Notes: generated by a model from the sequence alone, not told the origin. 64,000 nucleotides of DNA from Fibrobacteria bacterium (GCA_043745805.1 JAYTSD010000001.1:64001-128000); one strand, 5' to 3'. Numbered from the stretch's first letter, positions 1 to 64,000 are shown. Numbers and translations are program-made.

Positions 1-60
1 GCAGCCTTGGTCGGTTTAGATAAAGCCGTACGCGATATGTTGGAATTGTTGAAAGTATAA
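1..60 (+). CDS. 3' end of an unidentified CDS entering from upstream (partial)
   Basis: Frame 1 is open from base 1 (AALVGLDKAVRDMLELLKV) to TAA at 58-60 and converges on the next gene. Confidence 0.5.
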   Translation, partial: AALVGLDKAVRDMLELLKV

Positions 61-84
61 ATTAAGCCTAATGCAATATTAAGC

Positions 85-2250
85 TTAATTCAATAAAGTC
101 CAATCGACTCCAAAACGAAAAATCACTCCAGGTGGATGTACGCCAGGTTCAGGTGAATAGCGATCATGATTAAAATTCACCGCTTTAAAGAAGAAAATAA
201 AGCTTTTAATTTGCATTTGGGCTTTAAAGTCTAAGGCTAAATATTCATCTAATTTTACTACTGAGGAATTTCCTTGGCCATCGGAAGCCCAAGCATAGCG
301 AGTTCCAAACCATTCCCAATCCCAATCCAATTTTACTTTTAATTTATTATCCACTAATAATTTTTTCCAACCCAAATGGCCTTTGTAAATGGAATTAGAT
401 AATGCGCGATTGCTTAATAACTTTGTTTTAGACCAACCTTGCACTTCATTCACCAAGTGATAATTATTCTTTAATCCTAATTCCCAATGCCCTAAGCGTA
501 ATTCCATTCCTATATAAAACAAATCCAGATTTGCATCTCTATTCACTAATTTAAGACCCAAGGAATCGGGAACTAGGGTTTTTGCAGAATCGATGCAAAC
601 CTTGCTAGGCAAAGTGATATCTGCAGAATCTTTATTTTGAATTCTCTGGCAAATATTGGGATCGGGAGATAAAAGTGGAAGCCAAGCCTCTTGTATACTA
701 TTCATTTCCAAACCACCGGAAAGTGTAAGCCAAGACCATTCACTTTTTAAACCCCCATGAATTGAGGTATTTTTTTCGGGTTGTAAATTTGCATTCGGGT
801 AAAATCCATAATTTGGTTGTAAGCGATACATTTGCAAAGGCGTAGGCGCCTTTTGTTCCTCGCCCATACTGGCCTCGGCGGAAAATCCCCAAGGCAAATC
901 AAGGGCTAAGGAAGTTTGTCCATCGAATAAATAAATTTGTTTATTGTGCATTAAACTATGACGATGACTTTCGCTTAAAACTTCGCCTTGTAAAAAGCGC
1001 CAACGGGGTTGCCATTGTAAACCGAGGGCCTCTTTATCGCTCCAGCCGGAGGGGCTAGGTTTATTATCAAATCCTAAATAGAGAGGCGCATTATAAATTT
1101 CGGATTGTCCAGAAGCATAAATTCTCGGTAACCCCCAAACTTTGAGCAAGCGTGCCGAAACTTCGCCATCCTGCCAATCTCCCTCTTGCTTATGTAAAGC
1201 GGCTCGGGCGGAATGACTGGAGTCGTTTAAGCTTTCCTCTCTAACAAAGGAAGCGTGTCGGTAACGTATCCTATAAGATACGTTTGGTGTCCAAGCGGAA
1301 TAAATTCCTCCCAAAGTAAGGGCATTAAATCCCGAAGGCATGAGTGCTTGTTCGGAATCGTGTTTAACTAAATTGCGTGGATAGGTTAAGCTGCTTTTGT
1401 TTTCCACTTTGTCCATAAAAAATTCGGCTACACTATTGGTATCTAACCAGTAACCTAAGCGTACACGCATATTTTGTGCGTTTAAATAATGCGAATAGCC
1501 TTGCAAAACTAAGGAGGCGCTGTCCCTGTCAATGGGCTTATAAAGCTTTCCTAAAAAACCCCAGCCACTTAAAAAAGGTTGATGGGTTTGAAAGGGATAA
1601 TCAAAAAACTGCGAGTCCGCCGAGGCGGTCCAATAATCAATGGCGATATAAGTTTTTTCTGAAAGCATGCGACGCAAATTCACATGAAAAGTATTGTAAG
1701 CTAAAGCACCTTTACTCCAGTTGAGATGTGTTATCGGGGTGTCGAGTGGGGAAATAGGCTGCCAGTCTTCGCGAACCGCAAGGGCATGCCCTTGGCCATC
1801 GAGATGATAACCTAAAGCGGGGATTAAGCCGCCGTCTTGATAGGGAGAATAGTCGGCCAAAGGAAAATAAACCGAGCGATAGGGAATGGGTTTAAATTGT
1901 TGTAAGGAAAATATCTTGGCGCGCAAACCCGCATTGGGTAATTCATTGGAGTAAAGTGCGGCATTATTGCGGAAACAATTTAACGGACTATTCAGAGGTT
2001 CCACGCAGGTTACTAAGGAAGTCGAATCGGATTGATCCAAGTGATAAGCGCTATTCCGAATAGTAGTATCTTTAGCCAAAGCTTTAATTGGCGTTTTTAG
2101 GGTATCACGACCAATGGATTTTTTTATTGCAATAGCTTTTGTAGTGTCGTTTTTTTGCAGGCCCAAATCGTCGGCAAAGCAGGGATTAAGTAAAGAGAAT
2201 CCTAAAAATAAACTCAGGCTAAGTGAGATTAAGCGCATAAAAAATAACAT
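85..2250 (-). CDS. Large outer-membrane beta-barrel protein (putative porin / TonB-dependent-receptor-like barrel)
   Basis: 721 aa with a signal peptide, many amphipathic aromatic beta-strands and a terminal strand IFRFGVDWTLLN. Confidence 0.6.
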   Translation of the reverse strand: MLFFMRLISLSLSLFLGFSLLNPCFADDLGLQKNDTTKAIAIKKSIGRDTLKTPIKALAKDTTIRNSAYHLDQSDSTSLVTCVEPLNSPLNCFRNNAALYSNELPNAGLRAKIFSLQQFKPIPYRSVYFPLADYSPYQDGGLIPALGYHLDGQGHALAVREDWQPISPLDTPITHLNWSKGALAYNTFHVNLRRMLSEKTYIAIDYWTASADSQFFDYPFQTHQPFLSGWGFLGKLYKPIDRDSASLVLQGYSHYLNAQNMRVRLGYWLDTNSVAEFFMDKVENKSSLTYPRNLVKHDSEQALMPSGFNALTLGGIYSAWTPNVSYRIRYRHASFVREESLNDSSHSARAALHKQEGDWQDGEVSARLLKVWGLPRIYASGQSEIYNAPLYLGFDNKPSPSGWSDKEALGLQWQPRWRFLQGEVLSESHRHSLMHNKQIYLFDGQTSLALDLPWGFSAEASMGEEQKAPTPLQMYRLQPNYGFYPNANLQPEKNTSIHGGLKSEWSWLTLSGGLEMNSIQEAWLPLLSPDPNICQRIQNKDSADITLPSKVCIDSAKTLVPDSLGLKLVNRDANLDLFYIGMELRLGHWELGLKNNYHLVNEVQGWSKTKLLSNRALSNSIYKGHLGWKKLLVDNKLKVKLDWDWEWFGTRYAWASDGQGNSSVVKLDEYLALDFKAQMQIKSFIFFFKAVNFNHDRYSPEPGVHPPGVIFRFGVDWTLLN

Positions 2251-2321
2251 GGGGTCAAATTAGTTTTTTGTACGCTAATTGTGCATCAAAATGCAGGGCT
2301 ATTAAGCGCCACTAAGCGCTA

Positions 2322-2651
2322 TTAAGCCCCATTAATGAATTTTTTAATCTCTTCCCAATTGTCTTCAAAGCGTATGCCTTTATCATCGATATACACATCC
2401 GCATAAATCTTTCTTGTGCCTAAATCCGCGCCTGGAACGGCCGTATTAATGGAATCGAAAGGCACATCATGCTCAATCAAAAATTCACGCACATCGCGCT
2501 CTTCTTGCCCTTGACGACAAGTCCAAATGGCAATTTTATGACCTTTTTTCTTAAATGCTTTTAAGGCCTCGCGAGCACCGGTTTTTAATTTTCCGATTTT
2601 TGGGTATTCATGATCGACGACGGTTCCGTCAAAATCTACAGCTAAAATCAT
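2322..2651 (-). CDS. Minimal capless HAD-superfamily phosphatase (BT0820-like)
   Basis: Motif I AVDFDGT, motif II IWTCR, motifs III/IV KIYADVYIDDK; 109 aa. Confidence 0.85.
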   Translation of the reverse strand: MILAVDFDGTVVDHEYPKIGKLKTGAREALKAFKKKGHKIAIWTCRQGQEERDVREFLIEHDVPFDSINTAVPGADLGTRKIYADVYIDDKGIRFEDNWEEIKKFINGA

Positions 2652-2657
2652 AGGTTT

Positions 2658-3650
2658 TTAAATTTCCAATATCCAAGTGTTTAGGGCATGTTGGAATTCT
2701 ACCATGGATCGGGGTCTTTCGTCGATATCGCGACTCATACAATGCAATAAAAATTCACGTAGTTTTTCGCCTTTTTTGAAGGGGATTTCGGGAACTTCGG
2801 GTTCAACTCGTGCTAAAGCGGCAATGCCCTCTTCGCGGAAATTAATTTCTTCGCGCTTGGCAAAAGGATGTACGCCGGTAAAGGCAAAAGTGGCCATGGC
2901 GGCCAAAGAAAAAATATCGGTGCGATTATCAATTTTATAATACTCACCTTGTAATTGTTCATAAGACATATGCGAAGGTGTTCCAAGTACGGTCATATGT
3001 TCATCACCCACATCACCTTCTACATGAATCCAGCGCGCCGCGCCTAAATCACTGAGAAAAGGTTCCCAACCTTTGACAATAATATTGCTGGGCTTTAAAT
3101 CGCGATGAATCACGCCCCGAAAATGTAATTCGCCCACAAGGCCCGCTACCGCATTGATAAATACAATACGACGCATGAGCTCTTTCACATCTTTGGGTGC
3201 TTTTTTAATGAGGTCATGAAAATTAGGACCATCGATATATTCCATCATGGTGAAATAATGTTTGTTATGCAAATTACCATAATCAAAAATCTTCACTAAA
3301 TTGCGCACATTTTGCGAAGTTAAAAAAGTATTGTAAAAAATTTCCGTCATAAAACTTTTGACAATTTTATTGTTCGACATGGTACGTGGCGTACGATATA
3401 AAGAGGGACGTAACACGCGTAATACTACGCTGTGCAGCCCTTTGCCAATCACATGCACGTTCGGTGCTAAAAAAACATCGCAGAAGCCACCCGACCCCAG
3501 CCATTTGCTAATGGTGAAGCCTGGATCGTAGGCTTTAAAGTCCGCTTCCAAATTTTGGCGATAAATTTCCAAATAATCGCTGCCACGTTCGGGCAATTTG
3601 TTTTTGCCTGAGCCTAACCAATTGGTGATGCTATCTAAGGAAAAATCCAT
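2658..3650 (-). CDS. Soluble Hanks-type Ser/Thr protein kinase-like protein
   Basis: Gly loop LGSGGFCDVF, catalytic loop HRDLKPSN, DLG, GTPSHMSYEQ, DIFSL; no TM segment; beta3 Lys appears replaced by Arg (VVLRVL). Confidence 0.85.
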   Translation of the reverse strand: MDFSLDSITNWLGSGKNKLPERGSDYLEIYRQNLEADFKAYDPGFTISKWLGSGGFCDVFLAPNVHVIGKGLHSVVLRVLRPSLYRTPRTMSNNKIVKSFMTEIFYNTFLTSQNVRNLVKIFDYGNLHNKHYFTMMEYIDGPNFHDLIKKAPKDVKELMRRIVFINAVAGLVGELHFRGVIHRDLKPSNIIVKGWEPFLSDLGAARWIHVEGDVGDEHMTVLGTPSHMSYEQLQGEYYKIDNRTDIFSLAAMATFAFTGVHPFAKREEINFREEGIAALARVEPEVPEIPFKKGEKLREFLLHCMSRDIDERPRSMVEFQHALNTWILEI

Positions 3651-3818
3651 ATATCCCCGCTTTCGCCCTAAAGCATATCAAAAACCGTAACTTCTCTCAA
3701 TCCAGTAATTTTGCCCAGACCTGAACACTCAACGTAAACACCATTTTGGGCTATATTTAAAGCACGGACAAGGATTTCTTTGATTGTCTTCCAAACTTAG
3801 GGCTATGGATAAAATATT

Positions 3819-4940
3819 TTGAGCACAAACTTTGCAAAATTACCTCCTAAGGGGGCATTGGTCGCTGTGGCGATGAGTGGAGGCGTTGATTCTTCGGCGG
3901 CTGCTTTATTAATTCAAAGAGCCGGATATCAAGCTGTTGGGGTTACTATGAAGTTGTGGAGTCCTCCAGTAACAGCATGTAGCACTGATAGTGCTGACAA
4001 AACCTGTTGCACGGTGGATAGTGCCATGGATGCGAAACGGGTTTGTGATCAAATTGGCATTCCGCATTTTACTTTGGATATGCAGGACGATTTTGAAGCG
4101 CGCGTGATTCAGCCTTTTTATGAAGCGTATTTGCAAGGTGAAACGCCTAATCCCTGTGTGAATTGTAATAGTTTTGTAAAATGGGATGCGCTGTGGAAAC
4201 GCGCAAAATCCGTGGGCGCGGAGTATTTGGCCACCGGTCATTATGCCACGGTTTTACATGAAGGCGAAAGAGCTTTTATTGAACGCGGTTCCGATCCCGC
4301 CAAGGATCAAAGTTATTTTTTATGGGGTATCCCTCCAGTTACCTTAATGCGCACGCTTTTTCCTTTAGCCGCTTTAACTAAGCCTGAAGTTCGTGCTTTG
4401 GCCACCGAAGCTGGTTTGCGCACAGCACAAAAAAGTGAAAGCCAAGATATTTGTTTTATTCCCGATGGTAATTATCGAACCTTTATTGCGGATCGTGCTA
4501 AAGAGCAAGGATTGTCTCCTGAAGCCGGTCGCATATTAGGGCCTGATGGCGAAGACCGCGGCGCCCATTTAGGCTTGCCTTATTATACCATTGGACAACG
4601 CAAAGGCATTGGCGTCGCAACAGGCGAACCGGTATTTGTGAAAAAACTCGATCGAGCTACGAACACTTTATTATTAGGTCGCAAAGATGATTTGTATAGC
4701 CAAGGTTTTCATGCCGACCGCTTAAATTTTTTCGGTGATGATTTTGATACTTTGGAATGCCAAGTGCAATATCGTTATCGCGCACAAACCAAGCAGGGCA
4801 TTTTAAAAAACCTAGGTGATGGTAAAATTACCGTAACTTTGAAGGAACCCGGCTATTGTGTGTCTCCAGGGCAATCGGCGGTTTTTTATGATGGCGCAAA
4901 ACTTTTAGGCGGCGCTCGTATTCGCGAAGTGATTTATTAG
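3819..4940 (+). CDS. mnmA: tRNA-specific 2-thiouridylase MnmA
   Basis: AMSGGVDSS, TPNPCVNCN, ATGHY, KDQSYFL, ESQDICF, YTIGQRKG, PGQSAVFY; TTG start. Confidence 0.97.
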   Translation: MSTNFAKLPPKGALVAVAMSGGVDSSAAALLIQRAGYQAVGVTMKLWSPPVTACSTDSADKTCCTVDSAMDAKRVCDQIGIPHFTLDMQDDFEARVIQPFYEAYLQGETPNPCVNCNSFVKWDALWKRAKSVGAEYLATGHYATVLHEGERAFIERGSDPAKDQSYFLWGIPPVTLMRTLFPLAALTKPEVRALATEAGLRTAQKSESQDICFIPDGNYRTFIADRAKEQGLSPEAGRILGPDGEDRGAHLGLPYYTIGQRKGIGVATGEPVFVKKLDRATNTLLLGRKDDLYSQGFHADRLNFFGDDFDTLECQVQYRYRAQTKQGILKNLGDGKITVTLKEPGYCVSPGQSAVFYDGAKLLGGARIREVIY

Positions 4941-4946
4941 GAGGCT

Positions 4947-4965
4947 CTGAGCTTGTCGAAATGAC
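4947..4965 (+). repeat. REP-like repeat copy (CTGAGCTTGTCGAA core)
   Basis: ctgagcttgtcgaaatgac between convergent genes; same core at 6695-6722, 6799-6822, 61025-61045 and 61081-61103. Confidence 0.65.
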
Positions 4966-4970
4966 AGTTC

Positions 4971-6233
4971 TTATAAGGTCTCTTTAATTTTCATCTCCAA
5001 AAAATTCATTTCTGTTTTGGACGCGGTCATTTGCTGTGCTTGACTAAAGTATTTACGCGCTTCCGTCCTTTCACCATTTTGTAAATACAATTCGCCTAAA
5101 GTCGCATAAAGCAGATAATAATTTTTTAATCGATCATCTTCGCGTAAGTCGAGTAATTGACAAATCGCTTTTTGTGGACTTTCCATTTGTGAAAGAATTA
5201 TGGCTCGGTTTAGTTTTATCACCGGATTATTTTTCATTTCCCCCAAAACTTCATATAAAGAATCTATGCGGCTCCAATTCGTAGAAGCAAAATCTTTGGC
5301 CGTGCAATGTTCAGCGGCGATGGACGCTTCAACATGGTATTCCGATAAGAGATTGCCTTGGGCGGACGAGGTTAAAAAAACCAATCCTTGAAGAATTAAT
5401 TTTTGATTCCACTGCGAACGATTTTGTTGCGAAAAAATAATCAAAGCGCCTTTATCATCGATACGACTTTCAAAACGCGCCACATGAAAACACATTAATG
5501 CCATCAAGGCCTTGGCCTCCATTTGTTCGGGGAAATGTTCTATGAGTAACATGCAAAGTCGCATAGCTTCGGCGCATAAATCTTTGCGGATTAGAAAATC
5601 GGGATGCGAAGAATTATACCCTTCATTAAAAAGCAAATAAATGCACATATAAGCGCTTTGCAAACGGCTTTCCAAAGCTTCGCCCTCGGGAATTTCCAAA
5701 GGCAAATTTTTTTGCCGAAACTCTTCTTTAGCGCGATAAAGTCTTTTTTGAATGGTAGCTTCTTGCGTGAATAAAGCATTGGCGATTTCTTGAGCATTAA
5801 AGCCGCAAAGAATTTTTAAAGTAATAGCGATTTGCGATTCTATAGGAAGTAATGGATGACAGCACACAAAAATCATACGTAACATAGAATCTTTGACTTG
5901 CGACTCCTGGAAATTATTTTCTAATTCCGCATCATTTAATAATTCCGGTAAAATATCCAAAGCATGTAAATCGGGAATTTTTTCTCGCTTGATAAAATTC
6001 AAAAGCTTTCGTTTTGCCACGGTTAAAACCCAAGCGCTGGGATTTTCGGGGACTTTGTCGAAGCTCCATTGTTGCAGGGCTGCAATTAAGGTTTCTTGCA
6101 CCATATCTTCGGCTAAAGCCAAATTTTTAATGCCGAATATTTTTGTGAGTAGGGATACAATTCGTCCCGCCTCATGGCGAAAAAAATGATCCATCCAGCC
6201 ATCTATTGATGCGGTGGATGGACCTTGGTCCAT
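4971..6233 (-). CDS. ECF sigma factor with long C-terminal TPR extension (ECF42-type, DUF6596)
   Basis: AEDMVQETLIAALQQW, LRMIFVCCHP, YLLFNEGY, LCAEAMRL, NRSQWN; immediately downstream of a DGPF/YCII gene. Confidence 0.9.
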   Translation of the reverse strand: MDQGPSTASIDGWMDHFFRHEAGRIVSLLTKIFGIKNLALAEDMVQETLIAALQQWSFDKVPENPSAWVLTVAKRKLLNFIKREKIPDLHALDILPELLNDAELENNFQESQVKDSMLRMIFVCCHPLLPIESQIAITLKILCGFNAQEIANALFTQEATIQKRLYRAKEEFRQKNLPLEIPEGEALESRLQSAYMCIYLLFNEGYNSSHPDFLIRKDLCAEAMRLCMLLIEHFPEQMEAKALMALMCFHVARFESRIDDKGALIIFSQQNRSQWNQKLILQGLVFLTSSAQGNLLSEYHVEASIAAEHCTAKDFASTNWSRIDSLYEVLGEMKNNPVIKLNRAIILSQMESPQKAICQLLDLREDDRLKNYYLLYATLGELYLQNGERTEARKYFSQAQQMTASKTEMNFLEMKIKETL

Positions 6234-6569
6234 TTACATTTTTCCAATACGGCGAACAATAATTTCGCAATGATTGATCAAAGGGCAGTCTTTAGCTAAG
6301 GCCACCGCTTCCTCATAATCTTTCGCTTTGATAAGTACATAGCCGCCAATAATTTCTTTACCTTCCAAGAAAGGACCATCGGTTAATACGGTACTTTTAT
6401 TTTTGAGGTAACGTCCAGTGCCTGGTTCAAGCGGTGCGCCACCTTTGTAACGCCCTTCGGCGGTCATTTTTTCCATCCAAGGCATATAGGCCATCATACG
6501 TTTTTGCATATCTTCGGGAGAAACATTGGCATAATCGCCGGTGCTGATGATTAACATAAATTCGTCCAT
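6234..6569 (-). CDS. YCII-related (DGPF) protein
   Basis: TDGPFLEGKEIIGGY motif; typical ECF42 partner. Confidence 0.92.
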   Translation of the reverse strand: MDEFMLIISTGDYANVSPEDMQKRMMAYMPWMEKMTAEGRYKGGAPLEPGTGRYLKNKSTVLTDGPFLEGKEIIGGYVLIKAKDYEEAVALAKDCPLINHCEIIVRRIGKM

Positions 6570-6638
6570 GAGATTTCCTTTTTAAAGAAGTTAATTAAAC
6601 GAGTGATCTTTAAGATTAGATCCTTTACTCAACTGTAT

Positions 6639-6665
6639 GACAATCGAAAAGAACTAAATAGGACA
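6639..6665 (-). promoter_or_regulatory. Putative ECF42-type autoregulatory promoter
   Basis: Minus strand TGTCCT-N17-TGTC about 70 bp upstream of the DGPF gene, resembling the ECF42 TGTCGA...CGTC consensus. Confidence 0.45.
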
Positions 6666-6694
6666 AACTTTTAAAAATATTTTTTGTAGGGGGG

Positions 6695-6722
6695 CGGTGC
6701 GCATCGACAAGCTCTGCGTCCG
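6695..6722 (-). repeat. REP-like palindromic repeat copy
   Basis: cggtgcgcatcgacaagctctgcgtccg; its reverse complement contains cagagcttgtcga with a flanking stem. Confidence 0.6.
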
Positions 6723-6798
6723 TGAGTATTTTTATTTATTGTGATCATAGCGATTGTCGATGAGTACGTAGATGCCAGGGTCACTCGATAGGTTTTCC

Positions 6799-6822
6799 GG
6801 TCACTGAGCTTGCCGAATTGAC
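6799..6822 (+). repeat. REP-like palindromic repeat copy overlapping a stop codon
   Basis: ggtcactgagcttgccgaattgac supplies the last codons (IRQAQ*) of the minus-strand ORF ending at 6801. Confidence 0.65.
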
Positions 6823-7283
6823 TCCGATTCTGTTTTTTGTTTCAACGCTTGGTATTCTAGACTTTGTTTAACCGCAGCGGCAATTTTTTTTTCGCGTTGT
6901 TTCTCTTGAGTTAAGCAAACTTTGCCTCTGGCGCTGGCGATATAGGCGTTTTCAATTTTTTGTTCTAGGGTATACTTCCTTTGTAGTAACTCCTGAATAG
7001 CCGTATCATTAGGGTTAACGTCTTTAAGTTTTGCCTCCAAAAGGGCTTGGTCAAGAGAAGCGAGATCTTTTTCATTAAGTCTAGCTACTTTTAAAAACTC
7101 CTGTTTTTCTTGACGACAAATGCGCAAGTTTTTTTGATCAGTAGGGGTTAATACTTTTACTGTTAAAGCTCTTTGCAAAGAATCCAGTCTGATTCTAGCA
7201 GGAATTGTTTCTTGGCTAAATTGGCTGAAGGATGGGGCGCTGAATAAACTTAATAGGACGAAAAATAAGGTAATTTTTAACAT
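6801..7283 (-). CDS. Hypothetical exported helical protein
   Basis: Start at ATG 7283 gives a clean signal peptide (MLKITLFFVLLSLFSAPSFSQ) and avoids overlap with the divergent gene. Confidence 0.65.
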   Translation of the reverse strand: MLKITLFFVLLSLFSAPSFSQFSQETIPARIRLDSLQRALTVKVLTPTDQKNLRICRQEKQEFLKVARLNEKDLASLDQALLEAKLKDVNPNDTAIQELLQRKYTLEQKIENAYIASARGKVCLTQEKQREKKIAAAVKQSLEYQALKQKTESESIRQAQ

Positions 7284-7366
7284 GCGTTCAAAAATAACAA
7301 AAAACAGCGCGTAACATATTCTCAGGAAATACGACTTAGCTGGGGTAGAACTGGAGCCGGTTGCCA

Positions 7367-8140
7367 ATGACAAAGTCGATAAAACTTATACTTCCATTCA
7401 TCGCTCTTTTATTCGCAATGCCTCGGTCTTTACTCGCTATTGAAACTTCAATACTTAATTCAAAAATGGAAAGTGGTTTTGCGATAGTGGAGCTTTTTAC
7501 CTCCGAAGGTTGTTCGAGTTGTCCACCTGCCGACCGTTTACTTTCCGATTTAGCCGAAGAGGCCTCGCGCAAAGGCAAACCTATTTATGCCTTATCCTTT
7601 CATGTGGATTATTGGAATTATTTGGGCTGGAAAGATCCCTTCGGCCGCAAAGAATTTTCTCTAAGACAAGAAAAATATGCCCAAGCAATGGCAGGCCGCA
7701 TTTATACTCCCCAAATGATTATTAATGGGAAAGAAGAATTTACGGGTTCTGATGCCGATAAAGCTAATAGCATCATTGCCTCCCAGTTAGCGCAGAAAAA
7801 CCCAGTAGCTATTAATTTAGAAGTTCAACTTGCGCAGGGAAAACATAGCGTAACCATAAAGTATCGTATCGCAGGTAATACTTCTGGGATTTTGATCAAT
7901 TTGGCATTGGTTGAAAAGGGCTTAAGCATCTCGGTAAAAAATGGAGAAAATGGAGGGCGTATTTTACATCATGATAATGTTGTCCGCTCCTTTAAAACCT
8001 TTAAACTGGAAGCGGCAACCGGACAAGCTGAACTCGAAATTCCAGAGGGTGTAAAATTGGAAAACGCTTCATTAATCGTATATACACAAGAAACGCAATC
8101 ATTGTCTGTGGTGGCCGCTACACGTATCGGTTTACATTGA
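7367..8140 (+). CDS. DUF1223-family thioredoxin-like exported protein
   Basis: VELFTSEGCSSCPPAD, HVDYWNYLGWKDPF, YTPQMIING, GENGGR.L.H.NVVR. Confidence 0.92.
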   Translation: MTKSIKLILPFIALLFAMPRSLLAIETSILNSKMESGFAIVELFTSEGCSSCPPADRLLSDLAEEASRKGKPIYALSFHVDYWNYLGWKDPFGRKEFSLRQEKYAQAMAGRIYTPQMIINGKEEFTGSDADKANSIIASQLAQKNPVAINLEVQLAQGKHSVTIKYRIAGNTSGILINLALVEKGLSISVKNGENGGRILHHDNVVRSFKTFKLEAATGQAELEIPEGVKLENASLIVYTQETQSLSVVAATRIGLH

Positions 8141-8313
8141 ATTAACCATAGTTTTCGCGGTTTATTATTTACCCAACAACTTCTCCCAAACGCTGATTTT
8201 TTTTCGCTAGCCATTAATCGAGAGGTTACCAGTTATTACCTTTTTAGGGATAATTAGTTGTCCAGCTAATTAGGTAAACTGAAAACATCAATCAAAGAAA
8301 TAAGAGGCTTCGC

Positions 8314-9135
8314 ATGAAAAAACTTCTCGCCTTCTTAATAGTAACTTACGCTATTCCGGTACTTGCAGTGCATTCTTATTTCACTTTCAAGGGCGTGATT
8401 GGGATCGTTACGGGTAATGACAGTGCTTCCTATGTTTATGCCCAGAATATTCATGTTAACGATTCGGTTACCTATATTATGGCCATTGATACGACTTTGG
8501 CACCGGCTATTGATAGAAAAGGATTCGCGAGAATTACTTCTACTAAAACACCTGTACCTGGAGTCGCTGCTTTTTTTGACTCTTTAGCTTCAATTCCTAA
8601 ATTTGTTAAAGGCAAAGGGGATTCCTCTATCTTGTACGATTGTATTCGCGCCTCGGCGCCACCTACTGGCTTTGCATTCACCTTACAAACTATATATACC
8701 GGCATTGATACCAACATCAACGTACAACTTTCATTTCCTGGATCTTCATGGTTACCTTCCTTAGGCGCCCAGGGAACGGGAGCAGAAATTATGGCTACCA
8801 AAGTAAATGGGGTGAATCATACGGCGACTATTTACAGTCAAATGAAATTAGTTGCGATTAGCAATACACCGCCCACTGCAGGGATTCAAAACCAAACTGT
8901 AAATAAATTGTCCCCCGCTTGGGCCGATGCACAGTTGGTCGGAAATACTTTGAATATAAAGAATTATTCTCAAAGTTCAGCCGAAATACGTATCCTGAAT
9001 GTTACGGGTAAAACTTTGCGCTTGCAAAAAATAAAAGCTTTGGAAGCATTAGTTTTGTCCGAGTTACCCAAAGGGGTATTTTATTTGCGCCTTTCCGGTG
9101 AAGGCTCAATTTTGCAACAATCCTTTAGGCATTGA
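8314..9135 (+). CDS. Secreted protein with T9SS type-A C-terminal sorting domain
   Basis: Signal peptide; C-terminus IRILNVTGKTL...LSELPKGVFYLRL resembles the Por secretion tail. Confidence 0.7.
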   Translation: MKKLLAFLIVTYAIPVLAVHSYFTFKGVIGIVTGNDSASYVYAQNIHVNDSVTYIMAIDTTLAPAIDRKGFARITSTKTPVPGVAAFFDSLASIPKFVKGKGDSSILYDCIRASAPPTGFAFTLQTIYTGIDTNINVQLSFPGSSWLPSLGAQGTGAEIMATKVNGVNHTATIYSQMKLVAISNTPPTAGIQNQTVNKLSPAWADAQLVGNTLNIKNYSQSSAEIRILNVTGKTLRLQKIKALEALVLSELPKGVFYLRLSGEGSILQQSFRH

Positions 9136-9292
9136 TCTGTAATCGCAAGTGTCTTGTCTTGGCAGCTCTTGTCAAGGGAGAGCATGAGTTTGTAATAACC
9201 TTCGACGCAGATTTAGAAAATTTATTTTTACATACCCCAGATTTACATAGAAGTAATTAGCTTTTTCTCACGTTCAAATTAAAGGGAAATTC

Positions 9293-9967
9293 ATGAAAAA
9301 CCAAAATATTGTTTTAATTAGTGTCATCAGCTTGAGCTTAGGTTTAAGTTTTGCGGAAAGCAAATATGGCGCGAGCCTTAAGTCGGCAGCTACTTCCGCA
9401 GGCGCTTCTGTTGAAGCAACCAAGAAAAAGGCAGAAGATTCTGCAAAAATGGTGGCGGAGTCAGCTGCCAAAAAAACTTCAGATTCTTTGAAGACCGTTG
9501 CGGCAACTGCTGAAATGAATGCCAAAAGAATCGCAGACTCTTTAAAAGCAATAGTTTTAAAAACCCATAAAGATTCAACCAAAAAAGTTACTCCGGCCCC
9601 AACATCTGCGCCTGTTGAAAATACCAAGGTGGAAACCACCGCTCCAGCCCCTGTCGCCAAAGCTAGCGCTTCTGCAAAAATTGCTTTTGGAACCTCGGTG
9701 GAAGATAAAGAAATCCAAGGGGAAGCTACTGAATTTGCAGCGGGCACCGTAAGTACTTGGAGCCGTTTAGCTTTAGGCGCTGGTGCGGTTAAAGTGAAGC
9801 ATGTTTGGTATAAAGAAGGTAAAATGGTTAAAGAAATTGCCATGACTAGTAAATCCGGTACGGGTCGGGTTTGGAGTAACGCTACGGTTACTGCTGGTAA
9901 ATGGAAAGTGGAAGTCGTTTCTGAAGCAGGTGACATTGTTGCTTCTGGCGAATTTACTGTAAAGTAA
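9293..9967 (+). CDS. Exported protein with Ala/Lys/Thr-rich linker and C-terminal DUF2914-like domain
   Basis: VKHVWYKEG...RVWS...GKWKVEVVSEAG..V....FTV is characteristic of DUF2914. Confidence 0.75.
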   Translation: MKNQNIVLISVISLSLGLSFAESKYGASLKSAATSAGASVEATKKKAEDSAKMVAESAAKKTSDSLKTVAATAEMNAKRIADSLKAIVLKTHKDSTKKVTPAPTSAPVENTKVETTAPAPVAKASASAKIAFGTSVEDKEIQGEATEFAAGTVSTWSRLALGAGAVKVKHVWYKEGKMVKEIAMTSKSGTGRVWSNATVTAGKWKVEVVSEAGDIVASGEFTVK

Positions 9968-10010
9968 TCGAAATATTCTTCAATATTAAATTGAGGGAGA
10001 TTTTATGTAT

Positions 10011-10049
10011 TAAAAATCCGAAGTGAACAAAAACAGCTTCGGATTTTTT
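10011..10049. terminator. Probable bidirectional terminator
   Basis: Inverted repeat aaaaatccgaag / cttcggattttt between convergent genes. Confidence 0.6.
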
Positions 10050-11157
10050 ATGCATGTTTTAAAGCTGGGCTTTTATTTTTTTCTTTTCTTGATGCGGCCA
10101 GCTGTAAAATTTTCCTGGAAATTTGTTGAAGCGGTAATATATGATTTGCGGCTCCAAGAACAATTGCTTCTTTAGGCATTCCAAAAACTATCGAAGACGC
10201 TTCATCTTGTGCAATTGTAGCTGCTCCGGTACGCTGCATTTGCAATAACCCTTGTGCACCATCTTTACCCATTCCTGTAAGTAAAACTCCAATTGCGGTG
10301 TGAGCTGCATACTTTGCAACGGATTGAAATAATTCATCGACGGAAGGCCTATGTCCATTTACTAAAGGACCAGATCCAATATGAACACGATAATTAGGAC
10401 CCGAACGATAAACTTTCATATGATAACTTCCGGGGGCTATTAAGGCGCGACCAGGGACTACAAAGTCTCCATCGGCAGCTTCCTTGACTTCAATATTGCA
10501 CAAATTATTTAGGCGTTCCGCAAAGGATCGAGTAAAATGTTGCGGCATATGTTGCACAACTAATAGTCCTGGAGTATTGGTAGGTAAGGTGGTTAATAAA
10601 CTTTCAATCGCCTGAGTTCCTCCTGTGGAAGCTCCAATGGCAATCATGGAAGCAGAGTTTGCGGAAGAGGAAAAATTATGATTCTCAGAACAGGGAGTTT
10701 GGGCGTTTTTTTCTTTAATAAAAAACTTAACCTGCGCAGCTGATTTTATTTTTTCCCGCAATTCAAAAATCATTTCCTGTTTTGAATAGGATAAATGGGG
10801 TTTGCATAATACTTCTACGGCCCCTATATCCATTGCTTTTAAGGCAGTTTCACCACCAAGCCGACTTAGAGAAGAAACAATAATAACTGGAAGAGGGTAA
10901 TGTTGCATTAGGCATTGTAAAAAATTTAAGCCATTCATACGCGGCATTTCTATATCTAAAGTAAGAACATCGGGTTTGAGCTTTAAAATCAATTCCCTAG
11001 CAATAAAGGGATTCGACGCTACACCAACTACTTCAATATCTGGATCAAGGGCTAATTGTGAAGAGAATACTTCCTGAATAATTGGAGAATCGTCGATGAT
11101 TAAAACTCGAATAAGTTTGTGATTAGTGGGATTCGATTTTAAAAAAGTCTTTTGCAC
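10048..11157 (-). CDS. cheB: Chemotaxis response regulator / protein-glutamate methylesterase CheB (copy 1); start uncertain
   Basis: REC domain (IIDDS, TLDIEMP, LCKP) plus esterase motifs GASTGG, VQHMP, HRPSVD, TGMGKDGA. ORF open to 11205; GTG 11157 chosen because a sigma54 box covers 11170-11185. Confidence 0.93.
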   Translation of the reverse strand: MQKTFLKSNPTNHKLIRVLIIDDSPIIQEVFSSQLALDPDIEVVGVASNPFIARELILKLKPDVLTLDIEMPRMNGLNFLQCLMQHYPLPVIIVSSLSRLGGETALKAMDIGAVEVLCKPHLSYSKQEMIFELREKIKSAAQVKFFIKEKNAQTPCSENHNFSSSANSASMIAIGASTGGTQAIESLLTTLPTNTPGLLVVQHMPQHFTRSFAERLNNLCNIEVKEAADGDFVVPGRALIAPGSYHMKVYRSGPNYRVHIGSGPLVNGHRPSVDELFQSVAKYAAHTAIGVLLTGMGKDGAQGLLQMQRTGAATIAQDEASSIVFGMPKEAIVLGAANHILPLQQISRKILQLAASRKEKNKSPALKHA

Positions 11158-11169
11158 AGAGCTATACAA

Positions 11170-11185
11170 GGCAAATGCCATGCCA
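11170..11185 (-). promoter_or_regulatory. sigma54 -24/-12 promoter for cheB copy 1
   Basis: Minus strand TGGCAT-GGCAT-TTGCC fits TGGCAC-N5-TTGC. Confidence 0.7.
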
Positions 11186-11255
11186 TGATTTAAAAAAAAG
11201 CACAATAGACACTTCTGAAGGTATTTTTGAGGTTACTGTAATGTTTTCGAAAATT

Positions 11256-11366
11256 AAGGGGTGGCTAAATAATCAACCCTTTAGGGCTTGATTCTAATAA
11301 GTCCAAGCTTTTCGGGTAGTTAAAGAAAAATGTGTTTTAGGCACTGATAAAAATTAGGCAGCCTTT
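11256..11366. promoter_or_regulatory. Putative enhancer (paired inverted boxes) upstream of cheB1 promoter
   Basis: aaggggtggctaaat (11256-11270) and aaaaattaggcagcc (11349-11363); 101-bp span as at the other two sigma54 promoters. Confidence 0.6.
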
Positions 11367-12121
11367 TGATCTGAAACCGAATCTGCTTTTTCTCTCTTGG
11401 AAGTTATTGTATTTAGATTTTTGAGATAATCTTCTATTTGCCGTGGAGATGGGGTTACGTCTACTTTGTTGATTTCGCGAGAAGAAAATATGACAAGTAA
11501 AAAGAAAAGAAAAAGTCCAATTACAATTTGCCCTGTAGTGCGACTTTCTACAGCTACACTTGCGCTCGCTTCATCTTGTTTATTTCTTTTCATAGCAAGG
11601 TTTACTGCAACATCAATTTTATTGCGATGTAACTTGTAAAGGGGCTCTATTTTGTTGTTTAAAATTTGTTCCGCAAGAAGTTTGTTTCCAGCTTCGATGG
11701 CAGGTAAAAATTCTTTTTCCATAATTTCCACTAATTGAAATCCAGGAATATAGGAATCGTTTGTTAGCGAGGTTTTGAGTTCATCATCGGGTAAAATTTT
11801 AACCCAAGTATTATGATTGAGCACGTAATCTACTTTCAATTTTTTCGCTTTGTTGAGTAATGTTTCCGTCTCTTGTATGTTACTGCTATGCAACAATTCA
11901 AAAAGGGTGAGGTAGGTTTCAACAAGGTATTCTGGCGGCGGCAGTATGTCCGCGATAACATCTTTGCCTTGCACAATCCGTTTATAATGCGGTCCATTCA
12001 CTCGAACTTCCTGAACGGTGTTGAGGCAATAGAGCCCATAAAGCAAAAAACAAAACAGGTAAATAATGGCCATCAGGGCTATCTTTGTTGTTGAATGGGA
12101 TTGGCGTGTGAAAAGTGCCAT
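11354..12121 (-). CDS. Chemoreceptor-type periplasmic ligand-binding domain protein with 2 TM and no signalling domain
   Basis: TM - VRVNGPHYKRIVQGKDVIADILPPPEYLVE four-helix sensor - TM - about 40-aa tail; RBS gaggt before ATG 12121. Confidence 0.7.
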   Translation of the reverse strand: MALFTRQSHSTTKIALMAIIYLFCFLLYGLYCLNTVQEVRVNGPHYKRIVQGKDVIADILPPPEYLVETYLTLFELLHSSNIQETETLLNKAKKLKVDYVLNHNTWVKILPDDELKTSLTNDSYIPGFQLVEIMEKEFLPAIEAGNKLLAEQILNNKIEPLYKLHRNKIDVAVNLAMKRNKQDEASASVAVESRTTGQIVIGLFLFFLLVIFSSREINKVDVTPSPRQIEDYLKNLNTITSKREKADSVSDQKAA

Positions 12122-12233
12122 GCTTACCTCAATGTATGATAGGTTCAATTATAACTCTTGAATCGCACAATCGCAAAATATTAAAATCTTAAATTGGAAA
12201 AGGCCTTCCTTCATGGACAATCCCTAAAATTCT

Positions 12234-15149
12234 ATGTCTGCAAAAGATAAAGATTTAAAAAATAAACCCAGTTTACCTTGGTGGACATGGGTATTGCCTT
12301 TACTTATCTTCCATTTTGGTACGGGCCTATCTCTTAATTTTCAGATTTCTCAACGCATGTCGCTGTGGTATTTACCTGTCCCTTTGGGATTATTTCTCAT
12401 TCATTGGTGGGGACCACGCGTTCTTTTAGGATTGTATTTAAATGCCTTACTTTGTGCGGGCTACTGGGGTTTTAATCATTGGTGGTTTTGGCCACTTTAT
12501 GCTTTACCCGAAACCCTGAAAGTCGGACTTTCTTGGTTGCTATTTACCAGAATTTTGAAAGGAAAAGTTTGGCTTCCTGATTTATCTAACATGTGGCGTT
12601 TCCTACTCTTTGGCATGATTACTCCATGTTTTCTCGGCAGTGTTTTCGGAGAAGCATTATTTATAGTCTTGGGTGATTTTCATCCCGAACACTGGTGGCA
12701 TGAGGCCTATGTGCAATTTGTGCTCGATATACTTTGCCCATTTGCTATCACTGTGCCGGCGCTCCTATTTGCCACCGCTTACATTGAAAAATTCAAGTTG
12801 TCTATGACACAAGGCGCGTATCCTTGCTCGGCGTTAGTATTATCAGGACGTATTACGCGGTTGATGATGTATGAAGTCATAGCTTTATTTTCAGGATTAC
12901 TAATTTTGAGTCTATGCGTTTCATTAGAAACGTATTGGTTCGTCTACGGTGTATTTTTGATTTGGGGGGCTTTACGTTTTGGTATTGGCGTGGCATCCAT
13001 TGGAACGATATGGACTATTTGTTTGGCAATATTGTTTCCCGCTTTATTATCTAATCATTTTGCATCCTTATGGTTGACTCGATCGGATTTGCTTAAAGTC
13101 AATTTGAATTTGGCAACGCTTTGTTTTGCAGCCTTAGTCGTTGGTCGTGCCTTAAGTGATGTCTTTCAAGAAATCGAAACGCGTAAACAGGCTGAATCCA
13201 GTTTAAAAATTAGCGAAAATAAATATCGACTATTATTTGAATCCGCTTCCGATGCCATTATTTTGGGAGATAAGGGAATAATATTCGATTGTAATAAACG
13301 CGCCTTGGAAATGCTTGGGGCCAAACTTGAAGACATTATTGGTTCACATTCTTCTCGTTTTTTTCAATCACAATTGCCCGATGGTAGCGATGCTGTAACT
13401 GTCATGTCCAAGTTACGGTCGGAAGCCTTGGATGGCCACCCTCAATTTTTCGAATGGAAAGTAAAACGCCTTGATGGCAGCTTGATCAATACGGAAATAA
13501 CCTTTAGAGGCGTGGATTTAGATGGGAAACGTATCATTATGGCCGTAATACACGATATTACGCAAAGAAAAAAGATGGAGCGGGCGGTTTTTGAAAGTGA
13601 ATATCGACATCGTACTTTGTTTGAATCTGCAAATGATGCCATTGTAGTTTCGGAAAATGGTTTGATATTGGATTGTAATCATCGCACCACCGAGCTATTT
13701 GGATTTACCCGTGAGCAAATGATAGGTTTTCCAGCCACTATGGGTTTTCCCGATTTCCAACCTAATGGAGTTCGGACTGCTGACTTAGTTCTCAGCCATC
13801 GTCTTGCGGCATTGGAAGGAACTCCGCAAAGCTATGAACTGTTACAAAAAAAAGCCGACGGTAGCACCTTTGAAACGGAAACTACTTTAGCCCCAGTAAT
13901 TTTAGAAGGGCGGCGTATTATCCAAGTGGTGATTCGCGATATTTCGCAGCGCAAAAAAATAGAAAGGGCTTTGGTGGAAAGCGAAGAGCGCTTTAGGCAA
14001 ATGGCCGAAAATATACAGGAGATTTTTTTCTTATTGGATAAAGCCACTCAAACCATGCTTTATGTCAGTCCGATTGCGGAATCTTTATTAGGTGTCCCTT
14101 TAGAAAATGTGATTAATCGACCTTTGGCAATTGACGAACGCATGCATCCGGAAGATAGGGAACGGGTAGGATTTTTTAAAGATGGGGCTTGGTATAAGCG
14201 TACATTCAATGAAGATTTTCGTTTTATTCGTCCCGACGGAGTAACTCGATGGTTACGGATGCGGACATTCTTGATTCCTGATAATGAAGGCCGTATTTAC
14301 CGTGTAGCAGGTGTGGCAACGGATATAACCGAATATAAAACCGCACAGGAAGAGACGCGCAATCATCAACAAAAGTTAGTGCAGGCCGATAAAATGAACT
14401 CCTTGGGACAAATGGTTTCTGGAGTGGCTCATGAAATCAATAATCCGAATAATTTGATAATGTTGAATGCGGATGTAATGGATACTTTTTGGAAACATTT
14501 ACGCCCTGCGCTTAGAGATTATTTTGCTCGCTATCCCGATTGGAAACTTGCGAATATTCCTTATGACAAAGCGGAAGGTAAATATGAAACTCTCTTGCAG
14601 GGGATTACGGGTGGTGCAAAGCGTATTAAAAATATAGTTGATAATTTAAAAGATTTTGCACGAGTGAATCATGGGGATCTTTCTGAATCAATCGTCATAG
14701 AAAAAGTTATCGCTGCTTCTATAGGGATTGTGGATCATTTAATTAGAAAATCTACGAATCATTTCCAGGTATTGAACGGTGAAAATATTCCTCCGATTTT
14801 AGGTAACTTTCAAAAACTGGAGCAAGTAATTATTAATTTAATTACTAATGCTTGCCAAGCCTTGGCATCGAGTTCCCATGCGATTCGTATTGAGACTTGG
14901 TTTGATAAAGAAAATGAAAGAGTAGGTATTCGCGTGGAAGATGAAGGAATAGGTATACCCGAGAATTTTTTGCGAATGGTTACCGATCCATTCTTTACCA
15001 CGAAACGAGATAGTGGAGGAACGGGTTTAGGGCTATCCGTTTCCTATGGAATTATTCGTGAACATAAAGGTACTTTGGAAATTCAATCCCAAGAAAATCA
15101 TGGAACCAAAGTGGAAATAATGTTACCTGCTAGGAATCCTAAGCTATGA
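12234..15149 (+). CDS. Sensor histidine kinase: MASE1-like membrane domain, 3 PAS, HisKA, HATPase
   Basis: Multi-TM N-terminus, three PAS/PAC repeats, H-box VAHEINNP, N-box NLITNA, DEGIG, PFFTTK, GTGLGL. Confidence 0.93.
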   Translation: MSAKDKDLKNKPSLPWWTWVLPLLIFHFGTGLSLNFQISQRMSLWYLPVPLGLFLIHWWGPRVLLGLYLNALLCAGYWGFNHWWFWPLYALPETLKVGLSWLLFTRILKGKVWLPDLSNMWRFLLFGMITPCFLGSVFGEALFIVLGDFHPEHWWHEAYVQFVLDILCPFAITVPALLFATAYIEKFKLSMTQGAYPCSALVLSGRITRLMMYEVIALFSGLLILSLCVSLETYWFVYGVFLIWGALRFGIGVASIGTIWTICLAILFPALLSNHFASLWLTRSDLLKVNLNLATLCFAALVVGRALSDVFQEIETRKQAESSLKISENKYRLLFESASDAIILGDKGIIFDCNKRALEMLGAKLEDIIGSHSSRFFQSQLPDGSDAVTVMSKLRSEALDGHPQFFEWKVKRLDGSLINTEITFRGVDLDGKRIIMAVIHDITQRKKMERAVFESEYRHRTLFESANDAIVVSENGLILDCNHRTTELFGFTREQMIGFPATMGFPDFQPNGVRTADLVLSHRLAALEGTPQSYELLQKKADGSTFETETTLAPVILEGRRIIQVVIRDISQRKKIERALVESEERFRQMAENIQEIFFLLDKATQTMLYVSPIAESLLGVPLENVINRPLAIDERMHPEDRERVGFFKDGAWYKRTFNEDFRFIRPDGVTRWLRMRTFLIPDNEGRIYRVAGVATDITEYKTAQEETRNHQQKLVQADKMNSLGQMVSGVAHEINNPNNLIMLNADVMDTFWKHLRPALRDYFARYPDWKLANIPYDKAEGKYETLLQGITGGAKRIKNIVDNLKDFARVNHGDLSESIVIEKVIAASIGIVDHLIRKSTNHFQVLNGENIPPILGNFQKLEQVIINLITNACQALASSSHAIRIETWFDKENERVGIRVEDEGIGIPENFLRMVTDPFFTTKRDSGGTGLGLSVSYGIIREHKGTLEIQSQENHGTKVEIMLPARNPKL

Positions 15150-15189
15150 ATTTTTTCTATCCTTTGCATAAGGGGATAAGGTAACTCCT

Positions 15190-16827
15190 ATGTTTCGCCC
15201 AAGTTCTTCTATCGCTTTAATGGTTATTGTAACAATTGTAACAGTTATTACCTTAATATTAAGCTTATTTGGGTTTTCTAATTATAGAGTAAATCAGGAA
15301 AGAGAATGGAAACAGCTTAATCAAGATCTTGCTGCCGAATCAGAACAGGCAGCGGTTTCACTGGCCTTACCCATTTGGAATATAGATAGACCACAAATCG
15401 AAAAAATCTTAGAAAGTGTCATGCTTAATCGTATGGTTTACGGATTGATTTTGGAGCTTGAAGACGAACACCACACGACAATTCTTAGAGATAGGGATGA
15501 GAAATGGAGGGTTCGTATACCAGGACATTCGATTGAACAGGCTGGTTTATTGACGAATTCGAATGCTATTGCGACTGGATCACAACTGCTAGGTCATGTT
15601 ACCGTTTATGGATCGGCAAAGTTTATTGAAACAAATTTGCGAGCCTTTTTGTATTGGACTATTGCCAGTATTTTGTTGTTGGACATAATTCTTTCTTTAG
15701 GATTGTATTTCTTACTTTGGTACTGGGTTTTTCAGCCTTTGAAGAAAATTGAAAGTTACGCTGTAGCCCTTAATCACTCTGGCTCTGCGACGATTGGGAT
15801 TTCGGGAGGTCGATTTTATGGTGAATTAGAAAGTCTGCGATCCCATTTGGAGCAAATGGTGGTTCAATTGAACATGCGTTATCTAGAATTACAGAAAGAA
15901 ACCAAACAGCGAAAATTGACAGAAACGGCCTTGCGGGAAAGCGATAATCGATTTCGGCAAATGGCCGAAAATATTGAGGAAATTTTCTTTTTAATCGATC
16001 AACCCACCGAAGCCTTACTTTATTTAAGTCCTATTTCAATTTCAATTTTAGGTTATTCTCCTGATGAAATTATTCCGCAATGGCAAGATTTTAAAAAATT
16101 CTGGAATACAGAGGATATGCAAAGAATTGGTTTTTATGATCATGGAGCTTGGTATAAAAAAGCCTTCAACGAGGAATTCCGTTGGAATCGTCCCGATTGG
16201 AAACCGGCAAATATTCCTTATGATAAGGCGGAAGAAAAATATGAAACTCTTTTGCAGGGGATTTCGGGCGGGGCCAAACGTATTCAAAATATCGTAGGTA
16301 GTTTGAAAGATTTTGCACGCCTTGACGCAGGTGAAATTTCCGAGCCTATTCTGATAGAAAAGGTTATTGAAGCGGCCATTGGAATAGTCGATCATTTGAT
16401 CAAAAAATCAACTCATCATTTTAAGGTTGAAATTGGCAATAATATTCCTAGAATAAAAGGACGTTTTCAAAAACTAGAACAAGTTATTATTAATCTTATT
16501 ACTAACGCCTGCCAGTCATTGGAATCCCGCGAGAAGTCCATTTCCATTCACGTTTGCTATTCAGAAGATATCAAGAGGGTATGTCTTCGCGTAGAAGATC
16601 AAGGTTGTGGTATTACTGCAAATCTACTCAATAAAGTTACCGATCCTTTTTTTACCACTAAGCGAGATATGGGTGGAACCGGCCTCGGTCTTTCGGTAAC
16701 CTATGGAATTATTAAGGAACATCAAGGAGCCATAGAAATTCAATCCATTGAGCATTTGGGAACAAAGGTGGAAATTTTGCTTCCCATTTACCCAGAAAAA
16801 AATAAGGGGAATAATTATGCACCATGA
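15190..16827 (+). CDS. Histidine-kinase paralogue with in-frame internal deletion removing PAC and the H-box (pseudo-kinase)
   Basis: TM-periplasmic-TM-HAMP-like, partial PAS, then a direct jump RPD|WKPANIPYDK; HATPase boxes intact; no AHEINNP. Confidence 0.85.
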   Translation: MFRPSSSIALMVIVTIVTVITLILSLFGFSNYRVNQEREWKQLNQDLAAESEQAAVSLALPIWNIDRPQIEKILESVMLNRMVYGLILELEDEHHTTILRDRDEKWRVRIPGHSIEQAGLLTNSNAIATGSQLLGHVTVYGSAKFIETNLRAFLYWTIASILLLDIILSLGLYFLLWYWVFQPLKKIESYAVALNHSGSATIGISGGRFYGELESLRSHLEQMVVQLNMRYLELQKETKQRKLTETALRESDNRFRQMAENIEEIFFLIDQPTEALLYLSPISISILGYSPDEIIPQWQDFKKFWNTEDMQRIGFYDHGAWYKKAFNEEFRWNRPDWKPANIPYDKAEEKYETLLQGISGGAKRIQNIVGSLKDFARLDAGEISEPILIEKVIEAAIGIVDHLIKKSTHHFKVEIGNNIPRIKGRFQKLEQVIINLITNACQSLESREKSISIHVCYSEDIKRVCLRVEDQGCGITANLLNKVTDPFFTTKRDMGGTGLGLSVTYGIIKEHQGAIEIQSIEHLGTKVEILLPIYPEKNKGNNYAP

Positions 16828-18262
16828 AATTTCAATACTTATTGTAGACGATGAAGAGGATATTCTTACTTCTGAAGAATTGGTATTACAGATGAATGGC
16901 TATACTAATATTACTACTTGTTCGGATTCGCGAAAAGTGGAAAGTATTCTGAATAAGAATCCGAATAGCCTCGCCATTTTGGATATTACTATGCCGCAAA
17001 TAGACGGTATAGAACTTCTTTCTCGGATTAAACACAATCATCCGCAAGTAACGGTGGTAATGATGACCGGATTAAATGATGTGGAAACAGCGGTTCGCTG
17101 TTTAAAGAATGGGGCTCTTGATTATATCCTTAAACCCTTCGATCAAAATCGGTTTTTGACTTGTGTAAAAAAAGCGTTAGAGCATCATATTGTTTGTGAT
17201 GAATCTATTCGTTTAGCACGCGGTGTACTCGAAGAGAATGTTATAAATCCCAAAAGTTTTTCTGCAATTGTTACTCAGGAAAGACGATTGGTTAATATTT
17301 TTAAATATATCGAAGCCGTAGCGCCAACGGGTTTATCAGTTCTGTTAACAGGGGAAACCGGTGTAGGTAAAGAATTATTTGCTAACGCGGTGCACTTGGC
17401 AAGTGGTCGAACTGGTGAGTTTGTTTGTGTGAATAGTGCTGGGATTGACGACGCCATGTTTAGCGATTCACTTTTTGGCCATGTTTCTGGCGCTTATACA
17501 GGTGCGCAAAAGGGTCGCAAAGGTCTTATTGATCGCGCTAAAAATGGAACCTTATTTCTTGATGAAATAGGAGACATGAAACCGGAAACTCAAGTTAAAC
17601 TATTACGTTTATTACAAGAAGGAACCTTCTACCGCTTAGGTCAAGAGACTGAAGAAAGAACCAATGCTAGGATTGTGGCGGCCACTAATCGTTCCTTAGA
17701 GGAATTACAGAATGATCCCCGTTTCCGAAAAGATTTATTTTATCGCTTAAAAGCGCATCATGTATATATCCCTCCCCTGCGGGAAAGAATGAATGATGTG
17801 CCTTTACTTACCAATAGGTTTTTAGCCCAATGCGCCCAAGAACAAAACAAAGCGAAACCCACTCCCCCTCCAGAACTAGATATTTTACTTTCCAATTATC
17901 ATTTTCCGGGAAATGTACGCGAGTTACGTGGTTTGGTTTACGATGCGGTCAGTAGGCATCAGGGTGGAGTTTTATCCTGTAGCTCTTTTAAAGATGCAAT
18001 CGGAACGAAACATTTAAGTAACGGTAACGTGAATAAAATGATTCCATTTAGTAAAGAAATACTTTTTCCATCCCCACTTCCTTCGGTTCGAGAAATAGAA
18101 AATGCACTTATTCGCGAAGCATTAAAACGAACCGGTGGTAATAAATCCTTAGCTTCGGAAATGATTGGAATGGCCCGCCAAACCTTTAGAACTAGAGTTA
18201 AGGAATTGCAGCCTCCTTGGGAAAATGCTGATAACATGGTAGAAGTAGAGGGAATAGACTAA
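16817..18262 (+). CDS. NtrC-family sigma54-dependent response regulator (REC-AAA+-HTH)
   Basis: IVDDE/LDITMP/ILKP, Walker A GETGVGKE, GAYTGA loop, FLDEIG, RIVAATN, FPGNVREL, C-terminal Fis-type HTH; ATG 16817 follows aagggg. Confidence 0.95.
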   Translation: MHHEISILIVDDEEDILTSEELVLQMNGYTNITTCSDSRKVESILNKNPNSLAILDITMPQIDGIELLSRIKHNHPQVTVVMMTGLNDVETAVRCLKNGALDYILKPFDQNRFLTCVKKALEHHIVCDESIRLARGVLEENVINPKSFSAIVTQERRLVNIFKYIEAVAPTGLSVLLTGETGVGKELFANAVHLASGRTGEFVCVNSAGIDDAMFSDSLFGHVSGAYTGAQKGRKGLIDRAKNGTLFLDEIGDMKPETQVKLLRLLQEGTFYRLGQETEERTNARIVAATNRSLEELQNDPRFRKDLFYRLKAHHVYIPPLRERMNDVPLLTNRFLAQCAQEQNKAKPTPPPELDILLSNYHFPGNVRELRGLVYDAVSRHQGGVLSCSSFKDAIGTKHLSNGNVNKMIPFSKEILFPSPLPSVREIENALIREALKRTGGNKSLASEMIGMARQTFRTRVKELQPPWENADNMVEVEGID

Positions 18263-18301
18263 GTCTCCACACATTTTGAGTTTAAAATAGGGAATAAAGT
18301 C

Positions 18302-18409
18302 GTGGCTAAATTTGGTCAATGACCAATTTTTATAAGCTCATAAATTCAATGGAGGCCCGTCTTATCTAGGGTTTGCTCATTTTACAATAAAAATTAGCCA
18401 CCCTTTTTT
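18302..18409. promoter_or_regulatory. Putative enhancer (paired inverted boxes)
   Basis: gtggctaaatttggtca (18302-18318) and aaaaattagccaccctttttt (18389-18409); GTGG..CCAC span 100 bp. Confidence 0.65.
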
Positions 18410-18496
18410 ACCACACAATTGGAAATATGTTTTTTTGGGAGGCCTTAAAACGAGCTTAAAGGCGATTTTATTCAAATTAATTGCAATAAAGAAAAA

Positions 18497-18512
18497 TGGC
18501 ACAGGGCTTGCA
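18497..18512 (+). promoter_or_regulatory. sigma54 -24/-12 promoter
   Basis: TGGCAC-AGGGC-TTGCA is a perfect consensus, 54 bp before ATG 18566. Confidence 0.88.
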
Positions 18513-18565
18513 TTGTAATCTCCTTGTAAAAGTGTTTCACGACGAATTGTTACTAAGAGGTTATC

Positions 18566-18895
18566 ATGGTAGGTTTGGAATTGACAAGAGAATGTCAGAC
18601 GGAATTTGAAGATGCCATTTTACAAATGGCACAAGAACTTATTCCTATTGCCCAATTAGTTTCTGATTTTCCTGAATGGAGTAAAGCTTTAGCGAAGGGA
18701 TTTTTTGACCTCTCCATTTTATCCCAAAAGGGTGGAGAAAAGAAGATTTATTTTTCTGCAAGAGCATTTTCTCAAATATTAAATCAATTACAAAAATCTC
18801 CGGAAGAAGATATTCCCTTTATCCTAAGTAAAGGAATTGAATTTTTGAATTCCATAATTATTGAAAATAAAATAAACTCCATGAGGAGTTTATAA
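18566..18895 (+). CDS. Small helical hypothetical protein, possibly a degenerate Hpt-like bundle
   Basis: RBS aagagg; 109 aa with a helical pattern; contains no His; translationally coupled to cheW. Confidence 0.7.
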   Translation: MVGLELTRECQTEFEDAILQMAQELIPIAQLVSDFPEWSKALAKGFFDLSILSQKGGEKKIYFSARAFSQILNQLQKSPEEDIPFILSKGIEFLNSIIIENKINSMRSL

Positions 18896-19437
18896 TGGTT
18901 GATTTATTTGGAGAAGAATATTCACCTTCTAGAGGTGCAAAAATGGTAGATGGTAGATATTTCACTTTTCGTTTAGGGGAAGAGATATTTGGAATAAGCA
19001 TACTTAAAGTACAAGAAACCTTAAGTGTTAATACCTTAAAGCAAGTTGCAAATTTACCTAAATATTTTAGTGGCATAACTACTTTAAGAGGACAACCTAT
19101 TCCCGTAATAGATTTACGTTTGAAATTCGGATTGGAAAGTCGCACGGCCAATAACTCTCCCTTTTCCCTAATTGTCGTGCAGCTTTCTACACCCATTATA
19201 TTCGGTAAAAAATCAGAAAGTGCTTTAGCGCTTGCAATTGATGAAGAAACCGACATGGTTAATATATTGAATGGACAAATCGAATTAAAATCCATTCGTG
19301 GTCAAAATCGGAATGGAACTTTACTATTCGGTATTGCGCGTATCCAACAAAAAGTTATTCGCTTATTGAATATTGATCAAATAATAAGCTTAGAAGATTG
19401 GGCAATACTTTTGAATTTGGAAATGGTTACGGAATAA
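18895..19437 (+). CDS. cheW: CheW-like coupling protein (divergent copy)
   Basis: YFTFRLGEEIFGISILKVQE, GITTLRGQPIPVIDLRLKFG, LLNIDQI. Confidence 0.85.
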   Translation: MVDLFGEEYSPSRGAKMVDGRYFTFRLGEEIFGISILKVQETLSVNTLKQVANLPKYFSGITTLRGQPIPVIDLRLKFGLESRTANNSPFSLIVVQLSTPIIFGKKSESALALAIDEETDMVNILNGQIELKSIRGQNRNGTLLFGIARIQQKVIRLLNIDQIISLEDWAILLNLEMVTE

Positions 19438-19438
19438 T

Positions 19439-20548
19439 ATGAATAATATGCACGCATTAATTGTTGACGATGACAAACAAGCATTAGATACCATGGGAAT
19501 GATTTTAGAGATGGATGATTTTTTTGTCTCCAAAACCGAAAATGGTCAACAAGCTTTGGATTGTTTAACGGGATATGAAAATACGGAAAATACTGTTGAT
19601 TTTTTGGTATTAGACTTAGAGATGGATACGCTTTCGGGAATCGAGTTACTCACAGAATTACGTAAACGTGGTAATATGATTCCGGTTATGGTGGTTACGG
19701 GTTTTGCGTCTAGAAAAAATGTTATCAATTTACTTAGGCAAGGCGTTTTCGATTTTTTGGACAAGCCCATACGGATGGAAGAGTTTCGTTCGCATGTTCA
19801 TCGACTGGCTAATGAAGTGCTAAATCGCCGCAAGGAGATTGCTGTTTTACCTGTCGTCACTCAACACCGTGCAGTTTCCGTTTTTGATTTAGGGAATTTA
19901 GGTTTCCCTTATACATTGCGTCGTCGCATTGATGTAACGTCTGGGAATCACCTGATTTTAGCAAATCGCAAGCGCTCAGGTTATGATATTCTTCTTGTAG
20001 AGGCTTTTGGGGCTGATTCAGAATGTTTTTATATGACCATGCTAATTAAAAACTATTTCGATAAAAATCGAACTTTAGATACAGCGCCACAAAATTTTTT
20101 ACAAGGTTTGAACCAGGTTATATTGGATGGATCCTTGAAATGTCGAGAAGTTAGGGCATTATTAATCCATCTTGGTAACGCCGGCATACTAGAAGTCCTT
20201 CCTGCAGGTTACCCCACACGGATGTTTTTTGGACTTGGAAAAGATCAGCCCAGATTTTTGACTTTTTCTGGATTACCATTGGGCGGACAAGCAACGGTTG
20301 GACAAATAAAATTTGAAATTCCTTATAAGCCAAACGATAAACTATTTGTCTTTGCAGAAAATAAAATCGCTTCGAATGGCGAAAAAAGCCTAGACGATAC
20401 CGAAGAATTTTTGATGGCAGAAAGCGTACTAGGCCAAGGTCATGACTCTTTAGATGAAATGACGGATTCGATGTGGCAAAGAATACATAAAGAAATTAAA
20501 AATGCAAAAGTCAGTGATGGCTTTCTACTAGGTTTAACATTGCCATAA
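19439..20548 (+). CDS. Response regulator with degenerate PP2C/SpoIIE-like output domain (RssB-like architecture)
   Basis: Intact REC (IVDDD, LDLEM, VTG, DKP); C-terminal SpoIIE-like pattern (P.NFLQGLNQ, GLPLG, YKPNDKLFVF) lacking the metal-binding Asp motifs. Confidence 0.7.
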   Translation: MNNMHALIVDDDKQALDTMGMILEMDDFFVSKTENGQQALDCLTGYENTENTVDFLVLDLEMDTLSGIELLTELRKRGNMIPVMVVTGFASRKNVINLLRQGVFDFLDKPIRMEEFRSHVHRLANEVLNRRKEIAVLPVVTQHRAVSVFDLGNLGFPYTLRRRIDVTSGNHLILANRKRSGYDILLVEAFGADSECFYMTMLIKNYFDKNRTLDTAPQNFLQGLNQVILDGSLKCREVRALLIHLGNAGILEVLPAGYPTRMFFGLGKDQPRFLTFSGLPLGGQATVGQIKFEIPYKPNDKLFVFAENKIASNGEKSLDDTEEFLMAESVLGQGHDSLDEMTDSMWQRIHKEIKNAKVSDGFLLGLTLP

Positions 20549-20668
20549 AAACCCTCCTAAAAAAGGTGAAAAGTACAATGTGCTGCTGAATAAACTCAAC
20601 CGCATAAGCCAGACATTTCTTATTTTTCCGTCGCGCTGAAGAATCGGCGGACAAATTAGGAGAGGCTT

Positions 20669-23599
20669 TTGCAAAAATTTATTCCCGGGCAAAGATGGGT
20701 GAGTGAAACTGAGCCCGAATTGGGACTAGGGCTCATATTGGAAGTGGGCTTCCGTGAAGTCAAAATCTTATTTAAAGCCGCCGAAATGGAACGTATTTAT
20801 ATGCATCGTAATGCGCCCTTACGGCGTGTACAATTGCGTTCTGGGGAGCGCGCTAGAGCACGCGATGGACACGTTTTTATTATTCAAAATGTGCAAGAAA
20901 AAAATGGTTTACTCACTTATTTAGGCAATGGTGAAAAATTAATTGAACAGGATTTATTAGACAGTTTAAGTTTTTCCGATCCGGATAAACGCTTGCTCGC
21001 CGCGCAAGTGAGCAAAAATAAAGTATATGAGTTACGTCGCCAAACGCATTTGTTCCGTAGTGAAATGTTGGGATCTTCGGTGCGAGGCCTAACTGGCGGA
21101 CGTGTCGATTTATTAGAACATCAAATTTATATCGCGCATACCGCCTCTTCACGTCACCGCCCGCGTTTGCTTTTAGCGGATGAAGTAGGCTTAGGTAAAA
21201 CTATTGAAGCGGGATTAATTTTCCATCGTCTTTTTGTTACGGGAGTGGTAAGCCGAGTATTAGTGGTTACCCCTTCGCAACTCGTGCATCAATGGTTAGT
21301 GGAATTATATCGTCGCTTTCATCATATGTTCGCCATTTTGGATGAAGATTTATGTCGTGCCGAAGAAAAAGGTGATAAACGGATCAATCCTTTTATGCAA
21401 AGACAATTAATACTTTGTCCCATAGATTTTTTAGCCGCTTCTCCTCGCCGTGTAGAACAAGCCGTAGCAGCAGGCGTGGATTTGTTAATTGTCGATGAAG
21501 CGCATCATTTACAATGGTCGCCAAAGGCTCCCTCGCCGGAATATAAAGCGATAGAAGCCTTGGCGCAGTTGAGTCCTGGCGTTTTATTATTAACAGCTAC
21601 GCCCATACAATTAGGTCAAGAAGGACATTTTGGACGCTTAAGACTTTTGGATCCCGACCGATTTTCGGATTTCGAAAAATATTTAAAAGACGCGGAAGGC
21701 TATGCCGAATTAGCAAAACAAATTCATGCGTTGATGGATCAAAATGGTGCGAATACCGCAGCTGCGGATGCTTTAGAAAAAGCATATCCTCAGGATAGAG
21801 CTGTATTGGAAAAGCTGAAAGCTTATCGCGAAGGGCAAAAAGGATCGCGTGCCGGACTCATTGCGGATCTTATTGATCGGCATGGAACAGGGCGTTTGCT
21901 TTTCCGCAATCGTCGTGCGATTATGACGGGTTTTCCTCAACGTATAGTGGAAGAATCTCCTTTGGATAATGGGCCCGAACATCAAGAGTTTACGCGCTTG
22001 GTTTTAGCGGGATCGGGTATTGGGAATGTAACGGAACTTACACGTTACCTTAATGGACCGGCGGCTTATACCGTAAGCGATTTGCCACGCGACTTTCCGG
22101 AAGGCTCGGAATTTTTGCGTCAGGCTTGGCGCAAGGATCCACGCTTGCCTTGGCTGGTGGGACTATTACAGCATTTAGCGGAAGAAAAAATTCTTTTATT
22201 ATGTTCCCATAAAAATACCGTATTCGCTTTGCAAGAAATTTTGCCAACCTTGATCACTGCTTCCTTTACCAGCTTTCATGAAAACATGACTTTAAGCACG
22301 CGTGATAAGAATGCAGCCTATTTTGCTAATCCGGAAGGCGCTCGTTTATTGATTTGTTCCGAAATCGGTAGTGAAGGACGTAACTTCCAATTCGCGCATC
22401 ATGTGGTACTTTTTGATTTACCGATAAACCCGAGCGTGCTAGAACAGCGTATTGGCCGGTTAGATCGCATTGGTCAGCTTAGGGATATCCATATTCATGT
22501 GCCGTATATTCGTGGCACCGCGCATGAATTGTTGTATCGCTGGTATGCCGAAGGTTTAAATGCTTTTCAAATTCCCCTACTAGGTTCGGATTACTTTTTT
22601 GATGCGCAAGGTAGTGATTTACGTGAAGAATGTCGCTTGGCTATGGAGGCAGAAATTAATGGTGCCTGGAATGCAAGCTTTGCAGAATCGGTGCAACAAT
22701 TTTTACAACATACGCAAACACTTGCTGCTGAAGTACGACAAACTTTAGAAGCGGGTCGCGATCGTTTATTGGAACTTAATTCTTGTAAGCCTGAGGTAGC
22801 GCAGGAATTAATTGCTGAAATTGAAGCGGCGGATGTGGATCCCAAACTCGAAAATTATATGGAAAGCGTTTTTGAACATTATGGTGTGGATGTAGATACC
22901 ACGGTGGTGGAGCGTGGACATTTTGTTTTTCCGGGACCACAAATGTTTATTGACACTTTTCCTTGTTTACCTGAAGATGGTTTACCGATTACTTATGACA
23001 GAGAAGAAGCTTTGATTCATGAAGATTTAGCTTTTATCACTTTAGATCATCCCATGGTGCGAGCTTCTGTAGATTTGATTTTACAAGATATGGCAGGAAC
23101 GGTTGCTTTCGTAGAATGGAAAAATGCGCCGAGTCAAGGCTTTGCTTTGGAAGCCATATTCTTACTCGAAGCTACGGCTCCAGGGCATTTGCATCTCGAT
23201 AGATTCTTGCCGCCTACACCTATTCGCTTATTAGTAAATCAAAAATTGGAAGCCTTAACTCAGTGGTTACCTAAAATGGATCAATTGATTTTGGAGAATG
23301 CGCCAACCTTAATGATAGAAGAGCAGCATAGTCTCTTTGAAGCGGTGATTCCAAAAATGCTTAAAGCCTGTTCCGAAGGCGCTGCTATTCTCATGGCTAA
23401 TTTGAAAAAGGAAAGCTATGCAGAAGCCGAAAAAATGTTGGGTTCGGAACGCGATCGTTTGAAAGACTTACAATCTATTAATGCTAATGTATCCCAAACA
23501 GAAATTGTTACGGCTGAAAAATCCTTGCAAGAAATTTTGCAATATATCCGTGATGCGGAATTAAGATTAGACGCTGTGCGCTTGGTGTTGATGCGCTAA
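20669..23599 (+). CDS. rapA: RNA polymerase-associated SNF2 ATPase RapA (HepA)
   Basis: GQRWVSETEPELGLG, LLADEVGLGKTIEAG, VDEAHHL, SEIGSEGRNFQFAHH, EQRIGRLDRIGQ, LRLDAVRLV. Confidence 0.97.
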   Translation: MQKFIPGQRWVSETEPELGLGLILEVGFREVKILFKAAEMERIYMHRNAPLRRVQLRSGERARARDGHVFIIQNVQEKNGLLTYLGNGEKLIEQDLLDSLSFSDPDKRLLAAQVSKNKVYELRRQTHLFRSEMLGSSVRGLTGGRVDLLEHQIYIAHTASSRHRPRLLLADEVGLGKTIEAGLIFHRLFVTGVVSRVLVVTPSQLVHQWLVELYRRFHHMFAILDEDLCRAEEKGDKRINPFMQRQLILCPIDFLAASPRRVEQAVAAGVDLLIVDEAHHLQWSPKAPSPEYKAIEALAQLSPGVLLLTATPIQLGQEGHFGRLRLLDPDRFSDFEKYLKDAEGYAELAKQIHALMDQNGANTAAADALEKAYPQDRAVLEKLKAYREGQKGSRAGLIADLIDRHGTGRLLFRNRRAIMTGFPQRIVEESPLDNGPEHQEFTRLVLAGSGIGNVTELTRYLNGPAAYTVSDLPRDFPEGSEFLRQAWRKDPRLPWLVGLLQHLAEEKILLLCSHKNTVFALQEILPTLITASFTSFHENMTLSTRDKNAAYFANPEGARLLICSEIGSEGRNFQFAHHVVLFDLPINPSVLEQRIGRLDRIGQLRDIHIHVPYIRGTAHELLYRWYAEGLNAFQIPLLGSDYFFDAQGSDLREECRLAMEAEINGAWNASFAESVQQFLQHTQTLAAEVRQTLEAGRDRLLELNSCKPEVAQELIAEIEAADVDPKLENYMESVFEHYGVDVDTTVVERGHFVFPGPQMFIDTFPCLPEDGLPITYDREEALIHEDLAFITLDHPMVRASVDLILQDMAGTVAFVEWKNAPSQGFALEAIFLLEATAPGHLHLDRFLPPTPIRLLVNQKLEALTQWLPKMDQLILENAPTLMIEEQHSLFEAVIPKMLKACSEGAAILMANLKKESYAEAEKMLGSERDRLKDLQSINANVSQTEIVTAEKSLQEILQYIRDAELRLDAVRLVLMR

Positions 23600-24222
23600 T
23601 CGCCATTTTCGCTGCCACCTTCTCTACAGCCTTCGGGGCTTTCGTCTTCGGCTTTTAGCGTTTCAAATTCCTGAGCGGAAGTTTGTGGGGTAAATAGCAA
23701 AGTGTCACCGGCATGGTTTACAATACGCAAGAGATAATCGCGAAAAGGGGCGTCCGGATAGTTTTTAAGTAAGCTATCGGTTACGGGCCAAATTTGTGCC
23801 GGCGCGGCATTTTCGCCAAGAGGAATTTCCCAGTGCCCATCTTGATGGAATTTTCGCAGTTCTTTTATCGTAACTTCAGTGTTACTATCAAAACGATTAC
23901 TATTTAAAATAGGAAAGGACGATAGGGTATCCATAGATAAGAAGCCGGTGGAGTCGAAGCAGGGAACAAAAATCACATAGCCTTGACCCTCAATATGAGT
24001 TATTTGTTGCCAAGTTTTAGGTAAAGAGGACATTGCCTGCTTTACAGAATCGGGATGAGACCATAATTGACCGAGGGTGAATTTTTCCCGTTCAGCTAGC
24101 TCAGCTTTGAGTTTTTGTTTATGTACATAGGCAAAGCTGAATAAAATCAACCAAAGTAAAATTACCCCGCTGAATAAAAAAATGACGATTTTGCGTCCAG
24201 ATAACCTTTTTTCTTCTGTCAT
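23596..24222 (-). CDS. Hypothetical single-TM membrane-anchored protein
   Basis: 208-aa ORF with an N-terminal hydrophobic segment; stop overlaps rapA stop. Confidence 0.7.
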   Translation of the reverse strand: MTEEKRLSGRKIVIFLFSGVILLWLILFSFAYVHKQKLKAELAEREKFTLGQLWSHPDSVKQAMSSLPKTWQQITHIEGQGYVIFVPCFDSTGFLSMDTLSSFPILNSNRFDSNTEVTIKELRKFHQDGHWEIPLGENAAPAQIWPVTDSLLKNYPDAPFRDYLLRIVNHAGDTLLFTPQTSAQEFETLKAEDESPEGCREGGSENGD

Positions 24223-24388
24223 GCTTAGAACATAAAAAAAACTCTCCGTATTCCACCAAAAAGCTGGTTGGATGTTGATTTTAGGGCATTATTTCCTAAA
24301 TGTTGCACTTTCGTTTAGACAAAAAATCAAAAATAAAACACCATAGCTAAAAATCTCAGTTATCTTTTTAGCCATCAAAAGGAAATCT

Positions 24389-25330
24389 ATGGAAAAAGTT
24401 ATAATTATCGGTTCCGGCCCTGCAGGCCATACAGCAGCCATTTATGCAGGTCGCGCTAGCCTTAACCCGTTAATGTTTGAAGGCTTTATGGCCGCGGGTG
24501 TTGCGGCAGGTGGTCAATTAACAACGACTACCGAAATCGAAAATTTCCCCGGCTTTACCAGCATTGATGGTTCGGAATTAATGAATCGTATGCGTGAACA
24601 AAGCATGCATTGCGGTACACGCATTTTAACAGAAACTATTATTAAGGTCGATTTAAGCAAAAGACCGTTCAAGGTTTATACTGAAGATAAGATGTATGAA
24701 ACGGAATCTTTAATTTTAGCTACAGGGGCTACCGCTAAGCGCATGCGCGTTCCGCGTGAAGAAGAATTTTGGCAAAAAGGTATTTCGGCTTGTGCTGTTT
24801 GTGACGGTGGGCTGCCTATTTTCCGCAATCAACCTCTAGTAGTAATTGGTGGTGGTGACACCGCTGTGGAAGAAGCTACCTATTTAGCCAAATTTGCTTC
24901 CAAAGTTTACTTAGTACATCGTCGCGATTCTTTGCGTGCCAGCAAAGCGATGCAGGATAGAGCTTTGAATCATCCGAAATTGGAATTGGTTTGGGATACG
25001 GTTTTAGAAGATGTAGAGGGTACCGACGCATTGGAAAAAACCTTATTGCGCAATTTAAAAACCGGAAAGCAATATGCCATTGAAGCTAAGGGATTATTCT
25101 ATGCCATTGGGCATACGCCTAATACAGGGTTTTTAGAAGGTCAATTAGCTGCTGATGAAAATGGATATCTCATTACGGAACCGGGTACAACTAAGACCAG
25201 TGTTCCTGGTGTTTTTGCTGCAGGGGATGTGCAGGATAAAAAATACCGTCAGGCAGTAACCTCAGCAGGAACGGGCTGTATGGCCGCATTAGATGCCGAA
25301 CATTTTTTAGTAACGCATTCTGAAAACTAA
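24389..25330 (+). CDS. trxB: Thioredoxin-disulfide reductase
   Basis: IIGSGPAG, GGQLTTTTEIENFPGF, SACAVCDG, GGGDTAVEEA, AAGDVQD..YRQAVTSAGTGC. Confidence 0.97.
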   Translation: MEKVIIIGSGPAGHTAAIYAGRASLNPLMFEGFMAAGVAAGGQLTTTTEIENFPGFTSIDGSELMNRMREQSMHCGTRILTETIIKVDLSKRPFKVYTEDKMYETESLILATGATAKRMRVPREEEFWQKGISACAVCDGGLPIFRNQPLVVIGGGDTAVEEATYLAKFASKVYLVHRRDSLRASKAMQDRALNHPKLELVWDTVLEDVEGTDALEKTLLRNLKTGKQYAIEAKGLFYAIGHTPNTGFLEGQLAADENGYLITEPGTTKTSVPGVFAAGDVQDKKYRQAVTSAGTGCMAALDAEHFLVTHSEN

Positions 25331-25340
25331 TTTTTACACA

Positions 25341-25389
25341 GGGTACAAAAAAACTTTGATGAAATTTCCATCAAAGTTTTTTTGTACCC
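25341..25389. terminator. Perfect 21-bp inverted repeat, probable bidirectional terminator
   Basis: gggtacaaaaaaactttgatg / catcaaagtttttttgtaccc between convergent trxB and the lemA operon. Confidence 0.8.
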
Positions 25390-25435
25390 GCAAATAATCG
25401 GCAAAGTTTAGCGTAACTTTAAAGTTACACTGTTA

Positions 25436-25936
25436 TTACAACATCACCGGTGCATCGGGCAATTCATTTTTATCTTCCTTGCCGGTGCGAGGGAAGTATT
25501 TTATCAATTCTTCGCTCACTCTTTCTATTCCAGCTATTACGCCGGCTTCAAAGTGACCTTGCCGAAATAATTTTTCCATCGCTTTACAGATTTCATCAAA
25601 GCCTTGTGAACCCACTTTCCCATTGACTCCACGGTCGGCGATAATTTCTACTTGTCTGTCCGCCCATAAGAGATAAATGAGCACGCCGGAATTGGCTTCT
25701 GTATCCCAAACTCGCAAATGCGCAAACACCTCCAAAGCTCTTTGGCGTGCCGATACATTATGCCATAGTGCGGGGAGATGTAAGGCTGGTTCAATAGCTA
25801 CACGGATTTCACCATGATGTTGGTTTTCACATTTGCCTACGGCTTCGGTGATATGTTCTAAAGCTTGTTTAGGAAAAGCACGCTTAACGGGAAAGCGGGT
25901 AGTGAATAAATGGGTAAATAGTCGTTTAAAATTCAT
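25436..25936 (-). CDS. TPM-domain protein (small)
   Basis: GEIRVAIE, RALEVFAHLRVWDTEANSGVLIYL..ADRQVEIIADRG, NELPD. Confidence 0.92.
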   Translation of the reverse strand: MNFKRLFTHLFTTRFPVKRAFPKQALEHITEAVGKCENQHHGEIRVAIEPALHLPALWHNVSARQRALEVFAHLRVWDTEANSGVLIYLLWADRQVEIIADRGVNGKVGSQGFDEICKAMEKLFRQGHFEAGVIAGIERVSEELIKYFPRTGKEDKNELPDAPVML

Positions 25937-25948
25937 GTTACTTCCTCG

Positions 25949-26833
25949 TTACCATGATCCTGAAGAGCCACCGCCACCAAAGCTACCGCCGCCACCCGAA
26001 AAACCACCTCCGCTATTGGATGAACCACCAAAGCCACCGCCACCGAATCCACCACCGTAGAATCCGCCTCCCATGCCTCCGCCGCCACCTGAATTTAAAA
26101 ACAATCCGATAATGAAAATAATAACGCCAAAAAAAATGGTGAGGAATAGTGACCCAAGAAAAAACCAACTTAATAAAGCAACTGCTCCACCTGCGGCAAG
26201 GCTTCCAAATACTTTTCCTAATGCGGAACGCAAAATAAAAGCGGCCAGTAAAGCCACTATCAAAAAGGTGTTATTTAGGTGACCAGAGCCTTGCGAATTA
26301 TTTCGGCTATGTTTGGCGGGAGCAGGAAGCATTTCACCACTCATCGTCTTTAAAATAGCATCGACACCGGCTTGTATTCCCCCTTCAAAATCACCGTCTT
26401 TGAAATGCGGAGTAATAATTTCACGAATGATTCTACTACTGGTTATATCTTGTAAAATGCCTTCCAATCCACGACCCACTTCAATGCGCATTTTGCGATC
26501 GTCCTTGGAGACTATGAACAGCACGCCATCATCTACTTTTTTACGGCCCAATTTCCATTGATCGACTACGCGTATCGAATATTGTTCGATTTCTTCGGGC
26601 GATGTAGTGGGAACAATGAGCACAGCCAGCTGACTGCCTTTATTGTCTTCATAAGCACGCAATTGAGTCTCGAGACTTTCTTTAACCGTAACTGATAAGC
26701 TACCGGTTAAATCGACCACTCTACCCGTTAAAGGCGGCACTGCCACCTCGGCTTGGGCTAAACCACTCCATACGAGGAGTAGGCAAAGGCTTAATAAAGT
26801 ATTAAGCCCTTTTGATCCTATTGCCTTGGGCAC
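25949..26833 (-). CDS. TPM-domain (YgcG-like) membrane protein with Gly-rich tail
   Basis: GRVVDLTG, WKLGRKKVDDGVL, RIEVGRGLEG, C-terminal GGGGSFGGGGSSGSW. Confidence 0.92.
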   Translation of the reverse strand: MPKAIGSKGLNTLLSLCLLLVWSGLAQAEVAVPPLTGRVVDLTGSLSVTVKESLETQLRAYEDNKGSQLAVLIVPTTSPEEIEQYSIRVVDQWKLGRKKVDDGVLFIVSKDDRKMRIEVGRGLEGILQDITSSRIIREIITPHFKDGDFEGGIQAGVDAILKTMSGEMLPAPAKHSRNNSQGSGHLNNTFLIVALLAAFILRSALGKVFGSLAAGGAVALLSWFFLGSLFLTIFFGVIIFIIGLFLNSGGGGGMGGGFYGGGFGGGGFGGSSNSGGGFSGGGGSFGGGGSSGSW

Positions 26834-26836
26834 AAT

Positions 26837-27466
26837 TTACTTAGCAGGTGCAGGAGTGGGTGCTGGCGCATTAAAATCAACCTTAGGAGCGGTTGAAATT
26901 TCCTTTTCATTGTCCACCGTAAAATTGGCTTTAGTGGTATAACCAAAAATTTTCGCCGTGAGATTGGAAGGGAAAGAGCGTACTGTAACATTGTACTGTT
27001 GCACGGATTGAATATAACGATTACGTGCTACGGTGATGCGGTTTTCCGTACCTTCGAGTTGGGCTTGTAAATCACGAAAGCCTCCATCAGCTTTAAGTTG
27101 AGGATAATTTTCCGCAACCACCATTAAGCGTGACAAAGAACCTTTCAATTGATTTTGCGCAGCTTGGAATTTCGCAAAGGCTTGTTCATTATTAATGAGC
27201 TCAGGGGTGATTTGTATAGAGCCTACGCGCGAGCGGGCTTCGGCAATTTCCGTCAACACTTTTTCTTCATGAGTGGCATAACCTTTTACCACATTGACTA
27301 AATTGGGAATCAAATCCGAGCGGCGTTGATATTGATTAACAACTTCCGACCAACTGGCTTTAACCTCTTCATCCATGGACTGAAAACTATTATAGCCGCA
27401 GCCGGACAAAGCAAAAATCCATACGCTAAGCAAAGACCAGAATCCGATTTTAATTAATTTGGACAT
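26837..27466 (-). CDS. lemA: LemA family protein
   Basis: YQRRSDLIPNLV, ENYPQLKA, LEGTENRITVARNRY, FPSNLTA. Confidence 0.95.
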   Translation of the reverse strand: MSKLIKIGFWSLLSVWIFALSGCGYNSFQSMDEEVKASWSEVVNQYQRRSDLIPNLVNVVKGYATHEEKVLTEIAEARSRVGSIQITPELINNEQAFAKFQAAQNQLKGSLSRLMVVAENYPQLKADGGFRDLQAQLEGTENRITVARNRYIQSVQQYNVTVRSFPSNLTAKIFGYTTKANFTVDNEKEISTAPKVDFNAPAPTPAPAK

Positions 27467-27587
27467 AAAACTCTCCTTAAATAAAGCTCATTTAAGATAC
27501 TAAAAACTATCTTTATTCTTGGTTTTGGGACTTCGAAAAGTCTTTAAGATTTTGAAGATTGTTTCGTATTAGAACAGAGGAGGGCCT

Positions 27588-28727
27588 ATGTTAGGCAAAA
27601 AATCTAAAATTATTTTTTCTTGCATCTCTATAATCACTTTGATGGCTTGCAACAAAAAAGAAAATACGCAAGAAATTGTAATCGGTGAATATGGATCTTT
27701 AACTGGAGCTACGGCAACTTTTGGGATTAGTACACAACGTGGTGTGGAAATGGCGATTGATTCCATCAACAAAAGTGGTGGCGTGCTCGGTAAAAAAATC
27801 CGTGTAATAGTTGAAGACGATCAAGGAAAGCCCGAAGAAGCGCAAACCGTTGTGACCAAATTAATTAATAAGGATCGTGTGGTTGCAGTATTAGGCGAGG
27901 TGGCATCCTCCAATAGCTTGGCGGCAGCGCCTGTATGTCAAAGTAACCGTATCCCCATGATTACCCCCTCTTCCACAAACCCCAAAGTGACGCAAGTCGG
28001 GGATTTTATTTTTCGCGTCTGCTTTATCGATCCTTTTCAAGGGGCGGTGATGGCAAAATTTGCCCGTAACACTTTAAAAGTAGATCATATCGCTATTTTG
28101 CGCGACATCAAAAGCGATTATTCCGTAGGGCTCTCAAATTATTTCAAAGAAAATTTTCAAAAGCTCGGGGGTACTATTGATGCCGATGAAAGTTATAGTC
28201 AAGGTGATAAAGATTTTGGCGCACAACTCACCTCACTCAAAGGCAAAAACCCGCAAGCCATTTTTGTTCCTGGTTACTATACCGAAGTAGGATTAATCGC
28301 GCGCCAAGCTCGTACCTTAGGTATTACTGCCCCTTTACTCGGTGGCGATGGATGGGATTCTTCTAAGTTATTCGAAATTGGTGGCGAAGCTTTGAATGGA
28401 TGTTTTTATTCCAATCATTATTCCATGGACAATCCCAGTCCAGCGGTGCAGAGTTTTGTAAAACAATATCAAATCCGTTATAAAAATGAAGTGCCCGATG
28501 CCTTATGTGCTTTGGGTTACGATGCGGCCATGCTTTTAGCCGATGCCATGAAACGCGCTGGTAGCACGGATGCTAACCTCGTAAAAACTGCTTTAACGCA
28601 AACCCAAAGTTTTCAAGGTTTAACCGGATCAATTAATTTAGATGCTAATCGTGATGCCGTGAAATCTGCCGTGGTGGTAGAAATTCAAAATGGCAAAAAT
28701 CAATTTAAGGAATCGGTAAACCCTTAA
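27588..28727 (+). CDS. livK: Branched-chain amino acid ABC transporter substrate-binding lipoprotein
   Basis: Lipobox LMAC, GGVLGKKI, FRVCFIDPFQG, LLGGDGWDS; first gene of the liv operon. Confidence 0.9.
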   Translation: MLGKKSKIIFSCISIITLMACNKKENTQEIVIGEYGSLTGATATFGISTQRGVEMAIDSINKSGGVLGKKIRVIVEDDQGKPEEAQTVVTKLINKDRVVAVLGEVASSNSLAAAPVCQSNRIPMITPSSTNPKVTQVGDFIFRVCFIDPFQGAVMAKFARNTLKVDHIAILRDIKSDYSVGLSNYFKENFQKLGGTIDADESYSQGDKDFGAQLTSLKGKNPQAIFVPGYYTEVGLIARQARTLGITAPLLGGDGWDSSKLFEIGGEALNGCFYSNHYSMDNPSPAVQSFVKQYQIRYKNEVPDALCALGYDAAMLLADAMKRAGSTDANLVKTALTQTQSFQGLTGSINLDANRDAVKSAVVVEIQNGKNQFKESVNP

Positions 28728-28750
28728 ATTAAATAGCTTCAAGGGCCATC

Positions 28751-29650
28751 ATGCACAGTTTTGTTCAGCAACTTATTAACGGCATTTCCTTGGGTAGTAT
28801 CTATGCCTTGGTGGCTTTAGGTTACACCATGGTTTATGGTGTTTTGCGCCTCATTAATTTTGCCCATGGCGATGTGTATATGTTAGGGGCTTATTTTGGA
28901 TATTTTACGGCACGCCTCACGCGTCCCTTTGGCCTAGAGCCATGGTTGGATATTTTGGTAGTGATGTTAGCGGCCATGCTCGCTTGTGCTTTGATTGGTT
29001 TACTCATTGAACGCTTCGCTTATCGACCTGTGCGCAAGGCTTCGCGCTTAACTTCCTTAATTGTAGCGATTGGGCTTTCTTTGTTGATTGAAAATTTAGG
29101 ACAAATAATTTTTGGTGCGGATCCTAAATTTTTCCCCCAAGTTATTCCCGAAAAAGCCTGGCATTGGAAAGGTATTGTCTTTACCAATCAACAAATGGTG
29201 ATTATGCATGTAGCATTAATATTAATGATATTATTAAATATTTTTATTTTTAAAACACGCACGGGCAAAGCCATGCGCGCCGTCTCTTTCAATTTAGATG
29301 CCGCCAAATTAATGGGTATTGATACCGATAAAATTATTTCCTTAACCTTTGCCTTAGGATCCGCCTTAGCGGCAGCGGCAGGAATTTTGGTGTCTTTGAA
29401 TCAACCGGGTATTGATCCCCTAATGGGTGTGATGACTGGCCTCAAAGCTTTTGTTGCTGCAGTGCTGGGCGGCATTGGAAATATTTATGGAGCCGTATTG
29501 GGTGGGCTTTTATTAGGACTTGCCGAAGTAATGGTATCGGGCTATGGATCCTCTACTTACCGCGATGCCATTGCTTTTTTAATATTGATCGCAATTTTGC
29601 TTTTTAAGCCATCGGGTTTATTAGGCAAAGGACAAGTTGAAAAAGTTTGA
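28751..29650 (+). CDS. livH: Branched-chain amino acid ABC transporter permease LivH
   Basis: GSIYALVALGYTMVYGVLRLINFAHGD, KAFVAAVLGGIG. Confidence 0.95.
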   Translation: MHSFVQQLINGISLGSIYALVALGYTMVYGVLRLINFAHGDVYMLGAYFGYFTARLTRPFGLEPWLDILVVMLAAMLACALIGLLIERFAYRPVRKASRLTSLIVAIGLSLLIENLGQIIFGADPKFFPQVIPEKAWHWKGIVFTNQQMVIMHVALILMILLNIFIFKTRTGKAMRAVSFNLDAAKLMGIDTDKIISLTFALGSALAAAAGILVSLNQPGIDPLMGVMTGLKAFVAAVLGGIGNIYGAVLGGLLLGLAEVMVSGYGSSTYRDAIAFLILIAILLFKPSGLLGKGQVEKV

Positions 29651-30702
29651 ATCAGAGCATGGCTGATAAATCTGTTAAAATTATCCAGTCTCAAAAAAAA
29701 CTATCGCAATTAATTTCGCCCTTTCAAAGCTGGCAAGGACTTTTACTTTGGCTCGGGGTTTTATGGATCTTTAGTCACGGCGTCCAATATTTCTTTTTAG
29801 AAGGCCCCTTTCGCGAAGGTCCCTATTATTATCAAATAATCATGTTGACCGGCATTAATATTATTTTGGCCGTAAGTTTAAATTTAACCAATGGTATCAC
29901 CGGCCAATTTTCAATTGGACATGCGGGTTTCTTTGCCATTGGCGCTTATACTGCCGCATTTTTCACCAGTGTTTATGGTCCAGGATTAAGATTGGCATTC
30001 GGTTTTTTGCCGGTCGCCTTACAAGATCCTATCCTGCTTTTGTGTGCTTTGGCCGTAGCCGCAGTGGCAGCAGGTTGTGCGGGCTTACTGGTGGGTATTC
30101 CTTCTTTACGCCTACGCGGAGATTATTTAGCTATAGTCACTTTGGGATTCGGAGAAATTATTCGCGTAATGATTTTAAATATCGATGCGGTCGGTGGTGC
30201 TCGAGGATTTATTGGCATTCCCCACTTGAGTAATTTCTTTTGGGTTTATGGTTTAGGACTTGTCACGGTCGCTACCGTAATTTACTTGTTACATTCCAGC
30301 TATGGCCGCGCCTTTATTGCTATACGCGAAAATGAAATTGCCGCGCAGGCCATGGGTGTAAATATTACGCGCTATAAAGTATTGGCATTTGTAGTGAGTT
30401 CAGTGTTTGCTGGCATGGCCGGCTGTTTATTTGGTCATCATACTTTGTATTTACATACCAACTCTTTCACCTTCATAAAATCTTTTGAAATCATTATCAT
30501 GATTTCTTTGGGTGGTTTAGGAAGTTTAGAAGGAGCTGTTTTAGGCGCTATTGTACTTACAGTTTTACCGGAAATGTTTCGTGGATTCGAAAGTTACCGT
30601 ATGGTGATTTATTCCTTAGTATTAATTATTGTAATGATATTTCGCCCTCAAGGCATACTGGGTCAATTGGCTTTTTTCCGAAACAAAACGGAGAAAAAAT
30701 AA
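29647..30702 (+). CDS. livM: Branched-chain amino acid ABC transporter permease LivM
   Basis: GQFSIGHAGFFAIGAY, LRLRGDYLAIVTLGFGEI, RPQGILG. Confidence 0.95.
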   Translation: MNQSMADKSVKIIQSQKKLSQLISPFQSWQGLLLWLGVLWIFSHGVQYFFLEGPFREGPYYYQIIMLTGINIILAVSLNLTNGITGQFSIGHAGFFAIGAYTAAFFTSVYGPGLRLAFGFLPVALQDPILLLCALAVAAVAAGCAGLLVGIPSLRLRGDYLAIVTLGFGEIIRVMILNIDAVGGARGFIGIPHLSNFFWVYGLGLVTVATVIYLLHSSYGRAFIAIRENEIAAQAMGVNITRYKVLAFVVSSVFAGMAGCLFGHHTLYLHTNSFTFIKSFEIIIMISLGGLGSLEGAVLGAIVLTVLPEMFRGFESYRMVIYSLVLIIVMIFRPQGILGQLAFFRNKTEKK

Positions 30703-31463
30703 TGCCTTTACTTTCCGTGCAACAAGTGCAAAAAGTTTTTGGTGGCCTCGTCGCTACCAAAGACATGCATTTAAATGTGGAAGAGGGGGAGTTGTTCGGT
30801 TTGATTGGGCCTAATGGGGCGGGTAAAACCACATTATTTAATTTGATTACTGGCGTTTATGCGCCTACCTCGGGAGATATTTTTTTAGCCGGAAATCCCA
30901 TACAAGGCTTGCCGCCCCATCGTATAGCGGCTTTGGGCATAGCACGTACTTTTCAAAATATCCGTTTATTTGAATCGATGACGGTGCTGGAAAATGTTAA
31001 AGTTTCTCAGCATATGCGCAAAAAGCAAAATCTTTTTTCGGTACTTTTTCGCACGAAGGCTTTTGATCTCGAAGAAAAAGACATGGAAGAAGCGGCACTG
31101 GGCTTATTGGAAATTTTACAGCTAGATAAATATCGGGATGAATTAGCGAAAAACTTACCCTATGGATCGCAGCGTCGTTTAGAAATAGCACGCGCTTTAG
31201 CTACGCAACCAAAGTTATTATTACTGGATGAACCTGCGGCAGGCATGAATCCACAAGAGTCTATCGAGTTAATGCATTTAATTCGCCGTGTGCGCGATGA
31301 ATTTAAATTGACCATACTTTTAGTAGAGCATAATATGAAAGTTGTGATGGGGGTATGTGAACGCATACAAGTGATTGATCATGGGGAGACGATTGCCCTT
31401 GGGGATCCGGCATCAATTCGGCATGATGCCAAAGTGATTGAAGCCTATTTAGGAAAAAGCTAA
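30702..31463 (+). CDS. livG: Branched-chain amino acid ABC transporter ATPase LivG
   Basis: GPNGAGKTT, ARTFQNIRLF, LPYGSQRRLEIARAL, LLDEPAAGMN. Confidence 0.95.
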   Translation: MPLLSVQQVQKVFGGLVATKDMHLNVEEGELFGLIGPNGAGKTTLFNLITGVYAPTSGDIFLAGNPIQGLPPHRIAALGIARTFQNIRLFESMTVLENVKVSQHMRKKQNLFSVLFRTKAFDLEEKDMEEAALGLLEILQLDKYRDELAKNLPYGSQRRLEIARALATQPKLLLLDEPAAGMNPQESIELMHLIRRVRDEFKLTILLVEHNMKVVMGVCERIQVIDHGETIALGDPASIRHDAKVIEAYLGKS

Positions 31464-32182
31464 TGGCCTTATTATCCTTGCAAACAGTTTCTACTCGTTA
31501 CGGTGCCATACAAGCTTTGGACAAAATAGATTTTTACGTGGATCAAGGGGAAATTGTTACCCTCATCGGTGCGAATGGCGCAGGTAAATCCACCGTATTA
31601 CGTAGCATTATGCAATTAGTGAAACCGCAAGCTGGGGAAATTTATTTCGATAAAATTTTATTGAATCGTTTGCCTACTCATCGCATTGCCGCACTTGGTA
31701 TTGCTTTGGTTCCGGAAGGTCGTGCCATTTTTGCAAACCTCACGGTACTCGAGAATTTGGAAATGGGAGCTTTTTTACAAAAAAATAATAATCAACTCAA
31801 AATAGATTTAGAACATGTTTATGATTTATTTCCCCGCTTAGCTGAAAGGCAAAAACAAGTGTCGGGTACCTTGAGTGGTGGTGAGCAGCAAATGCTTGCG
31901 ATTGGCCGCGCCTTAATGGCTCATCCTAGGCTTATGCTTTTAGACGAACCTTCTTTGGGTATTGCACCACTTTTGGTGCAAATCATTTATCAGGCTATTG
32001 ACAAAATTAGTCGTGAAGGCACTACTATTTTATTAGTGGAGCAAAACGCCAATGCGGCCTTACAGCATAGTCATAGAGCCTATGTGTTAGAAACCGGGAG
32101 AATAGTAATGGAAGGTAGATCTTCGGATTTAGCTGTTGATCCGCGTGTGCGTGAAGCATATTTGGGTGAACATGGAGGTTAA
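31463..32182 (+). CDS. livF: Branched-chain amino acid ABC transporter ATPase LivF
   Basis: GANGAGKST, VPEGR, LSGGEQQMLAIGRALM, LDEPSLG, VEQNA. Confidence 0.95.
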   Translation: MALLSLQTVSTRYGAIQALDKIDFYVDQGEIVTLIGANGAGKSTVLRSIMQLVKPQAGEIYFDKILLNRLPTHRIAALGIALVPEGRAIFANLTVLENLEMGAFLQKNNNQLKIDLEHVYDLFPRLAERQKQVSGTLSGGEQQMLAIGRALMAHPRLMLLDEPSLGIAPLLVQIIYQAIDKISREGTTILLVEQNANAALQHSHRAYVLETGRIVMEGRSSDLAVDPRVREAYLGEHGG

Positions 32183-32186
32183 TTTA

Positions 32187-32744
32187 ATGCGAATAAAAAT
32201 ATTATTAATATCCGGTAGCTTGCAAAATAAATCTTCTAATACGGCGCTATTAAATTATTTAATACAAAATACCTCAGAAAACATTCAATTGGAATTCAGT
32301 CAATCTTTGGCAGTTTTGCCACATTACAATTCGGATCTCGATACAGATTCACCTCCTGTATCGGTAGATGTTTTTCGGAATCAACTGCTCACTGCGAATG
32401 CAGTGATTATTGCTTCTCCTGAATATGCCCATAGTGTTCCCGGATCATTGAAGAATGCATTGGATTGGGTGGTGGGATCAGGAGAATTAGTCTATAAGCG
32501 AGTCGCCATTATGAGCGCCTCACCTGGACTTGATGGGGGTAACAAAGCTTTGGATTTATTGGCTTATATATTAGAAGTTATGTCCGCCAAAGTGAGTGGT
32601 CGCTTAGGAGTTGATTCGATTCGTAAAAAGGTAGATGCGGATGGAAATATTGTGGACGAAAATACCCTGAAAAATATCAATGCTTTTTTTGTTCAATTGG
32701 TGAATCAAATTAGGCAAGATATGCTTATTCAGCAAAGTAATTAA
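32187..32744 (+). CDS. NAD(P)H-dependent FMN reductase (flavodoxin-like)
   Basis: ISGSLQNKSSN, SPEYAHSVPGSLKNALDW; RBS ggagg before ATG 32187. Confidence 0.92.
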   Translation: MRIKILLISGSLQNKSSNTALLNYLIQNTSENIQLEFSQSLAVLPHYNSDLDTDSPPVSVDVFRNQLLTANAVIIASPEYAHSVPGSLKNALDWVVGSGELVYKRVAIMSASPGLDGGNKALDLLAYILEVMSAKVSGRLGVDSIRKKVDADGNIVDENTLKNINAFFVQLVNQIRQDMLIQQSN

Positions 32745-32745
32745 T

Positions 32746-33462
32746 ATGTTACCAGATGCTTTTAAAAAATCATTATGGAAAAGAGCGATATTTATTTTCT
32801 CTACCTTATTAATTTTTAATTGCGCCGAAAACCCTTCCATTGCACACCTTCGGCCAGCGATTAGCCACAAGAAAAAAAGTCCTAGTCGTGAAAAAACGAA
32901 TCAAGCTTTTATTCGCAATGCCATTTTAAAATATGGTTCACATGAAGCGGCCTCTCAGCAATATGTAGAAGAAGGATGGCATAAATTTTATCAAAAGGAC
33001 TATGCCATTTCTATGAAACGCTTTAATCAGGCTTGGCTCTTGGATTCTTTGAACGGCAATGTCTATTGGGGATTTGCGAGTATCTTAGGTAATACAGGTA
33101 GCTCCATGGATACAGTGATTCACTATTTTCAATGGGCACAAAAATTATTGCCTCAAGACGAAAGACTAAAAGGAAATTTGGCAAATGCTTATGGATTTTT
33201 GGCAGAGCAACAACAAAAAAATCATCAGGAAAATTACCGTCTCAAATATGACACGGCATTTACTTTGTTTATGTCTTTAAAAACTAGAAAAAGAACCGAT
33301 GCCGATCTTTATTTACAGTATTGGGGTATTGCTTTAAAAGCTAGAGATGAAAAACAGGTGATTCAGGCACAAATGATTATTGACTCTACGGGTATAGTGC
33401 CAGAAAATCAAGCATGGCTAGATACTTTGAAAGCAGAATCAAAGAAAAGATTTAGAGATTAA
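32746..33462 (+). CDS. TPR-containing probable lipoprotein
   Basis: Signal with IFNC; AISMKRFNQAWLLDS..NVYWGF TPR pattern. Confidence 0.7.
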   Translation: MLPDAFKKSLWKRAIFIFSTLLIFNCAENPSIAHLRPAISHKKKSPSREKTNQAFIRNAILKYGSHEAASQQYVEEGWHKFYQKDYAISMKRFNQAWLLDSLNGNVYWGFASILGNTGSSMDTVIHYFQWAQKLLPQDERLKGNLANAYGFLAEQQQKNHQENYRLKYDTAFTLFMSLKTRKRTDADLYLQYWGIALKARDEKQVIQAQMIIDSTGIVPENQAWLDTLKAESKKRFRD

Positions 33463-33509
33463 TTTCGAAGTTTTTAAATTTTTAAAAGCAGAAATATTTC
33501 AAAGTATTA

Positions 33510-34580
33510 TCAATTTTCCCCATTCGCCATTGCAGCGTTTGATTTTTTAGCAGAGGCTAAAATCTGACTTGGAATATCGTTTAAGGGTAAAATATGTTCC
33601 GCGGCCCCAAGTTGAATGGCTTCTTTGGGCATCCCAAATACCACACAGCTTTTTTCGTCTTGGGCAATTGTCGAAGCCCCGCCATTGCGCATTTCCAGTA
33701 AACCCGTAGCCCCATCGGTTCCCATGCCTGTAAGTAGGACTCCGATGGCATTACCTTTTGTTGCCCGTGCAACGGACTTAAAAAGAATATCTATGGAAGG
33801 GCGATGCCGTGATACTAAGGGTCCATCTTTGATTTCCACCCGATAGGTATCGCCTGAGGGACGTAACACCATATGCATATTTCCCGGTGCAATTAGGGCG
33901 CGACCAGGAATAACTTCGTCCCCATTGGCGGCCTCTTTTACTTCAATCGAGCATAAATTATTTAACCGCTCCGCAAAAGAATTCGTTAGATATTCTGGTA
34001 AATGTTGTACCACAAGAATAGGAGGGGATGCCGCTGGCATTTTTGTTAAAATATCGTGTATAGCTCGAGTTCCTCCTGTGGAGGCACCAATAGCGATTAA
34101 TTTTTCAGTGGGTCCATTCCATGGAGCAGGCTTGTCAACAACTGCCTGCGTTTTCCACCAGCTATTTCCAATTTTTGCGCTGGCCGCAGCAATAATAGCA
34201 TCTCGCAATAAGAGAGTCATTTCTTCAGCGGATTTTCCAGACTTAGGCTTACATAAAACATCAATGGCCCCATAGGATAAAGCTTGCATTGCGATTTCAC
34301 TACCCTTGGGCGATAGAGAGGAAACAATAATTACCGGCATGGGACGATAATGCATAAGTTTCTTTAAAAAAGTAAGCCCATCCATATGAGGCATTTCTAT
34401 ATCCAAAGTAATCACATCAGGAGAAAGTTGTAAAATTTTATCACGCGCTACAAAAGGATCCGGTGCGGTTCCTACTACTTCAATAAGCGGATCTTTGGAT
34501 AAAGCATTTTGGAGTATGTCTCTTATAGTCGGAGAGTCATCTACTATTAATACTTTGATTTTATTTTTTAGGGTTGTCAT
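33510..34580 (-). CDS. cheB: Chemotaxis methylesterase CheB (copy 2)
   Basis: REC plus GASTGG, VQHLP, HRPSID, TGMGTDGA. Confidence 0.96.
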   Translation of the reverse strand: MTTLKNKIKVLIVDDSPTIRDILQNALSKDPLIEVVGTAPDPFVARDKILQLSPDVITLDIEMPHMDGLTFLKKLMHYRPMPVIIVSSLSPKGSEIAMQALSYGAIDVLCKPKSGKSAEEMTLLLRDAIIAAASAKIGNSWWKTQAVVDKPAPWNGPTEKLIAIGASTGGTRAIHDILTKMPAASPPILVVQHLPEYLTNSFAERLNNLCSIEVKEAANGDEVIPGRALIAPGNMHMVLRPSGDTYRVEIKDGPLVSRHRPSIDILFKSVARATKGNAIGVLLTGMGTDGATGLLEMRNGGASTIAQDEKSCVVFGMPKEAIQLGAAEHILPLNDIPSQILASAKKSNAAMANGEN

Positions 34581-34588
34581 GGTGAAAC

Positions 34589-35068
34589 CTATTTTTCAGT
34601 TATAGCAGGTTCATTAATAGAGCATCGAATAAGCAATCCTTGATCATCTATGCTTAGTCTTAAAGTGTCAGGATCATTTAATAGTTCATTACCGGTCAGT
34701 GGATTCCAAAAGGTAACCTTGGGAATAGATAAAGAAAATACTACCTGCTCACCCGCATAGGTAGATAAAATATGCCCGCAGGCTACATTGAGCAATTCTT
34801 TCAAAGCATCTAATGATTTGGTAGGAAGATCTGGATCATCAATATCTTCACCGAGTATATTGGCTGCTAATTCAATGGCTATTTTTTGAGGTACCACTAA
34901 AATAAGTTCTCCAGTTGTATGTCCAGAAAAAGACATTTCGGCACAAAAATATTCAGTATCTGGATCAGGAAAAATTTCAGGTTCTTCAGGTTCGGTAAAT
35001 AAAAAAGCTTGTTTTTCTAAAACTCCCGAAAGTACTTGATAGAGTAATTTAGTTGGAATGTTACGCAT
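34589..35068 (-). CDS. cheX: CheX-like phosphatase
   Basis: FSGHTTGEL...LAANILG...DALKELLNVACG (E-x-x-N motif). Confidence 0.8.
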   Translation of the reverse strand: MRNIPTKLLYQVLSGVLEKQAFLFTEPEEPEIFPDPDTEYFCAEMSFSGHTTGELILVVPQKIAIELAANILGEDIDDPDLPTKSLDALKELLNVACGHILSTYAGEQVVFSLSIPKVTFWNPLTGNELLNDPDTLRLSIDDQGLLIRCSINEPAITEK

Positions 35069-35447
35069 CGAATACCCCCAAAATATCTTGTATGGTAGAT
35101 TTTAAATTTTCCGGACGAAAAGGTTTGCGAATAAAAGCTTTAATACCTTTTTCATGAAGCTCTTGTATACGCGTAGCGCTTCCTTCTGTGGAAACCATAA
35201 TAATTGGGATAGTTTTATACAGTTCATTTTCCTGCATTTTATTCACCAATTCTATGCCTCCCATAATAGGCATATTCACATCAGCAAAAACTAAATCAAT
35301 CCATTCCTTGCCTAAAATTTCTAAGGCTTCAACGCCATTACCCGCTTGATAAAGTGTGCCGATGGGCAATTCGCTTAACCCTAAGGTTTTACAAATCACC
35401 GCGCGTACTGTTTCTGAATCATCTACAATTAGCATATTTAGCGCCAT
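35061..35447 (-). CDS. cheY: CheY-like single-domain response regulator
   Basis: IVDDS, ADVNMP, VSTEG, IRKPF. Confidence 0.9.
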   Translation of the reverse strand: MALNMLIVDDSETVRAVICKTLGLSELPIGTLYQAGNGVEALEILGKEWIDLVFADVNMPIMGGIELVNKMQENELYKTIPIIMVSTEGSATRIQELHEKGIKAFIRKPFRPENLKSTIQDILGVFDA

Positions 35448-35475
35448 ATTGTTTGCCTCTTCTGTTTATTTAATT

Positions 35476-35952
35476 TCATAATTTTCTTTCGCTTCCGGCG
35501 ATTTTCAAAACCGTTATTCCCGTATCAAGATGTAAAGACATGGTGCGTGGAACCGATCCACCTACATCTTCACCAGAAATGAGAATATTGTTTTTCCAAA
35601 GAACTTTTCTCAAAACGGTATAATTGCGTTCGCCAATATTAAAAGTTTTATTGTCATCTAATATTTGAGATCCACCCGCAACTTTAGCGATTATGGTTTT
35701 ACGGGTAGCACCTAGATCAAACATTTTTTGCATAAAGGCCGAAACACCAGTGTCCACATAAAGAAAAGGATTATTATCTGCCTTCTCCGGATTTATTTTT
35801 GACATGGGCATCATGCAATGTATGAGGCCTCCGCAACGGATATTGGGATCATAAAGAGTAATTCCCAAACAGGAACCTAAAGAATAAGTGATTAGCGTAT
35901 CGGTAGGATTATTCGATATCGCTAGATCAGCTATGCCAATAACAATATTCAT
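35476..35952 (-). CDS. cheD: Chemoreceptor glutamine deamidase CheD
   Basis: TYSLGSCLG, GGLIHCMMP, FNIGERN, EDVGG..RT. Confidence 0.95.
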   Translation of the reverse strand: MNIVIGIADLAISNNPTDTLITYSLGSCLGITLYDPNIRCGGLIHCMMPMSKINPEKADNNPFLYVDTGVSAFMQKMFDLGATRKTIIAKVAGGSQILDDNKTFNIGERNYTVLRKVLWKNNILISGEDVGGSVPRTMSLHLDTGITVLKIAGSERKL

Positions 35953-35953
35953 T

Positions 35954-36754
35954 TTAACCTTTGAAATAAACTGCAGGTTTAAGGTATTTAAATTGATGAT
36001 TTATAGAGGATAGGCTTTCAGAATGCCCCACAAAAAAAATACCGCCAGGTTTTAGTAAACGATAAATGTCGTTTATCAATCGAGTGCGGACGGTGTTATC
36101 AAAATAAATCATTACATTTCGGCAAAAAACCATATCAAATGGGCCTCGCATAGGGAAGGGAGGTGAAGATAAATTTATTCGAGAAAAAGTTACCCTATTG
36201 CGAATTTCATCCGTCACTTGTATTTGTTCTTTATCGGGAGTAGAGGAAAAATATTTTTTGTATTCCTTGGGAATAGCGGCTACCCGTGATTTTTCATACA
36301 CCCCATTTTTGGCGAGACTTAAAACACGGGTGGAGATATCGGTTGCTAATATTTTAATATCCGCAGATTCCCCATGCATAACCTCTGCAAGGGTCATGGC
36401 TAAAGAATAGGGTTCTTCTCCTGTTGAGCTAGCGGCCGACCAAAAGCGAAATTTTTTCTGACCACGATCCAACCATTTAGAAAAAACCTTGGAGGCGTAG
36501 TCAAAATGTTCTGACTCTCGAAAAAAATGGGTTATATTAGTAGAAATGGCATCGATCATTTCCACCATTTCATTTTCATTTCGTTCCTCTTTTATAAATT
36601 TCAAATAGTCATCAAAGGAATTCATTTCCAATTTACGCATACGCTTACCAATGCGCGAAGTGACTAAAGATTCTTTTCCTTTATCCATACAAATACCAGT
36701 TTTCGTATAAATGAAGTCGCTGAAATTTTGAAAAGATTTTCCCGAAAGTTCCAT
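35954..36754 (-). CDS. cheR: Chemotaxis methyltransferase CheR
   Basis: STNITHFFRE, WSAASSTGEEPYSLAM, ATDIS, FCRNVMIYFD, GHSES. Confidence 0.96.
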   Translation of the reverse strand: MELSGKSFQNFSDFIYTKTGICMDKGKESLVTSRIGKRMRKLEMNSFDDYLKFIKEERNENEMVEMIDAISTNITHFFRESEHFDYASKVFSKWLDRGQKKFRFWSAASSTGEEPYSLAMTLAEVMHGESADIKILATDISTRVLSLAKNGVYEKSRVAAIPKEYKKYFSSTPDKEQIQVTDEIRNRVTFSRINLSSPPFPMRGPFDMVFCRNVMIYFDNTVRTRLINDIYRLLKPGGIFFVGHSESLSSINHQFKYLKPAVYFKG

Positions 36755-36787
36755 GTTACTGCCTTAAAGTTTTGAAAGCGTTGTAGC

Positions 36788-38449
36788 TTAAAATTCTTTT
36801 AACTCCGCTTCGGTAAGAGGAATAACGGCTTCTGCATTTTCCGAATTAGATTGTCTTGCGACGGCTTGCCATCCTCCAGATTTTGCGACCACGCGATTCG
36901 TTTCATGAGTTCTACTATTGAAATGACTTTTGGTTTTGTTCAGACTTGATTTTTGAAAGGAGGGTTTCATGGCATTTCCATAGGAGACTGGCATTTCTCT
37001 CGAAACATTTTCACCATTAGAATTTCCTCTGACAATATTCACTAGTATGTTAACCATTCCATTCAATTCTTTGGCTTGAGCGGATAACTCCTCACTGGCG
37101 GAAGCCGATTCTTCCGCACTCGAAGCATTTGCTTGTGTAAGCTTATCCATTTGTGTTACTGCTGTTCCGATTTGTTCAATCCCTTTAGATTGTTCTTCGC
37201 TGGCAGAGGATACATCGCCAATAAGCTGGGTAAGGCTTTGTACATTATCCACAATTTGACTTAATAAGTTGGCCACTTCTTGAGAAACTAGTACTCCATT
37301 ATCGGCATTTTTTTGTGACTCTTCAATTAAAGCCGAAGTATTTTTTGCGGCCTCAGCGCTGCGTTGTGCTAAATTACGAACTTCCTCAGCAACGACTGCA
37401 AAGCCTTTGCCTGCATCTCCTGCACGCGCCGCTTCGACAGCGGCATTCAAAGCCAATAGATTGGTTTGAAAGGCAATTTCATCAATAGTTTTTACAATTT
37501 TGGCGGTTTGATCGGAAGAGGTTTTGATTTGGTTAATCGCTGAGCCCATCTTTTTCATAGTTCCCATACATTTTTCTAAGGCCTGACGAGTTGAATTTGC
37601 CATGCTATTCGCTTGTTTGGAACTCTCGCTATTTTGTTTGGTCATGGAAGACATTTCTTCCAAAGATGCAGAAGTTTCTTCTAAAGAAGAAGCCTGTTCA
37701 CTAGCCCCTTCAGCCATTTGTTGGCTGGTTTGAGAAACTTGATTGGATGCAGAGGAAACCTGCTCGCTACCTTCAGTAAGGCTGCTGATAACATTATTAA
37801 GGGCATTAGAAATGGAGCGACTTAGTAAAACACCAATGGCAGTACCCACAGCCAATGCTAAAAGTAATCCAATAACAATACCGCTTTTCGCAGAATTTAC
37901 TGCTTGGGTGATTTCTTTTCCGAAAATTTTGCCATTATCATGGTTATAGTCAGTTAAAACCTGCAGAGATTCCTTATATTTTTCAAATACCGAAATGTAT
38001 TGGTTTGTGAACATAGCTATTGCTTCTTTGGACTTGCCGGATTTGCTCATATTTAAAATGGTATTTCGCATTTCCCCGTTTTGTATTTTTAATGGGCCAA
38101 TAGCAGAAAATAATTCTTGGTCTTTACCGAGGTTAATAGTTGCTTCATAGGCTTTTAAAAACGCTCCAGTTTTCTCATTGTTATCAGCAATTCGCTTTTC
38201 TATTGCTTCTTTTTCTTCCTTTGTTTCTGACAATAAACTTTGTCCGAGTAAAGACACATTTGTAAGTGCTAAGGCTTCAGCACCCGATATTGCCGCTACA
38301 CCAGGCAAAGCATCTTCAGTAACTTTTTTTGATACTTCTTTGATGATGACTAAACGAGAATAAGCAAAAGCACCTAAACAACCCGCTATTAATAGAACTA
38401 TAAAAAACCCCAAATATAATTTGGCACTCAAACTAAAACCTTTTAACAT
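36788..38449 (-). CDS. Methyl-accepting chemotaxis protein (4HB sensor, short signalling domain)
   Basis: Two TM, four-helix periplasmic domain, [35 protein letters not shown], methylation helices [14 protein letters not shown]. Confidence 0.95.
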
Positions 38450-38485
38450 ACCTACTCCTTTATTGATTTTTAATTAAAAATATTT

Positions 38486-38998
38486 TTATGCTATTTTTTC
38501 AACTAATCCAATTTCTTTATCAGACAGCACTTTATCCACATCAAGCAGCATAATAACCTTATGGACCACTTTACCCATGCCCAAAATAAAATCTGTATTC
38601 ACACTTGCCCCAAAGGCTGGTGCAGATTCAATTTGGTCAATAGGAATATTTAATACCTCAGAAACTTCATCGACAATAAGCCCCATGATAATGTTGGTGG
38701 TAGCTAGGTTTACCTGTACCACTATAATACAGGTCCTTTCGGTATCTTCTAATCCTTGCATTTCAAATTTATTGCGTAGTTCAATAACGGGAATAACTTT
38801 GCCTCTTAAATTAATAACCCCTCTTACAAAGGAAGGCGTTCGAGGAATATGTGTTACGGTCATCATACCAATTATTTCTTGCACTTTTAAAATCTCAATA
38901 CCATAAATTTCTTTACCTAACTGAAAGGTCAGGTACTTACCTCCTTTAGCAGCAATTGAAGGTGAATTTTTATGTTCTGTGAGAGTGTCTACGGCCAT
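38486..38998 (-). CDS. cheW: Chemotaxis coupling protein CheW
   Basis: KYLTFQLG.E.YGIEILKVQEI, GVINLRGKVIPVI, GLIVDEVSEV. Confidence 0.96.
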   Translation of the reverse strand: MAVDTLTEHKNSPSIAAKGGKYLTFQLGKEIYGIEILKVQEIIGMMTVTHIPRTPSFVRGVINLRGKVIPVIELRNKFEMQGLEDTERTCIIVVQVNLATTNIIMGLIVDEVSEVLNIPIDQIESAPAFGASVNTDFILGMGKVVHKVIMLLDVDKVLSDKEIGLVEKIA

Positions 38999-39027
38999 AT
39001 TTTCCTTTCCAATAATATTTTCAGATA

Positions 39028-41649
39028 TTAATTTTGCATAGTTAAATGGGTTTCATTGGCAACCGGAAGCCAGTCTTGATTTGTTACCTGTTTTGAGGGC
39101 TTACCCTTTTCCGCCAACATACTTTTAAGTAAACCATCGACATCTAGAATTATTCCCACACAACCATCCGAAAGAATAGTGCCGCCTGTTAATCCGGGAA
39201 TATTTTTAAAAGTTTCCCCTAAACTTTTAATCACTGTTTGTTGTTGCCCCATTAATTCATCAACAATAAAGCCCGTTTGTTGATGATTGGATTCAACAAT
39301 TACAGCTAATTTTAGCCGTACATCATTGGATTTAATTGGTATTTGGAAAAAATCTTGCAAAGAAAAAAGTGGAATTAAGCTTCCATTTAAAGAAAGCATT
39401 TCTCCTTTTTCCACACAAGTTGTAATATCCTTAGGATTGATGGCCACAATACGCACTACCGAAAGGGTAGGGAAAATATAACGCTCTCTTCCAACACGAA
39501 CGACCATGCCATCGATAATGGCAAGCGTGAGCGGCAACCAAATACTAAAAGTGGTACCGACATTTTTTTCAGAATGAATTTCAATACGGCCACGTAATAA
39601 TTCAATATTACGTTTTACTACATCCATGCCAACACCGCGACCGGATACTTCAGTAATTTCGCTGGCGGTAGAAAATCCCGCTTCAAAAATAAAACCCCAA
39701 ATATCTTTGTCAGTTAAATTACTTTCATCTTTCACCAAGCCTCTTTCTTTAGCCTTGGCAAGAATGGAATCGCGATTTAAACCTCGACCATCATCTTTGA
39801 TTTCCAAACAAACATTGCCCCCTTTTTGAAATGCGCTTAGTTTGACTTGGGCAATAGGGGGCTTCCTATATCGTACTCGATCTTCTGGATTTGTTTCAAT
39901 TCCATGATCAACGGAATTACGTAACATATGAACTAATGGATCCCCAATTCTGTCTACAACAGTTTTATCGAGTTCAATTTCTTCACCAAAGCAAACAAAC
40001 TCCACATTTTTTCCACTTTTTTTTCCAAGATCTCGAACCAGACGAGACATTTTTTGAAACAATGGTCTTACAGGAACCATGCGTAAGGACGTTCCCATAT
40101 TTTGCAGTTCACGTGTAATTTTGTCTAATTGCATTAATTGTTGCAGTAACTTAGGAGACACCTTTCTTTTTAATTCTGGAGACTGTACAATCATGGTTTC
40201 CACAATAACCAATTCCCCAATATTGTCTAAAAGGCGATCTAAGCGATCAGCCTCTACTTTAACTGTCTCTTTGATAGTTAGGGCCGAGTTTTCTTTATCT
40301 GCTTGCTTTTGCTCCCTTAATGCATGCGTTACAGTTTGTGCATCGACACTACCATGTTGCACCAAAATTTGCCCAAGGGGCACATGTCTTTGTGATTCAT
40401 TTTGTAAAGCAATAGCTTGAACAATAATTTCTTTTTCCACGGCACCCGATTTTATTAAAATATCACCCAATTTACTTCCGGGAATTACGGTGGTTTTTTC
40501 TTTTGATGATTTCGTGATAGCTTCGCCCGCATTCGCTTGACGAATCTTTTTTAATAGCAAACTTATTACTGCATCTTGAGGTCTATCACCGTGGCCTTCT
40601 TTTACATGACCCACAAGCGTTTTCATCATCCCCACTGATTCAAAGACACAATCCAACAATTCGCCTTGAAGAACAATGAGCGCTTCACGAGCCTTGTCTA
40701 AAAGACTTTCCGTTTCATGAGCCAACGTTTTGATGGTGCTTAATTCTAAAAATCCTGCCAATCCTTTTATACTATGAAAGGCACGAAATACGGCGTCTAA
40801 AGACTCTTTTCGATGAGGATCCACTTCTAAATCCATAAGATGTACATCGGAGACATCTAAATGCTCTAGAGCTTCCACAATAAAATCCGCAAGTATGCTC
40901 GGATCCATTTCCAAAGCCGAGCTTGTAGGCCCTTCAATTATTTCATGGCCAGAAAGGTAATTTTGGTCCTCAAACCTTTTTAAAAATGAATTAATTGCCT
41001 CGGGTTGTATTGTCTTGGAAGTGTAACTTTTGAAAGTGCTACCCAACCAATCTAAAACTTTTAATAAAACATCTGTATTATTAGGTTTGGCCTTTTCAAT
41101 AAAACCTTCGGTAGCATGACAAATTTTTTCAACATCATCTAAACCCAAAATAGCGGATTCACCTTTTAGGTTATGGAGAATTCCCTGTAGTTGTCGGAGC
41201 GTCGATGGGTCCGCAGATTTTTCTAAAGCTAAAACACAACTTTCCATTTCTTCTAAGCGACTATCTTGACGTGATAAAAAATCAGAAAATATTTTTTCAT
41301 CTACATTGGCCGGTAATCCTCGAACGACTTCAATTTCATCCGGTAAGTTTTTTCTTGACGAAGGTTCGGCCTCTTCTGGAAACAAATCTTGCAGGGCTTC
41401 TAAATTCTTTGTGACATTGTTTAAGGTATTTTCTTTTTCTATACCCACCGCCATATTAAGGTTTTCCAGAAGATTTTGCGTAAACTTACAGAGTTCAGTA
41501 GCTTGTGAGTTACCTTCTTTTAAAGCCCAATCATAAACTTCTTTTAAGCGAAGATGAATTTGAGCCTGGGCAGCAAAATCATCATGAGCAATTAAAACAA
41601 AATCTTCAATTAGGGCGCGAATTTTTTGTAAGCCGATTTTTTCATTCAT
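39028..41649 (-). CDS. cheA: Chemotaxis histidine kinase CheA with two Hpt domains and MshEN-like motif
   Basis: Hpt motifs ILHNLKG and AFHSIKG, dimerisation LDNIGELVI, DPLVHMLRNSVDHG, DDGRG, SGRGVGMDVV, CheW domain; alternative ATG at 41694. Confidence 0.95.
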   Translation of the reverse strand: MNEKIGLQKIRALIEDFVLIAHDDFAAQAQIHLRLKEVYDWALKEGNSQATELCKFTQNLLENLNMAVGIEKENTLNNVTKNLEALQDLFPEEAEPSSRKNLPDEIEVVRGLPANVDEKIFSDFLSRQDSRLEEMESCVLALEKSADPSTLRQLQGILHNLKGESAILGLDDVEKICHATEGFIEKAKPNNTDVLLKVLDWLGSTFKSYTSKTIQPEAINSFLKRFEDQNYLSGHEIIEGPTSSALEMDPSILADFIVEALEHLDVSDVHLMDLEVDPHRKESLDAVFRAFHSIKGLAGFLELSTIKTLAHETESLLDKAREALIVLQGELLDCVFESVGMMKTLVGHVKEGHGDRPQDAVISLLLKKIRQANAGEAITKSSKEKTTVIPGSKLGDILIKSGAVEKEIIVQAIALQNESQRHVPLGQILVQHGSVDAQTVTHALREQKQADKENSALTIKETVKVEADRLDRLLDNIGELVIVETMIVQSPELKRKVSPKLLQQLMQLDKITRELQNMGTSLRMVPVRPLFQKMSRLVRDLGKKSGKNVEFVCFGEEIELDKTVVDRIGDPLVHMLRNSVDHGIETNPEDRVRYRKPPIAQVKLSAFQKGGNVCLEIKDDGRGLNRDSILAKAKERGLVKDESNLTDKDIWGFIFEAGFSTASEITEVSGRGVGMDVVKRNIELLRGRIEIHSEKNVGTTFSIWLPLTLAIIDGMVVRVGRERYIFPTLSVVRIVAINPKDITTCVEKGEMLSLNGSLIPLFSLQDFFQIPIKSNDVRLKLAVIVESNHQQTGFIVDELMGQQQTVIKSLGETFKNIPGLTGGTILSDGCVGIILDVDGLLKSMLAEKGKPSKQVTNQDWLPVANETHLTMQN

Positions 41650-41890
41650 TTGGACGCTTTTCGTTTCAGGCAAAATAAGTTTACAGAGTATCATATCAAA
41701 ATGTCAAGTATTGGTGGAAAAAAAATAAATTTTTTTTTAGCAAAACGACTTTGATAATATTAATGAAATTATTCAAATGCATTTTAATGTTCGTGTTAAA
41801 TATTGTTATAATTATCACAATAATTATCAAAAAAATAGCATCAAATATAGAGTGATTTAAAAATGATTACGCGACTACTAAATAAAAGTC

Positions 41891-41906
41891 TGCAAAGATT
41901 ATGCCA
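41891..41906 (-). promoter_or_regulatory. sigma54 -24/-12 promoter for the cheAW-mcp-RDYXB operon
   Basis: Minus strand TGGCAT-AATCT-TTGCA. Confidence 0.82.
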
Positions 41907-41990
41907 TTATGATTAGTTGCAGTACGACTCAAGTAATCATAGCTTAAAGACAAAATAACGGAAAAATAAAAGCCTCTTCATAGTTGAGGT

Positions 41991-42105
41991 AAAAAAAAGG
42001 GGTGGATAAAAATGAGCAATAAATCCAACGTATTGTTATAAGTCTCGTACTCAGTGTGTGTTAGCAAAATGACTAAAATTAACCAAAATTGAAATTTATC
42101 CACCC
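41991..42105. promoter_or_regulatory. Putative enhancer (paired inverted boxes)
   Basis: aaaaggggtggataaaaatgagca (41995-42018), tgactaaaattaacca (42070-42085), aaatttatccaccc (42092-42105); GTGG..CCAC span 102 bp. Confidence 0.65.
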
Positions 42106-42280
42106 GTTCATTACTAATAATAAGTAATGAAAATTGCTTAATAAATTCAATGCAAGGGTCGACTACCTATTTAACAACAAATAATAAACTTGTTAAACAA
42201 ATAAAAGAGGGAGAAGTGGTTTTAAAAGGGCGTCCCTGCCCCATGAAAGAATACAAATAATTAATAATGAATTTTATTAT

Positions 42281-42892
42281 TTATCCATTATTCGAAGCGA
42301 GCGTACTTCCTTGTGCCCAAGCTTCTAATCCCGACGCCACCAATGAATTCACTTGACTAAAAAAATCTTGTGCTTTTCCATTGGCAGAGTTTTTCTCGGC
42401 GGCATTTTTGCTTCCTTGCATATGATGTAAACGATTTTTCATTTCATCTACAAAATCTGCTTGGGATCCTTCGCCGGTTTTTGCATACTCGTCTTGCATA
42501 CGTTTGAGAATATGATCTGCTACATGTTGGGGATTATGACCATGTGGCCTTTTTTCAGGTTCTGGTACAGACTCTAGTTTAACATTTGACTCTATTAAAG
42601 AACCATCTTGCCCTTCATTTTCACTGCCCAATTTTTCGAGTAGTGATTTTATCATTTTAAGTGGATTTTCATTTTCTTTCGCAACCACATCCGTAACTTG
42701 TAAGGTAATGGCTTGAATACTTAAGGAGAGCGTATCTCCATCCTTGTTGGTTAAACCACTAGGATTAAATGAAAAAGATTTGGCTTTTGCCCCATCATTT
42801 CCTTTATCAGGAGGAGAAGTTTTGATACCTGGACTAGACCCCTGATAGGCTTGTATTTTTACATACGTCGCACTATATGAATTTATTTCCAT
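42281..42892 (-). CDS. Hypothetical protein
   Basis: 203-aa ORF, ATG start, no signal peptide; DGDTLSLS and PQHVADHIL segments weakly recall DUF5610-like proteins. Confidence 0.65.
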   Translation of the reverse strand: MEINSYSATYVKIQAYQGSSPGIKTSPPDKGNDGAKAKSFSFNPSGLTNKDGDTLSLSIQAITLQVTDVVAKENENPLKMIKSLLEKLGSENEGQDGSLIESNVKLESVPEPEKRPHGHNPQHVADHILKRMQDEYAKTGEGSQADFVDEMKNRLHHMQGSKNAAEKNSANGKAQDFFSQVNSLVASGLEAWAQGSTLASNNG

Positions 42893-43083
42893 AAATTTCT
42901 TTCTGGAAAAAGTGAAAACAACTTCATCGTAATTGATAAGGTTGCTATTACATATTAAAAGCTGGAAGAGGGTTTTACCAAGAAAGTTGAGATAATAGAT
43001 TAATTTTTATTTTCACTTAGAAAAATAATTTGCACATTAATTTTTACTTTAACATTTGCTTTTAGCTTTGCCTTAATTTTCTC

Positions 43084-43100
43084 GTTACAATCTGTTACAA
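43084..43100 (+). promoter_or_regulatory. Putative OmpR-family binding site (10-bp-period direct repeat)
   Basis: GTTACAA-tct-GTTACAA upstream of the Spy/CpxP-like-RR-HK operon. Confidence 0.55.
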
Positions 43101-43175
43101 AGGAGATATAGTCGATTAATATCCATTCTATATCTTCTTCCTTGTGAACAAAAACACACTCACAAAGGAAAGAAT

Positions 43176-43622
43176 ATGTGGAAAAGAAAATTTTTAAAAT
43201 TCATTTTGCCAGTCGCAGCTATTGGATTAGGAGCCGCTCTTTTTACCGGCTGCCATGGTTCACATTGCTGTGCTAAATCTCCCAAGGGAAAGGCGGATTG
43301 GGTAGTTAAAAAACTTTCCAATGAATTGGATTTAGATGCCGGTCAAAAAGCGAAGTTGGAATTGATCAAGATTGATTTATTAACACATCGCCCCGATTTC
43401 ATGGCTTGGCATGATAGTTTGGGTAGTGATTTAATCAATCAAATTCGCAGTGAAAAAATGGACAAGGAGAAAATGAATAGCATCTTATCTGAAAAAGAAG
43501 ATAAGCTTAAAGAATTTCGTAGCCTATTAGTAGATAAATTAATCGAGTTTCATGCTATTTTGACACCCGTACAAAGGGAAAAATTAGCTGCTAAAATTGC
43601 AGAAATGAAACGTTGTAATTAA
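43176..43622 (+). CDS. Spy/CpxP-family periplasmic chaperone-like lipoprotein
   Basis: Lipobox LFTGC, LDLDAGQK and ILTPVQREKL (LTxxQ) motifs. Confidence 0.85.
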   Translation: MWKRKFLKFILPVAAIGLGAALFTGCHGSHCCAKSPKGKADWVVKKLSNELDLDAGQKAKLELIKIDLLTHRPDFMAWHDSLGSDLINQIRSEKMDKEKMNSILSEKEDKLKEFRSLLVDKLIEFHAILTPVQREKLAAKIAEMKRCN

Positions 43623-43715
43623 AACCCTCTGCGCTCTAGGATTTTAGTCCGGCTACGGGTAATGATAATCACAGTCGGGTCGAAAACTAGGGCGTAGTTT
43701 TATAGCTTTTAAATT

Positions 43716-44417
43716 ATGCATGAACAAATTCTTATAATCGATGATGATCGAAAGCTATGCAAGCTTTTAGAAAGCTATTTAAGTCAACATAATTATAAAG
43801 TAATGATGGCTCATGATGGCGAAGATGGATTACGTGCGATTAAAAGACAAGTTCCCGATTTAGTGATTTTGGATGTGATGTTACCTGGAAAAGATGGCTT
43901 TCAAATTTGTAGAGAAATTCGTTCTGATTATAAATTCCCCATTATTATGTTAACGGCAAGGGGGGAGGTAACCGATAGAATCGTTGGCCTTGAATTAGGT
44001 GCTGATGATTATTTACCCAAACCATTTGAACCAAGGGAATTAATAGCGCGCATGCAAGCGGTATTGCGTCGGGGAACGGAGAAAAATAAAAAGGAAATTC
44101 AAATCTTTGGTAAATTGAAAATCGATTTTTCCAAAAGAAGCGTAACCTTGGATGCCAAAAATTTGGAATTAACCGCTACGGAATTCGATATCCTTTCTGT
44201 TTTTGCCAAATATCCTGGCAAGGCTTTAAATCGCGATCAAATTTTGGAAAAATTAAAAGGTTTGGAATGGGAACCTATGAACCGTTCTATTGATGTTTTG
44301 ATGAGTCGCTTGCGACAAAAACTCGGAGACGATCCCAAACAGCCCACCTACTTTAAAACCTTATGGGGCGCAGGCTATATGTTTATTGGCGAGGAGGGTG
44401 CAGATGAGCATGAATAG
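43716..44417 (+). CDS. OmpR/CpxR-family response regulator
   Basis: LDVMLP, GADDYLPKPF, LTATEFDIL, RSIDVLMSRLRQKL, TLWGAGY. Confidence 0.95.
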   Translation: MHEQILIIDDDRKLCKLLESYLSQHNYKVMMAHDGEDGLRAIKRQVPDLVILDVMLPGKDGFQICREIRSDYKFPIIMLTARGEVTDRIVGLELGADDYLPKPFEPRELIARMQAVLRRGTEKNKKEIQIFGKLKIDFSKRSVTLDAKNLELTATEFDILSVFAKYPGKALNRDQILEKLKGLEWEPMNRSIDVLMSRLRQKLGDDPKQPTYFKTLWGAGYMFIGEEGADEHE

Positions 44418-45759
44418 AAATAATTCATCCACGAAGTGGAATCGACCATGGAATCGACGATCTTTACATTTTAAACTTTTAAGCCTTTTGTTACTAGCAG
44501 GTATTGTTGTAGATTTAACGGTAGGCGCATTTTATCATTTTTCTGGAAAAAATTCACAGCAAATTTTAGCGCGCAATCTTGAAAATTATGCAGAATATTT
44601 AATAAAAGATCTAGGTAACCCACTTGATACCTTAAGAGCCATTCAAATTTTAAGCCCTTTGGGTTTAGATTTGCGTTATCAAGGAAAAGATTTTTCATGG
44701 GCGACCAAACCCAATCTTCCCGATCCCATGATTTTTAAAGGGCATCATTTAGATTGTCCTGCTAATTCTTTAAGTTGCAATGCTATTCCTTTGGGTTGGA
44801 AGCATGGTCGATTTATGTTATTAATCAAAAATTCAAGTGGATATTTTCTTTTCGCAACTACCGCTCGGCGCTTTGGCCCTGGCGGTTTTCCACTGATGAT
44901 GCTACTGTGTTTTTTAACTATCCTCTTTGCGATTGCTTTTTTTCGCATGCGTCGTATGTTAAAACCCATTGCCGCGCTTAATGAGGGCGTACAACAAATT
45001 GGCAGCGGAAATTTATCCCATCGCATCACAGTTTGCGGACATGATGAATTTGCGGGTTTGGCAAAAGCATTTAATGGCATGGCCGAAAGATTACAGGAAA
45101 TTATTCGCTCCAAAGAGCAATTGCTGTTAGATGTCAGTCATGAAATGCGTAGTCCTTTAACGCGCGCTAAGGTAGCCTTAGAGTTACCTATGGTTGAGAG
45201 TAATAAAGAAAGTATACGCGAAGACTTAGATGAAATGGAAAAAATGTTGGCCGAAATTTTGGAAGGCGAACGCTTAAGTAGTGCCAATGGAGGATTGAAA
45301 AAAAGTGATTGCGATTTCACGGAGATGGCTCAAGAAATTGTAACCAAGATTTGTAATCAAGCTCCTGGTATTATTTGGAAAGGATCACAAATTCCGCATA
45401 CCCTTTTTGCAGATGGGGAAAGGATAAAAGTTGTAATACGGAATGTGCTGGAAAATGCTTTGAAGTATTCCAAGGAAGGCAACCGTCCCGTGGAAATTTA
45501 TTTTCAAGAATCGGCGGAAAAAACCAGCTTTAATTTATGCATTCGTGATTTTGGACAGGGCATACCCACTCAAGATTTAGAGAAAATCTTTGAACCTTTT
45601 TATCGAGTAGATCGATCGAGAAGTAAAGATACCGGCGGATTTGGATTGGGCTTAAGTTTATGTCAAAAAATCATATTAGCGCATGGTGGGGATATTTTGA
45701 TGGAGAGCATTGTGGGACAGGGCAGCACCGTAACTATCCGATTACCGATGCCTATTTAA
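44404..45759 (+). CDS. HAMP-domain sensor histidine kinase (CpxA-like)
   Basis: Two TM, HAMP, VSHEMRSPL, NVLENALKY, DFGQG, EPFYRVDRSR, GFGLGL. Confidence 0.95.
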   Translation: MSMNRNNSSTKWNRPWNRRSLHFKLLSLLLLAGIVVDLTVGAFYHFSGKNSQQILARNLENYAEYLIKDLGNPLDTLRAIQILSPLGLDLRYQGKDFSWATKPNLPDPMIFKGHHLDCPANSLSCNAIPLGWKHGRFMLLIKNSSGYFLFATTARRFGPGGFPLMMLLCFLTILFAIAFFRMRRMLKPIAALNEGVQQIGSGNLSHRITVCGHDEFAGLAKAFNGMAERLQEIIRSKEQLLLDVSHEMRSPLTRAKVALELPMVESNKESIREDLDEMEKMLAEILEGERLSSANGGLKKSDCDFTEMAQEIVTKICNQAPGIIWKGSQIPHTLFADGERIKVVIRNVLENALKYSKEGNRPVEIYFQESAEKTSFNLCIRDFGQGIPTQDLEKIFEPFYRVDRSRSKDTGGFGLGLSLCQKIILAHGGDILMESIVGQGSTVTIRLPMPI

Positions 45760-45886
45760 AAAACATACTCCGTGGACGGAAAAGCGGTTTACTGAATATT
45801 ATTATTTTCCTAATTAATAGCGATCGTACGGATTTGGGATTTCCACTTTTGCACTTTGTATTACCAATTTTGTTAGGAAGAATATT

Positions 45887-46456
45887 ATGGGAGTTTTAAA
45901 ATTTCTGCTATTTTCCTTTTGCGTATCTATCTGCGGCATATATGTTGTTTTGCATTTCACTTATACCTTGAAAATAAAGCCTTTATTGGATACTGCCTAT
46001 AGTCAAGTACATATTTGTAATAATGTAGGTTTTGAAATCTGCCAGCATTATGGTTTGGATGATAAAAAAAAACTTGAAAAACGCACGCAAGAATTTTTTG
46101 ACCAATTAGGCAGTAATGATTCCAGCTGGATTCAGTATAATGATTCTCTAGTCAATCTCTTCCAAAGTAAAGCCGTACAAATGTTTATTGATAGACATGA
46201 TTTCGCCTATCATGCTTATGATACCTTTTTGAAAATGGGTGATTTTTCTCCCAAATTTATTAATCCCATGGGCAGTGTGAGGCATTTTCTCTACGCTATT
46301 TTTATTGTGAAATACTTCCCTTTGAGCCCCAATTCCGAAATCATCTATTCCTCGCAAAACAACTATTTAGGATTTCGTATTTTTCTACCCGAAGGCAAAA
46401 TAATCAGCAGCTTTATTTATAATAATAAAGAACTGCGCGCTATGTTCGGAGCCTAA
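45887..46456 (+). CDS. Hypothetical membrane-anchored protein
   Basis: 189-aa ORF, RBS aggaag, N-terminal hydrophobic segment. Confidence 0.65.
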   Translation: MGVLKFLLFSFCVSICGIYVVLHFTYTLKIKPLLDTAYSQVHICNNVGFEICQHYGLDDKKKLEKRTQEFFDQLGSNDSSWIQYNDSLVNLFQSKAVQMFIDRHDFAYHAYDTFLKMGDFSPKFINPMGSVRHFLYAIFIVKYFPLSPNSEIIYSSQNNYLGFRIFLPEGKIISSFIYNNKELRAMFGA

Positions 46457-46624
46457 ACCTCAAACCCCATCTTAAAGCATATTTTTTTACCTTTAGTTTT
46501 TAAGCTTGGAATTGAATTCTAGATCACGGTTCTTTATGTCAATCTTTATGTGATAGCGGTCACAGACCGGCATCCTTTTTAAAAATATGTTTTAGCATAA
46601 TAATTTTTGTTTTGGGGTTATAAA

Positions 46625-47005
46625 ATGAGCGCTACAAATTCCAATGGGCCTTCCGAAAAGCCTCCAGAAAAACATCTTATGCCTTCGGGCAAAAACCGAG
46701 AAATTGTAGTTCGCGATCCAGTTTTATATTTGCGCTATCTCTATCATGACAATCATCCCGTAGTCAATGCCCCCTTTGAAGTAGAAATGGAAAATGGGAA
46801 TATCTTTAAAGGGACTTTGGATGAAAACGGGGAAGTAAAAATTATCAATTTACCCTCCAAGCCCCTTAAGGTAAGGTATGGAGCGGATACACGCCCTTAT
46901 CAATGCGCAGATACAACACCCAATCCCGATTATAAAGAAAAATTTTCCGACGCGGATATGGAAGCGCTTGTGAAAAAGGCCATGGCCGATAATGGGTTGA
47001 AATAA
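46625..47005 (+). CDS. Small transthyretin-like beta-sandwich protein resembling VgrG/PAAR C-terminal extensions; candidate effector adaptor
   Basis: LRYLYHDNHPVVNAPFEVEMENG..FKGTLDENG...NLP....VRYGAD; 2 bp upstream of the toxin-like gene. Confidence 0.55.
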   Translation: MSATNSNGPSEKPPEKHLMPSGKNREIVVRDPVLYLRYLYHDNHPVVNAPFEVEMENGNIFKGTLDENGEVKIINLPSKPLKVRYGADTRPYQCADTTPNPDYKEKFSDADMEALVKKAMADNGLK

Positions 47006-47007
47006 TT

Positions 47008-48426
47008 ATGGCTGATGCAGAGAAAAAAGGAATAGTGATGGAATCGCTTTCGTGGGTATGTGGAACCCTCGAAGGCAGCTTCAATGAAAAGCAAGCGGTT
47101 AGCCAAATATTAGTTGATGCGGTAATCGGCATGATACCTGTGGTAGGTGATGTTACTGCGGTGCGGGATATTATTGCGATCGTTATTCGATTAGTGGACA
47201 ATCCCAAAAAGCGCGAAGAGAAAATGGAATGGGTTGGTTTGGTCCTGATGATATTGGCCTTGATTCCCATGCTTGGGGGTGCGCTTAAAGGTGTGGGGCG
47301 ACTACTCATTCGTGCGGGAGAAGATGCTGCTAAAGAAAGTGTCAAAATTGCGGAGCTGATTGCTTGCTTGAATCGCTTAGGTGTGGGTGATGCGCGTAAG
47401 TGGATTAAAGAATTGGATTTTGAAAAACATGCACCTGAGCTAATTAAACATTGGCATAGTTTGGTCGAAGTTTTAGTTGGTGTTTTGGGTAAAGCGCAAG
47501 GATATATGCGCCATTTACTTCCTGAATCTTTGTTGAAACGTATTGAACAATTAAAATCGGGAATAGAAAAGGTTTCCTCCGAGATGGAAAAGCGTATTCC
47601 TGAATCATTAAAAGAATTGCAAGCCCGTTTGAAAAAAATGCAGCATCAATTGTATGAAGGGAAATGGGAGGAAATTCCTGGATCCTTGAAGAGCACCGCG
47701 CGTGAGGCGGAGGCGCGGATGGTGGAGGAGATAGAACTTATTACCAAGAAACCACCGTTTCCGAAGAATGGGAAGAGTATTTATGAGCACGAAGACGGGT
47801 TTCCAAATATTTTACAAATGAAAAATGAAAAAGGAAAAGATATAAGTTTAGACATTATCGAAGCTTTTAGTGGAAAAATGGTTCCTAAAACAATCAAGCA
47901 TGTACATGGCAAAGATCCAAAAAAAATATTTCGAATTATCGAAGATCCAAAAAAAGCAACAGGCTGTTGGTGGACCGAAACTTTACCTACATCCGGCCAA
48001 GAATGGCGTGAGGAGTTTGCTGTACTAGATAATTGGAATAAAAACAAATATTATGTGGAATTTGTTCTGCCTGAAGGAGCGGAGCTTTTGGTTTGGGAGG
48101 GGAAAGTGTCGAGTCAAGTTGACAATGTAAAACTTATTGACAAGAAGCCAAATCCTAAACTTGGGCAGGCTTTGAAAGGAGGCGAGACTCAAATATTTGT
48201 CGATTTTAGATTTCCCCGAAACAAGTACATACTAGATGACGTTCTTCAGAAAGATCCAAATATGCTTAAACTACGGGAAACAAATTGGGTGAATTATATG
48301 GATATAAATAATCCTAATAAAATAACTGTTCCTAAGCTGTTGAATCCAAATGAGATTGCCTCTAAAGCTTCAAAAGTATCTACAGTAGTAAATGTAAAAG
48401 GAGCAGCAAGTAATGACCGATGGTAA
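47008..48426 (+). CDS. Polymorphic toxin: FIX-like N-terminal domain + NAD-utilising (ART/NADase-like) C-terminal toxin
   Basis: N-terminal WVCGTLEGSFNEKQ..SQILVDAVIGMIPVVGDVTAVRD; C-terminal FR..G.WWT..P..WREEFAV..NWN..Y...LPEG..L.VWEG..SQ..LKGGETQIFV. Confidence 0.65.
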   Translation: MADAEKKGIVMESLSWVCGTLEGSFNEKQAVSQILVDAVIGMIPVVGDVTAVRDIIAIVIRLVDNPKKREEKMEWVGLVLMILALIPMLGGALKGVGRLLIRAGEDAAKESVKIAELIACLNRLGVGDARKWIKELDFEKHAPELIKHWHSLVEVLVGVLGKAQGYMRHLLPESLLKRIEQLKSGIEKVSSEMEKRIPESLKELQARLKKMQHQLYEGKWEEIPGSLKSTAREAEARMVEEIELITKKPPFPKNGKSIYEHEDGFPNILQMKNEKGKDISLDIIEAFSGKMVPKTIKHVHGKDPKKIFRIIEDPKKATGCWWTETLPTSGQEWREEFAVLDNWNKNKYYVEFVLPEGAELLVWEGKVSSQVDNVKLIDKKPNPKLGQALKGGETQIFVDFRFPRNKYILDDVLQKDPNMLKLRETNWVNYMDINNPNKITVPKLLNPNEIASKASKVSTVVNVKGAASNDRW

Positions 48427-49324
48427 ACCAATAGTAACAGAAAAATACACAAAAGATTATTTGTATCGATATACAACCTTTGCAGATGGTTATTTAAAGC
48501 CTACTCAAGACGAATTAGCTAAAATATTTTGGATACTTTGCCGTGACACTTCCGTTACCTACATAGAGCGAATGTTAAAGATGTTGGAAGCCTTTAATCC
48601 TGGGTTCGAATCCTATTTAAAAAAAGTTAATGATACCGAGAGTAGCTGGTTCGATTTTATGCAAAACAACTATTATGCTATTAGTGGAATAAAAGATGGA
48701 TTAGCGAAGCTTAAAATTGGTGATACTAGTGGTTATGAAGAAATAAAAAATTCATTAACATTTGTTGATCCTTTTGTAGGAATGCGCGGTATGGATTGGG
48801 ATTATTCAAGGCTAGGGCAACGTGAAGGCGACGCATCAATAGGGCTATGGGTTTGGATGGATCATCTCTCCACATTAGCAGATAACACAAAAACTACATT
48901 GGAAAGTAAATATTGGTTTCCTGAATTTGATGTTTCAAAATTTTTAATTCCGGAAGATATAGGAGCATTTCCATTACGCACTGGTATTTTTGTTCAAACG
49001 GGCGACAGTATTCCTGTTACAGGTGTCTGGATGCCTAAAAATTTAAAAAGCGGTTGCCCTAATTTTTTTGTTCAGGGGCAGGAGGTGCCAGCCGCCAAAA
49101 TTGCATCAAAAAAAATCGAAGCTTTTGTGCTTGATAGCAACAGGAAGGCTACAGAAGAAATTTTAGATATGTATTATGAGAGCATCGAAGTTCCCGCAAT
49201 ATGGGAACTTCATTGGAAAGATGATCGTTATATCAATGGCAAAATTCCATTAGAAGAGCAAGAATATTTGTTGGACAAGGACACCCAAATTCCGACTGAA
49301 CCACCTGTAGCGCCGGGCTCGTAA
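48413..49324 (+). CDS. Cognate immunity protein, Imm71/Imm72-like fusion
   Basis: Overlaps toxin stop; IFWILCRDTS..YIER N-part and TG..IPVTGVW.P...CPNFF...WELHWKDDRY.NG.IP.EE.EYL C-part. Confidence 0.7.
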   Translation: MTDGKPIVTEKYTKDYLYRYTTFADGYLKPTQDELAKIFWILCRDTSVTYIERMLKMLEAFNPGFESYLKKVNDTESSWFDFMQNNYYAISGIKDGLAKLKIGDTSGYEEIKNSLTFVDPFVGMRGMDWDYSRLGQREGDASIGLWVWMDHLSTLADNTKTTLESKYWFPEFDVSKFLIPEDIGAFPLRTGIFVQTGDSIPVTGVWMPKNLKSGCPNFFVQGQEVPAAKIASKKIEAFVLDSNRKATEEILDMYYESIEVPAIWELHWKDDRYINGKIPLEEQEYLLDKDTQIPTEPPVAPGS

Positions 49325-49330
49325 TTATTA

Positions 49331-50632
49331 ATGCTAAACTTTTTAAAAAAAATATTTGCACCCCCTAAAAGAGATCCCCGTTTCCCAAGGCCAAGTGCTA
49401 ATGGCAAAATTACTATTGATGGTGGAACGATAACTTATAAATCAAAAGATAATTATCGCAATGGAACGGTGATTCTGGATCAAGTTAAATATGTTTATAT
49501 AATTTTTAGCCCAAACGATAATTCAGCAAATGGAACGAGTATTCATTTGCGTTCAGATACGCAATACTGGCTTCCCGCTGATGCATCTGGATTTCAAGAA
49601 GCATATCAATTTTGTGCACAAAAATTTGGTTTTGATGAAACAATATTTTTTGCAACATTGAACTCCGATAAAGAAATGAAAACTGAACTTTGGAGAGCAC
49701 CTCATCCTACAAATTTTGAAATAATTACCACTCCAAATCCAAACGACATAGTTCATGGTTTTGAAATATTAAGCCCAGGAAAAGAATTTATTACTTGGGA
49801 TGCAACATTTGATTCTCTTTCAAGTAATAAAAATATTAGTGTAAAAGATGATAAGCTAGGTTATGAAAAAGTTGAATTTAAATTTCCAGTGCGACTTGGA
49901 AATATTGTAACCTCGGAATTTGCAATATCTTTTTATAGTGAAGTATCCTCAACCCCTTTAAATAGTGGCCATGCAACATTTTTCTTGGAAAATGAACGTC
50001 AAAAAGGTTTCGCATTACTTAGAAATGCTTTTGAAGAAATGTTTGGACCTGAATCTGAAGAGGAGAGGGCTGATCATGAATATCATTTATCTTCACGACG
50101 AGAAGTATCAGGCATTGTTTTTTCGATAACCTATTGGAAAGATTGCGAAAACGGTTTTGATTCCGCCTCAACAAGTTTTTCTATTGATAATGAGCGAGAG
50201 TATTCTCATCTAATTGAAAATGAAGATTATGAAAATAAAATGTCATCAGATATTTTATTAGTAATACCATTCGAAGCATGGATACCTACTAGTTCTCGGA
50301 GTTTGAAATATGTAAAGACTACTCCACAATCTATTCAAAAAGAATATTTAGGTAAAACGGTGATATGGTTTGATAAGACTAATAATACCATTGGATTTGC
50401 AGTTAATGAATACAGCGTTATTTTCGATAAGTCCTTAATCCAAAAAGTAGAGTTAGGAAATACTCTTCCCGCAAAAGGTTCTGGCTATTCCAGATTTTGC
50501 ATTGAACTGGGACGTGGATATGTGGACCAAATCTTAGGTGCAGGCTGCAATGATCTAGACCCCTACCTAAGCGACTTAGAAAAAATTTTGGGAATGAAAA
50601 TTGAAATTTTACCAGAAGATCATGACTGTTGA
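49331..50632 (+). CDS. Hypothetical acidic protein, cotranscribed with the toxin/immunity pair
   Basis: 433-aa ORF 6 bp after the immunity gene; no recognisable motif. Confidence 0.7.
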   Translation: MLNFLKKIFAPPKRDPRFPRPSANGKITIDGGTITYKSKDNYRNGTVILDQVKYVYIIFSPNDNSANGTSIHLRSDTQYWLPADASGFQEAYQFCAQKFGFDETIFFATLNSDKEMKTELWRAPHPTNFEIITTPNPNDIVHGFEILSPGKEFITWDATFDSLSSNKNISVKDDKLGYEKVEFKFPVRLGNIVTSEFAISFYSEVSSTPLNSGHATFFLENERQKGFALLRNAFEEMFGPESEEERADHEYHLSSRREVSGIVFSITYWKDCENGFDSASTSFSIDNEREYSHLIENEDYENKMSSDILLVIPFEAWIPTSSRSLKYVKTTPQSIQKEYLGKTVIWFDKTNNTIGFAVNEYSVIFDKSLIQKVELGNTLPAKGSGYSRFCIELGRGYVDQILGAGCNDLDPYLSDLEKILGMKIEILPEDHDC

Positions 50633-50948
50633 AAAGTGAAAAGCTTTTAAAGTAACAGTCATCGCATAATTCAGGCATCAAGCCTTTGTTAAGGTGGACC
50701 AAACACGAGTTCCACACTGATTTAAACGATACCGCATTATCCTAAGCAGGCCTTTATAATTTCAAAAAATGTGCGATTTCAGCCTATTTAATGGGTTTGA
50801 GTACGAAAATGCTCATGTTTAATTGCTTTGGTTGCAGAGTTAAAGCAGCCTAATTTTCATTTTCGCATTACCTTTAAGCAATATTTGTTGGGGGAGGTAA
50901 GGAGGCTTACCTATTTTGGCCTCGAATTACATTAGGAAAGGGTAAGCA

Positions 50949-52397
50949 ATGCTTCAATTAAGTTTTAAAAAGTTCATTTTACCAATAATCGGAGGAGCAA
51001 TTCTTGGTGCATTTTCGCTAAGCTCTGCGCTTCCTGCGGGATTCACTGCGGTGCAAGTGGGACCTAAAACAGGTTTAAAATTCGGAACGGCTATTGCCGA
51101 AGCACCCGATGGAAGAATTTTTTATACCGAAGCAACTGGTGCAGTTAAAGCTATCAAAGGAGATGTTGCGACTACTATTACCACAGTATTGACCAGCACG
51201 GGAACGGAAAATGGATTATTAAAAGTAGTGGTGCATCCCAACTTTGCTACTAATGGATGGATTTACATTTACTATACCTCGGGAGATGGCAAACAACAGC
51301 AAATTGATCGTATCAAAGTAGATGCAAACAGTGCTATGACCGATTCGAAAACCATTTTCAGTTTTGCGATCAATGGATTGCAATTTCATAATGGGTCTGC
51401 AATGACATTTAAAGATGGTTTTCTTTATTTTGCTAAAGGAAATCATGGAAATACCGCAGCGGCACATGATTGGAAATCGTATTATGGCCATGTATTTCGT
51501 TTAACTGAAGATGGTGCCCCTGCTCCTGGAAATCCGCATTATGCAACGGCAGGTGCTAATGATGCCGAAAAAAGTACATGGGCTTTGGGAATGAGAAATC
51601 CTTGGAGTATGTCAGTTGACCCAATTACTAATAGGCTTTTATGTACCAATGTAGGTGAGGGGACAGAAGAAATTAATGATATTACAGCCCCTGATGCGGC
51701 AAAAGGATATGATTTTGGTGGCATAGACCATGAAGGAATTCAAACAGCCTATATCAGCCCACTTTATTTTTACAAAACAAATGGTGGCATGGGAAATTCA
51801 CCAGTAAGCTCAATAGTTTATAACCCACCAGTTACCAATTGGCCTGCTGAATATAAAGGTTTGTTTTTTACCAATGATTATAATGGAAGTAAGAAGTTTT
51901 CTACTGTTCCTTTAAAAGCAAATGGCACATCTACAAGTCTCGATGATGCCGCTAGCGGAGTAAAGCCGTTTCATGATTGCACTACTTGCATCGGAACTAT
52001 ACTCGGTAATAATGGCAATATCTACTATATAAAGAACGATTCTTATAATGGGTTTGGTTCCAATGCAGCTGTTTACCAAATCAGTTATGGACCCGTTGGC
52101 ACGCTTTCCAAACCTTCACTTTCCATGCGTAATTTCTCATTAAAAATGGGTGTTCAAAACGAAATCAATTTCAGTTTAAATGGTGCATTTTCAACGCAAG
52201 ATATTAACAATGCCACTTTCTCCATTATTGGTGCGGATGGAAAAACTTATTTCTCTAAACCCATTACAATTACCAATTCGACTTTACAGGTGCAGGGATT
52301 TGAACCCAAAACCTCGGGAGTATTCGTCGGTCAATTGCACTGGAATTCTCAAGGTGCTGACCATGTGGCTAATGGACGTTTAGTGGTTCTGCCTTAA
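50949..52397 (+). CDS. Secreted PQQ-dependent sugar (glucose/sorbosone) dehydrogenase-like beta-propeller with C-terminal sorting-like tail
   Basis: Signal peptide, APDGRIF, ENGLL.V.VHPNF..NG.IY.YYT, FHNG, GMRNPW, NVG....EEIN. Confidence 0.85.
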   Translation: MLQLSFKKFILPIIGGAILGAFSLSSALPAGFTAVQVGPKTGLKFGTAIAEAPDGRIFYTEATGAVKAIKGDVATTITTVLTSTGTENGLLKVVVHPNFATNGWIYIYYTSGDGKQQQIDRIKVDANSAMTDSKTIFSFAINGLQFHNGSAMTFKDGFLYFAKGNHGNTAAAHDWKSYYGHVFRLTEDGAPAPGNPHYATAGANDAEKSTWALGMRNPWSMSVDPITNRLLCTNVGEGTEEINDITAPDAAKGYDFGGIDHEGIQTAYISPLYFYKTNGGMGNSPVSSIVYNPPVTNWPAEYKGLFFTNDYNGSKKFSTVPLKANGTSTSLDDAASGVKPFHDCTTCIGTILGNNGNIYYIKNDSYNGFGSNAAVYQISYGPVGTLSKPSLSMRNFSLKMGVQNEINFSLNGAFSTQDINNATFSIIGADGKTYFSKPITITNSTLQVQGFEPKTSGVFVGQLHWNSQGADHVANGRLVVLP

Positions 52398-52425
52398 GCT
52401 CTTATAGCCTTCCTTGTAAAAGCTC

Positions 52426-52455
52426 AAACCCTGCTCCTAAAGCAGGGTTTTTTTT
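52426..52455 (+). terminator. Rho-independent terminator
   Basis: aaaccctgct-cctaa-agcagggttt followed by a T-tract. Confidence 0.85.
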
Positions 52456-52708
52456 GCTCAAAATTATAACGGGGTTTGGTGATGCTTATCACATAAACTC
52501 TTGCGGTTAAATTGCATATTTCTCAAATGGGACTAAAAGTAACGGCTTTGACTTTTTCTAGCTCTTTGGGATACTTAAAACCCTTTATTCATGGAATTAG
52601 CCAGCCTCCAGTTAGAGTAAAATATTTAGATTTCCTCCCGCACTTATTCTGGAAACAAGACCCATGGTTTATTTCCGTTTACTTGATCTTTAACCGTAAA
52701 GAAAAATT

Positions 52709-55700
52709 ATGCACTACCATATAAAAAAAATCGCTTTTTTATTTTCGGCTTTTATGCTGCTTTTCTTGTGGTCCTGCACTTCCACAGATTCGCAAGGCGA
52801 TCAATATTTAAAATTCAATTTAAGCGCTTCCCTTAAAGAATATAATCGAGTACAAATTCGTTTGGTGAATGCCATTGATTCCAATACGGTTTATGACACG
52901 GTATGGAATGATACTTTAAAAGATCCAGTAAATTTTCCTCGCTATAAATTAAAAGCAGCGAAGAACAAAGATTTTGTGATTCAAATTCGCGGTTATAATA
53001 AAGACAAACTTAGTTTAGCAAGGGACATTAAAGTAATCGGGAATGCTCCACAAACACCCATCACGGTTCAAGCGGATTTACGACTTTACGATTTGGAATT
53101 ATCGCAGGGTAGCTTACAGCCTGCATTAGATCCTGATGTGTATGCTTACACAGTTAACGTGCCGGATACGGTAGCAAATATATCTTTTACCCTGTCTGCA
53201 TTAGATTCGTCAAATATTTTGCAAATAGGCCCCATTCCCTTTAATTGGGGGAAAAGTTATGCGCAAGCTATAAAAATAGGGGAAAATACCCTAATCATTA
53301 CCGTGCAAAGTAAAGATGGTAAGACTTCAAAAATTTATACCATAGTGATAAATCGTGGAAACCCACCACCGCCTAGCTCCAAACCCATTAGTGTGCAATT
53401 TGTGTCAGGCTCTCCTTTGAACTTAACTATTGGCGGACCCGCTATCACTGCTGTAGCTACCGTAAACCCAACTGATGCTGATCAAACCATAATCTGGACA
53501 AGTTTAGATACCACCCTCGCGAAGATCAATGCGCAAGGTTTGCTACAACCCATTAAAGCAGGCAATACCTTTATCAAAGCCAGTGCTAAAGGGGATACAT
53601 CGGTTAATGCTCTATTAACACTGAATGTCTCAAGTCCAATTCCTTCCAAACCCACCAAGGTGCAATTGCTGATTGCTTCCCCTTTGAATTTATATGTAGG
53701 TGGGGCAGGAACCACGGCTACCGCTAGCGTAACTCCCGCTGATGCCGATCAAAGCATACTCTGGGCGAGCTTAGATAGCACTATTGCCAAAGTCAATGCA
53801 CAAGGTTTGGTAACGCCTATTAAAGCCGGCACTACCTTTATTAAAGCCAGTGCCAAAGCAGATAGCTCGGTGAGTATTTTATTGGCTATCAATGTGGCCA
53901 GTACGCCTCCTCCCAAACCCACAAAATTACAATGGGTTACCCCATCTCCTTTGAGCTTAACCCTCGGCGGAGCGGCACTCACAGGGGCCGCGACAATAAC
54001 TCCTGCCACAGCCGATCAAACTATTTTGTGGATGAGTTTAGACACCACTATTGTTACGGTTAATGCGCAAGGCCTTATTCAAGCAGTAAAAGTAGGCACT
54101 ACTTTTGTCAAAGCCAGTGCTAAGGGTGACACCACGGTTAATGCCTTATTAACCGTCAATGTGGTTAATCCTCCGCCTATAAAACCCACTTCCGTGCAAA
54201 TGATCACTAATCCCGAATTGGATTTAGCCGATAATGGAACTCTGGGTAAAGCGGATGCGAAAGTTCTTCCCACAGGAGCTTTACAAAGCCTTATCTGGAC
54301 CGTAACAGATTCCAGCATTGTCAAAGTGGATTCCTTAGGCAATGTATCCCCGTTGAAAGTGGGTACTACCACTCTTAAAGCTAGAGCCAAAGCCGACACT
54401 TCACTTTCTGCTACTTTGCTCGTAAAAGTGATGCACATTGTAAAATCGGTGGACAGCTTGCGAGTTACTCCTAAAACTAAAACCTTTTATACCGGCAGTA
54501 ACTTGGTAGATACGGTTAAGGTCACTTTTTACCCAATTGATACGGGACGTGTCGCTGAATTCAAATCCAGCGATGTGGGTGTAGTTACGGTGAACGCCAA
54601 AGGGGAACTTATTTCCGTAGCTCCAGGAAAAGCCACGATACTGGTCAATCCATTAGGGGATAAAACCAAATTTGATTCTTGTGTAGTGACGGTGATTAAA
54701 GACACTCCCAAACTAGACCCAGGCGCAGATAAGAATGTGCAAGCCAATCAGCCTATAACATTTAACATTACCGTTACCCAAGCCTTTGGAACCATCGCAA
54801 TTCTTCGTTGGGATTTAAACGGCGATGGAGTATGGGAAGACTCAACCAAAAATGCTACAGCAGCTCCTGTATTCACTTACCCTTTGGCTAAGTCCTATAC
54901 AGCTAAATTTGAAGTGCGCGATAGTGAAGGCAATGATACGGTAGTTACTCGTCAAGTAATCACCGATGCGCAAATCCCGCAAATCAAAATCACTCATCCT
55001 GCTGCGGATACCTTAATAAACACGAAATCTTTTATTGTGGGATACGATTCGAATAGTGTGAAGAAAACCAAACCCTTTACTTTGGTTGAGGGGCTTAACA
55101 AAATTGTGATCACCGCCAATAATGCGGGAAAAATTGGAGGAGATTCATTGTTTATCACCGTGGATGATATTCTTCCAGCTACTCCAGTTTTATCGGCAGC
55201 AACTCCTGTGCAAAATCCAAGTTGGACTTGGCCTGCGGTGGAAGCAAAGGCAAAGTATGCCATACGCTTGGTGCAAGGGACACAAAAAGCTCAGCAAACC
55301 TTAAACAGTGCAGGATACACTCCACCTGTAACAGCCACTTTAGTAGATGGATCTTATACTCTGTATGTTATGACTATTGATAGTGCAGGGAATACTAGCA
55401 ATGAAGTTTTGTCTACGGTGATGGTAGATAAGACAAAACCACAACTGGCTATTACAGGACCTAGTGCCGATAGTTTGGTTACCTCCATAAATCCTATAAT
55501 AAAAGGTACAACTTCGGATAATATTAAGGTAAGTAAACTGACTTACTCTAATTCTCAAGGTGGCTTGACAGGAAACATTGTTCCTAGTGGATCAACATGG
55601 AGCTTATCGGGGATTAATTTTCCAGATGGAAAAAACACCTTAACCATTCATGCTGAAGATGCTGCTGGAAACCAGGCGGTAGATCAAACTATCGATATTT

Positions 55701-56476
55701 ATAAATGGTCAAAAGTGATATTTGTGCGTTCAGGAAAAAACGGTAATGGTACATCTTGGGCGAATGCTTATGGAATTATTGACACCGCATTAATGAGTGC
55801 AAGAGCCAAGCTTGCAGGTGCTCAGGTGTGGGTTTCGAAAGGTATATATGGGGAATATGGTACATCGCAAGTAGTTGTTTCGTTGCCTAAAGATGGTCTT
55901 GTTTTGGGTGGGTTTTTAGATGCGGGTGCACCTTCAGATTCAAGTCAACGGGCACCAGTTACGAATCCGACCACATTTTTTAATAGATACATGTATGTGG
56001 ATACGCTAGGAACGCGTTACGAATTTAACGGCATAGATTTTTGGGCTAGTAGTTCTCGTGCCTATTATACCGATCAATCTGGAACACTTGCATTTTTAAA
56101 CTGTACATTTCGTGATGGAACGAATGATGTGATTACTATGGATACTCCCTATTATATCAATGTGGATATAATTAACTGTAATTTCTTTCGTGCGAATCAA
56201 GCTTTGTACATTAGGAATACAGCAGGAAACGTTCGCTGTATTAATGCTAAGTTTTATTCAAATAATAATAACTCAATTAAAATAGGTGAAGTTACTGCAA
56301 ACTCAATTTTAATTGATAAAAGTACCTTGGATTATGACGTTTCGAATTCTGGCGGCATTATTCAATTGACATTTTTTGCACATATTTCTGGGATTATTAG
56401 CAACAGTTTCGTTCGTGGTGGAAGATTAGCCATAGATGCAATACCGTTGGCTGATTATATCAGTAATACACAATAG
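52709..56476 (+). CDS. Large surface lipoprotein: cadherin-like beta-sandwich, tandem Big_2 Ig-like repeats, PKD, Ig-like, C-terminal beta-helix-like domain
   Basis: Lipobox LWSC; L.PALDPDVYAYTVNV; repeats V.P.DADQ.I.W.S.D..IA.VN..G....IKAG...IKA; WDLNGDG.WE; C-terminal GNGTSWANAY with N-C-x-F rungs. Confidence 0.8.
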   Translation: MHYHIKKIAFLFSAFMLLFLWSCTSTDSQGDQYLKFNLSASLKEYNRVQIRLVNAIDSNTVYDTVWNDTLKDPVNFPRYKLKAAKNKDFVIQIRGYNKDKLSLARDIKVIGNAPQTPITVQADLRLYDLELSQGSLQPALDPDVYAYTVNVPDTVANISFTLSALDSSNILQIGPIPFNWGKSYAQAIKIGENTLIITVQSKDGKTSKIYTIVINRGNPPPPSSKPISVQFVSGSPLNLTIGGPAITAVATVNPTDADQTIIWTSLDTTLAKINAQGLLQPIKAGNTFIKASAKGDTSVNALLTLNVSSPIPSKPTKVQLLIASPLNLYVGGAGTTATASVTPADADQSILWASLDSTIAKVNAQGLVTPIKAGTTFIKASAKADSSVSILLAINVASTPPPKPTKLQWVTPSPLSLTLGGAALTGAATITPATADQTILWMSLDTTIVTVNAQGLIQAVKVGTTFVKASAKGDTTVNALLTVNVVNPPPIKPTSVQMITNPELDLADNGTLGKADAKVLPTGALQSLIWTVTDSSIVKVDSLGNVSPLKVGTTTLKARAKADTSLSATLLVKVMHIVKSVDSLRVTPKTKTFYTGSNLVDTVKVTFYPIDTGRVAEFKSSDVGVVTVNAKGELISVAPGKATILVNPLGDKTKFDSCVVTVIKDTPKLDPGADKNVQANQPITFNITVTQAFGTIAILRWDLNGDGVWEDSTKNATAAPVFTYPLAKSYTAKFEVRDSEGNDTVVTRQVITDAQIPQIKITHPAADTLINTKSFIVGYDSNSVKKTKPFTLVEGLNKIVITANNAGKIGGDSLFITVDDILPATPVLSAATPVQNPSWTWPAVEAKAKYAIRLVQGTQKAQQTLNSAGYTPPVTATLVDGSYTLYVMTIDSAGNTSNEVLSTVMVDKTKPQLAITGPSADSLVTSINPIIKGTTSDNIKVSKLTYSNSQGGLTGNIVPSGSTWSLSGINFPDGKNTLTIHAEDAAGNQAVDQTIDIYKWSKVIFVRSGKNGNGTSWANAYGIIDTALMSARAKLAGAQVWVSKGIYGEYGTSQVVVSLPKDGLVLGGFLDAGAPSDSSQRAPVTNPTTFFNRYMYVDTLGTRYEFNGIDFWASSSRAYYTDQSGTLAFLNCTFRDGTNDVITMDTPYYINVDIINCNFFRANQALYIRNTAGNVRCINAKFYSNNNNSIKIGEVTANSILIDKSTLDYDVSNSGGIIQLTFFAHISGIISNSFVRGGRLAIDAIPLADYISNTQ
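53381..54448 (+). repeat. Intragenic tandem repeat, 4 units of 267 bp (89 aa Big_2 units)
   Basis: Units start at 53381, 53648, 53915 and 54182 (KPISVQ/KPTKVQ/KPTKLQ/KPTSVQ). Confidence 0.85.
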
Positions 56477-56679
56477 CATGAAAATGGTTTTACAGGAAAG
56501 CAAGGGGTTTTCCTTTTAGAATTAACTGCTCTGCCAACCTTAGTAATGGGTGAGTTTGCGCATTGTGCTATAGAAGAGTATTTTTTTTATCTATGGTATT
56601 GGCCTGATTCTCTATTAAAGAAAGCAGGTAAATAAGATTCTACGCGCATGGATATTTTTATGATTTTGGGAAGTAAAGA

Positions 56680-59295
56680 ATGACAAGAAAAGTTATCACC
56701 GAAGCCGAATTAATATCCGGCATTACCTTACCCTCTTCTGGCGGCCATTTTACCATTGTGGTTAAAAGCGACAAAGAAATGACGCGCGTTCGCCTCACAG
56801 GAATGTTTTTCGCGCTGGATAAATGTTTCTTGCTTCCTTCGGCCATGCAAGGCATTAAAGAAATTGCGCAGCAATATGATATGCACCCCAATAGTCATTT
56901 ACTCATTGTGGGACATACCGACACTTCGGGTGAGGACGATTATAATTTGACTTTATCTTTAGAGCGTGCCGAAGCGGTAGCCGCTTTTTTACAAGATAAA
57001 GTTGCAGATTGGGAAGATTATTTCGCAGATTCAAAACCCGAAGCCAAGCGTTGGGGCATGCGAGAAATACAACTCATGCTTTCGGCCTTACCGGACTTTG
57101 AAGAAGAAAAGTTTCTCACCGAAGAGGATATTTCCGGTGAAGACGATGCGGTTACCCAAGTTGGAGTAAAAGCTTTTCAGAAAGCGCATCAACTTAAAGA
57201 GGATGGCATAGCAGGACCCAAAACGCGCAAAGCTTTGATTAAAGCATACATGGAGTTGGATGGTACAACTTTACCCCATGATGCCGATAACACTATTAAA
57301 ATTACTACTCATGGTTGTGGTGAAAATTTCCCTTTGATTAAAACGGGCGATGGCGTGCAAAATGATGAGAATCGCCGCGTGGAAATTTTCTTTTTTGAAG
57401 GCGATATCAAACCTGAGCCAGCTGCTGATAAAAAATCCAAGAAAGGCACGAAGCCGCATTTGTTTTGGAATGATCAGGTAACGCATGAAGTACATGTCCC
57501 TGTCAAAAAAGCATATCATGAACATGCGATTAAAGAAGATTTTGATGGCTTTATCTTTTATAATCCTGCCCAGGAAAAATATCTTTTGCTTGAAACACAA
57601 GAAGAGTTTAAAGCGTTTTCTACTAGTGTGGATAAATCGCATGCCTTGCGCGGGAAAACGGCGCTGGCCTGGGAAAAATCCAGTTCAAAAGAACGAAAAG
57701 AAGAATTGGAAAAAACTAAAAAGGAATGGGAAGAGCTATTTGAAGGGAAAGTTTTAGCAGATGCAGATAAAGGATTAGAAGAAATTCTTTTGGTCAAAGG
57801 AAATAAAAGTTGGGGGAAGGTTACCGCTTTTACCCATGTACCCTCGGCTTGGACCAAAGATGACAAAAAAATTCCGGGTCGTTGGGCCAAGCATAGTGAT
57901 AAAGCTTTGCAAAAACAGTTGGATAAACTTCTTCATAAAGATGATGAAAAAAAAGGCGCACTTGAAAAGAAATTTAAAATGAAACTTTTCGAAAGTGAGC
58001 CGATGGTGGGTAGCATTTGGCCTTGGGCTCATATGAGCCGAAAAATTCATGAAAAAAAAGACGAGAACGAAGACGATCATTTTGATCTTTCTGCTGAAGC
58101 CGCTTTATGTCGTTATGCAGCGGGATATAAGGGTGAAGCCGAATTTGACATAAAAGAAAGAAAATTAAAAATCGAAGGATCAGGAAGCGCTTCTTTTTCG
58201 GTAGTAGAGGGTAAAATTTCAGGAAGCTGGTATTTACCAGATCGCGGAGGAATTAACCTACTGGGATTTTTATGCATGGATAAATCTCAAAAAGTTTGTC
58301 GCGAAAATGGGCATGCTTGTTTATTGCGCGTTTCTATTTCCAGTGAAGGCAATGTTTTTGCGGGAATCTCAGTCAGTGGCGCCCTCGCCTTTCCGGCTAT
58401 TGATTTATCCACGGATGTTAAAAAACGAAAAGTCGAAACTAGTGCCAAAGCAGAGGGGCTTTTAGGAGCGAGAGCGGCCGGTGAAATAAAATTGGAAATA
58501 AAATGGAGTCCCGATCCAAAAACAGAATTTGCAGAATTAGGAAATTATGGTGGAGAGGTTGGGGGTACAGCGGGGATAGCCGCTGGGGCCGAGTTTAATA
58601 TTGGCTACTCCAATGGACGCTTTCAATTTAAATGCTCAGCCAGTTTAGCCATTGGATTGGGTGGCAAAGCTGGTTTGGCCATAGAAATAGGCGTGGATGA
58701 AGCGTATCACTTTATTAAACACATTACCGAAAGTGCGGATAGTCATTATGTAAGCGAAATTGCTCAAGCAGCTTTTGTTACCTATAAGAATTTTGCCTTT
58801 GCGAAAATAGTCGAAGCGGAATTGATACTAGAGCACGGGGCACATAAAGCGATTGATGAAGTACATAATTTTGAACATTGGTTATCAAAAAACATTAACA
58901 AGATAGACAAAATAAAATCCAGAATTATTGGGGCACCCTTGCGGCAAATTATGTATAAGGACATACCCCCGGAGGCTTTGGGTCAAGCTATTATTACTTT
59001 AATGCATGGTCGGGAAACGGCAGATTTTCCGGCCATATTGGATATTTTAAAGTCGGCAGAAAGTGATCATAAATTCAAATGGATTTTACGTATTACCTCC
59101 CAAATATCTTTGCCGAATAGGGATAATCCTACTTACGAGAAAACAAGCGGCGAGGCTTTGAAGGCTGGGATCAAAAGGATAAATGATTTTGGATATGGTA
59201 TCGGATACTCAGATTCACAGCATAAAGAACCAAAAAGTAACGAAAATTTTCTGGACCAATTTCAGGAACTTTTGCAAAAAAATGGGATACGTTAA
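56680..59295 (+). CDS. OmpA-like + peptidoglycan-binding domain protein with Gly/Ala-rich C-terminal region; candidate toxin
   Basis: IVGHTDTSGEDDYNLTLSLERAEAV, VKAFQKAHQLKEDGIAGPKTRKAL, GCGENFP...NRRVEIFFF; later GGEVGGTAGIAAGA...ASLAIGLGGKAG; no signal peptide. Confidence 0.65.
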   Translation: MTRKVITEAELISGITLPSSGGHFTIVVKSDKEMTRVRLTGMFFALDKCFLLPSAMQGIKEIAQQYDMHPNSHLLIVGHTDTSGEDDYNLTLSLERAEAVAAFLQDKVADWEDYFADSKPEAKRWGMREIQLMLSALPDFEEEKFLTEEDISGEDDAVTQVGVKAFQKAHQLKEDGIAGPKTRKALIKAYMELDGTTLPHDADNTIKITTHGCGENFPLIKTGDGVQNDENRRVEIFFFEGDIKPEPAADKKSKKGTKPHLFWNDQVTHEVHVPVKKAYHEHAIKEDFDGFIFYNPAQEKYLLLETQEEFKAFSTSVDKSHALRGKTALAWEKSSSKERKEELEKTKKEWEELFEGKVLADADKGLEEILLVKGNKSWGKVTAFTHVPSAWTKDDKKIPGRWAKHSDKALQKQLDKLLHKDDEKKGALEKKFKMKLFESEPMVGSIWPWAHMSRKIHEKKDENEDDHFDLSAEAALCRYAAGYKGEAEFDIKERKLKIEGSGSASFSVVEGKISGSWYLPDRGGINLLGFLCMDKSQKVCRENGHACLLRVSISSEGNVFAGISVSGALAFPAIDLSTDVKKRKVETSAKAEGLLGARAAGEIKLEIKWSPDPKTEFAELGNYGGEVGGTAGIAAGAEFNIGYSNGRFQFKCSASLAIGLGGKAGLAIEIGVDEAYHFIKHITESADSHYVSEIAQAAFVTYKNFAFAKIVEAELILEHGAHKAIDEVHNFEHWLSKNINKIDKIKSRIIGAPLRQIMYKDIPPEALGQAIITLMHGRETADFPAILDILKSAESDHKFKWILRITSQISLPNRDNPTYEKTSGEALKAGIKRINDFGYGIGYSDSQHKEPKSNENFLDQFQELLQKNGIR

Positions 59296-60057
59296 ATGCG
59301 ATTAATAGTTTCTACTCTCCTTATGATTCATATTTCTTTTTCTAATACCCAATATTATTGTGGGCAAAAGGAAACCATAAAGCGTCCTTATGGTCAAGTT
59401 GAGTTGAGAGTAAATTGCCGTGGCCTTCAAGAATATAATTCGATCTCCGTATTGGAATACAAGGATAATGTTCAACATGGAAACGCTGTTCATTATACTG
59501 GCCAATGGCAAAAAAAAGATAGTTGTTTTTTTGTGAATGGAAAAGAGAATGGGGTTTGTTTGTTTTGGGACTCCTTAGGAAACATTGTGGGCAAAGCACC
59601 ATACAAAGATGGCCATGAAATTGGAAAGAATGAAAGCTACTACTCCCCGGGTAAACCCAGCAATATCACCAATTACAATGACAGCGGAAAAAAAGATGGC
59701 GATGTTCAAGAGTGGTGGCCAAATGGAAATAAAAAGTTAGTAGGAAAGTGTAAAAATGGACAATATCTTCATATTGAAGAATATTTTCCCAATGGTCAAT
59801 TGCGCATTATGAGTGATAATAAATATGAACCAGATATCTTGAGAAAAGATCCTTTACTAAATTCTGCGGTGGCCTATTCGGCTAAAGGAAAGCCTACAGG
59901 TAAGGTGGTAAACGGGAATGGCGAATATTTTATGTTTGATGATGTACCCGATAGCACCACAAAAAAATATCGCGTATTACATGTGATTTATAAAAATGGC
60001 TTCGAAGAGCACAATGAAGAAATCAGCGCCAAAGCCGCTGCGAAGTTGCAAAAATAG
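59296..60057 (+). CDS. Exported MORN-variant repeat protein (YwqK-like); candidate immunity
   Basis: Signal-like N-terminus; repeats G....YY..G / G....WWPNGNKK / YFPNGQLR; starts immediately after the upstream stop. Confidence 0.75.
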   Translation: MRLIVSTLLMIHISFSNTQYYCGQKETIKRPYGQVELRVNCRGLQEYNSISVLEYKDNVQHGNAVHYTGQWQKKDSCFFVNGKENGVCLFWDSLGNIVGKAPYKDGHEIGKNESYYSPGKPSNITNYNDSGKKDGDVQEWWPNGNKKLVGKCKNGQYLHIEEYFPNGQLRIMSDNKYEPDILRKDPLLNSAVAYSAKGKPTGKVVNGNGEYFMFDDVPDSTTKKYRVLHVIYKNGFEEHNEEISAKAAAKLQK

Positions 60058-60106
60058 ATTTCGAAACCCTGCACCGATAGTTTGGTTGCAATCAATCGCA
60101 AAATTC

Positions 60107-60134
60107 AAACCCAGCTTTCAAAGCTGGGTTTTTT
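60107..60134 (+). terminator. Rho-independent terminator
   Basis: aaacccagctt-tca-aagctgggttt followed by Ts. Confidence 0.85.
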
Positions 60135-60200
60135 GTTTCAACAAAATGGAAATTGCACTTAATCATTCGAATCATTATCCCATTTAATTAACTTTGTCGA

Positions 60201-61007
60201 ATGGAAACATTTTATATCGCGATCATCATTGGCCTTGTCGAAGGCATCACCGAATTTCTCCCAGTGTCCTCTACCGGGCATATGATTTTAGTTGGACATT
60301 TGCTTGGTTTTATCGGTGAAAAAGCCGATACCTTTGAAATTTTTATTCAGCTCGGCGCCATACTGGCGGTGGCATTTTTGTATAAAGAAAAGTTTTTCGC
60401 ATTGTTTAATTTTACGGCGCAAAAAAATCCCGAAGAGTTCGCGGGAAAAAAAGGCATACTCCTTTTGGCGCTCACCACTTTACCCGCGCTTGTGATAGGC
60501 AAGTTTGCGCATCATGCAATAAAAGAACATTTGTTTTCACCGCTTACTGTGGCTATAGGTTTAGGCGTGGGTGGTTTGGCTATTGTGATCATCGAAAAGT
60601 TTTTGCCGCAACCGCATAAGCTTGGTTTAAAGGCTATTACGCGCAAGGATGCCTTGCTGGTAGGTTTCTTTCAATGCCTAGCCTTATGGCCAGGCATGTC
60701 GCGTTCGGCTTCAACTATGATGGGTGGAATGCTTTTGGGCATAGAAAGAAAAACTATTGCGGAATATTCTTTTTTGGCAGCGGTGCCGCTAATGATTGCG
60801 GCGACGGGTTATGATTTATTAAAGAGCCGACACTTATTGCATACCAGCGACTTTGGTTTTTTCGCTATTGGCTTTGTGGTTTCATTTATTGCGGCTTGGG
60901 CGGCGATTAAAATTTTTATTCGTTTCATTGGCAATCACACTTTGTCGGGATTTGGTTGGTATAGAATTGCCTTAGCGGCATTTTCCTTTTGGTTTTTTAC
61001 CCGCTAA
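60201..61007 (+). CDS. uppP: Undecaprenyl-diphosphate phosphatase
   Basis: GLVEGITEFLPVSSTGH, IQLGAILA, QCLALWPGMSRSAST, EYSFLAAVP, FGWYRI. Confidence 0.97.
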   Translation: METFYIAIIIGLVEGITEFLPVSSTGHMILVGHLLGFIGEKADTFEIFIQLGAILAVAFLYKEKFFALFNFTAQKNPEEFAGKKGILLLALTTLPALVIGKFAHHAIKEHLFSPLTVAIGLGVGGLAIVIIEKFLPQPHKLGLKAITRKDALLVGFFQCLALWPGMSRSASTMMGGMLLGIERKTIAEYSFLAAVPLMIAATGYDLLKSRHLLHTSDFGFFAIGFVVSFIAAWAAIKIFIRFIGNHTLSGFGWYRIALAAFSFWFFTR

Positions 61008-61101
61008 TTGCGGCCAAACTATTTGTCACTGAGCTTGCTGAAGTGTGGTTTTTTACTCGCTAATTGTGCTAAGGCGCTGGGACACTGAGCTTGCCGAAGT
61101 G
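60990..61101 (+). repeat. Degenerate 56-bp tandem duplication containing the uppP 3' end and a REP-like copy
   Basis: 60990-61045 tggttttttacccgctaattg...cactgagcttgctgaagtg versus 61046-61101 tggttttttactcgctaattg...cactgagcttgccgaagtg. Confidence 0.75.
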
Positions 61102-61104
61102 TCA

Positions 61105-61161
61105 TCCAAAAAGGATTTACTTGCGGTGTCCAAGGAGTTGGGATATGAAATCAATTTATAA
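61105..61161 (+). pseudogene. hsdM: C-terminal remnant of type I R-M methyltransferase hsdM
   Basis: Reads SKKDLLAVSKELGYEINL*, matching the HsdM terminus (DLL.VFKELGYEI.L*) that overlaps hsdS starts in Bacteroidota-type operons. Confidence 0.65.
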
Positions 61162-61283
61162 ACCTATTGGCCCGTACATAAGAGTTGTTGACGAGCGAAA
61201 TGCTGGCCATGAGGTAAATTTTTTTTTAGGACTTAGTATATCAAAACCTACTTCTCTCCAAACTCGCGACGATAGAAGATTAA
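61145..61283 (+). pseudogene. hsdS: Internally deleted type I specificity subunit hsdS (N- and C-terminal stubs fused out of frame)
   Basis: 61145-61246 MKSIYKPIGPYIRVVDERN...LGLSISK, then 61245-61283 NLLLSKLATIED* in another frame; both are typical HsdS termini. Confidence 0.7.
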
Positions 61284-61287
61284 GCCG

Positions 61288-62280
61288 ATGACCAACAGCG
61301 AAATCATCTTATATCAAAACCCCGACGGCAACATCAAAATTGATGTGCGGCTTGAAGATGAAACGGTGTGGCTTACGCAAGACCAGATGGCTGCTCTTTT
61401 CGGTAAAGCGAAATCAACAATAAATGAGCACGTTAAAAATATTTATGAAGAGCTAGAGCTTGAAGAATCAGCTACCATGAAGAAATTCGGAATTTCCGAA
61501 TTTCAGCAAAAATCACCAAATTTCTACAACCTAGATGTCATCATTTCAGTTGGTTACCGAGTAAAATCACCACAAGGAACGCAATTTAGAATTTGGGCTA
61601 CCCAACGCCTTAAAGAATACATCATCAAAGGTTTTGCATTAAACGACGACCGATTTAAATCGGGTAATTCGATGAATTATTTCAACGAATTGCAAGAACG
61701 CATTCGTGAAATACGGATTTCGGAACGGTTTTTTTACCAGAAAATCAAGGACATTTATACTACTAGTATTGATTACGATCCCAAGGATGAGAAAACTTTG
61801 GAATTTTTTAAAGTTGTGCAAAATAAACTTCTCTGGGCTCTCAGTCAGCAAACCGCAGCGGAGCTGGTGTATAGACGGGTTGATGCCAACTTACCCTTGC
61901 TGGGGATGCAATCATTCGATAAAAAGAATTCATCGAGCATTAAAAAATCGGATATTAGTGTCGCCAAGAATTATTTAACCGAAGACGAAATGAAACTACT
62001 CGGTTTATTAGTAGAACAATATCTGGCATTTGCCGAAACCATGGCCCAGCAAAGAACGCCCATGTATATGGCGAATTGGATTGAACGGTTGGATGTCATC
62101 CTACAACTTAACGGCAGGGAACTTCTCACGCATGCTGGGCAGATTCGCCACGAAAAAGCGCTGCAAAAATCGGAAGCTGAGTTTGAAAAATATAGGTCTT
62201 CCCAGAAACTAATTGAAAAAGAGCAAAGCTTAAAAGAGATAGAAGACGATATCAAAAAACTTATCAGGAAAAAGCCATGA
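61288..62280 (+). CDS. RhuM-family protein
   Basis: ETVWLTQDQMAALF, YNLDVIISVGYRVKS..GTQFRIWAT..LKEYIIKGF, IREIRISERFFYQKI.DIY, VAKNYL. Confidence 0.93.
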   Translation: MTNSEIILYQNPDGNIKIDVRLEDETVWLTQDQMAALFGKAKSTINEHVKNIYEELELEESATMKKFGISEFQQKSPNFYNLDVIISVGYRVKSPQGTQFRIWATQRLKEYIIKGFALNDDRFKSGNSMNYFNELQERIREIRISERFFYQKIKDIYTTSIDYDPKDEKTLEFFKVVQNKLLWALSQQTAAELVYRRVDANLPLLGMQSFDKKNSSSIKKSDISVAKNYLTEDEMKLLGLLVEQYLAFAETMAQQRTPMYMANWIERLDVILQLNGRELLTHAGQIRHEKALQKSEAEFEKYRSSQKLIEKEQSLKEIEDDIKKLIRKKP

Positions 62281-62347
62281 AGTTTATGTGGAAATATTTG
62301 AACAAGCGGAGAATTTCAAAAAGAACAAGAATGAAATTACCAAGTGA
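62277..62347 (+). pseudogene. hsdR: Collapsed type I restriction subunit hsdR (start fused to final codons)
   Basis: ATGAAGTTTA overlaps the rhuM stop (M-K-F); another frame from 62279 reads EVYVEIFEQAENFKKNKNEITK*, the typical HsdR C-terminus. Confidence 0.65.
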
Positions 62348-62494
62348 AAGACTTCGATCACCTGTTGTCATGGATTGGAGTAACAGAAATGAAGTTAGTC
62401 GTTTTCGGGTTATTATTTCGATTTCCCAATTATTGACAATTTATTTTCGAAAACTAAGTTTTGTTTCTGCTATTTATTTTCACAAAGGAGCAAT

Positions 62495-63292
62495 ATGAAA
62501 AAGACAGCTTTAATTCTTGGACTTGGTTTAATCAAAATGAGCTTTGGCTTGGACGAGTACTTATCCATTGAAAAGGGTAAAACCGAAGTAGATGTAGGAT
62601 ATTGGTATTCCAGTCTTACGGGTGGATACAATGTGGATGGCAAAAAAGTGCATAATCTCAGCGGATTTGATCCTTCAGGAAATTTATTTCCTATTCAAGT
62701 TAAATATGGAATTATGGATGGCTTAGACGCAGAATTTGGAATTGCGGGCATAAAAACCAATAAAGATGCTGGTGATTTCGGGGGATTCAATCAACCTCAA
62801 CTTGCAGTTAAATACTCTGACGCAAAATTGGGTTTAGGTGGGTTTGTAAATCTTATTGTTCCTTTTGCTACCGGTAATCTCGATAAACCAGAACCTGCTA
62901 TGGGATTAGGGTTTGGAGCTGTTTATCAAAACCGCTTTGGTGATTTCCGTATGACAGGAATGGCTGGATACCAATTGAATTTTGAAAATAAAGATAAACA
63001 AAAAGACGGCAATGTTTTATTGGTATACCTAAAGCCTGAAGCCATGTGGACAGAATATATTGGAACTTACTTAGGCTTGCAATATATGATGTCTGGGGAG
63101 GATGCATTTGACGGAACATCGATTAAAAAGTCCGACGCGTACCTTTTTAACATTGTGCCAGGTATAAATGTACAGTTGTTAAAATGGTTAGCTTATGAAG
63201 TGAACGCCCCAATTTCTGTTGCCGGTAAAACAGCGCCTGCTTCTTGGAGTATCGGTGGTAGCATTTATGTAACCTTACCTATGGACAAATAA
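62495..63292 (+). CDS. Outer-membrane beta-barrel / transporter-like protein
   Basis: RBS aaggag, signal peptide, alternating aromatic beta-strands. Confidence 0.6.
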   Translation: MKKTALILGLGLIKMSFGLDEYLSIEKGKTEVDVGYWYSSLTGGYNVDGKKVHNLSGFDPSGNLFPIQVKYGIMDGLDAEFGIAGIKTNKDAGDFGGFNQPQLAVKYSDAKLGLGGFVNLIVPFATGNLDKPEPAMGLGFGAVYQNRFGDFRMTGMAGYQLNFENKDKQKDGNVLLVYLKPEAMWTEYIGTYLGLQYMMSGEDAFDGTSIKKSDAYLFNIVPGINVQLLKWLAYEVNAPISVAGKTAPASWSIGGSIYVTLPMDK

Positions 63293-63317
63293 GCTAAAGC
63301 TAAATTTTTTTTTGATG

Positions 63318-63350
63318 AACCTTCTTGTTTAACTACAAGAAGGTTTTTTT
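63318..63350. terminator. Terminator between convergent genes
   Basis: aaccttcttgt-ttaact-acaagaaggtt followed by Ts. Confidence 0.75.
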
Positions 63351-64000
63351 ATGGCTTATTCGTTTTATTTTCTCTATTTTCTTCAGCGAGCGCTTGGTAT
63401 TGATCAACTTCTTGCTTTAAGGCTTTATCCTTCGGGCGTAACTTTTGGGCAGCGAGCAGTATAGAGGCGGCGCGTTCATTATTGCCTTGTTGATGAAATT
63501 CATAAGCTAAATTCCGCAAGCCTTCCAATCCTTCATTATTTTTCAGCAACAAAGCTTTTTCATAGGCTGCTTGGCAGCGATCCCACCATTTCGCATCGAA
63601 AGCTAAATTGCCTAAGAATACTGCGGCATCACTATAATCACTTTTAACCAATAAAGCTTTTTGTAAATACTCCATCGCTAAAAAAGGTTTTTTGTCTAAG
63701 GCTAATACATCCGCTAATTTATACATGCTTTCATAATCTTTTTCGCGTAGCGATAAACCTTCGCGATAAGCCGCAGCCGCTTGCTCTAATTGACCTTGGG
63801 TGCGATATAAATCACCGATATAAAAGAGAAAATCAATTTCATTAGGTTTGCGGGCATAGGCTTCACGAATTAAATCAATAGCCACGGAATATTCTTTTAA
63901 GGAAGCATGTACTTCCGCGAGTTGATAAACAATGGACACGTCTTCGGGCTCTAGGTTACGGGCTTTTTCCAAAGCTTGTTGCGCACCGACAAAATCCTTG
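63349..64000 (-). CDS. TPR-repeat protein (5' part outside the window)
   Basis: Multiple TPR units (YIGDLYRTQGQLEQAAAAYREGL); frame open to the window edge. Confidence 0.85.
   Translation of the reverse strand, partial: KDFVGAQQALEKARNLEPEDVSIVYQLAEVHASLKEYSVAIDLIREAYARKPNEIDFLFYIGDLYRTQGQLEQAAAAYREGLSLREKDYESMYKLADVLALDKKPFLAMEYLQKALLVKSDYSDAAVFLGNLAFDAKWWDRCQAAYEKALLLKNNEGLEGLRNLAYEFHQQGNNERAASILLAAQKLRPKDKALKQEVDQYQALAEENRENKTNKP

Follow-up and report, generated by a model that had tools for sequence, protein, structure and literature searches.

A probable conserved sigma-54 regulon with a common upstream module at three chemosensory operons of a Fibrobacteria bacterium

Introduction

NtrC at glnAp2 is a two-component activator that uses upstream enhancers. 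The locus described here lies in a stretch of 64,000 nucleotides from a Fibrobacteria bacterium (GCA_043745805.1, JAYTSD010000001.1:64001-128000; hereafter the window) and is NtrC-like in its REC-AAA+-HTH_8 activator with an adjacent histidine kinase, in its several sites ~100-230 bp upstream of the -24/-12 element and in the looping model that would connect the two. NtrC sites are compact dyads, whereas the boxes here are asymmetric, two or three direct and one inverted over ~110 bp, and the predicted targets, unlike those of NtrC, are chemosensory genes. At the upstream activator sequences of NifA, dependence on the helix face was reportedly shown by engineered insertions; the present locus likewise has its activator site on one helix face relative to the promoter, but here this is deduced from natural ~11-bp insertions and deletions among species.

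A general scheme for NtrC-type activators with upstream enhancers has been outlined (PMC7057263). NorR at norVW depends on three obligatory enhancer sites, and ~130 bp of DNA has been proposed by its authors to wrap around the hexamer (PMC2831303). The likeness to the present locus consists in several close sites that are apparently used together and in a wrap near the length of the module here. NorR uses GT-N7-AC dyads that all fall within 66 bp, whereas the present boxes are not dyads; the NorR sensor is a GAF domain, in place of the two-component receiver here; and an inverted distant site, present here, is not known for NorR. Concerning chemosensory genes, CrdA is the output of the Che3 system of Myxococcus xanthus (PMC3147164), whose che cluster, like the present one, has genetic ties to a histidine kinase and an NtrC-like activator, though CrdA serves a CheY-less pathway with developmental targets, whereas the present cluster has CheY and CheX and its predicted targets are che operons. 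In Geobacter, sigma-54 promoters have been predicted before che clusters, and the same source cites flagellar synthesis in Rhodobacter sphaeroides as being under sigma-54 control (PMC2577667). Geobacter resembles the present case in that its genomes carry several che systems, with sigma-54 promoters ahead of the accessory, chemotaxis-like clusters; in what that source reports on these promoters, no cognate activator or enhancer motif is assigned, whereas the present locus has a conserved enhancer and a candidate for its activator. The kind of regulation is known, while the binding motif is new and the site layout both new and unusual. A literature search on Fibrobacterota found no description of sigma-54 regulation.

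Sigma-54 promoters and target operons

Direct reading of the sequence confirmed, at their noted positions, the three sigma-54 promoters that an initial annotation had placed in the window (Table 1). They show 0, 1 and 2 mismatches to the sigma-54 consensus, with a distance of 10 nt between the GG and GC doublets of a TGGCAC-N5-TTGCW context, and rpoN is a single-copy gene in this genome (one Sigma54_DBD match, 207.8 bits). The cheB1 start probably lies downstream of its promoter and not at the listed TTG (11205).

In the second operon, the SpoIIE match of the last gene (22.1 bits) falls under the Pfam cut-off of 25. The first gene had been labelled Hpt-like, an identity rejected here, since no invariant His is found across six orthologues, Pfam Hpt gives no match in 18566-18895 even at E 1, and the best Foldseek matches are designed bundles, with CheA P1 (1tqg) at E 0.41; as modelled, the product is a generic four-helix bundle. 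A second CheA is encoded on another contig, where the combined promoter-box pattern described below is absent. Speaking of the main cheA operon or the whole chemosensory system, as was done initially, therefore overstates the case, this being one of two CheA systems in the genome.

Table 1. Features of the three promoter regions and associated genes (positions counted from the first nucleotide of the window)
Feature	Position	Strand	Sequence or evidence
cheB1	10048..11157	-	Pfam REC + CheB methylesterase
Sigma-54 promoter of cheB1 (region 1)	11170..11185	-	TGGCAT-N5-TTGCC, read directly
Proximal enhancer box, region 1	11258..11269	-	TTTAGCCACCCC; CCACCC starts 79 bp before TGG
Box ii, region 1	11334..11344	-	GTGCCTAAAAC; gapless match to box ii of relatives in stack anchored on proximal box
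Box i, region 1 (distal box of initial annotation)	11352..11363	-	GGCTGCCTAATT; 92 bp before CCACCC; inverted box read as TTAGGCAGCC at 11354-11363
Membrane PAS histidine kinase	12234..15149	+	Pfam: 3 PAS, HisKA, HATPase; weak MASE1
Second kinase paralogue, HisKA incomplete	15190..16827	+	Profile positions 32-66 only, E 0.0025
NtrC-type sigma-54 activator, candidate box binder	16817..18262	+	Pfam REC, AAA+ (GAYTGA loop), HTH_8
Box i, region 2	18302..18313	+	GTGGCTAAATTT; 91 bp before CCACCC; inverted box read as GTGGCTAAA at 18302-18310
Box ii, region 2	18320..18331	+	TGACCAATTTTT; 74 bp before CCACCC
Proximal enhancer box, region 2	18394..18405	+	TTAGCCACCCTT; CCACCC starts 99 bp before TGG; read as TTAGCCACCC at 18394-18403
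Sigma-54 promoter of four-helix-bundle/cheW/REC-PP2C-like operon (region 2)	18497..18512	+	TGGCAC-N5-TTGCA, perfect consensus
Operon 2	18566..20548	+	Four-helix bundle 18566-18895, CheW 18895-19437, REC + SpoIIE/PP2C-like 19439-20548
Operon 3: cheA, cheW, mcp, cheR, cheD, cheY, cheX, cheB2	33510..41694	-	Pfam
Sigma-54 promoter of cheA-cheW-mcp-cheR-cheD-cheY-cheX-cheB operon (region 3)	41891..41906	-	TGGCAT-N5-TTGCA
Proximal enhancer box, region 3	41997..42010	-	TTTATCCACCCCTT; CCACCC starts 99 bp before TGG; read as TTATCCACCCC at 42009..41999
Box ii, region 3	42073..42086	-	TTGGTTAATTTTAG; 76 bp before CCACCC
Box i, region 3	42095..42108	-	AACGGGTGGATAAA; 93 bp before CCACCC; inverted box read as TTATCCACCC at 42097-42106

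A shared upstream module

The box TTWKCCACCCYTT stands upstream of the TGG at all three promoters, and reading of the three regions confirmed that it faces the same way relative to each. A related, inverted box (box i) lies 91-93 bp further upstream in every region. The two inverted boxes initially described upstream of each promoter thus exist, but the enhancer is no simple pair, since it contains tandem boxes i and ii (and iii in relatives); the right-hand coordinates had also been set 2-3 nt short, so that the pairs span 103, 102 and 105 bp instead of 101, 100 and 102 bp. The module consists of two tandem boxes here and three in relatives, 17 bp apart and with a consensus of ~sSGsCYAAWWT, plus the inverted proximal box, the whole having a near-fixed length of ~110 bp. 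Dyad symmetry within single boxes is absent, each box being asymmetric with its inverted partner ~92 bp off.

A repeat search recovered the inverted pair in region 2 (23-nt arms, 74%) and region 3 (14-nt arms, 93%), and not in region 1, the distal box there being degenerate as an inverted copy. Even so, this box matches the conserved box i of relatives; it shares sequence with the stop codon of the membrane-protein gene upstream. Box ii of region 1 was read from the anchored stack, the box regex having listed box ii in regions 2 and 3 only.

Rarity of the promoter-box combination

The single 9-mer GTGGMTAAA is common, with 215 copies in the genome. Strict pairs (GTGGMTAA...TTAKCCAC, at most 200 bp apart) occur only four times genome-wide, from 217 x 192 single boxes; two of them, at 92 and 94 bp, are pairs of the studied promoters, and neither of the others (C4, 150 bp, which appears to lie in coding DNA; C44, 33 bp) has a sigma-54 site. 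The combined pattern CCACCCYT-N61-91-TGGCAY-N5-TTGC has exactly three matches in the 3.95-Mb genome, all at the studied promoters, against none for the reversed control, and 19 against 3 in the control across 201 genomes of the phylum. Among 63 genomic sigma-54-like sites with at most one mismatch, the box was present only at two of the studied sites, the third studied promoter falling outside this set with two mismatches. A looser scan (sigma-54 site with at most two mismatches, relaxed box) gave seven matches against seven in the control, which is noise, and among these matches the extended box context was found only at the three window sites. The genome-wide scan bore out the rarity of the motif pair near sigma-54 sites. 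With three copies, all linked to promoters, the module lacks the many dispersed copies of a mobile repeat or MITE.

Conservation and helical phasing

Five high-GC Fibrobacterota genomes (~60-64% GC vs 40% in this genome) carry the same genes in a single cluster centred on those for the PAS kinase and NtrC-type activator, whereas here they occupy three separate loci. The cluster in relatives runs cheB-X-Y-D-R, promoter P1 (directed towards these genes), membrane protein, PAS kinase, activator, promoter P2 followed by 4HB-cheA-cheW...mcp, and promoter P3 followed by mcp-REC-PP2C. All 14 promoters examined in these relatives have a -24/-12 sigma-54 site and the box, a count that overstates independent support, the relatives being kin; counterparts of the cheB1 promoter (TGGCATGGnnnTTGCC, before cheR) and of the promoter at 18497-18512 are each kept in 5/5 relatives. 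The box reads CCACCC in 12 of the 14 and CCGCC in two (both in G015), and a relaxed pattern has exactly one match within 260 bp at each, the G015 variants and this pattern having been defined after the data were seen. In G013, a 15th module lies upstream of a gene whose product is paralogous to the cluster's membrane protein. Altogether, the CCACCC box precedes TGG by 69-134 bp at 18/18 promoters of the two genera.

In a stack anchored on the proximal box, the 110 bp upstream are gapless across the relatives, box i lying at 93-95 bp and box ii at 76-78 bp (91-93 and 74-76 bp here). In G002, which has a 4.4-kb insertion between the activator gene and P2, the module remains with the promoter. 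In a family sample, the pattern matched in four genomes with an activator orthologue and in this genome, and in none of 17 without one, a co-occurrence confounded by the presence or absence of the whole cluster as a block. Boxes, rarity and conservation support the proposed link between separated chemosensory loci: the three promoters probably belong to a single conserved sigma-54 regulon and share an upstream module, which outlived the split of the cluster into three loci.

Box-to-TGG distances in relatives are 69 (one), 80 (eight), 91 (three), 112, 123 and 134 bp, and orthologous promoters shift between species by ~11-bp steps. These distances fit a 10.7-bp lattice, with a vector strength of 0.99 at a period of 10.7-10.8 bp, equalled by 0/20,000 random sets of six values; the 99-bp distances of this genome miss that lattice by 2.4 bp. 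The lattice is helical phasing, with the module on a fixed helix face relative to the promoter, as would be predicted for a bound activator in contact with polymerase, and supports the earlier remark that spacing differences respect the helical repeat. As a natural series, it provides unusually clean comparative evidence for a face-of-helix constraint at enhancer-dependent promoters.

Activator and kinases

The activator matches PF00072 (95.3 bits), PF00158 (188.8 bits) and PF02954 (39.7 bits) and is 71-76% identical to its aligned orthologues. Its receiver Asp is intact, within LDITMP, and conserved in the alignment, and the recognition helix GMARQTFRT is identical across relatives. The sigma-54 contact loop reads GAYTGA in place of GAFTGA, as it does in each of the four close orthologues aligned; Tyr at this position of the loop occurs as a natural variant (PMC7057263).

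The PAS kinase gene adjoins the activator gene in 5/5 relatives, and its product is presumed to be the activator's partner, a kinase-to-activator step that we infer. The second paralogue (15190-16827) is found in this genome only. The activator had been described as fed by one or more adjacent PAS kinases; an activator/PAS kinase pair is indeed embedded in the cluster of every module-bearing relative, but there is probably one such kinase, because the second lacks the phospho-acceptor part of HisKA, that is, the His helix.

Regulatory model and alternative explanations

It is likely that the three operons constitute one chemosensory regulon of enhancer-dependent sigma-54 promoters activated by the cluster's NtrC-type protein. 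In such a regulon, the PAS kinase would phosphorylate the activator, which would then bind the module boxes, assemble as an ATPase ring and reach sigma-54 polymerase through DNA looping, so that cheB1, the four-helix-bundle/cheW/REC-PP2C-like operon and the cheA operon would be turned on together. An accessory chemosensory system could thereby be switched on as a whole by the two-component system embedded within it. For Fibrobacterota, the motif, the three-operon regulon and the candidate activator and kinase amount to a testable cis-regulatory code.

In the initially proposed cascade from kinase through activator and sigma-54 to the che genes, the regulon and module stand, while binding of the boxes by the activator is drawn from synteny, in a genome with at least 37 matches to a sigma-54-activator query. 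That abundance, together with asymmetric boxes unlike the classical dyad sites of HTH_8 proteins, would suit a real enhancer bound by another sigma-54 activator or a factor from outside the cluster, the neighbouring activator controlling something else, and co-occurrence does not separate the cluster activator from any factor common to these lineages. We regard this as quite unlikely, given that the activator gene lies directly upstream of P2 here and in 4/5 relatives (4.4 kb off in G002), and that a Pfam search of the tested cluster genes revealed no DNA-binding domain besides that of the activator. In addition, genes of distant che-linked homologues in other families (45-54% identity) are likewise followed by related half-sites, a sigma-54 site and che genes: CCACCCCTT in G193, GTGGAAAA-N3-TTTTCCAC in G091, and two GTGKTAA...TTACAC dyads 86 bp apart in G123. 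By gene order, the neighbouring activator is most likely the protein that binds the boxes. Possible, if doubtful, is a circuit like Che3/CrdS-CrdA, in which the activator would be a chemosensory output, CheA and the PAS kinase would both act on its receiver, and the promoters would provide feedback. The che cluster does contain both kinase and activator in each of the six genomes, and the NtrC homologue CrdA and the kinase CrdS are tied to Che3 in M. xanthus (PMC3147164), but Che3 is without CheY, whereas the cluster here encodes CheY, CheX and the REC-PP2C-like protein as ordinary outputs. Such a circuit would supplement activation of the regulon by the cluster's NtrC-type protein and would not replace it.

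Action of the boxes through nucleic-acid structure (a cruciform or RNA stem), or their origin as a small mobile repeat or RNA gene, might be read from the perfect inverted cores of 8 and 11 bp in regions 2 and 3 and from the C/A difference in one arm that is mirrored in the other. These readings are disfavoured and very improbable: the arms are non-complementary in relatives (box i GCGCCTAATTT vs proximal CCACCCCTTT), both still being conserved, those of region 1 do not pair, an Rfam search gave no match, the genome holds just three copies, and phasing to the promoter is unexpected for an RNA or mobile element. The abundance of the 9-mer and the noise level of the loose scan would be in keeping with a chance likeness of AT-rich intergenic DNA, a reading that is hardly credible and is refuted by the rarity of the combined pattern, its retention in genomes of 60-64% GC, the fixed module length and the 10.7-bp lattice.

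A more speculative and somewhat unlikely elaboration is that the module is a wrap-around enhancer, on which one activator ring would occupy three or four non-palindromic half-sites over ~110 bp. The DNA would be bent or wrapped around the ring, with the tandem boxes at one end and the inverted box at the other, and the arrangement would have evolved from compact palindromic sites still found beside homologous activators in sister families; compact dyads were seen only beside the more distant activator homologues. If true, the module would be a natural case of the DNA-wrapping assembly proposed, not shown, for NorR, and the 10.7-bp lattice among species would serve as a ready-made phasing series.

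Sigma-54 promoters and boxes of the window

Direct reading placed all three sigma-54 boxes where the initial annotation had put them. Pfam searches confirmed the genes behind the promoters: cheB1 in region 1, an operon encoding a 109-aa protein, CheW, and a REC protein that matches SpoIIE/PP2C weakly (22.1 bits, below the cut-off of 25) in region 2 (operon 2), and a cheA-cheW-mcp-cheR-cheD-cheY-cheX-cheB2 operon in region 3. Four genes, encoding a membrane protein, a PAS histidine kinase, a second kinase, and an NtrC-type activator, separate the first two units. No further good intergenic sigma-54 site was detected within the window, and no good site was found ahead of the kinase-activator genes.

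Features of the window and elements of the putative enhancer in its relatives and in distant homologues
Feature	Position	Strand	Sequence or description
Sigma-54 box, region 1	11185..11170	minus	TGGCAT-N5-TTGCC, read directly
Sigma-54 box, region 2	18497-18512	plus	TGGCAC-N5-TTGCA, read directly
Sigma-54 box, region 3	41906..41891	minus	TGGCAT-N5-TTGCA, read directly
Membrane protein	11354-12148		264 aa, two-pass
PAS kinase	12234-15149	plus	
Second kinase	15190-16827	plus	
NtrC-type activator	16817-18262	plus	REC, Sigma54_activat, HTH_8
Local palindrome, region 2	18308-18330		AAATTTGGTCA/TGACCAATTTT; 11-nt arms, 1 nt apart
Four-helix-bundle protein	18566-18895		109 aa
RapA	20669-23599		RNA polymerase recycling ATPase
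Window CheA	39028-41694		
Predicted cheA-operon leader	41695-41879		AT-rich, ~185 nt, promoter to cheA ATG
Second CheA, another contig	G000 C8:35390-35572		778-aa frame
Box i, sister genus	93-95 bp before CCACCC		GCGCCTAATTT-like
Box ii, sister genus	76-78 bp before CCACCC		CCGGCYAAAATCGG
Box iii, sister genus	18 bp past box ii		GCCTAAC
Middle element, sister genus			weaker
Proximal box, sister genus			ATCCGAWTTnnn-CCACCCCTTT; inverted relative of box ii
Distant homologue, G193	81 bp before TGGCAT-N5-TTGC		TTACCACCCCTT
Distant homologue, G091			GTGGAAAA-N3-TTTTCCAC(CCC)
Distant homologue, G123	86 bp apart		two GTGKTAA...TTACAC dyads
Distant homologue, G028			ACCGGTAAA-N3-TTTACCGGT

Read in the direction of transcription, TTWKCCACCCYTT lies ahead of each of the three promoters, with 79, 99, and 99 bp from the start of CCACCC to the TGG in regions 1, 2, and 3, respectively, and an inverted related box is located 91-93 bp farther upstream in all three regions. 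The boxes had been described accurately, except that their right-hand coordinates were 2-3 nt short; the inverted pair proposed for each promoter is a clear inverted repeat in regions 2 and 3, but was undetected as one in region 1. The distal box of that description corresponds to box i of a ~110-bp module, and box ii is present at the window promoters as well: a box scan placed it 74-76 bp ahead of CCACCC in regions 2 and 3, and in region 1 it was read from a stack anchored on the proximal box. The local palindrome of region 2 is made of the tail of box i and box ii.

The genome (3.95 Mb, 40% G+C, 50 contigs) harbors a single rpoN, a flagellar FlhA, and two CheA genes, so the window encodes one of two chemosensory systems and not, as had been claimed, the whole system; at the second CheA, the box-plus-promoter pattern had no match. 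Single GTGGMTAAA boxes are common in the genome (215 copies), whereas strict pairs within 200 bp are not: only four occur genome-wide, and those spaced 92 and 94 bp belong to the window. Another pair, on contig C4 (150 bp apart), was rejected as a regulon member, as it apparently lies in coding DNA without a sigma-54 site. The combined box-plus-promoter pattern gave exactly three matches in the genome versus none with the reversed control. A deliberately loose genome-wide scan yielded seven matches versus seven in the control, which is noise level, and therefore no credible fourth regulon member was seen in the genome.

Conservation of the module in the sister genus

Activator orthologues with 71-76% identity were identified in four sister-genus genomes, and a fifth relative was found via the short gene that opens operon 2; the loci from these five relatives have 60-64% G+C, and the MAGs that encode close relatives of the activator carry the label Fibrobacteres or Fibrobacteria. 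Tblastn revealed a single gene cluster in all five (ending at a contig edge in G043), with three cluster promoters, P1 to P3. From P1 the minus strand reads cheB-cheX-cheY-cheD-cheR; the P1 unit is followed by the membrane protein, PAS kinase, and activator genes, then by P2 with the four-helix-bundle gene, cheA, cheW, and mcp genes, and then by P3 with mcp and the REC-PP2C-like gene. In the window genome, this cluster has broken up into three units separated by 20 kb, each keeping a promoter and module.

All 14 sigma-54-like sites in ~124 kb of the relatives were located at P1, P2, or P3. CCACCC was present upstream of 12 of these 14 promoters, with CCGCC in the same context at the other two, both in the relative G015. 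A relaxed box pattern, drawn up post hoc with the data in view, matched exactly once per promoter in 260 bp. When 15 sister-genus modules were anchored on the proximal box, they aligned without gaps over ~110 bp. Module length varies by no more than 3 bp across genomes of 40% and >60% G+C, and the spacers are wholly diverged between the window genome and the sister genus. In the relative G002, where 4.4 kb of inserted DNA lies between the activator gene and P2, the module remains at the promoter; it is thus an element of the promoter rather than of the 3' end of the activator gene. A fifteenth module, with its own sigma-54 promoter, was found in G013 ahead of a membrane-protein paralogue (locus L152). 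The membrane protein itself, in which two membrane helices flank a helical outer domain, is kept in the cluster.

Helical phasing

The CCACCC-TGG distances in the sister genus were 69 (once), 80 (eight times), 91 (three times), 112, 123, and 134 bp, which fit 80 + 10.7k with a vector strength of 0.99 at 10.7-10.8 bp. In a Monte Carlo analysis, 20,000 random six-value sets (60-140) included none that equalled this phasing. Orthologous promoters differ by lattice steps (P1: 69, 80, 80, 91, 134; P2: 80, 80, 80, 91, 91; P3: 80, 80, 112, 123), and therefore several independent indels have preserved the helical face. Without the two variant boxes of G015, the values 69, 80, 91, 112, and 123 still fall on the lattice. 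The window distances differ by 20 bp, as originally noted; its value of 99 is 2.4 bp off the lattice of the relatives, and the Monte Carlo fraction with the window values included was 0.00035. Such phasing is expected of a box-bound protein that must meet the polymerase on one helical face; neither an RNA gene nor a mobile repeat should show it.

Candidate binder and alternative explanations

The neighbouring NtrC-type activator is the candidate binder of the boxes. Its gene adjoins P2 in all six genomes, except for G002 (4.4 kb off), and the protein possesses the receiver Asp, a GAYTGA loop, and HTH_8; Tyr in the GAFTGA-type loop is a known natural variant (PMC7057263). The recognition helix GMARQTFRT is identical in both genera. 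Distant homologues (45-54% identity) ahead of che genes have related half-sites and a sigma-54 site behind them; these homologues have another recognition helix (TRQTLNN) and compact dyads, whereas the window lineage has split, asymmetric boxes, a pattern that would fit protein and site having evolved together.

That a different protein binds the module is quite improbable, and no DNA-binding Pfam domain was detected in the other cluster genes tested. Within the family, pattern matches occurred in the four sampled genomes with an activator orthologue and in the window genome, and in none of 17 genomes without one (the unpublished G021 counted as negative). This co-occurrence was rejected as proof of the binder: the cluster is gained or lost in one piece, so the tally does not single out this activator among the 37 or more activator matches that the genome contains. 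Chance similarity of the boxes is excluded by the genome-wide count against the reversed control, the single relaxed match per promoter, and the spacing lattice in the relatives. A nucleic-acid structure (cruciform or RNA) also fails to explain the inverted boxes, since the arms are non-complementary in the relatives although both are conserved, those of region 1 do not pair, and an Rfam search of 9000-44000 gave no match in the three regions.

As an addition to binding by the activator, a circuit resembling Che3/CrdS-CrdA, with the NtrC-type protein as an output of the Che pathway, is a serious though less likely candidate. The Che3 system likewise ties a pair of kinase and NtrC-like protein to a che cluster, and the NtrC homologue CrdA is its pathway output (PMC3147164); however, the window cluster encodes CheY and CheX. 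Sigma-54 promoters have been predicted ahead of accessory che clusters in Geobacter (PMC2577667), and the literature searched yielded no account of che genes controlled by sigma-54 in Fibrobacterota.

Multi-site enhancers are already known. The novelty lies in the motif, in the recognition of a regulon of three operons in Fibrobacterota, in an arrangement that places two or three direct boxes and a single inverted, non-dyad box within a fixed 110 bp, and in the natural phasing series among species. NorR requires three sites, with ~130 bp suggested to wrap around the hexamer (PMC2831303); that the present module is a wrap-around enhancer is unlikely.

Associated genes and similar promoters

The 109-aa protein is a confidently predicted four-helix bundle (pLDDT 88) whose gene lies immediately 5' of cheA in the relatives. 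Its earlier label as Hpt-like was rejected, as its six orthologues share no invariant His and no specific structural match was found; in the relatives, CheA itself contains an Hpt domain. The second kinase is paralogous to the C-terminal half of the PAS kinase, missing ~100 residues around the phospho-acceptor helix and retaining only a HisKA tail (profile positions 32-66, E 0.0025), and is absent from the clusters of the five relatives. The window CheA has ~260 extra N-terminal residues including a second Hpt match, and the CheA of the relatives aligns with it only from residue 262. The predicted cheA-operon leader is much longer than those of the other two promoters. In three of five relatives (P1 of G009, G002, and G043; loci L125, L129, and L133), the cheR ATG lies 13-15 nt past the -12 GC, and a sigma-54 transcript would thus be nearly leaderless; in the window (11155-11160), a GTG ~3 nt on is the sole in-frame start past the predicted start site. 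The RapA gene lies directly 3' of operon 2.

A metagenome scan with CCACCCYTT-N60-90-TGGCAY-N5-TTGC returned at least 118 stretches; tblastn detected no che neighbours in the 80 loci fetched, which held weak activator paralogues only. Two metagenome loci, L216 and L202, carry similar TTTTTATCCACC boxes and sigma-54 sites ahead of small Cys-rich proteins, probably metal-binding as assigned by eye, and probably represent an unrelated regulon with part of the motif in common. In addition, two near-identical promoters 1.9 kb apart (L145 and L150, on G059 C67), with GGATTAATCCACCCTTT 87 bp before TGGCATGGCTATTGC, precede proteins with signal-peptide-like starts rather than che genes, and may represent a related regulon in another family.
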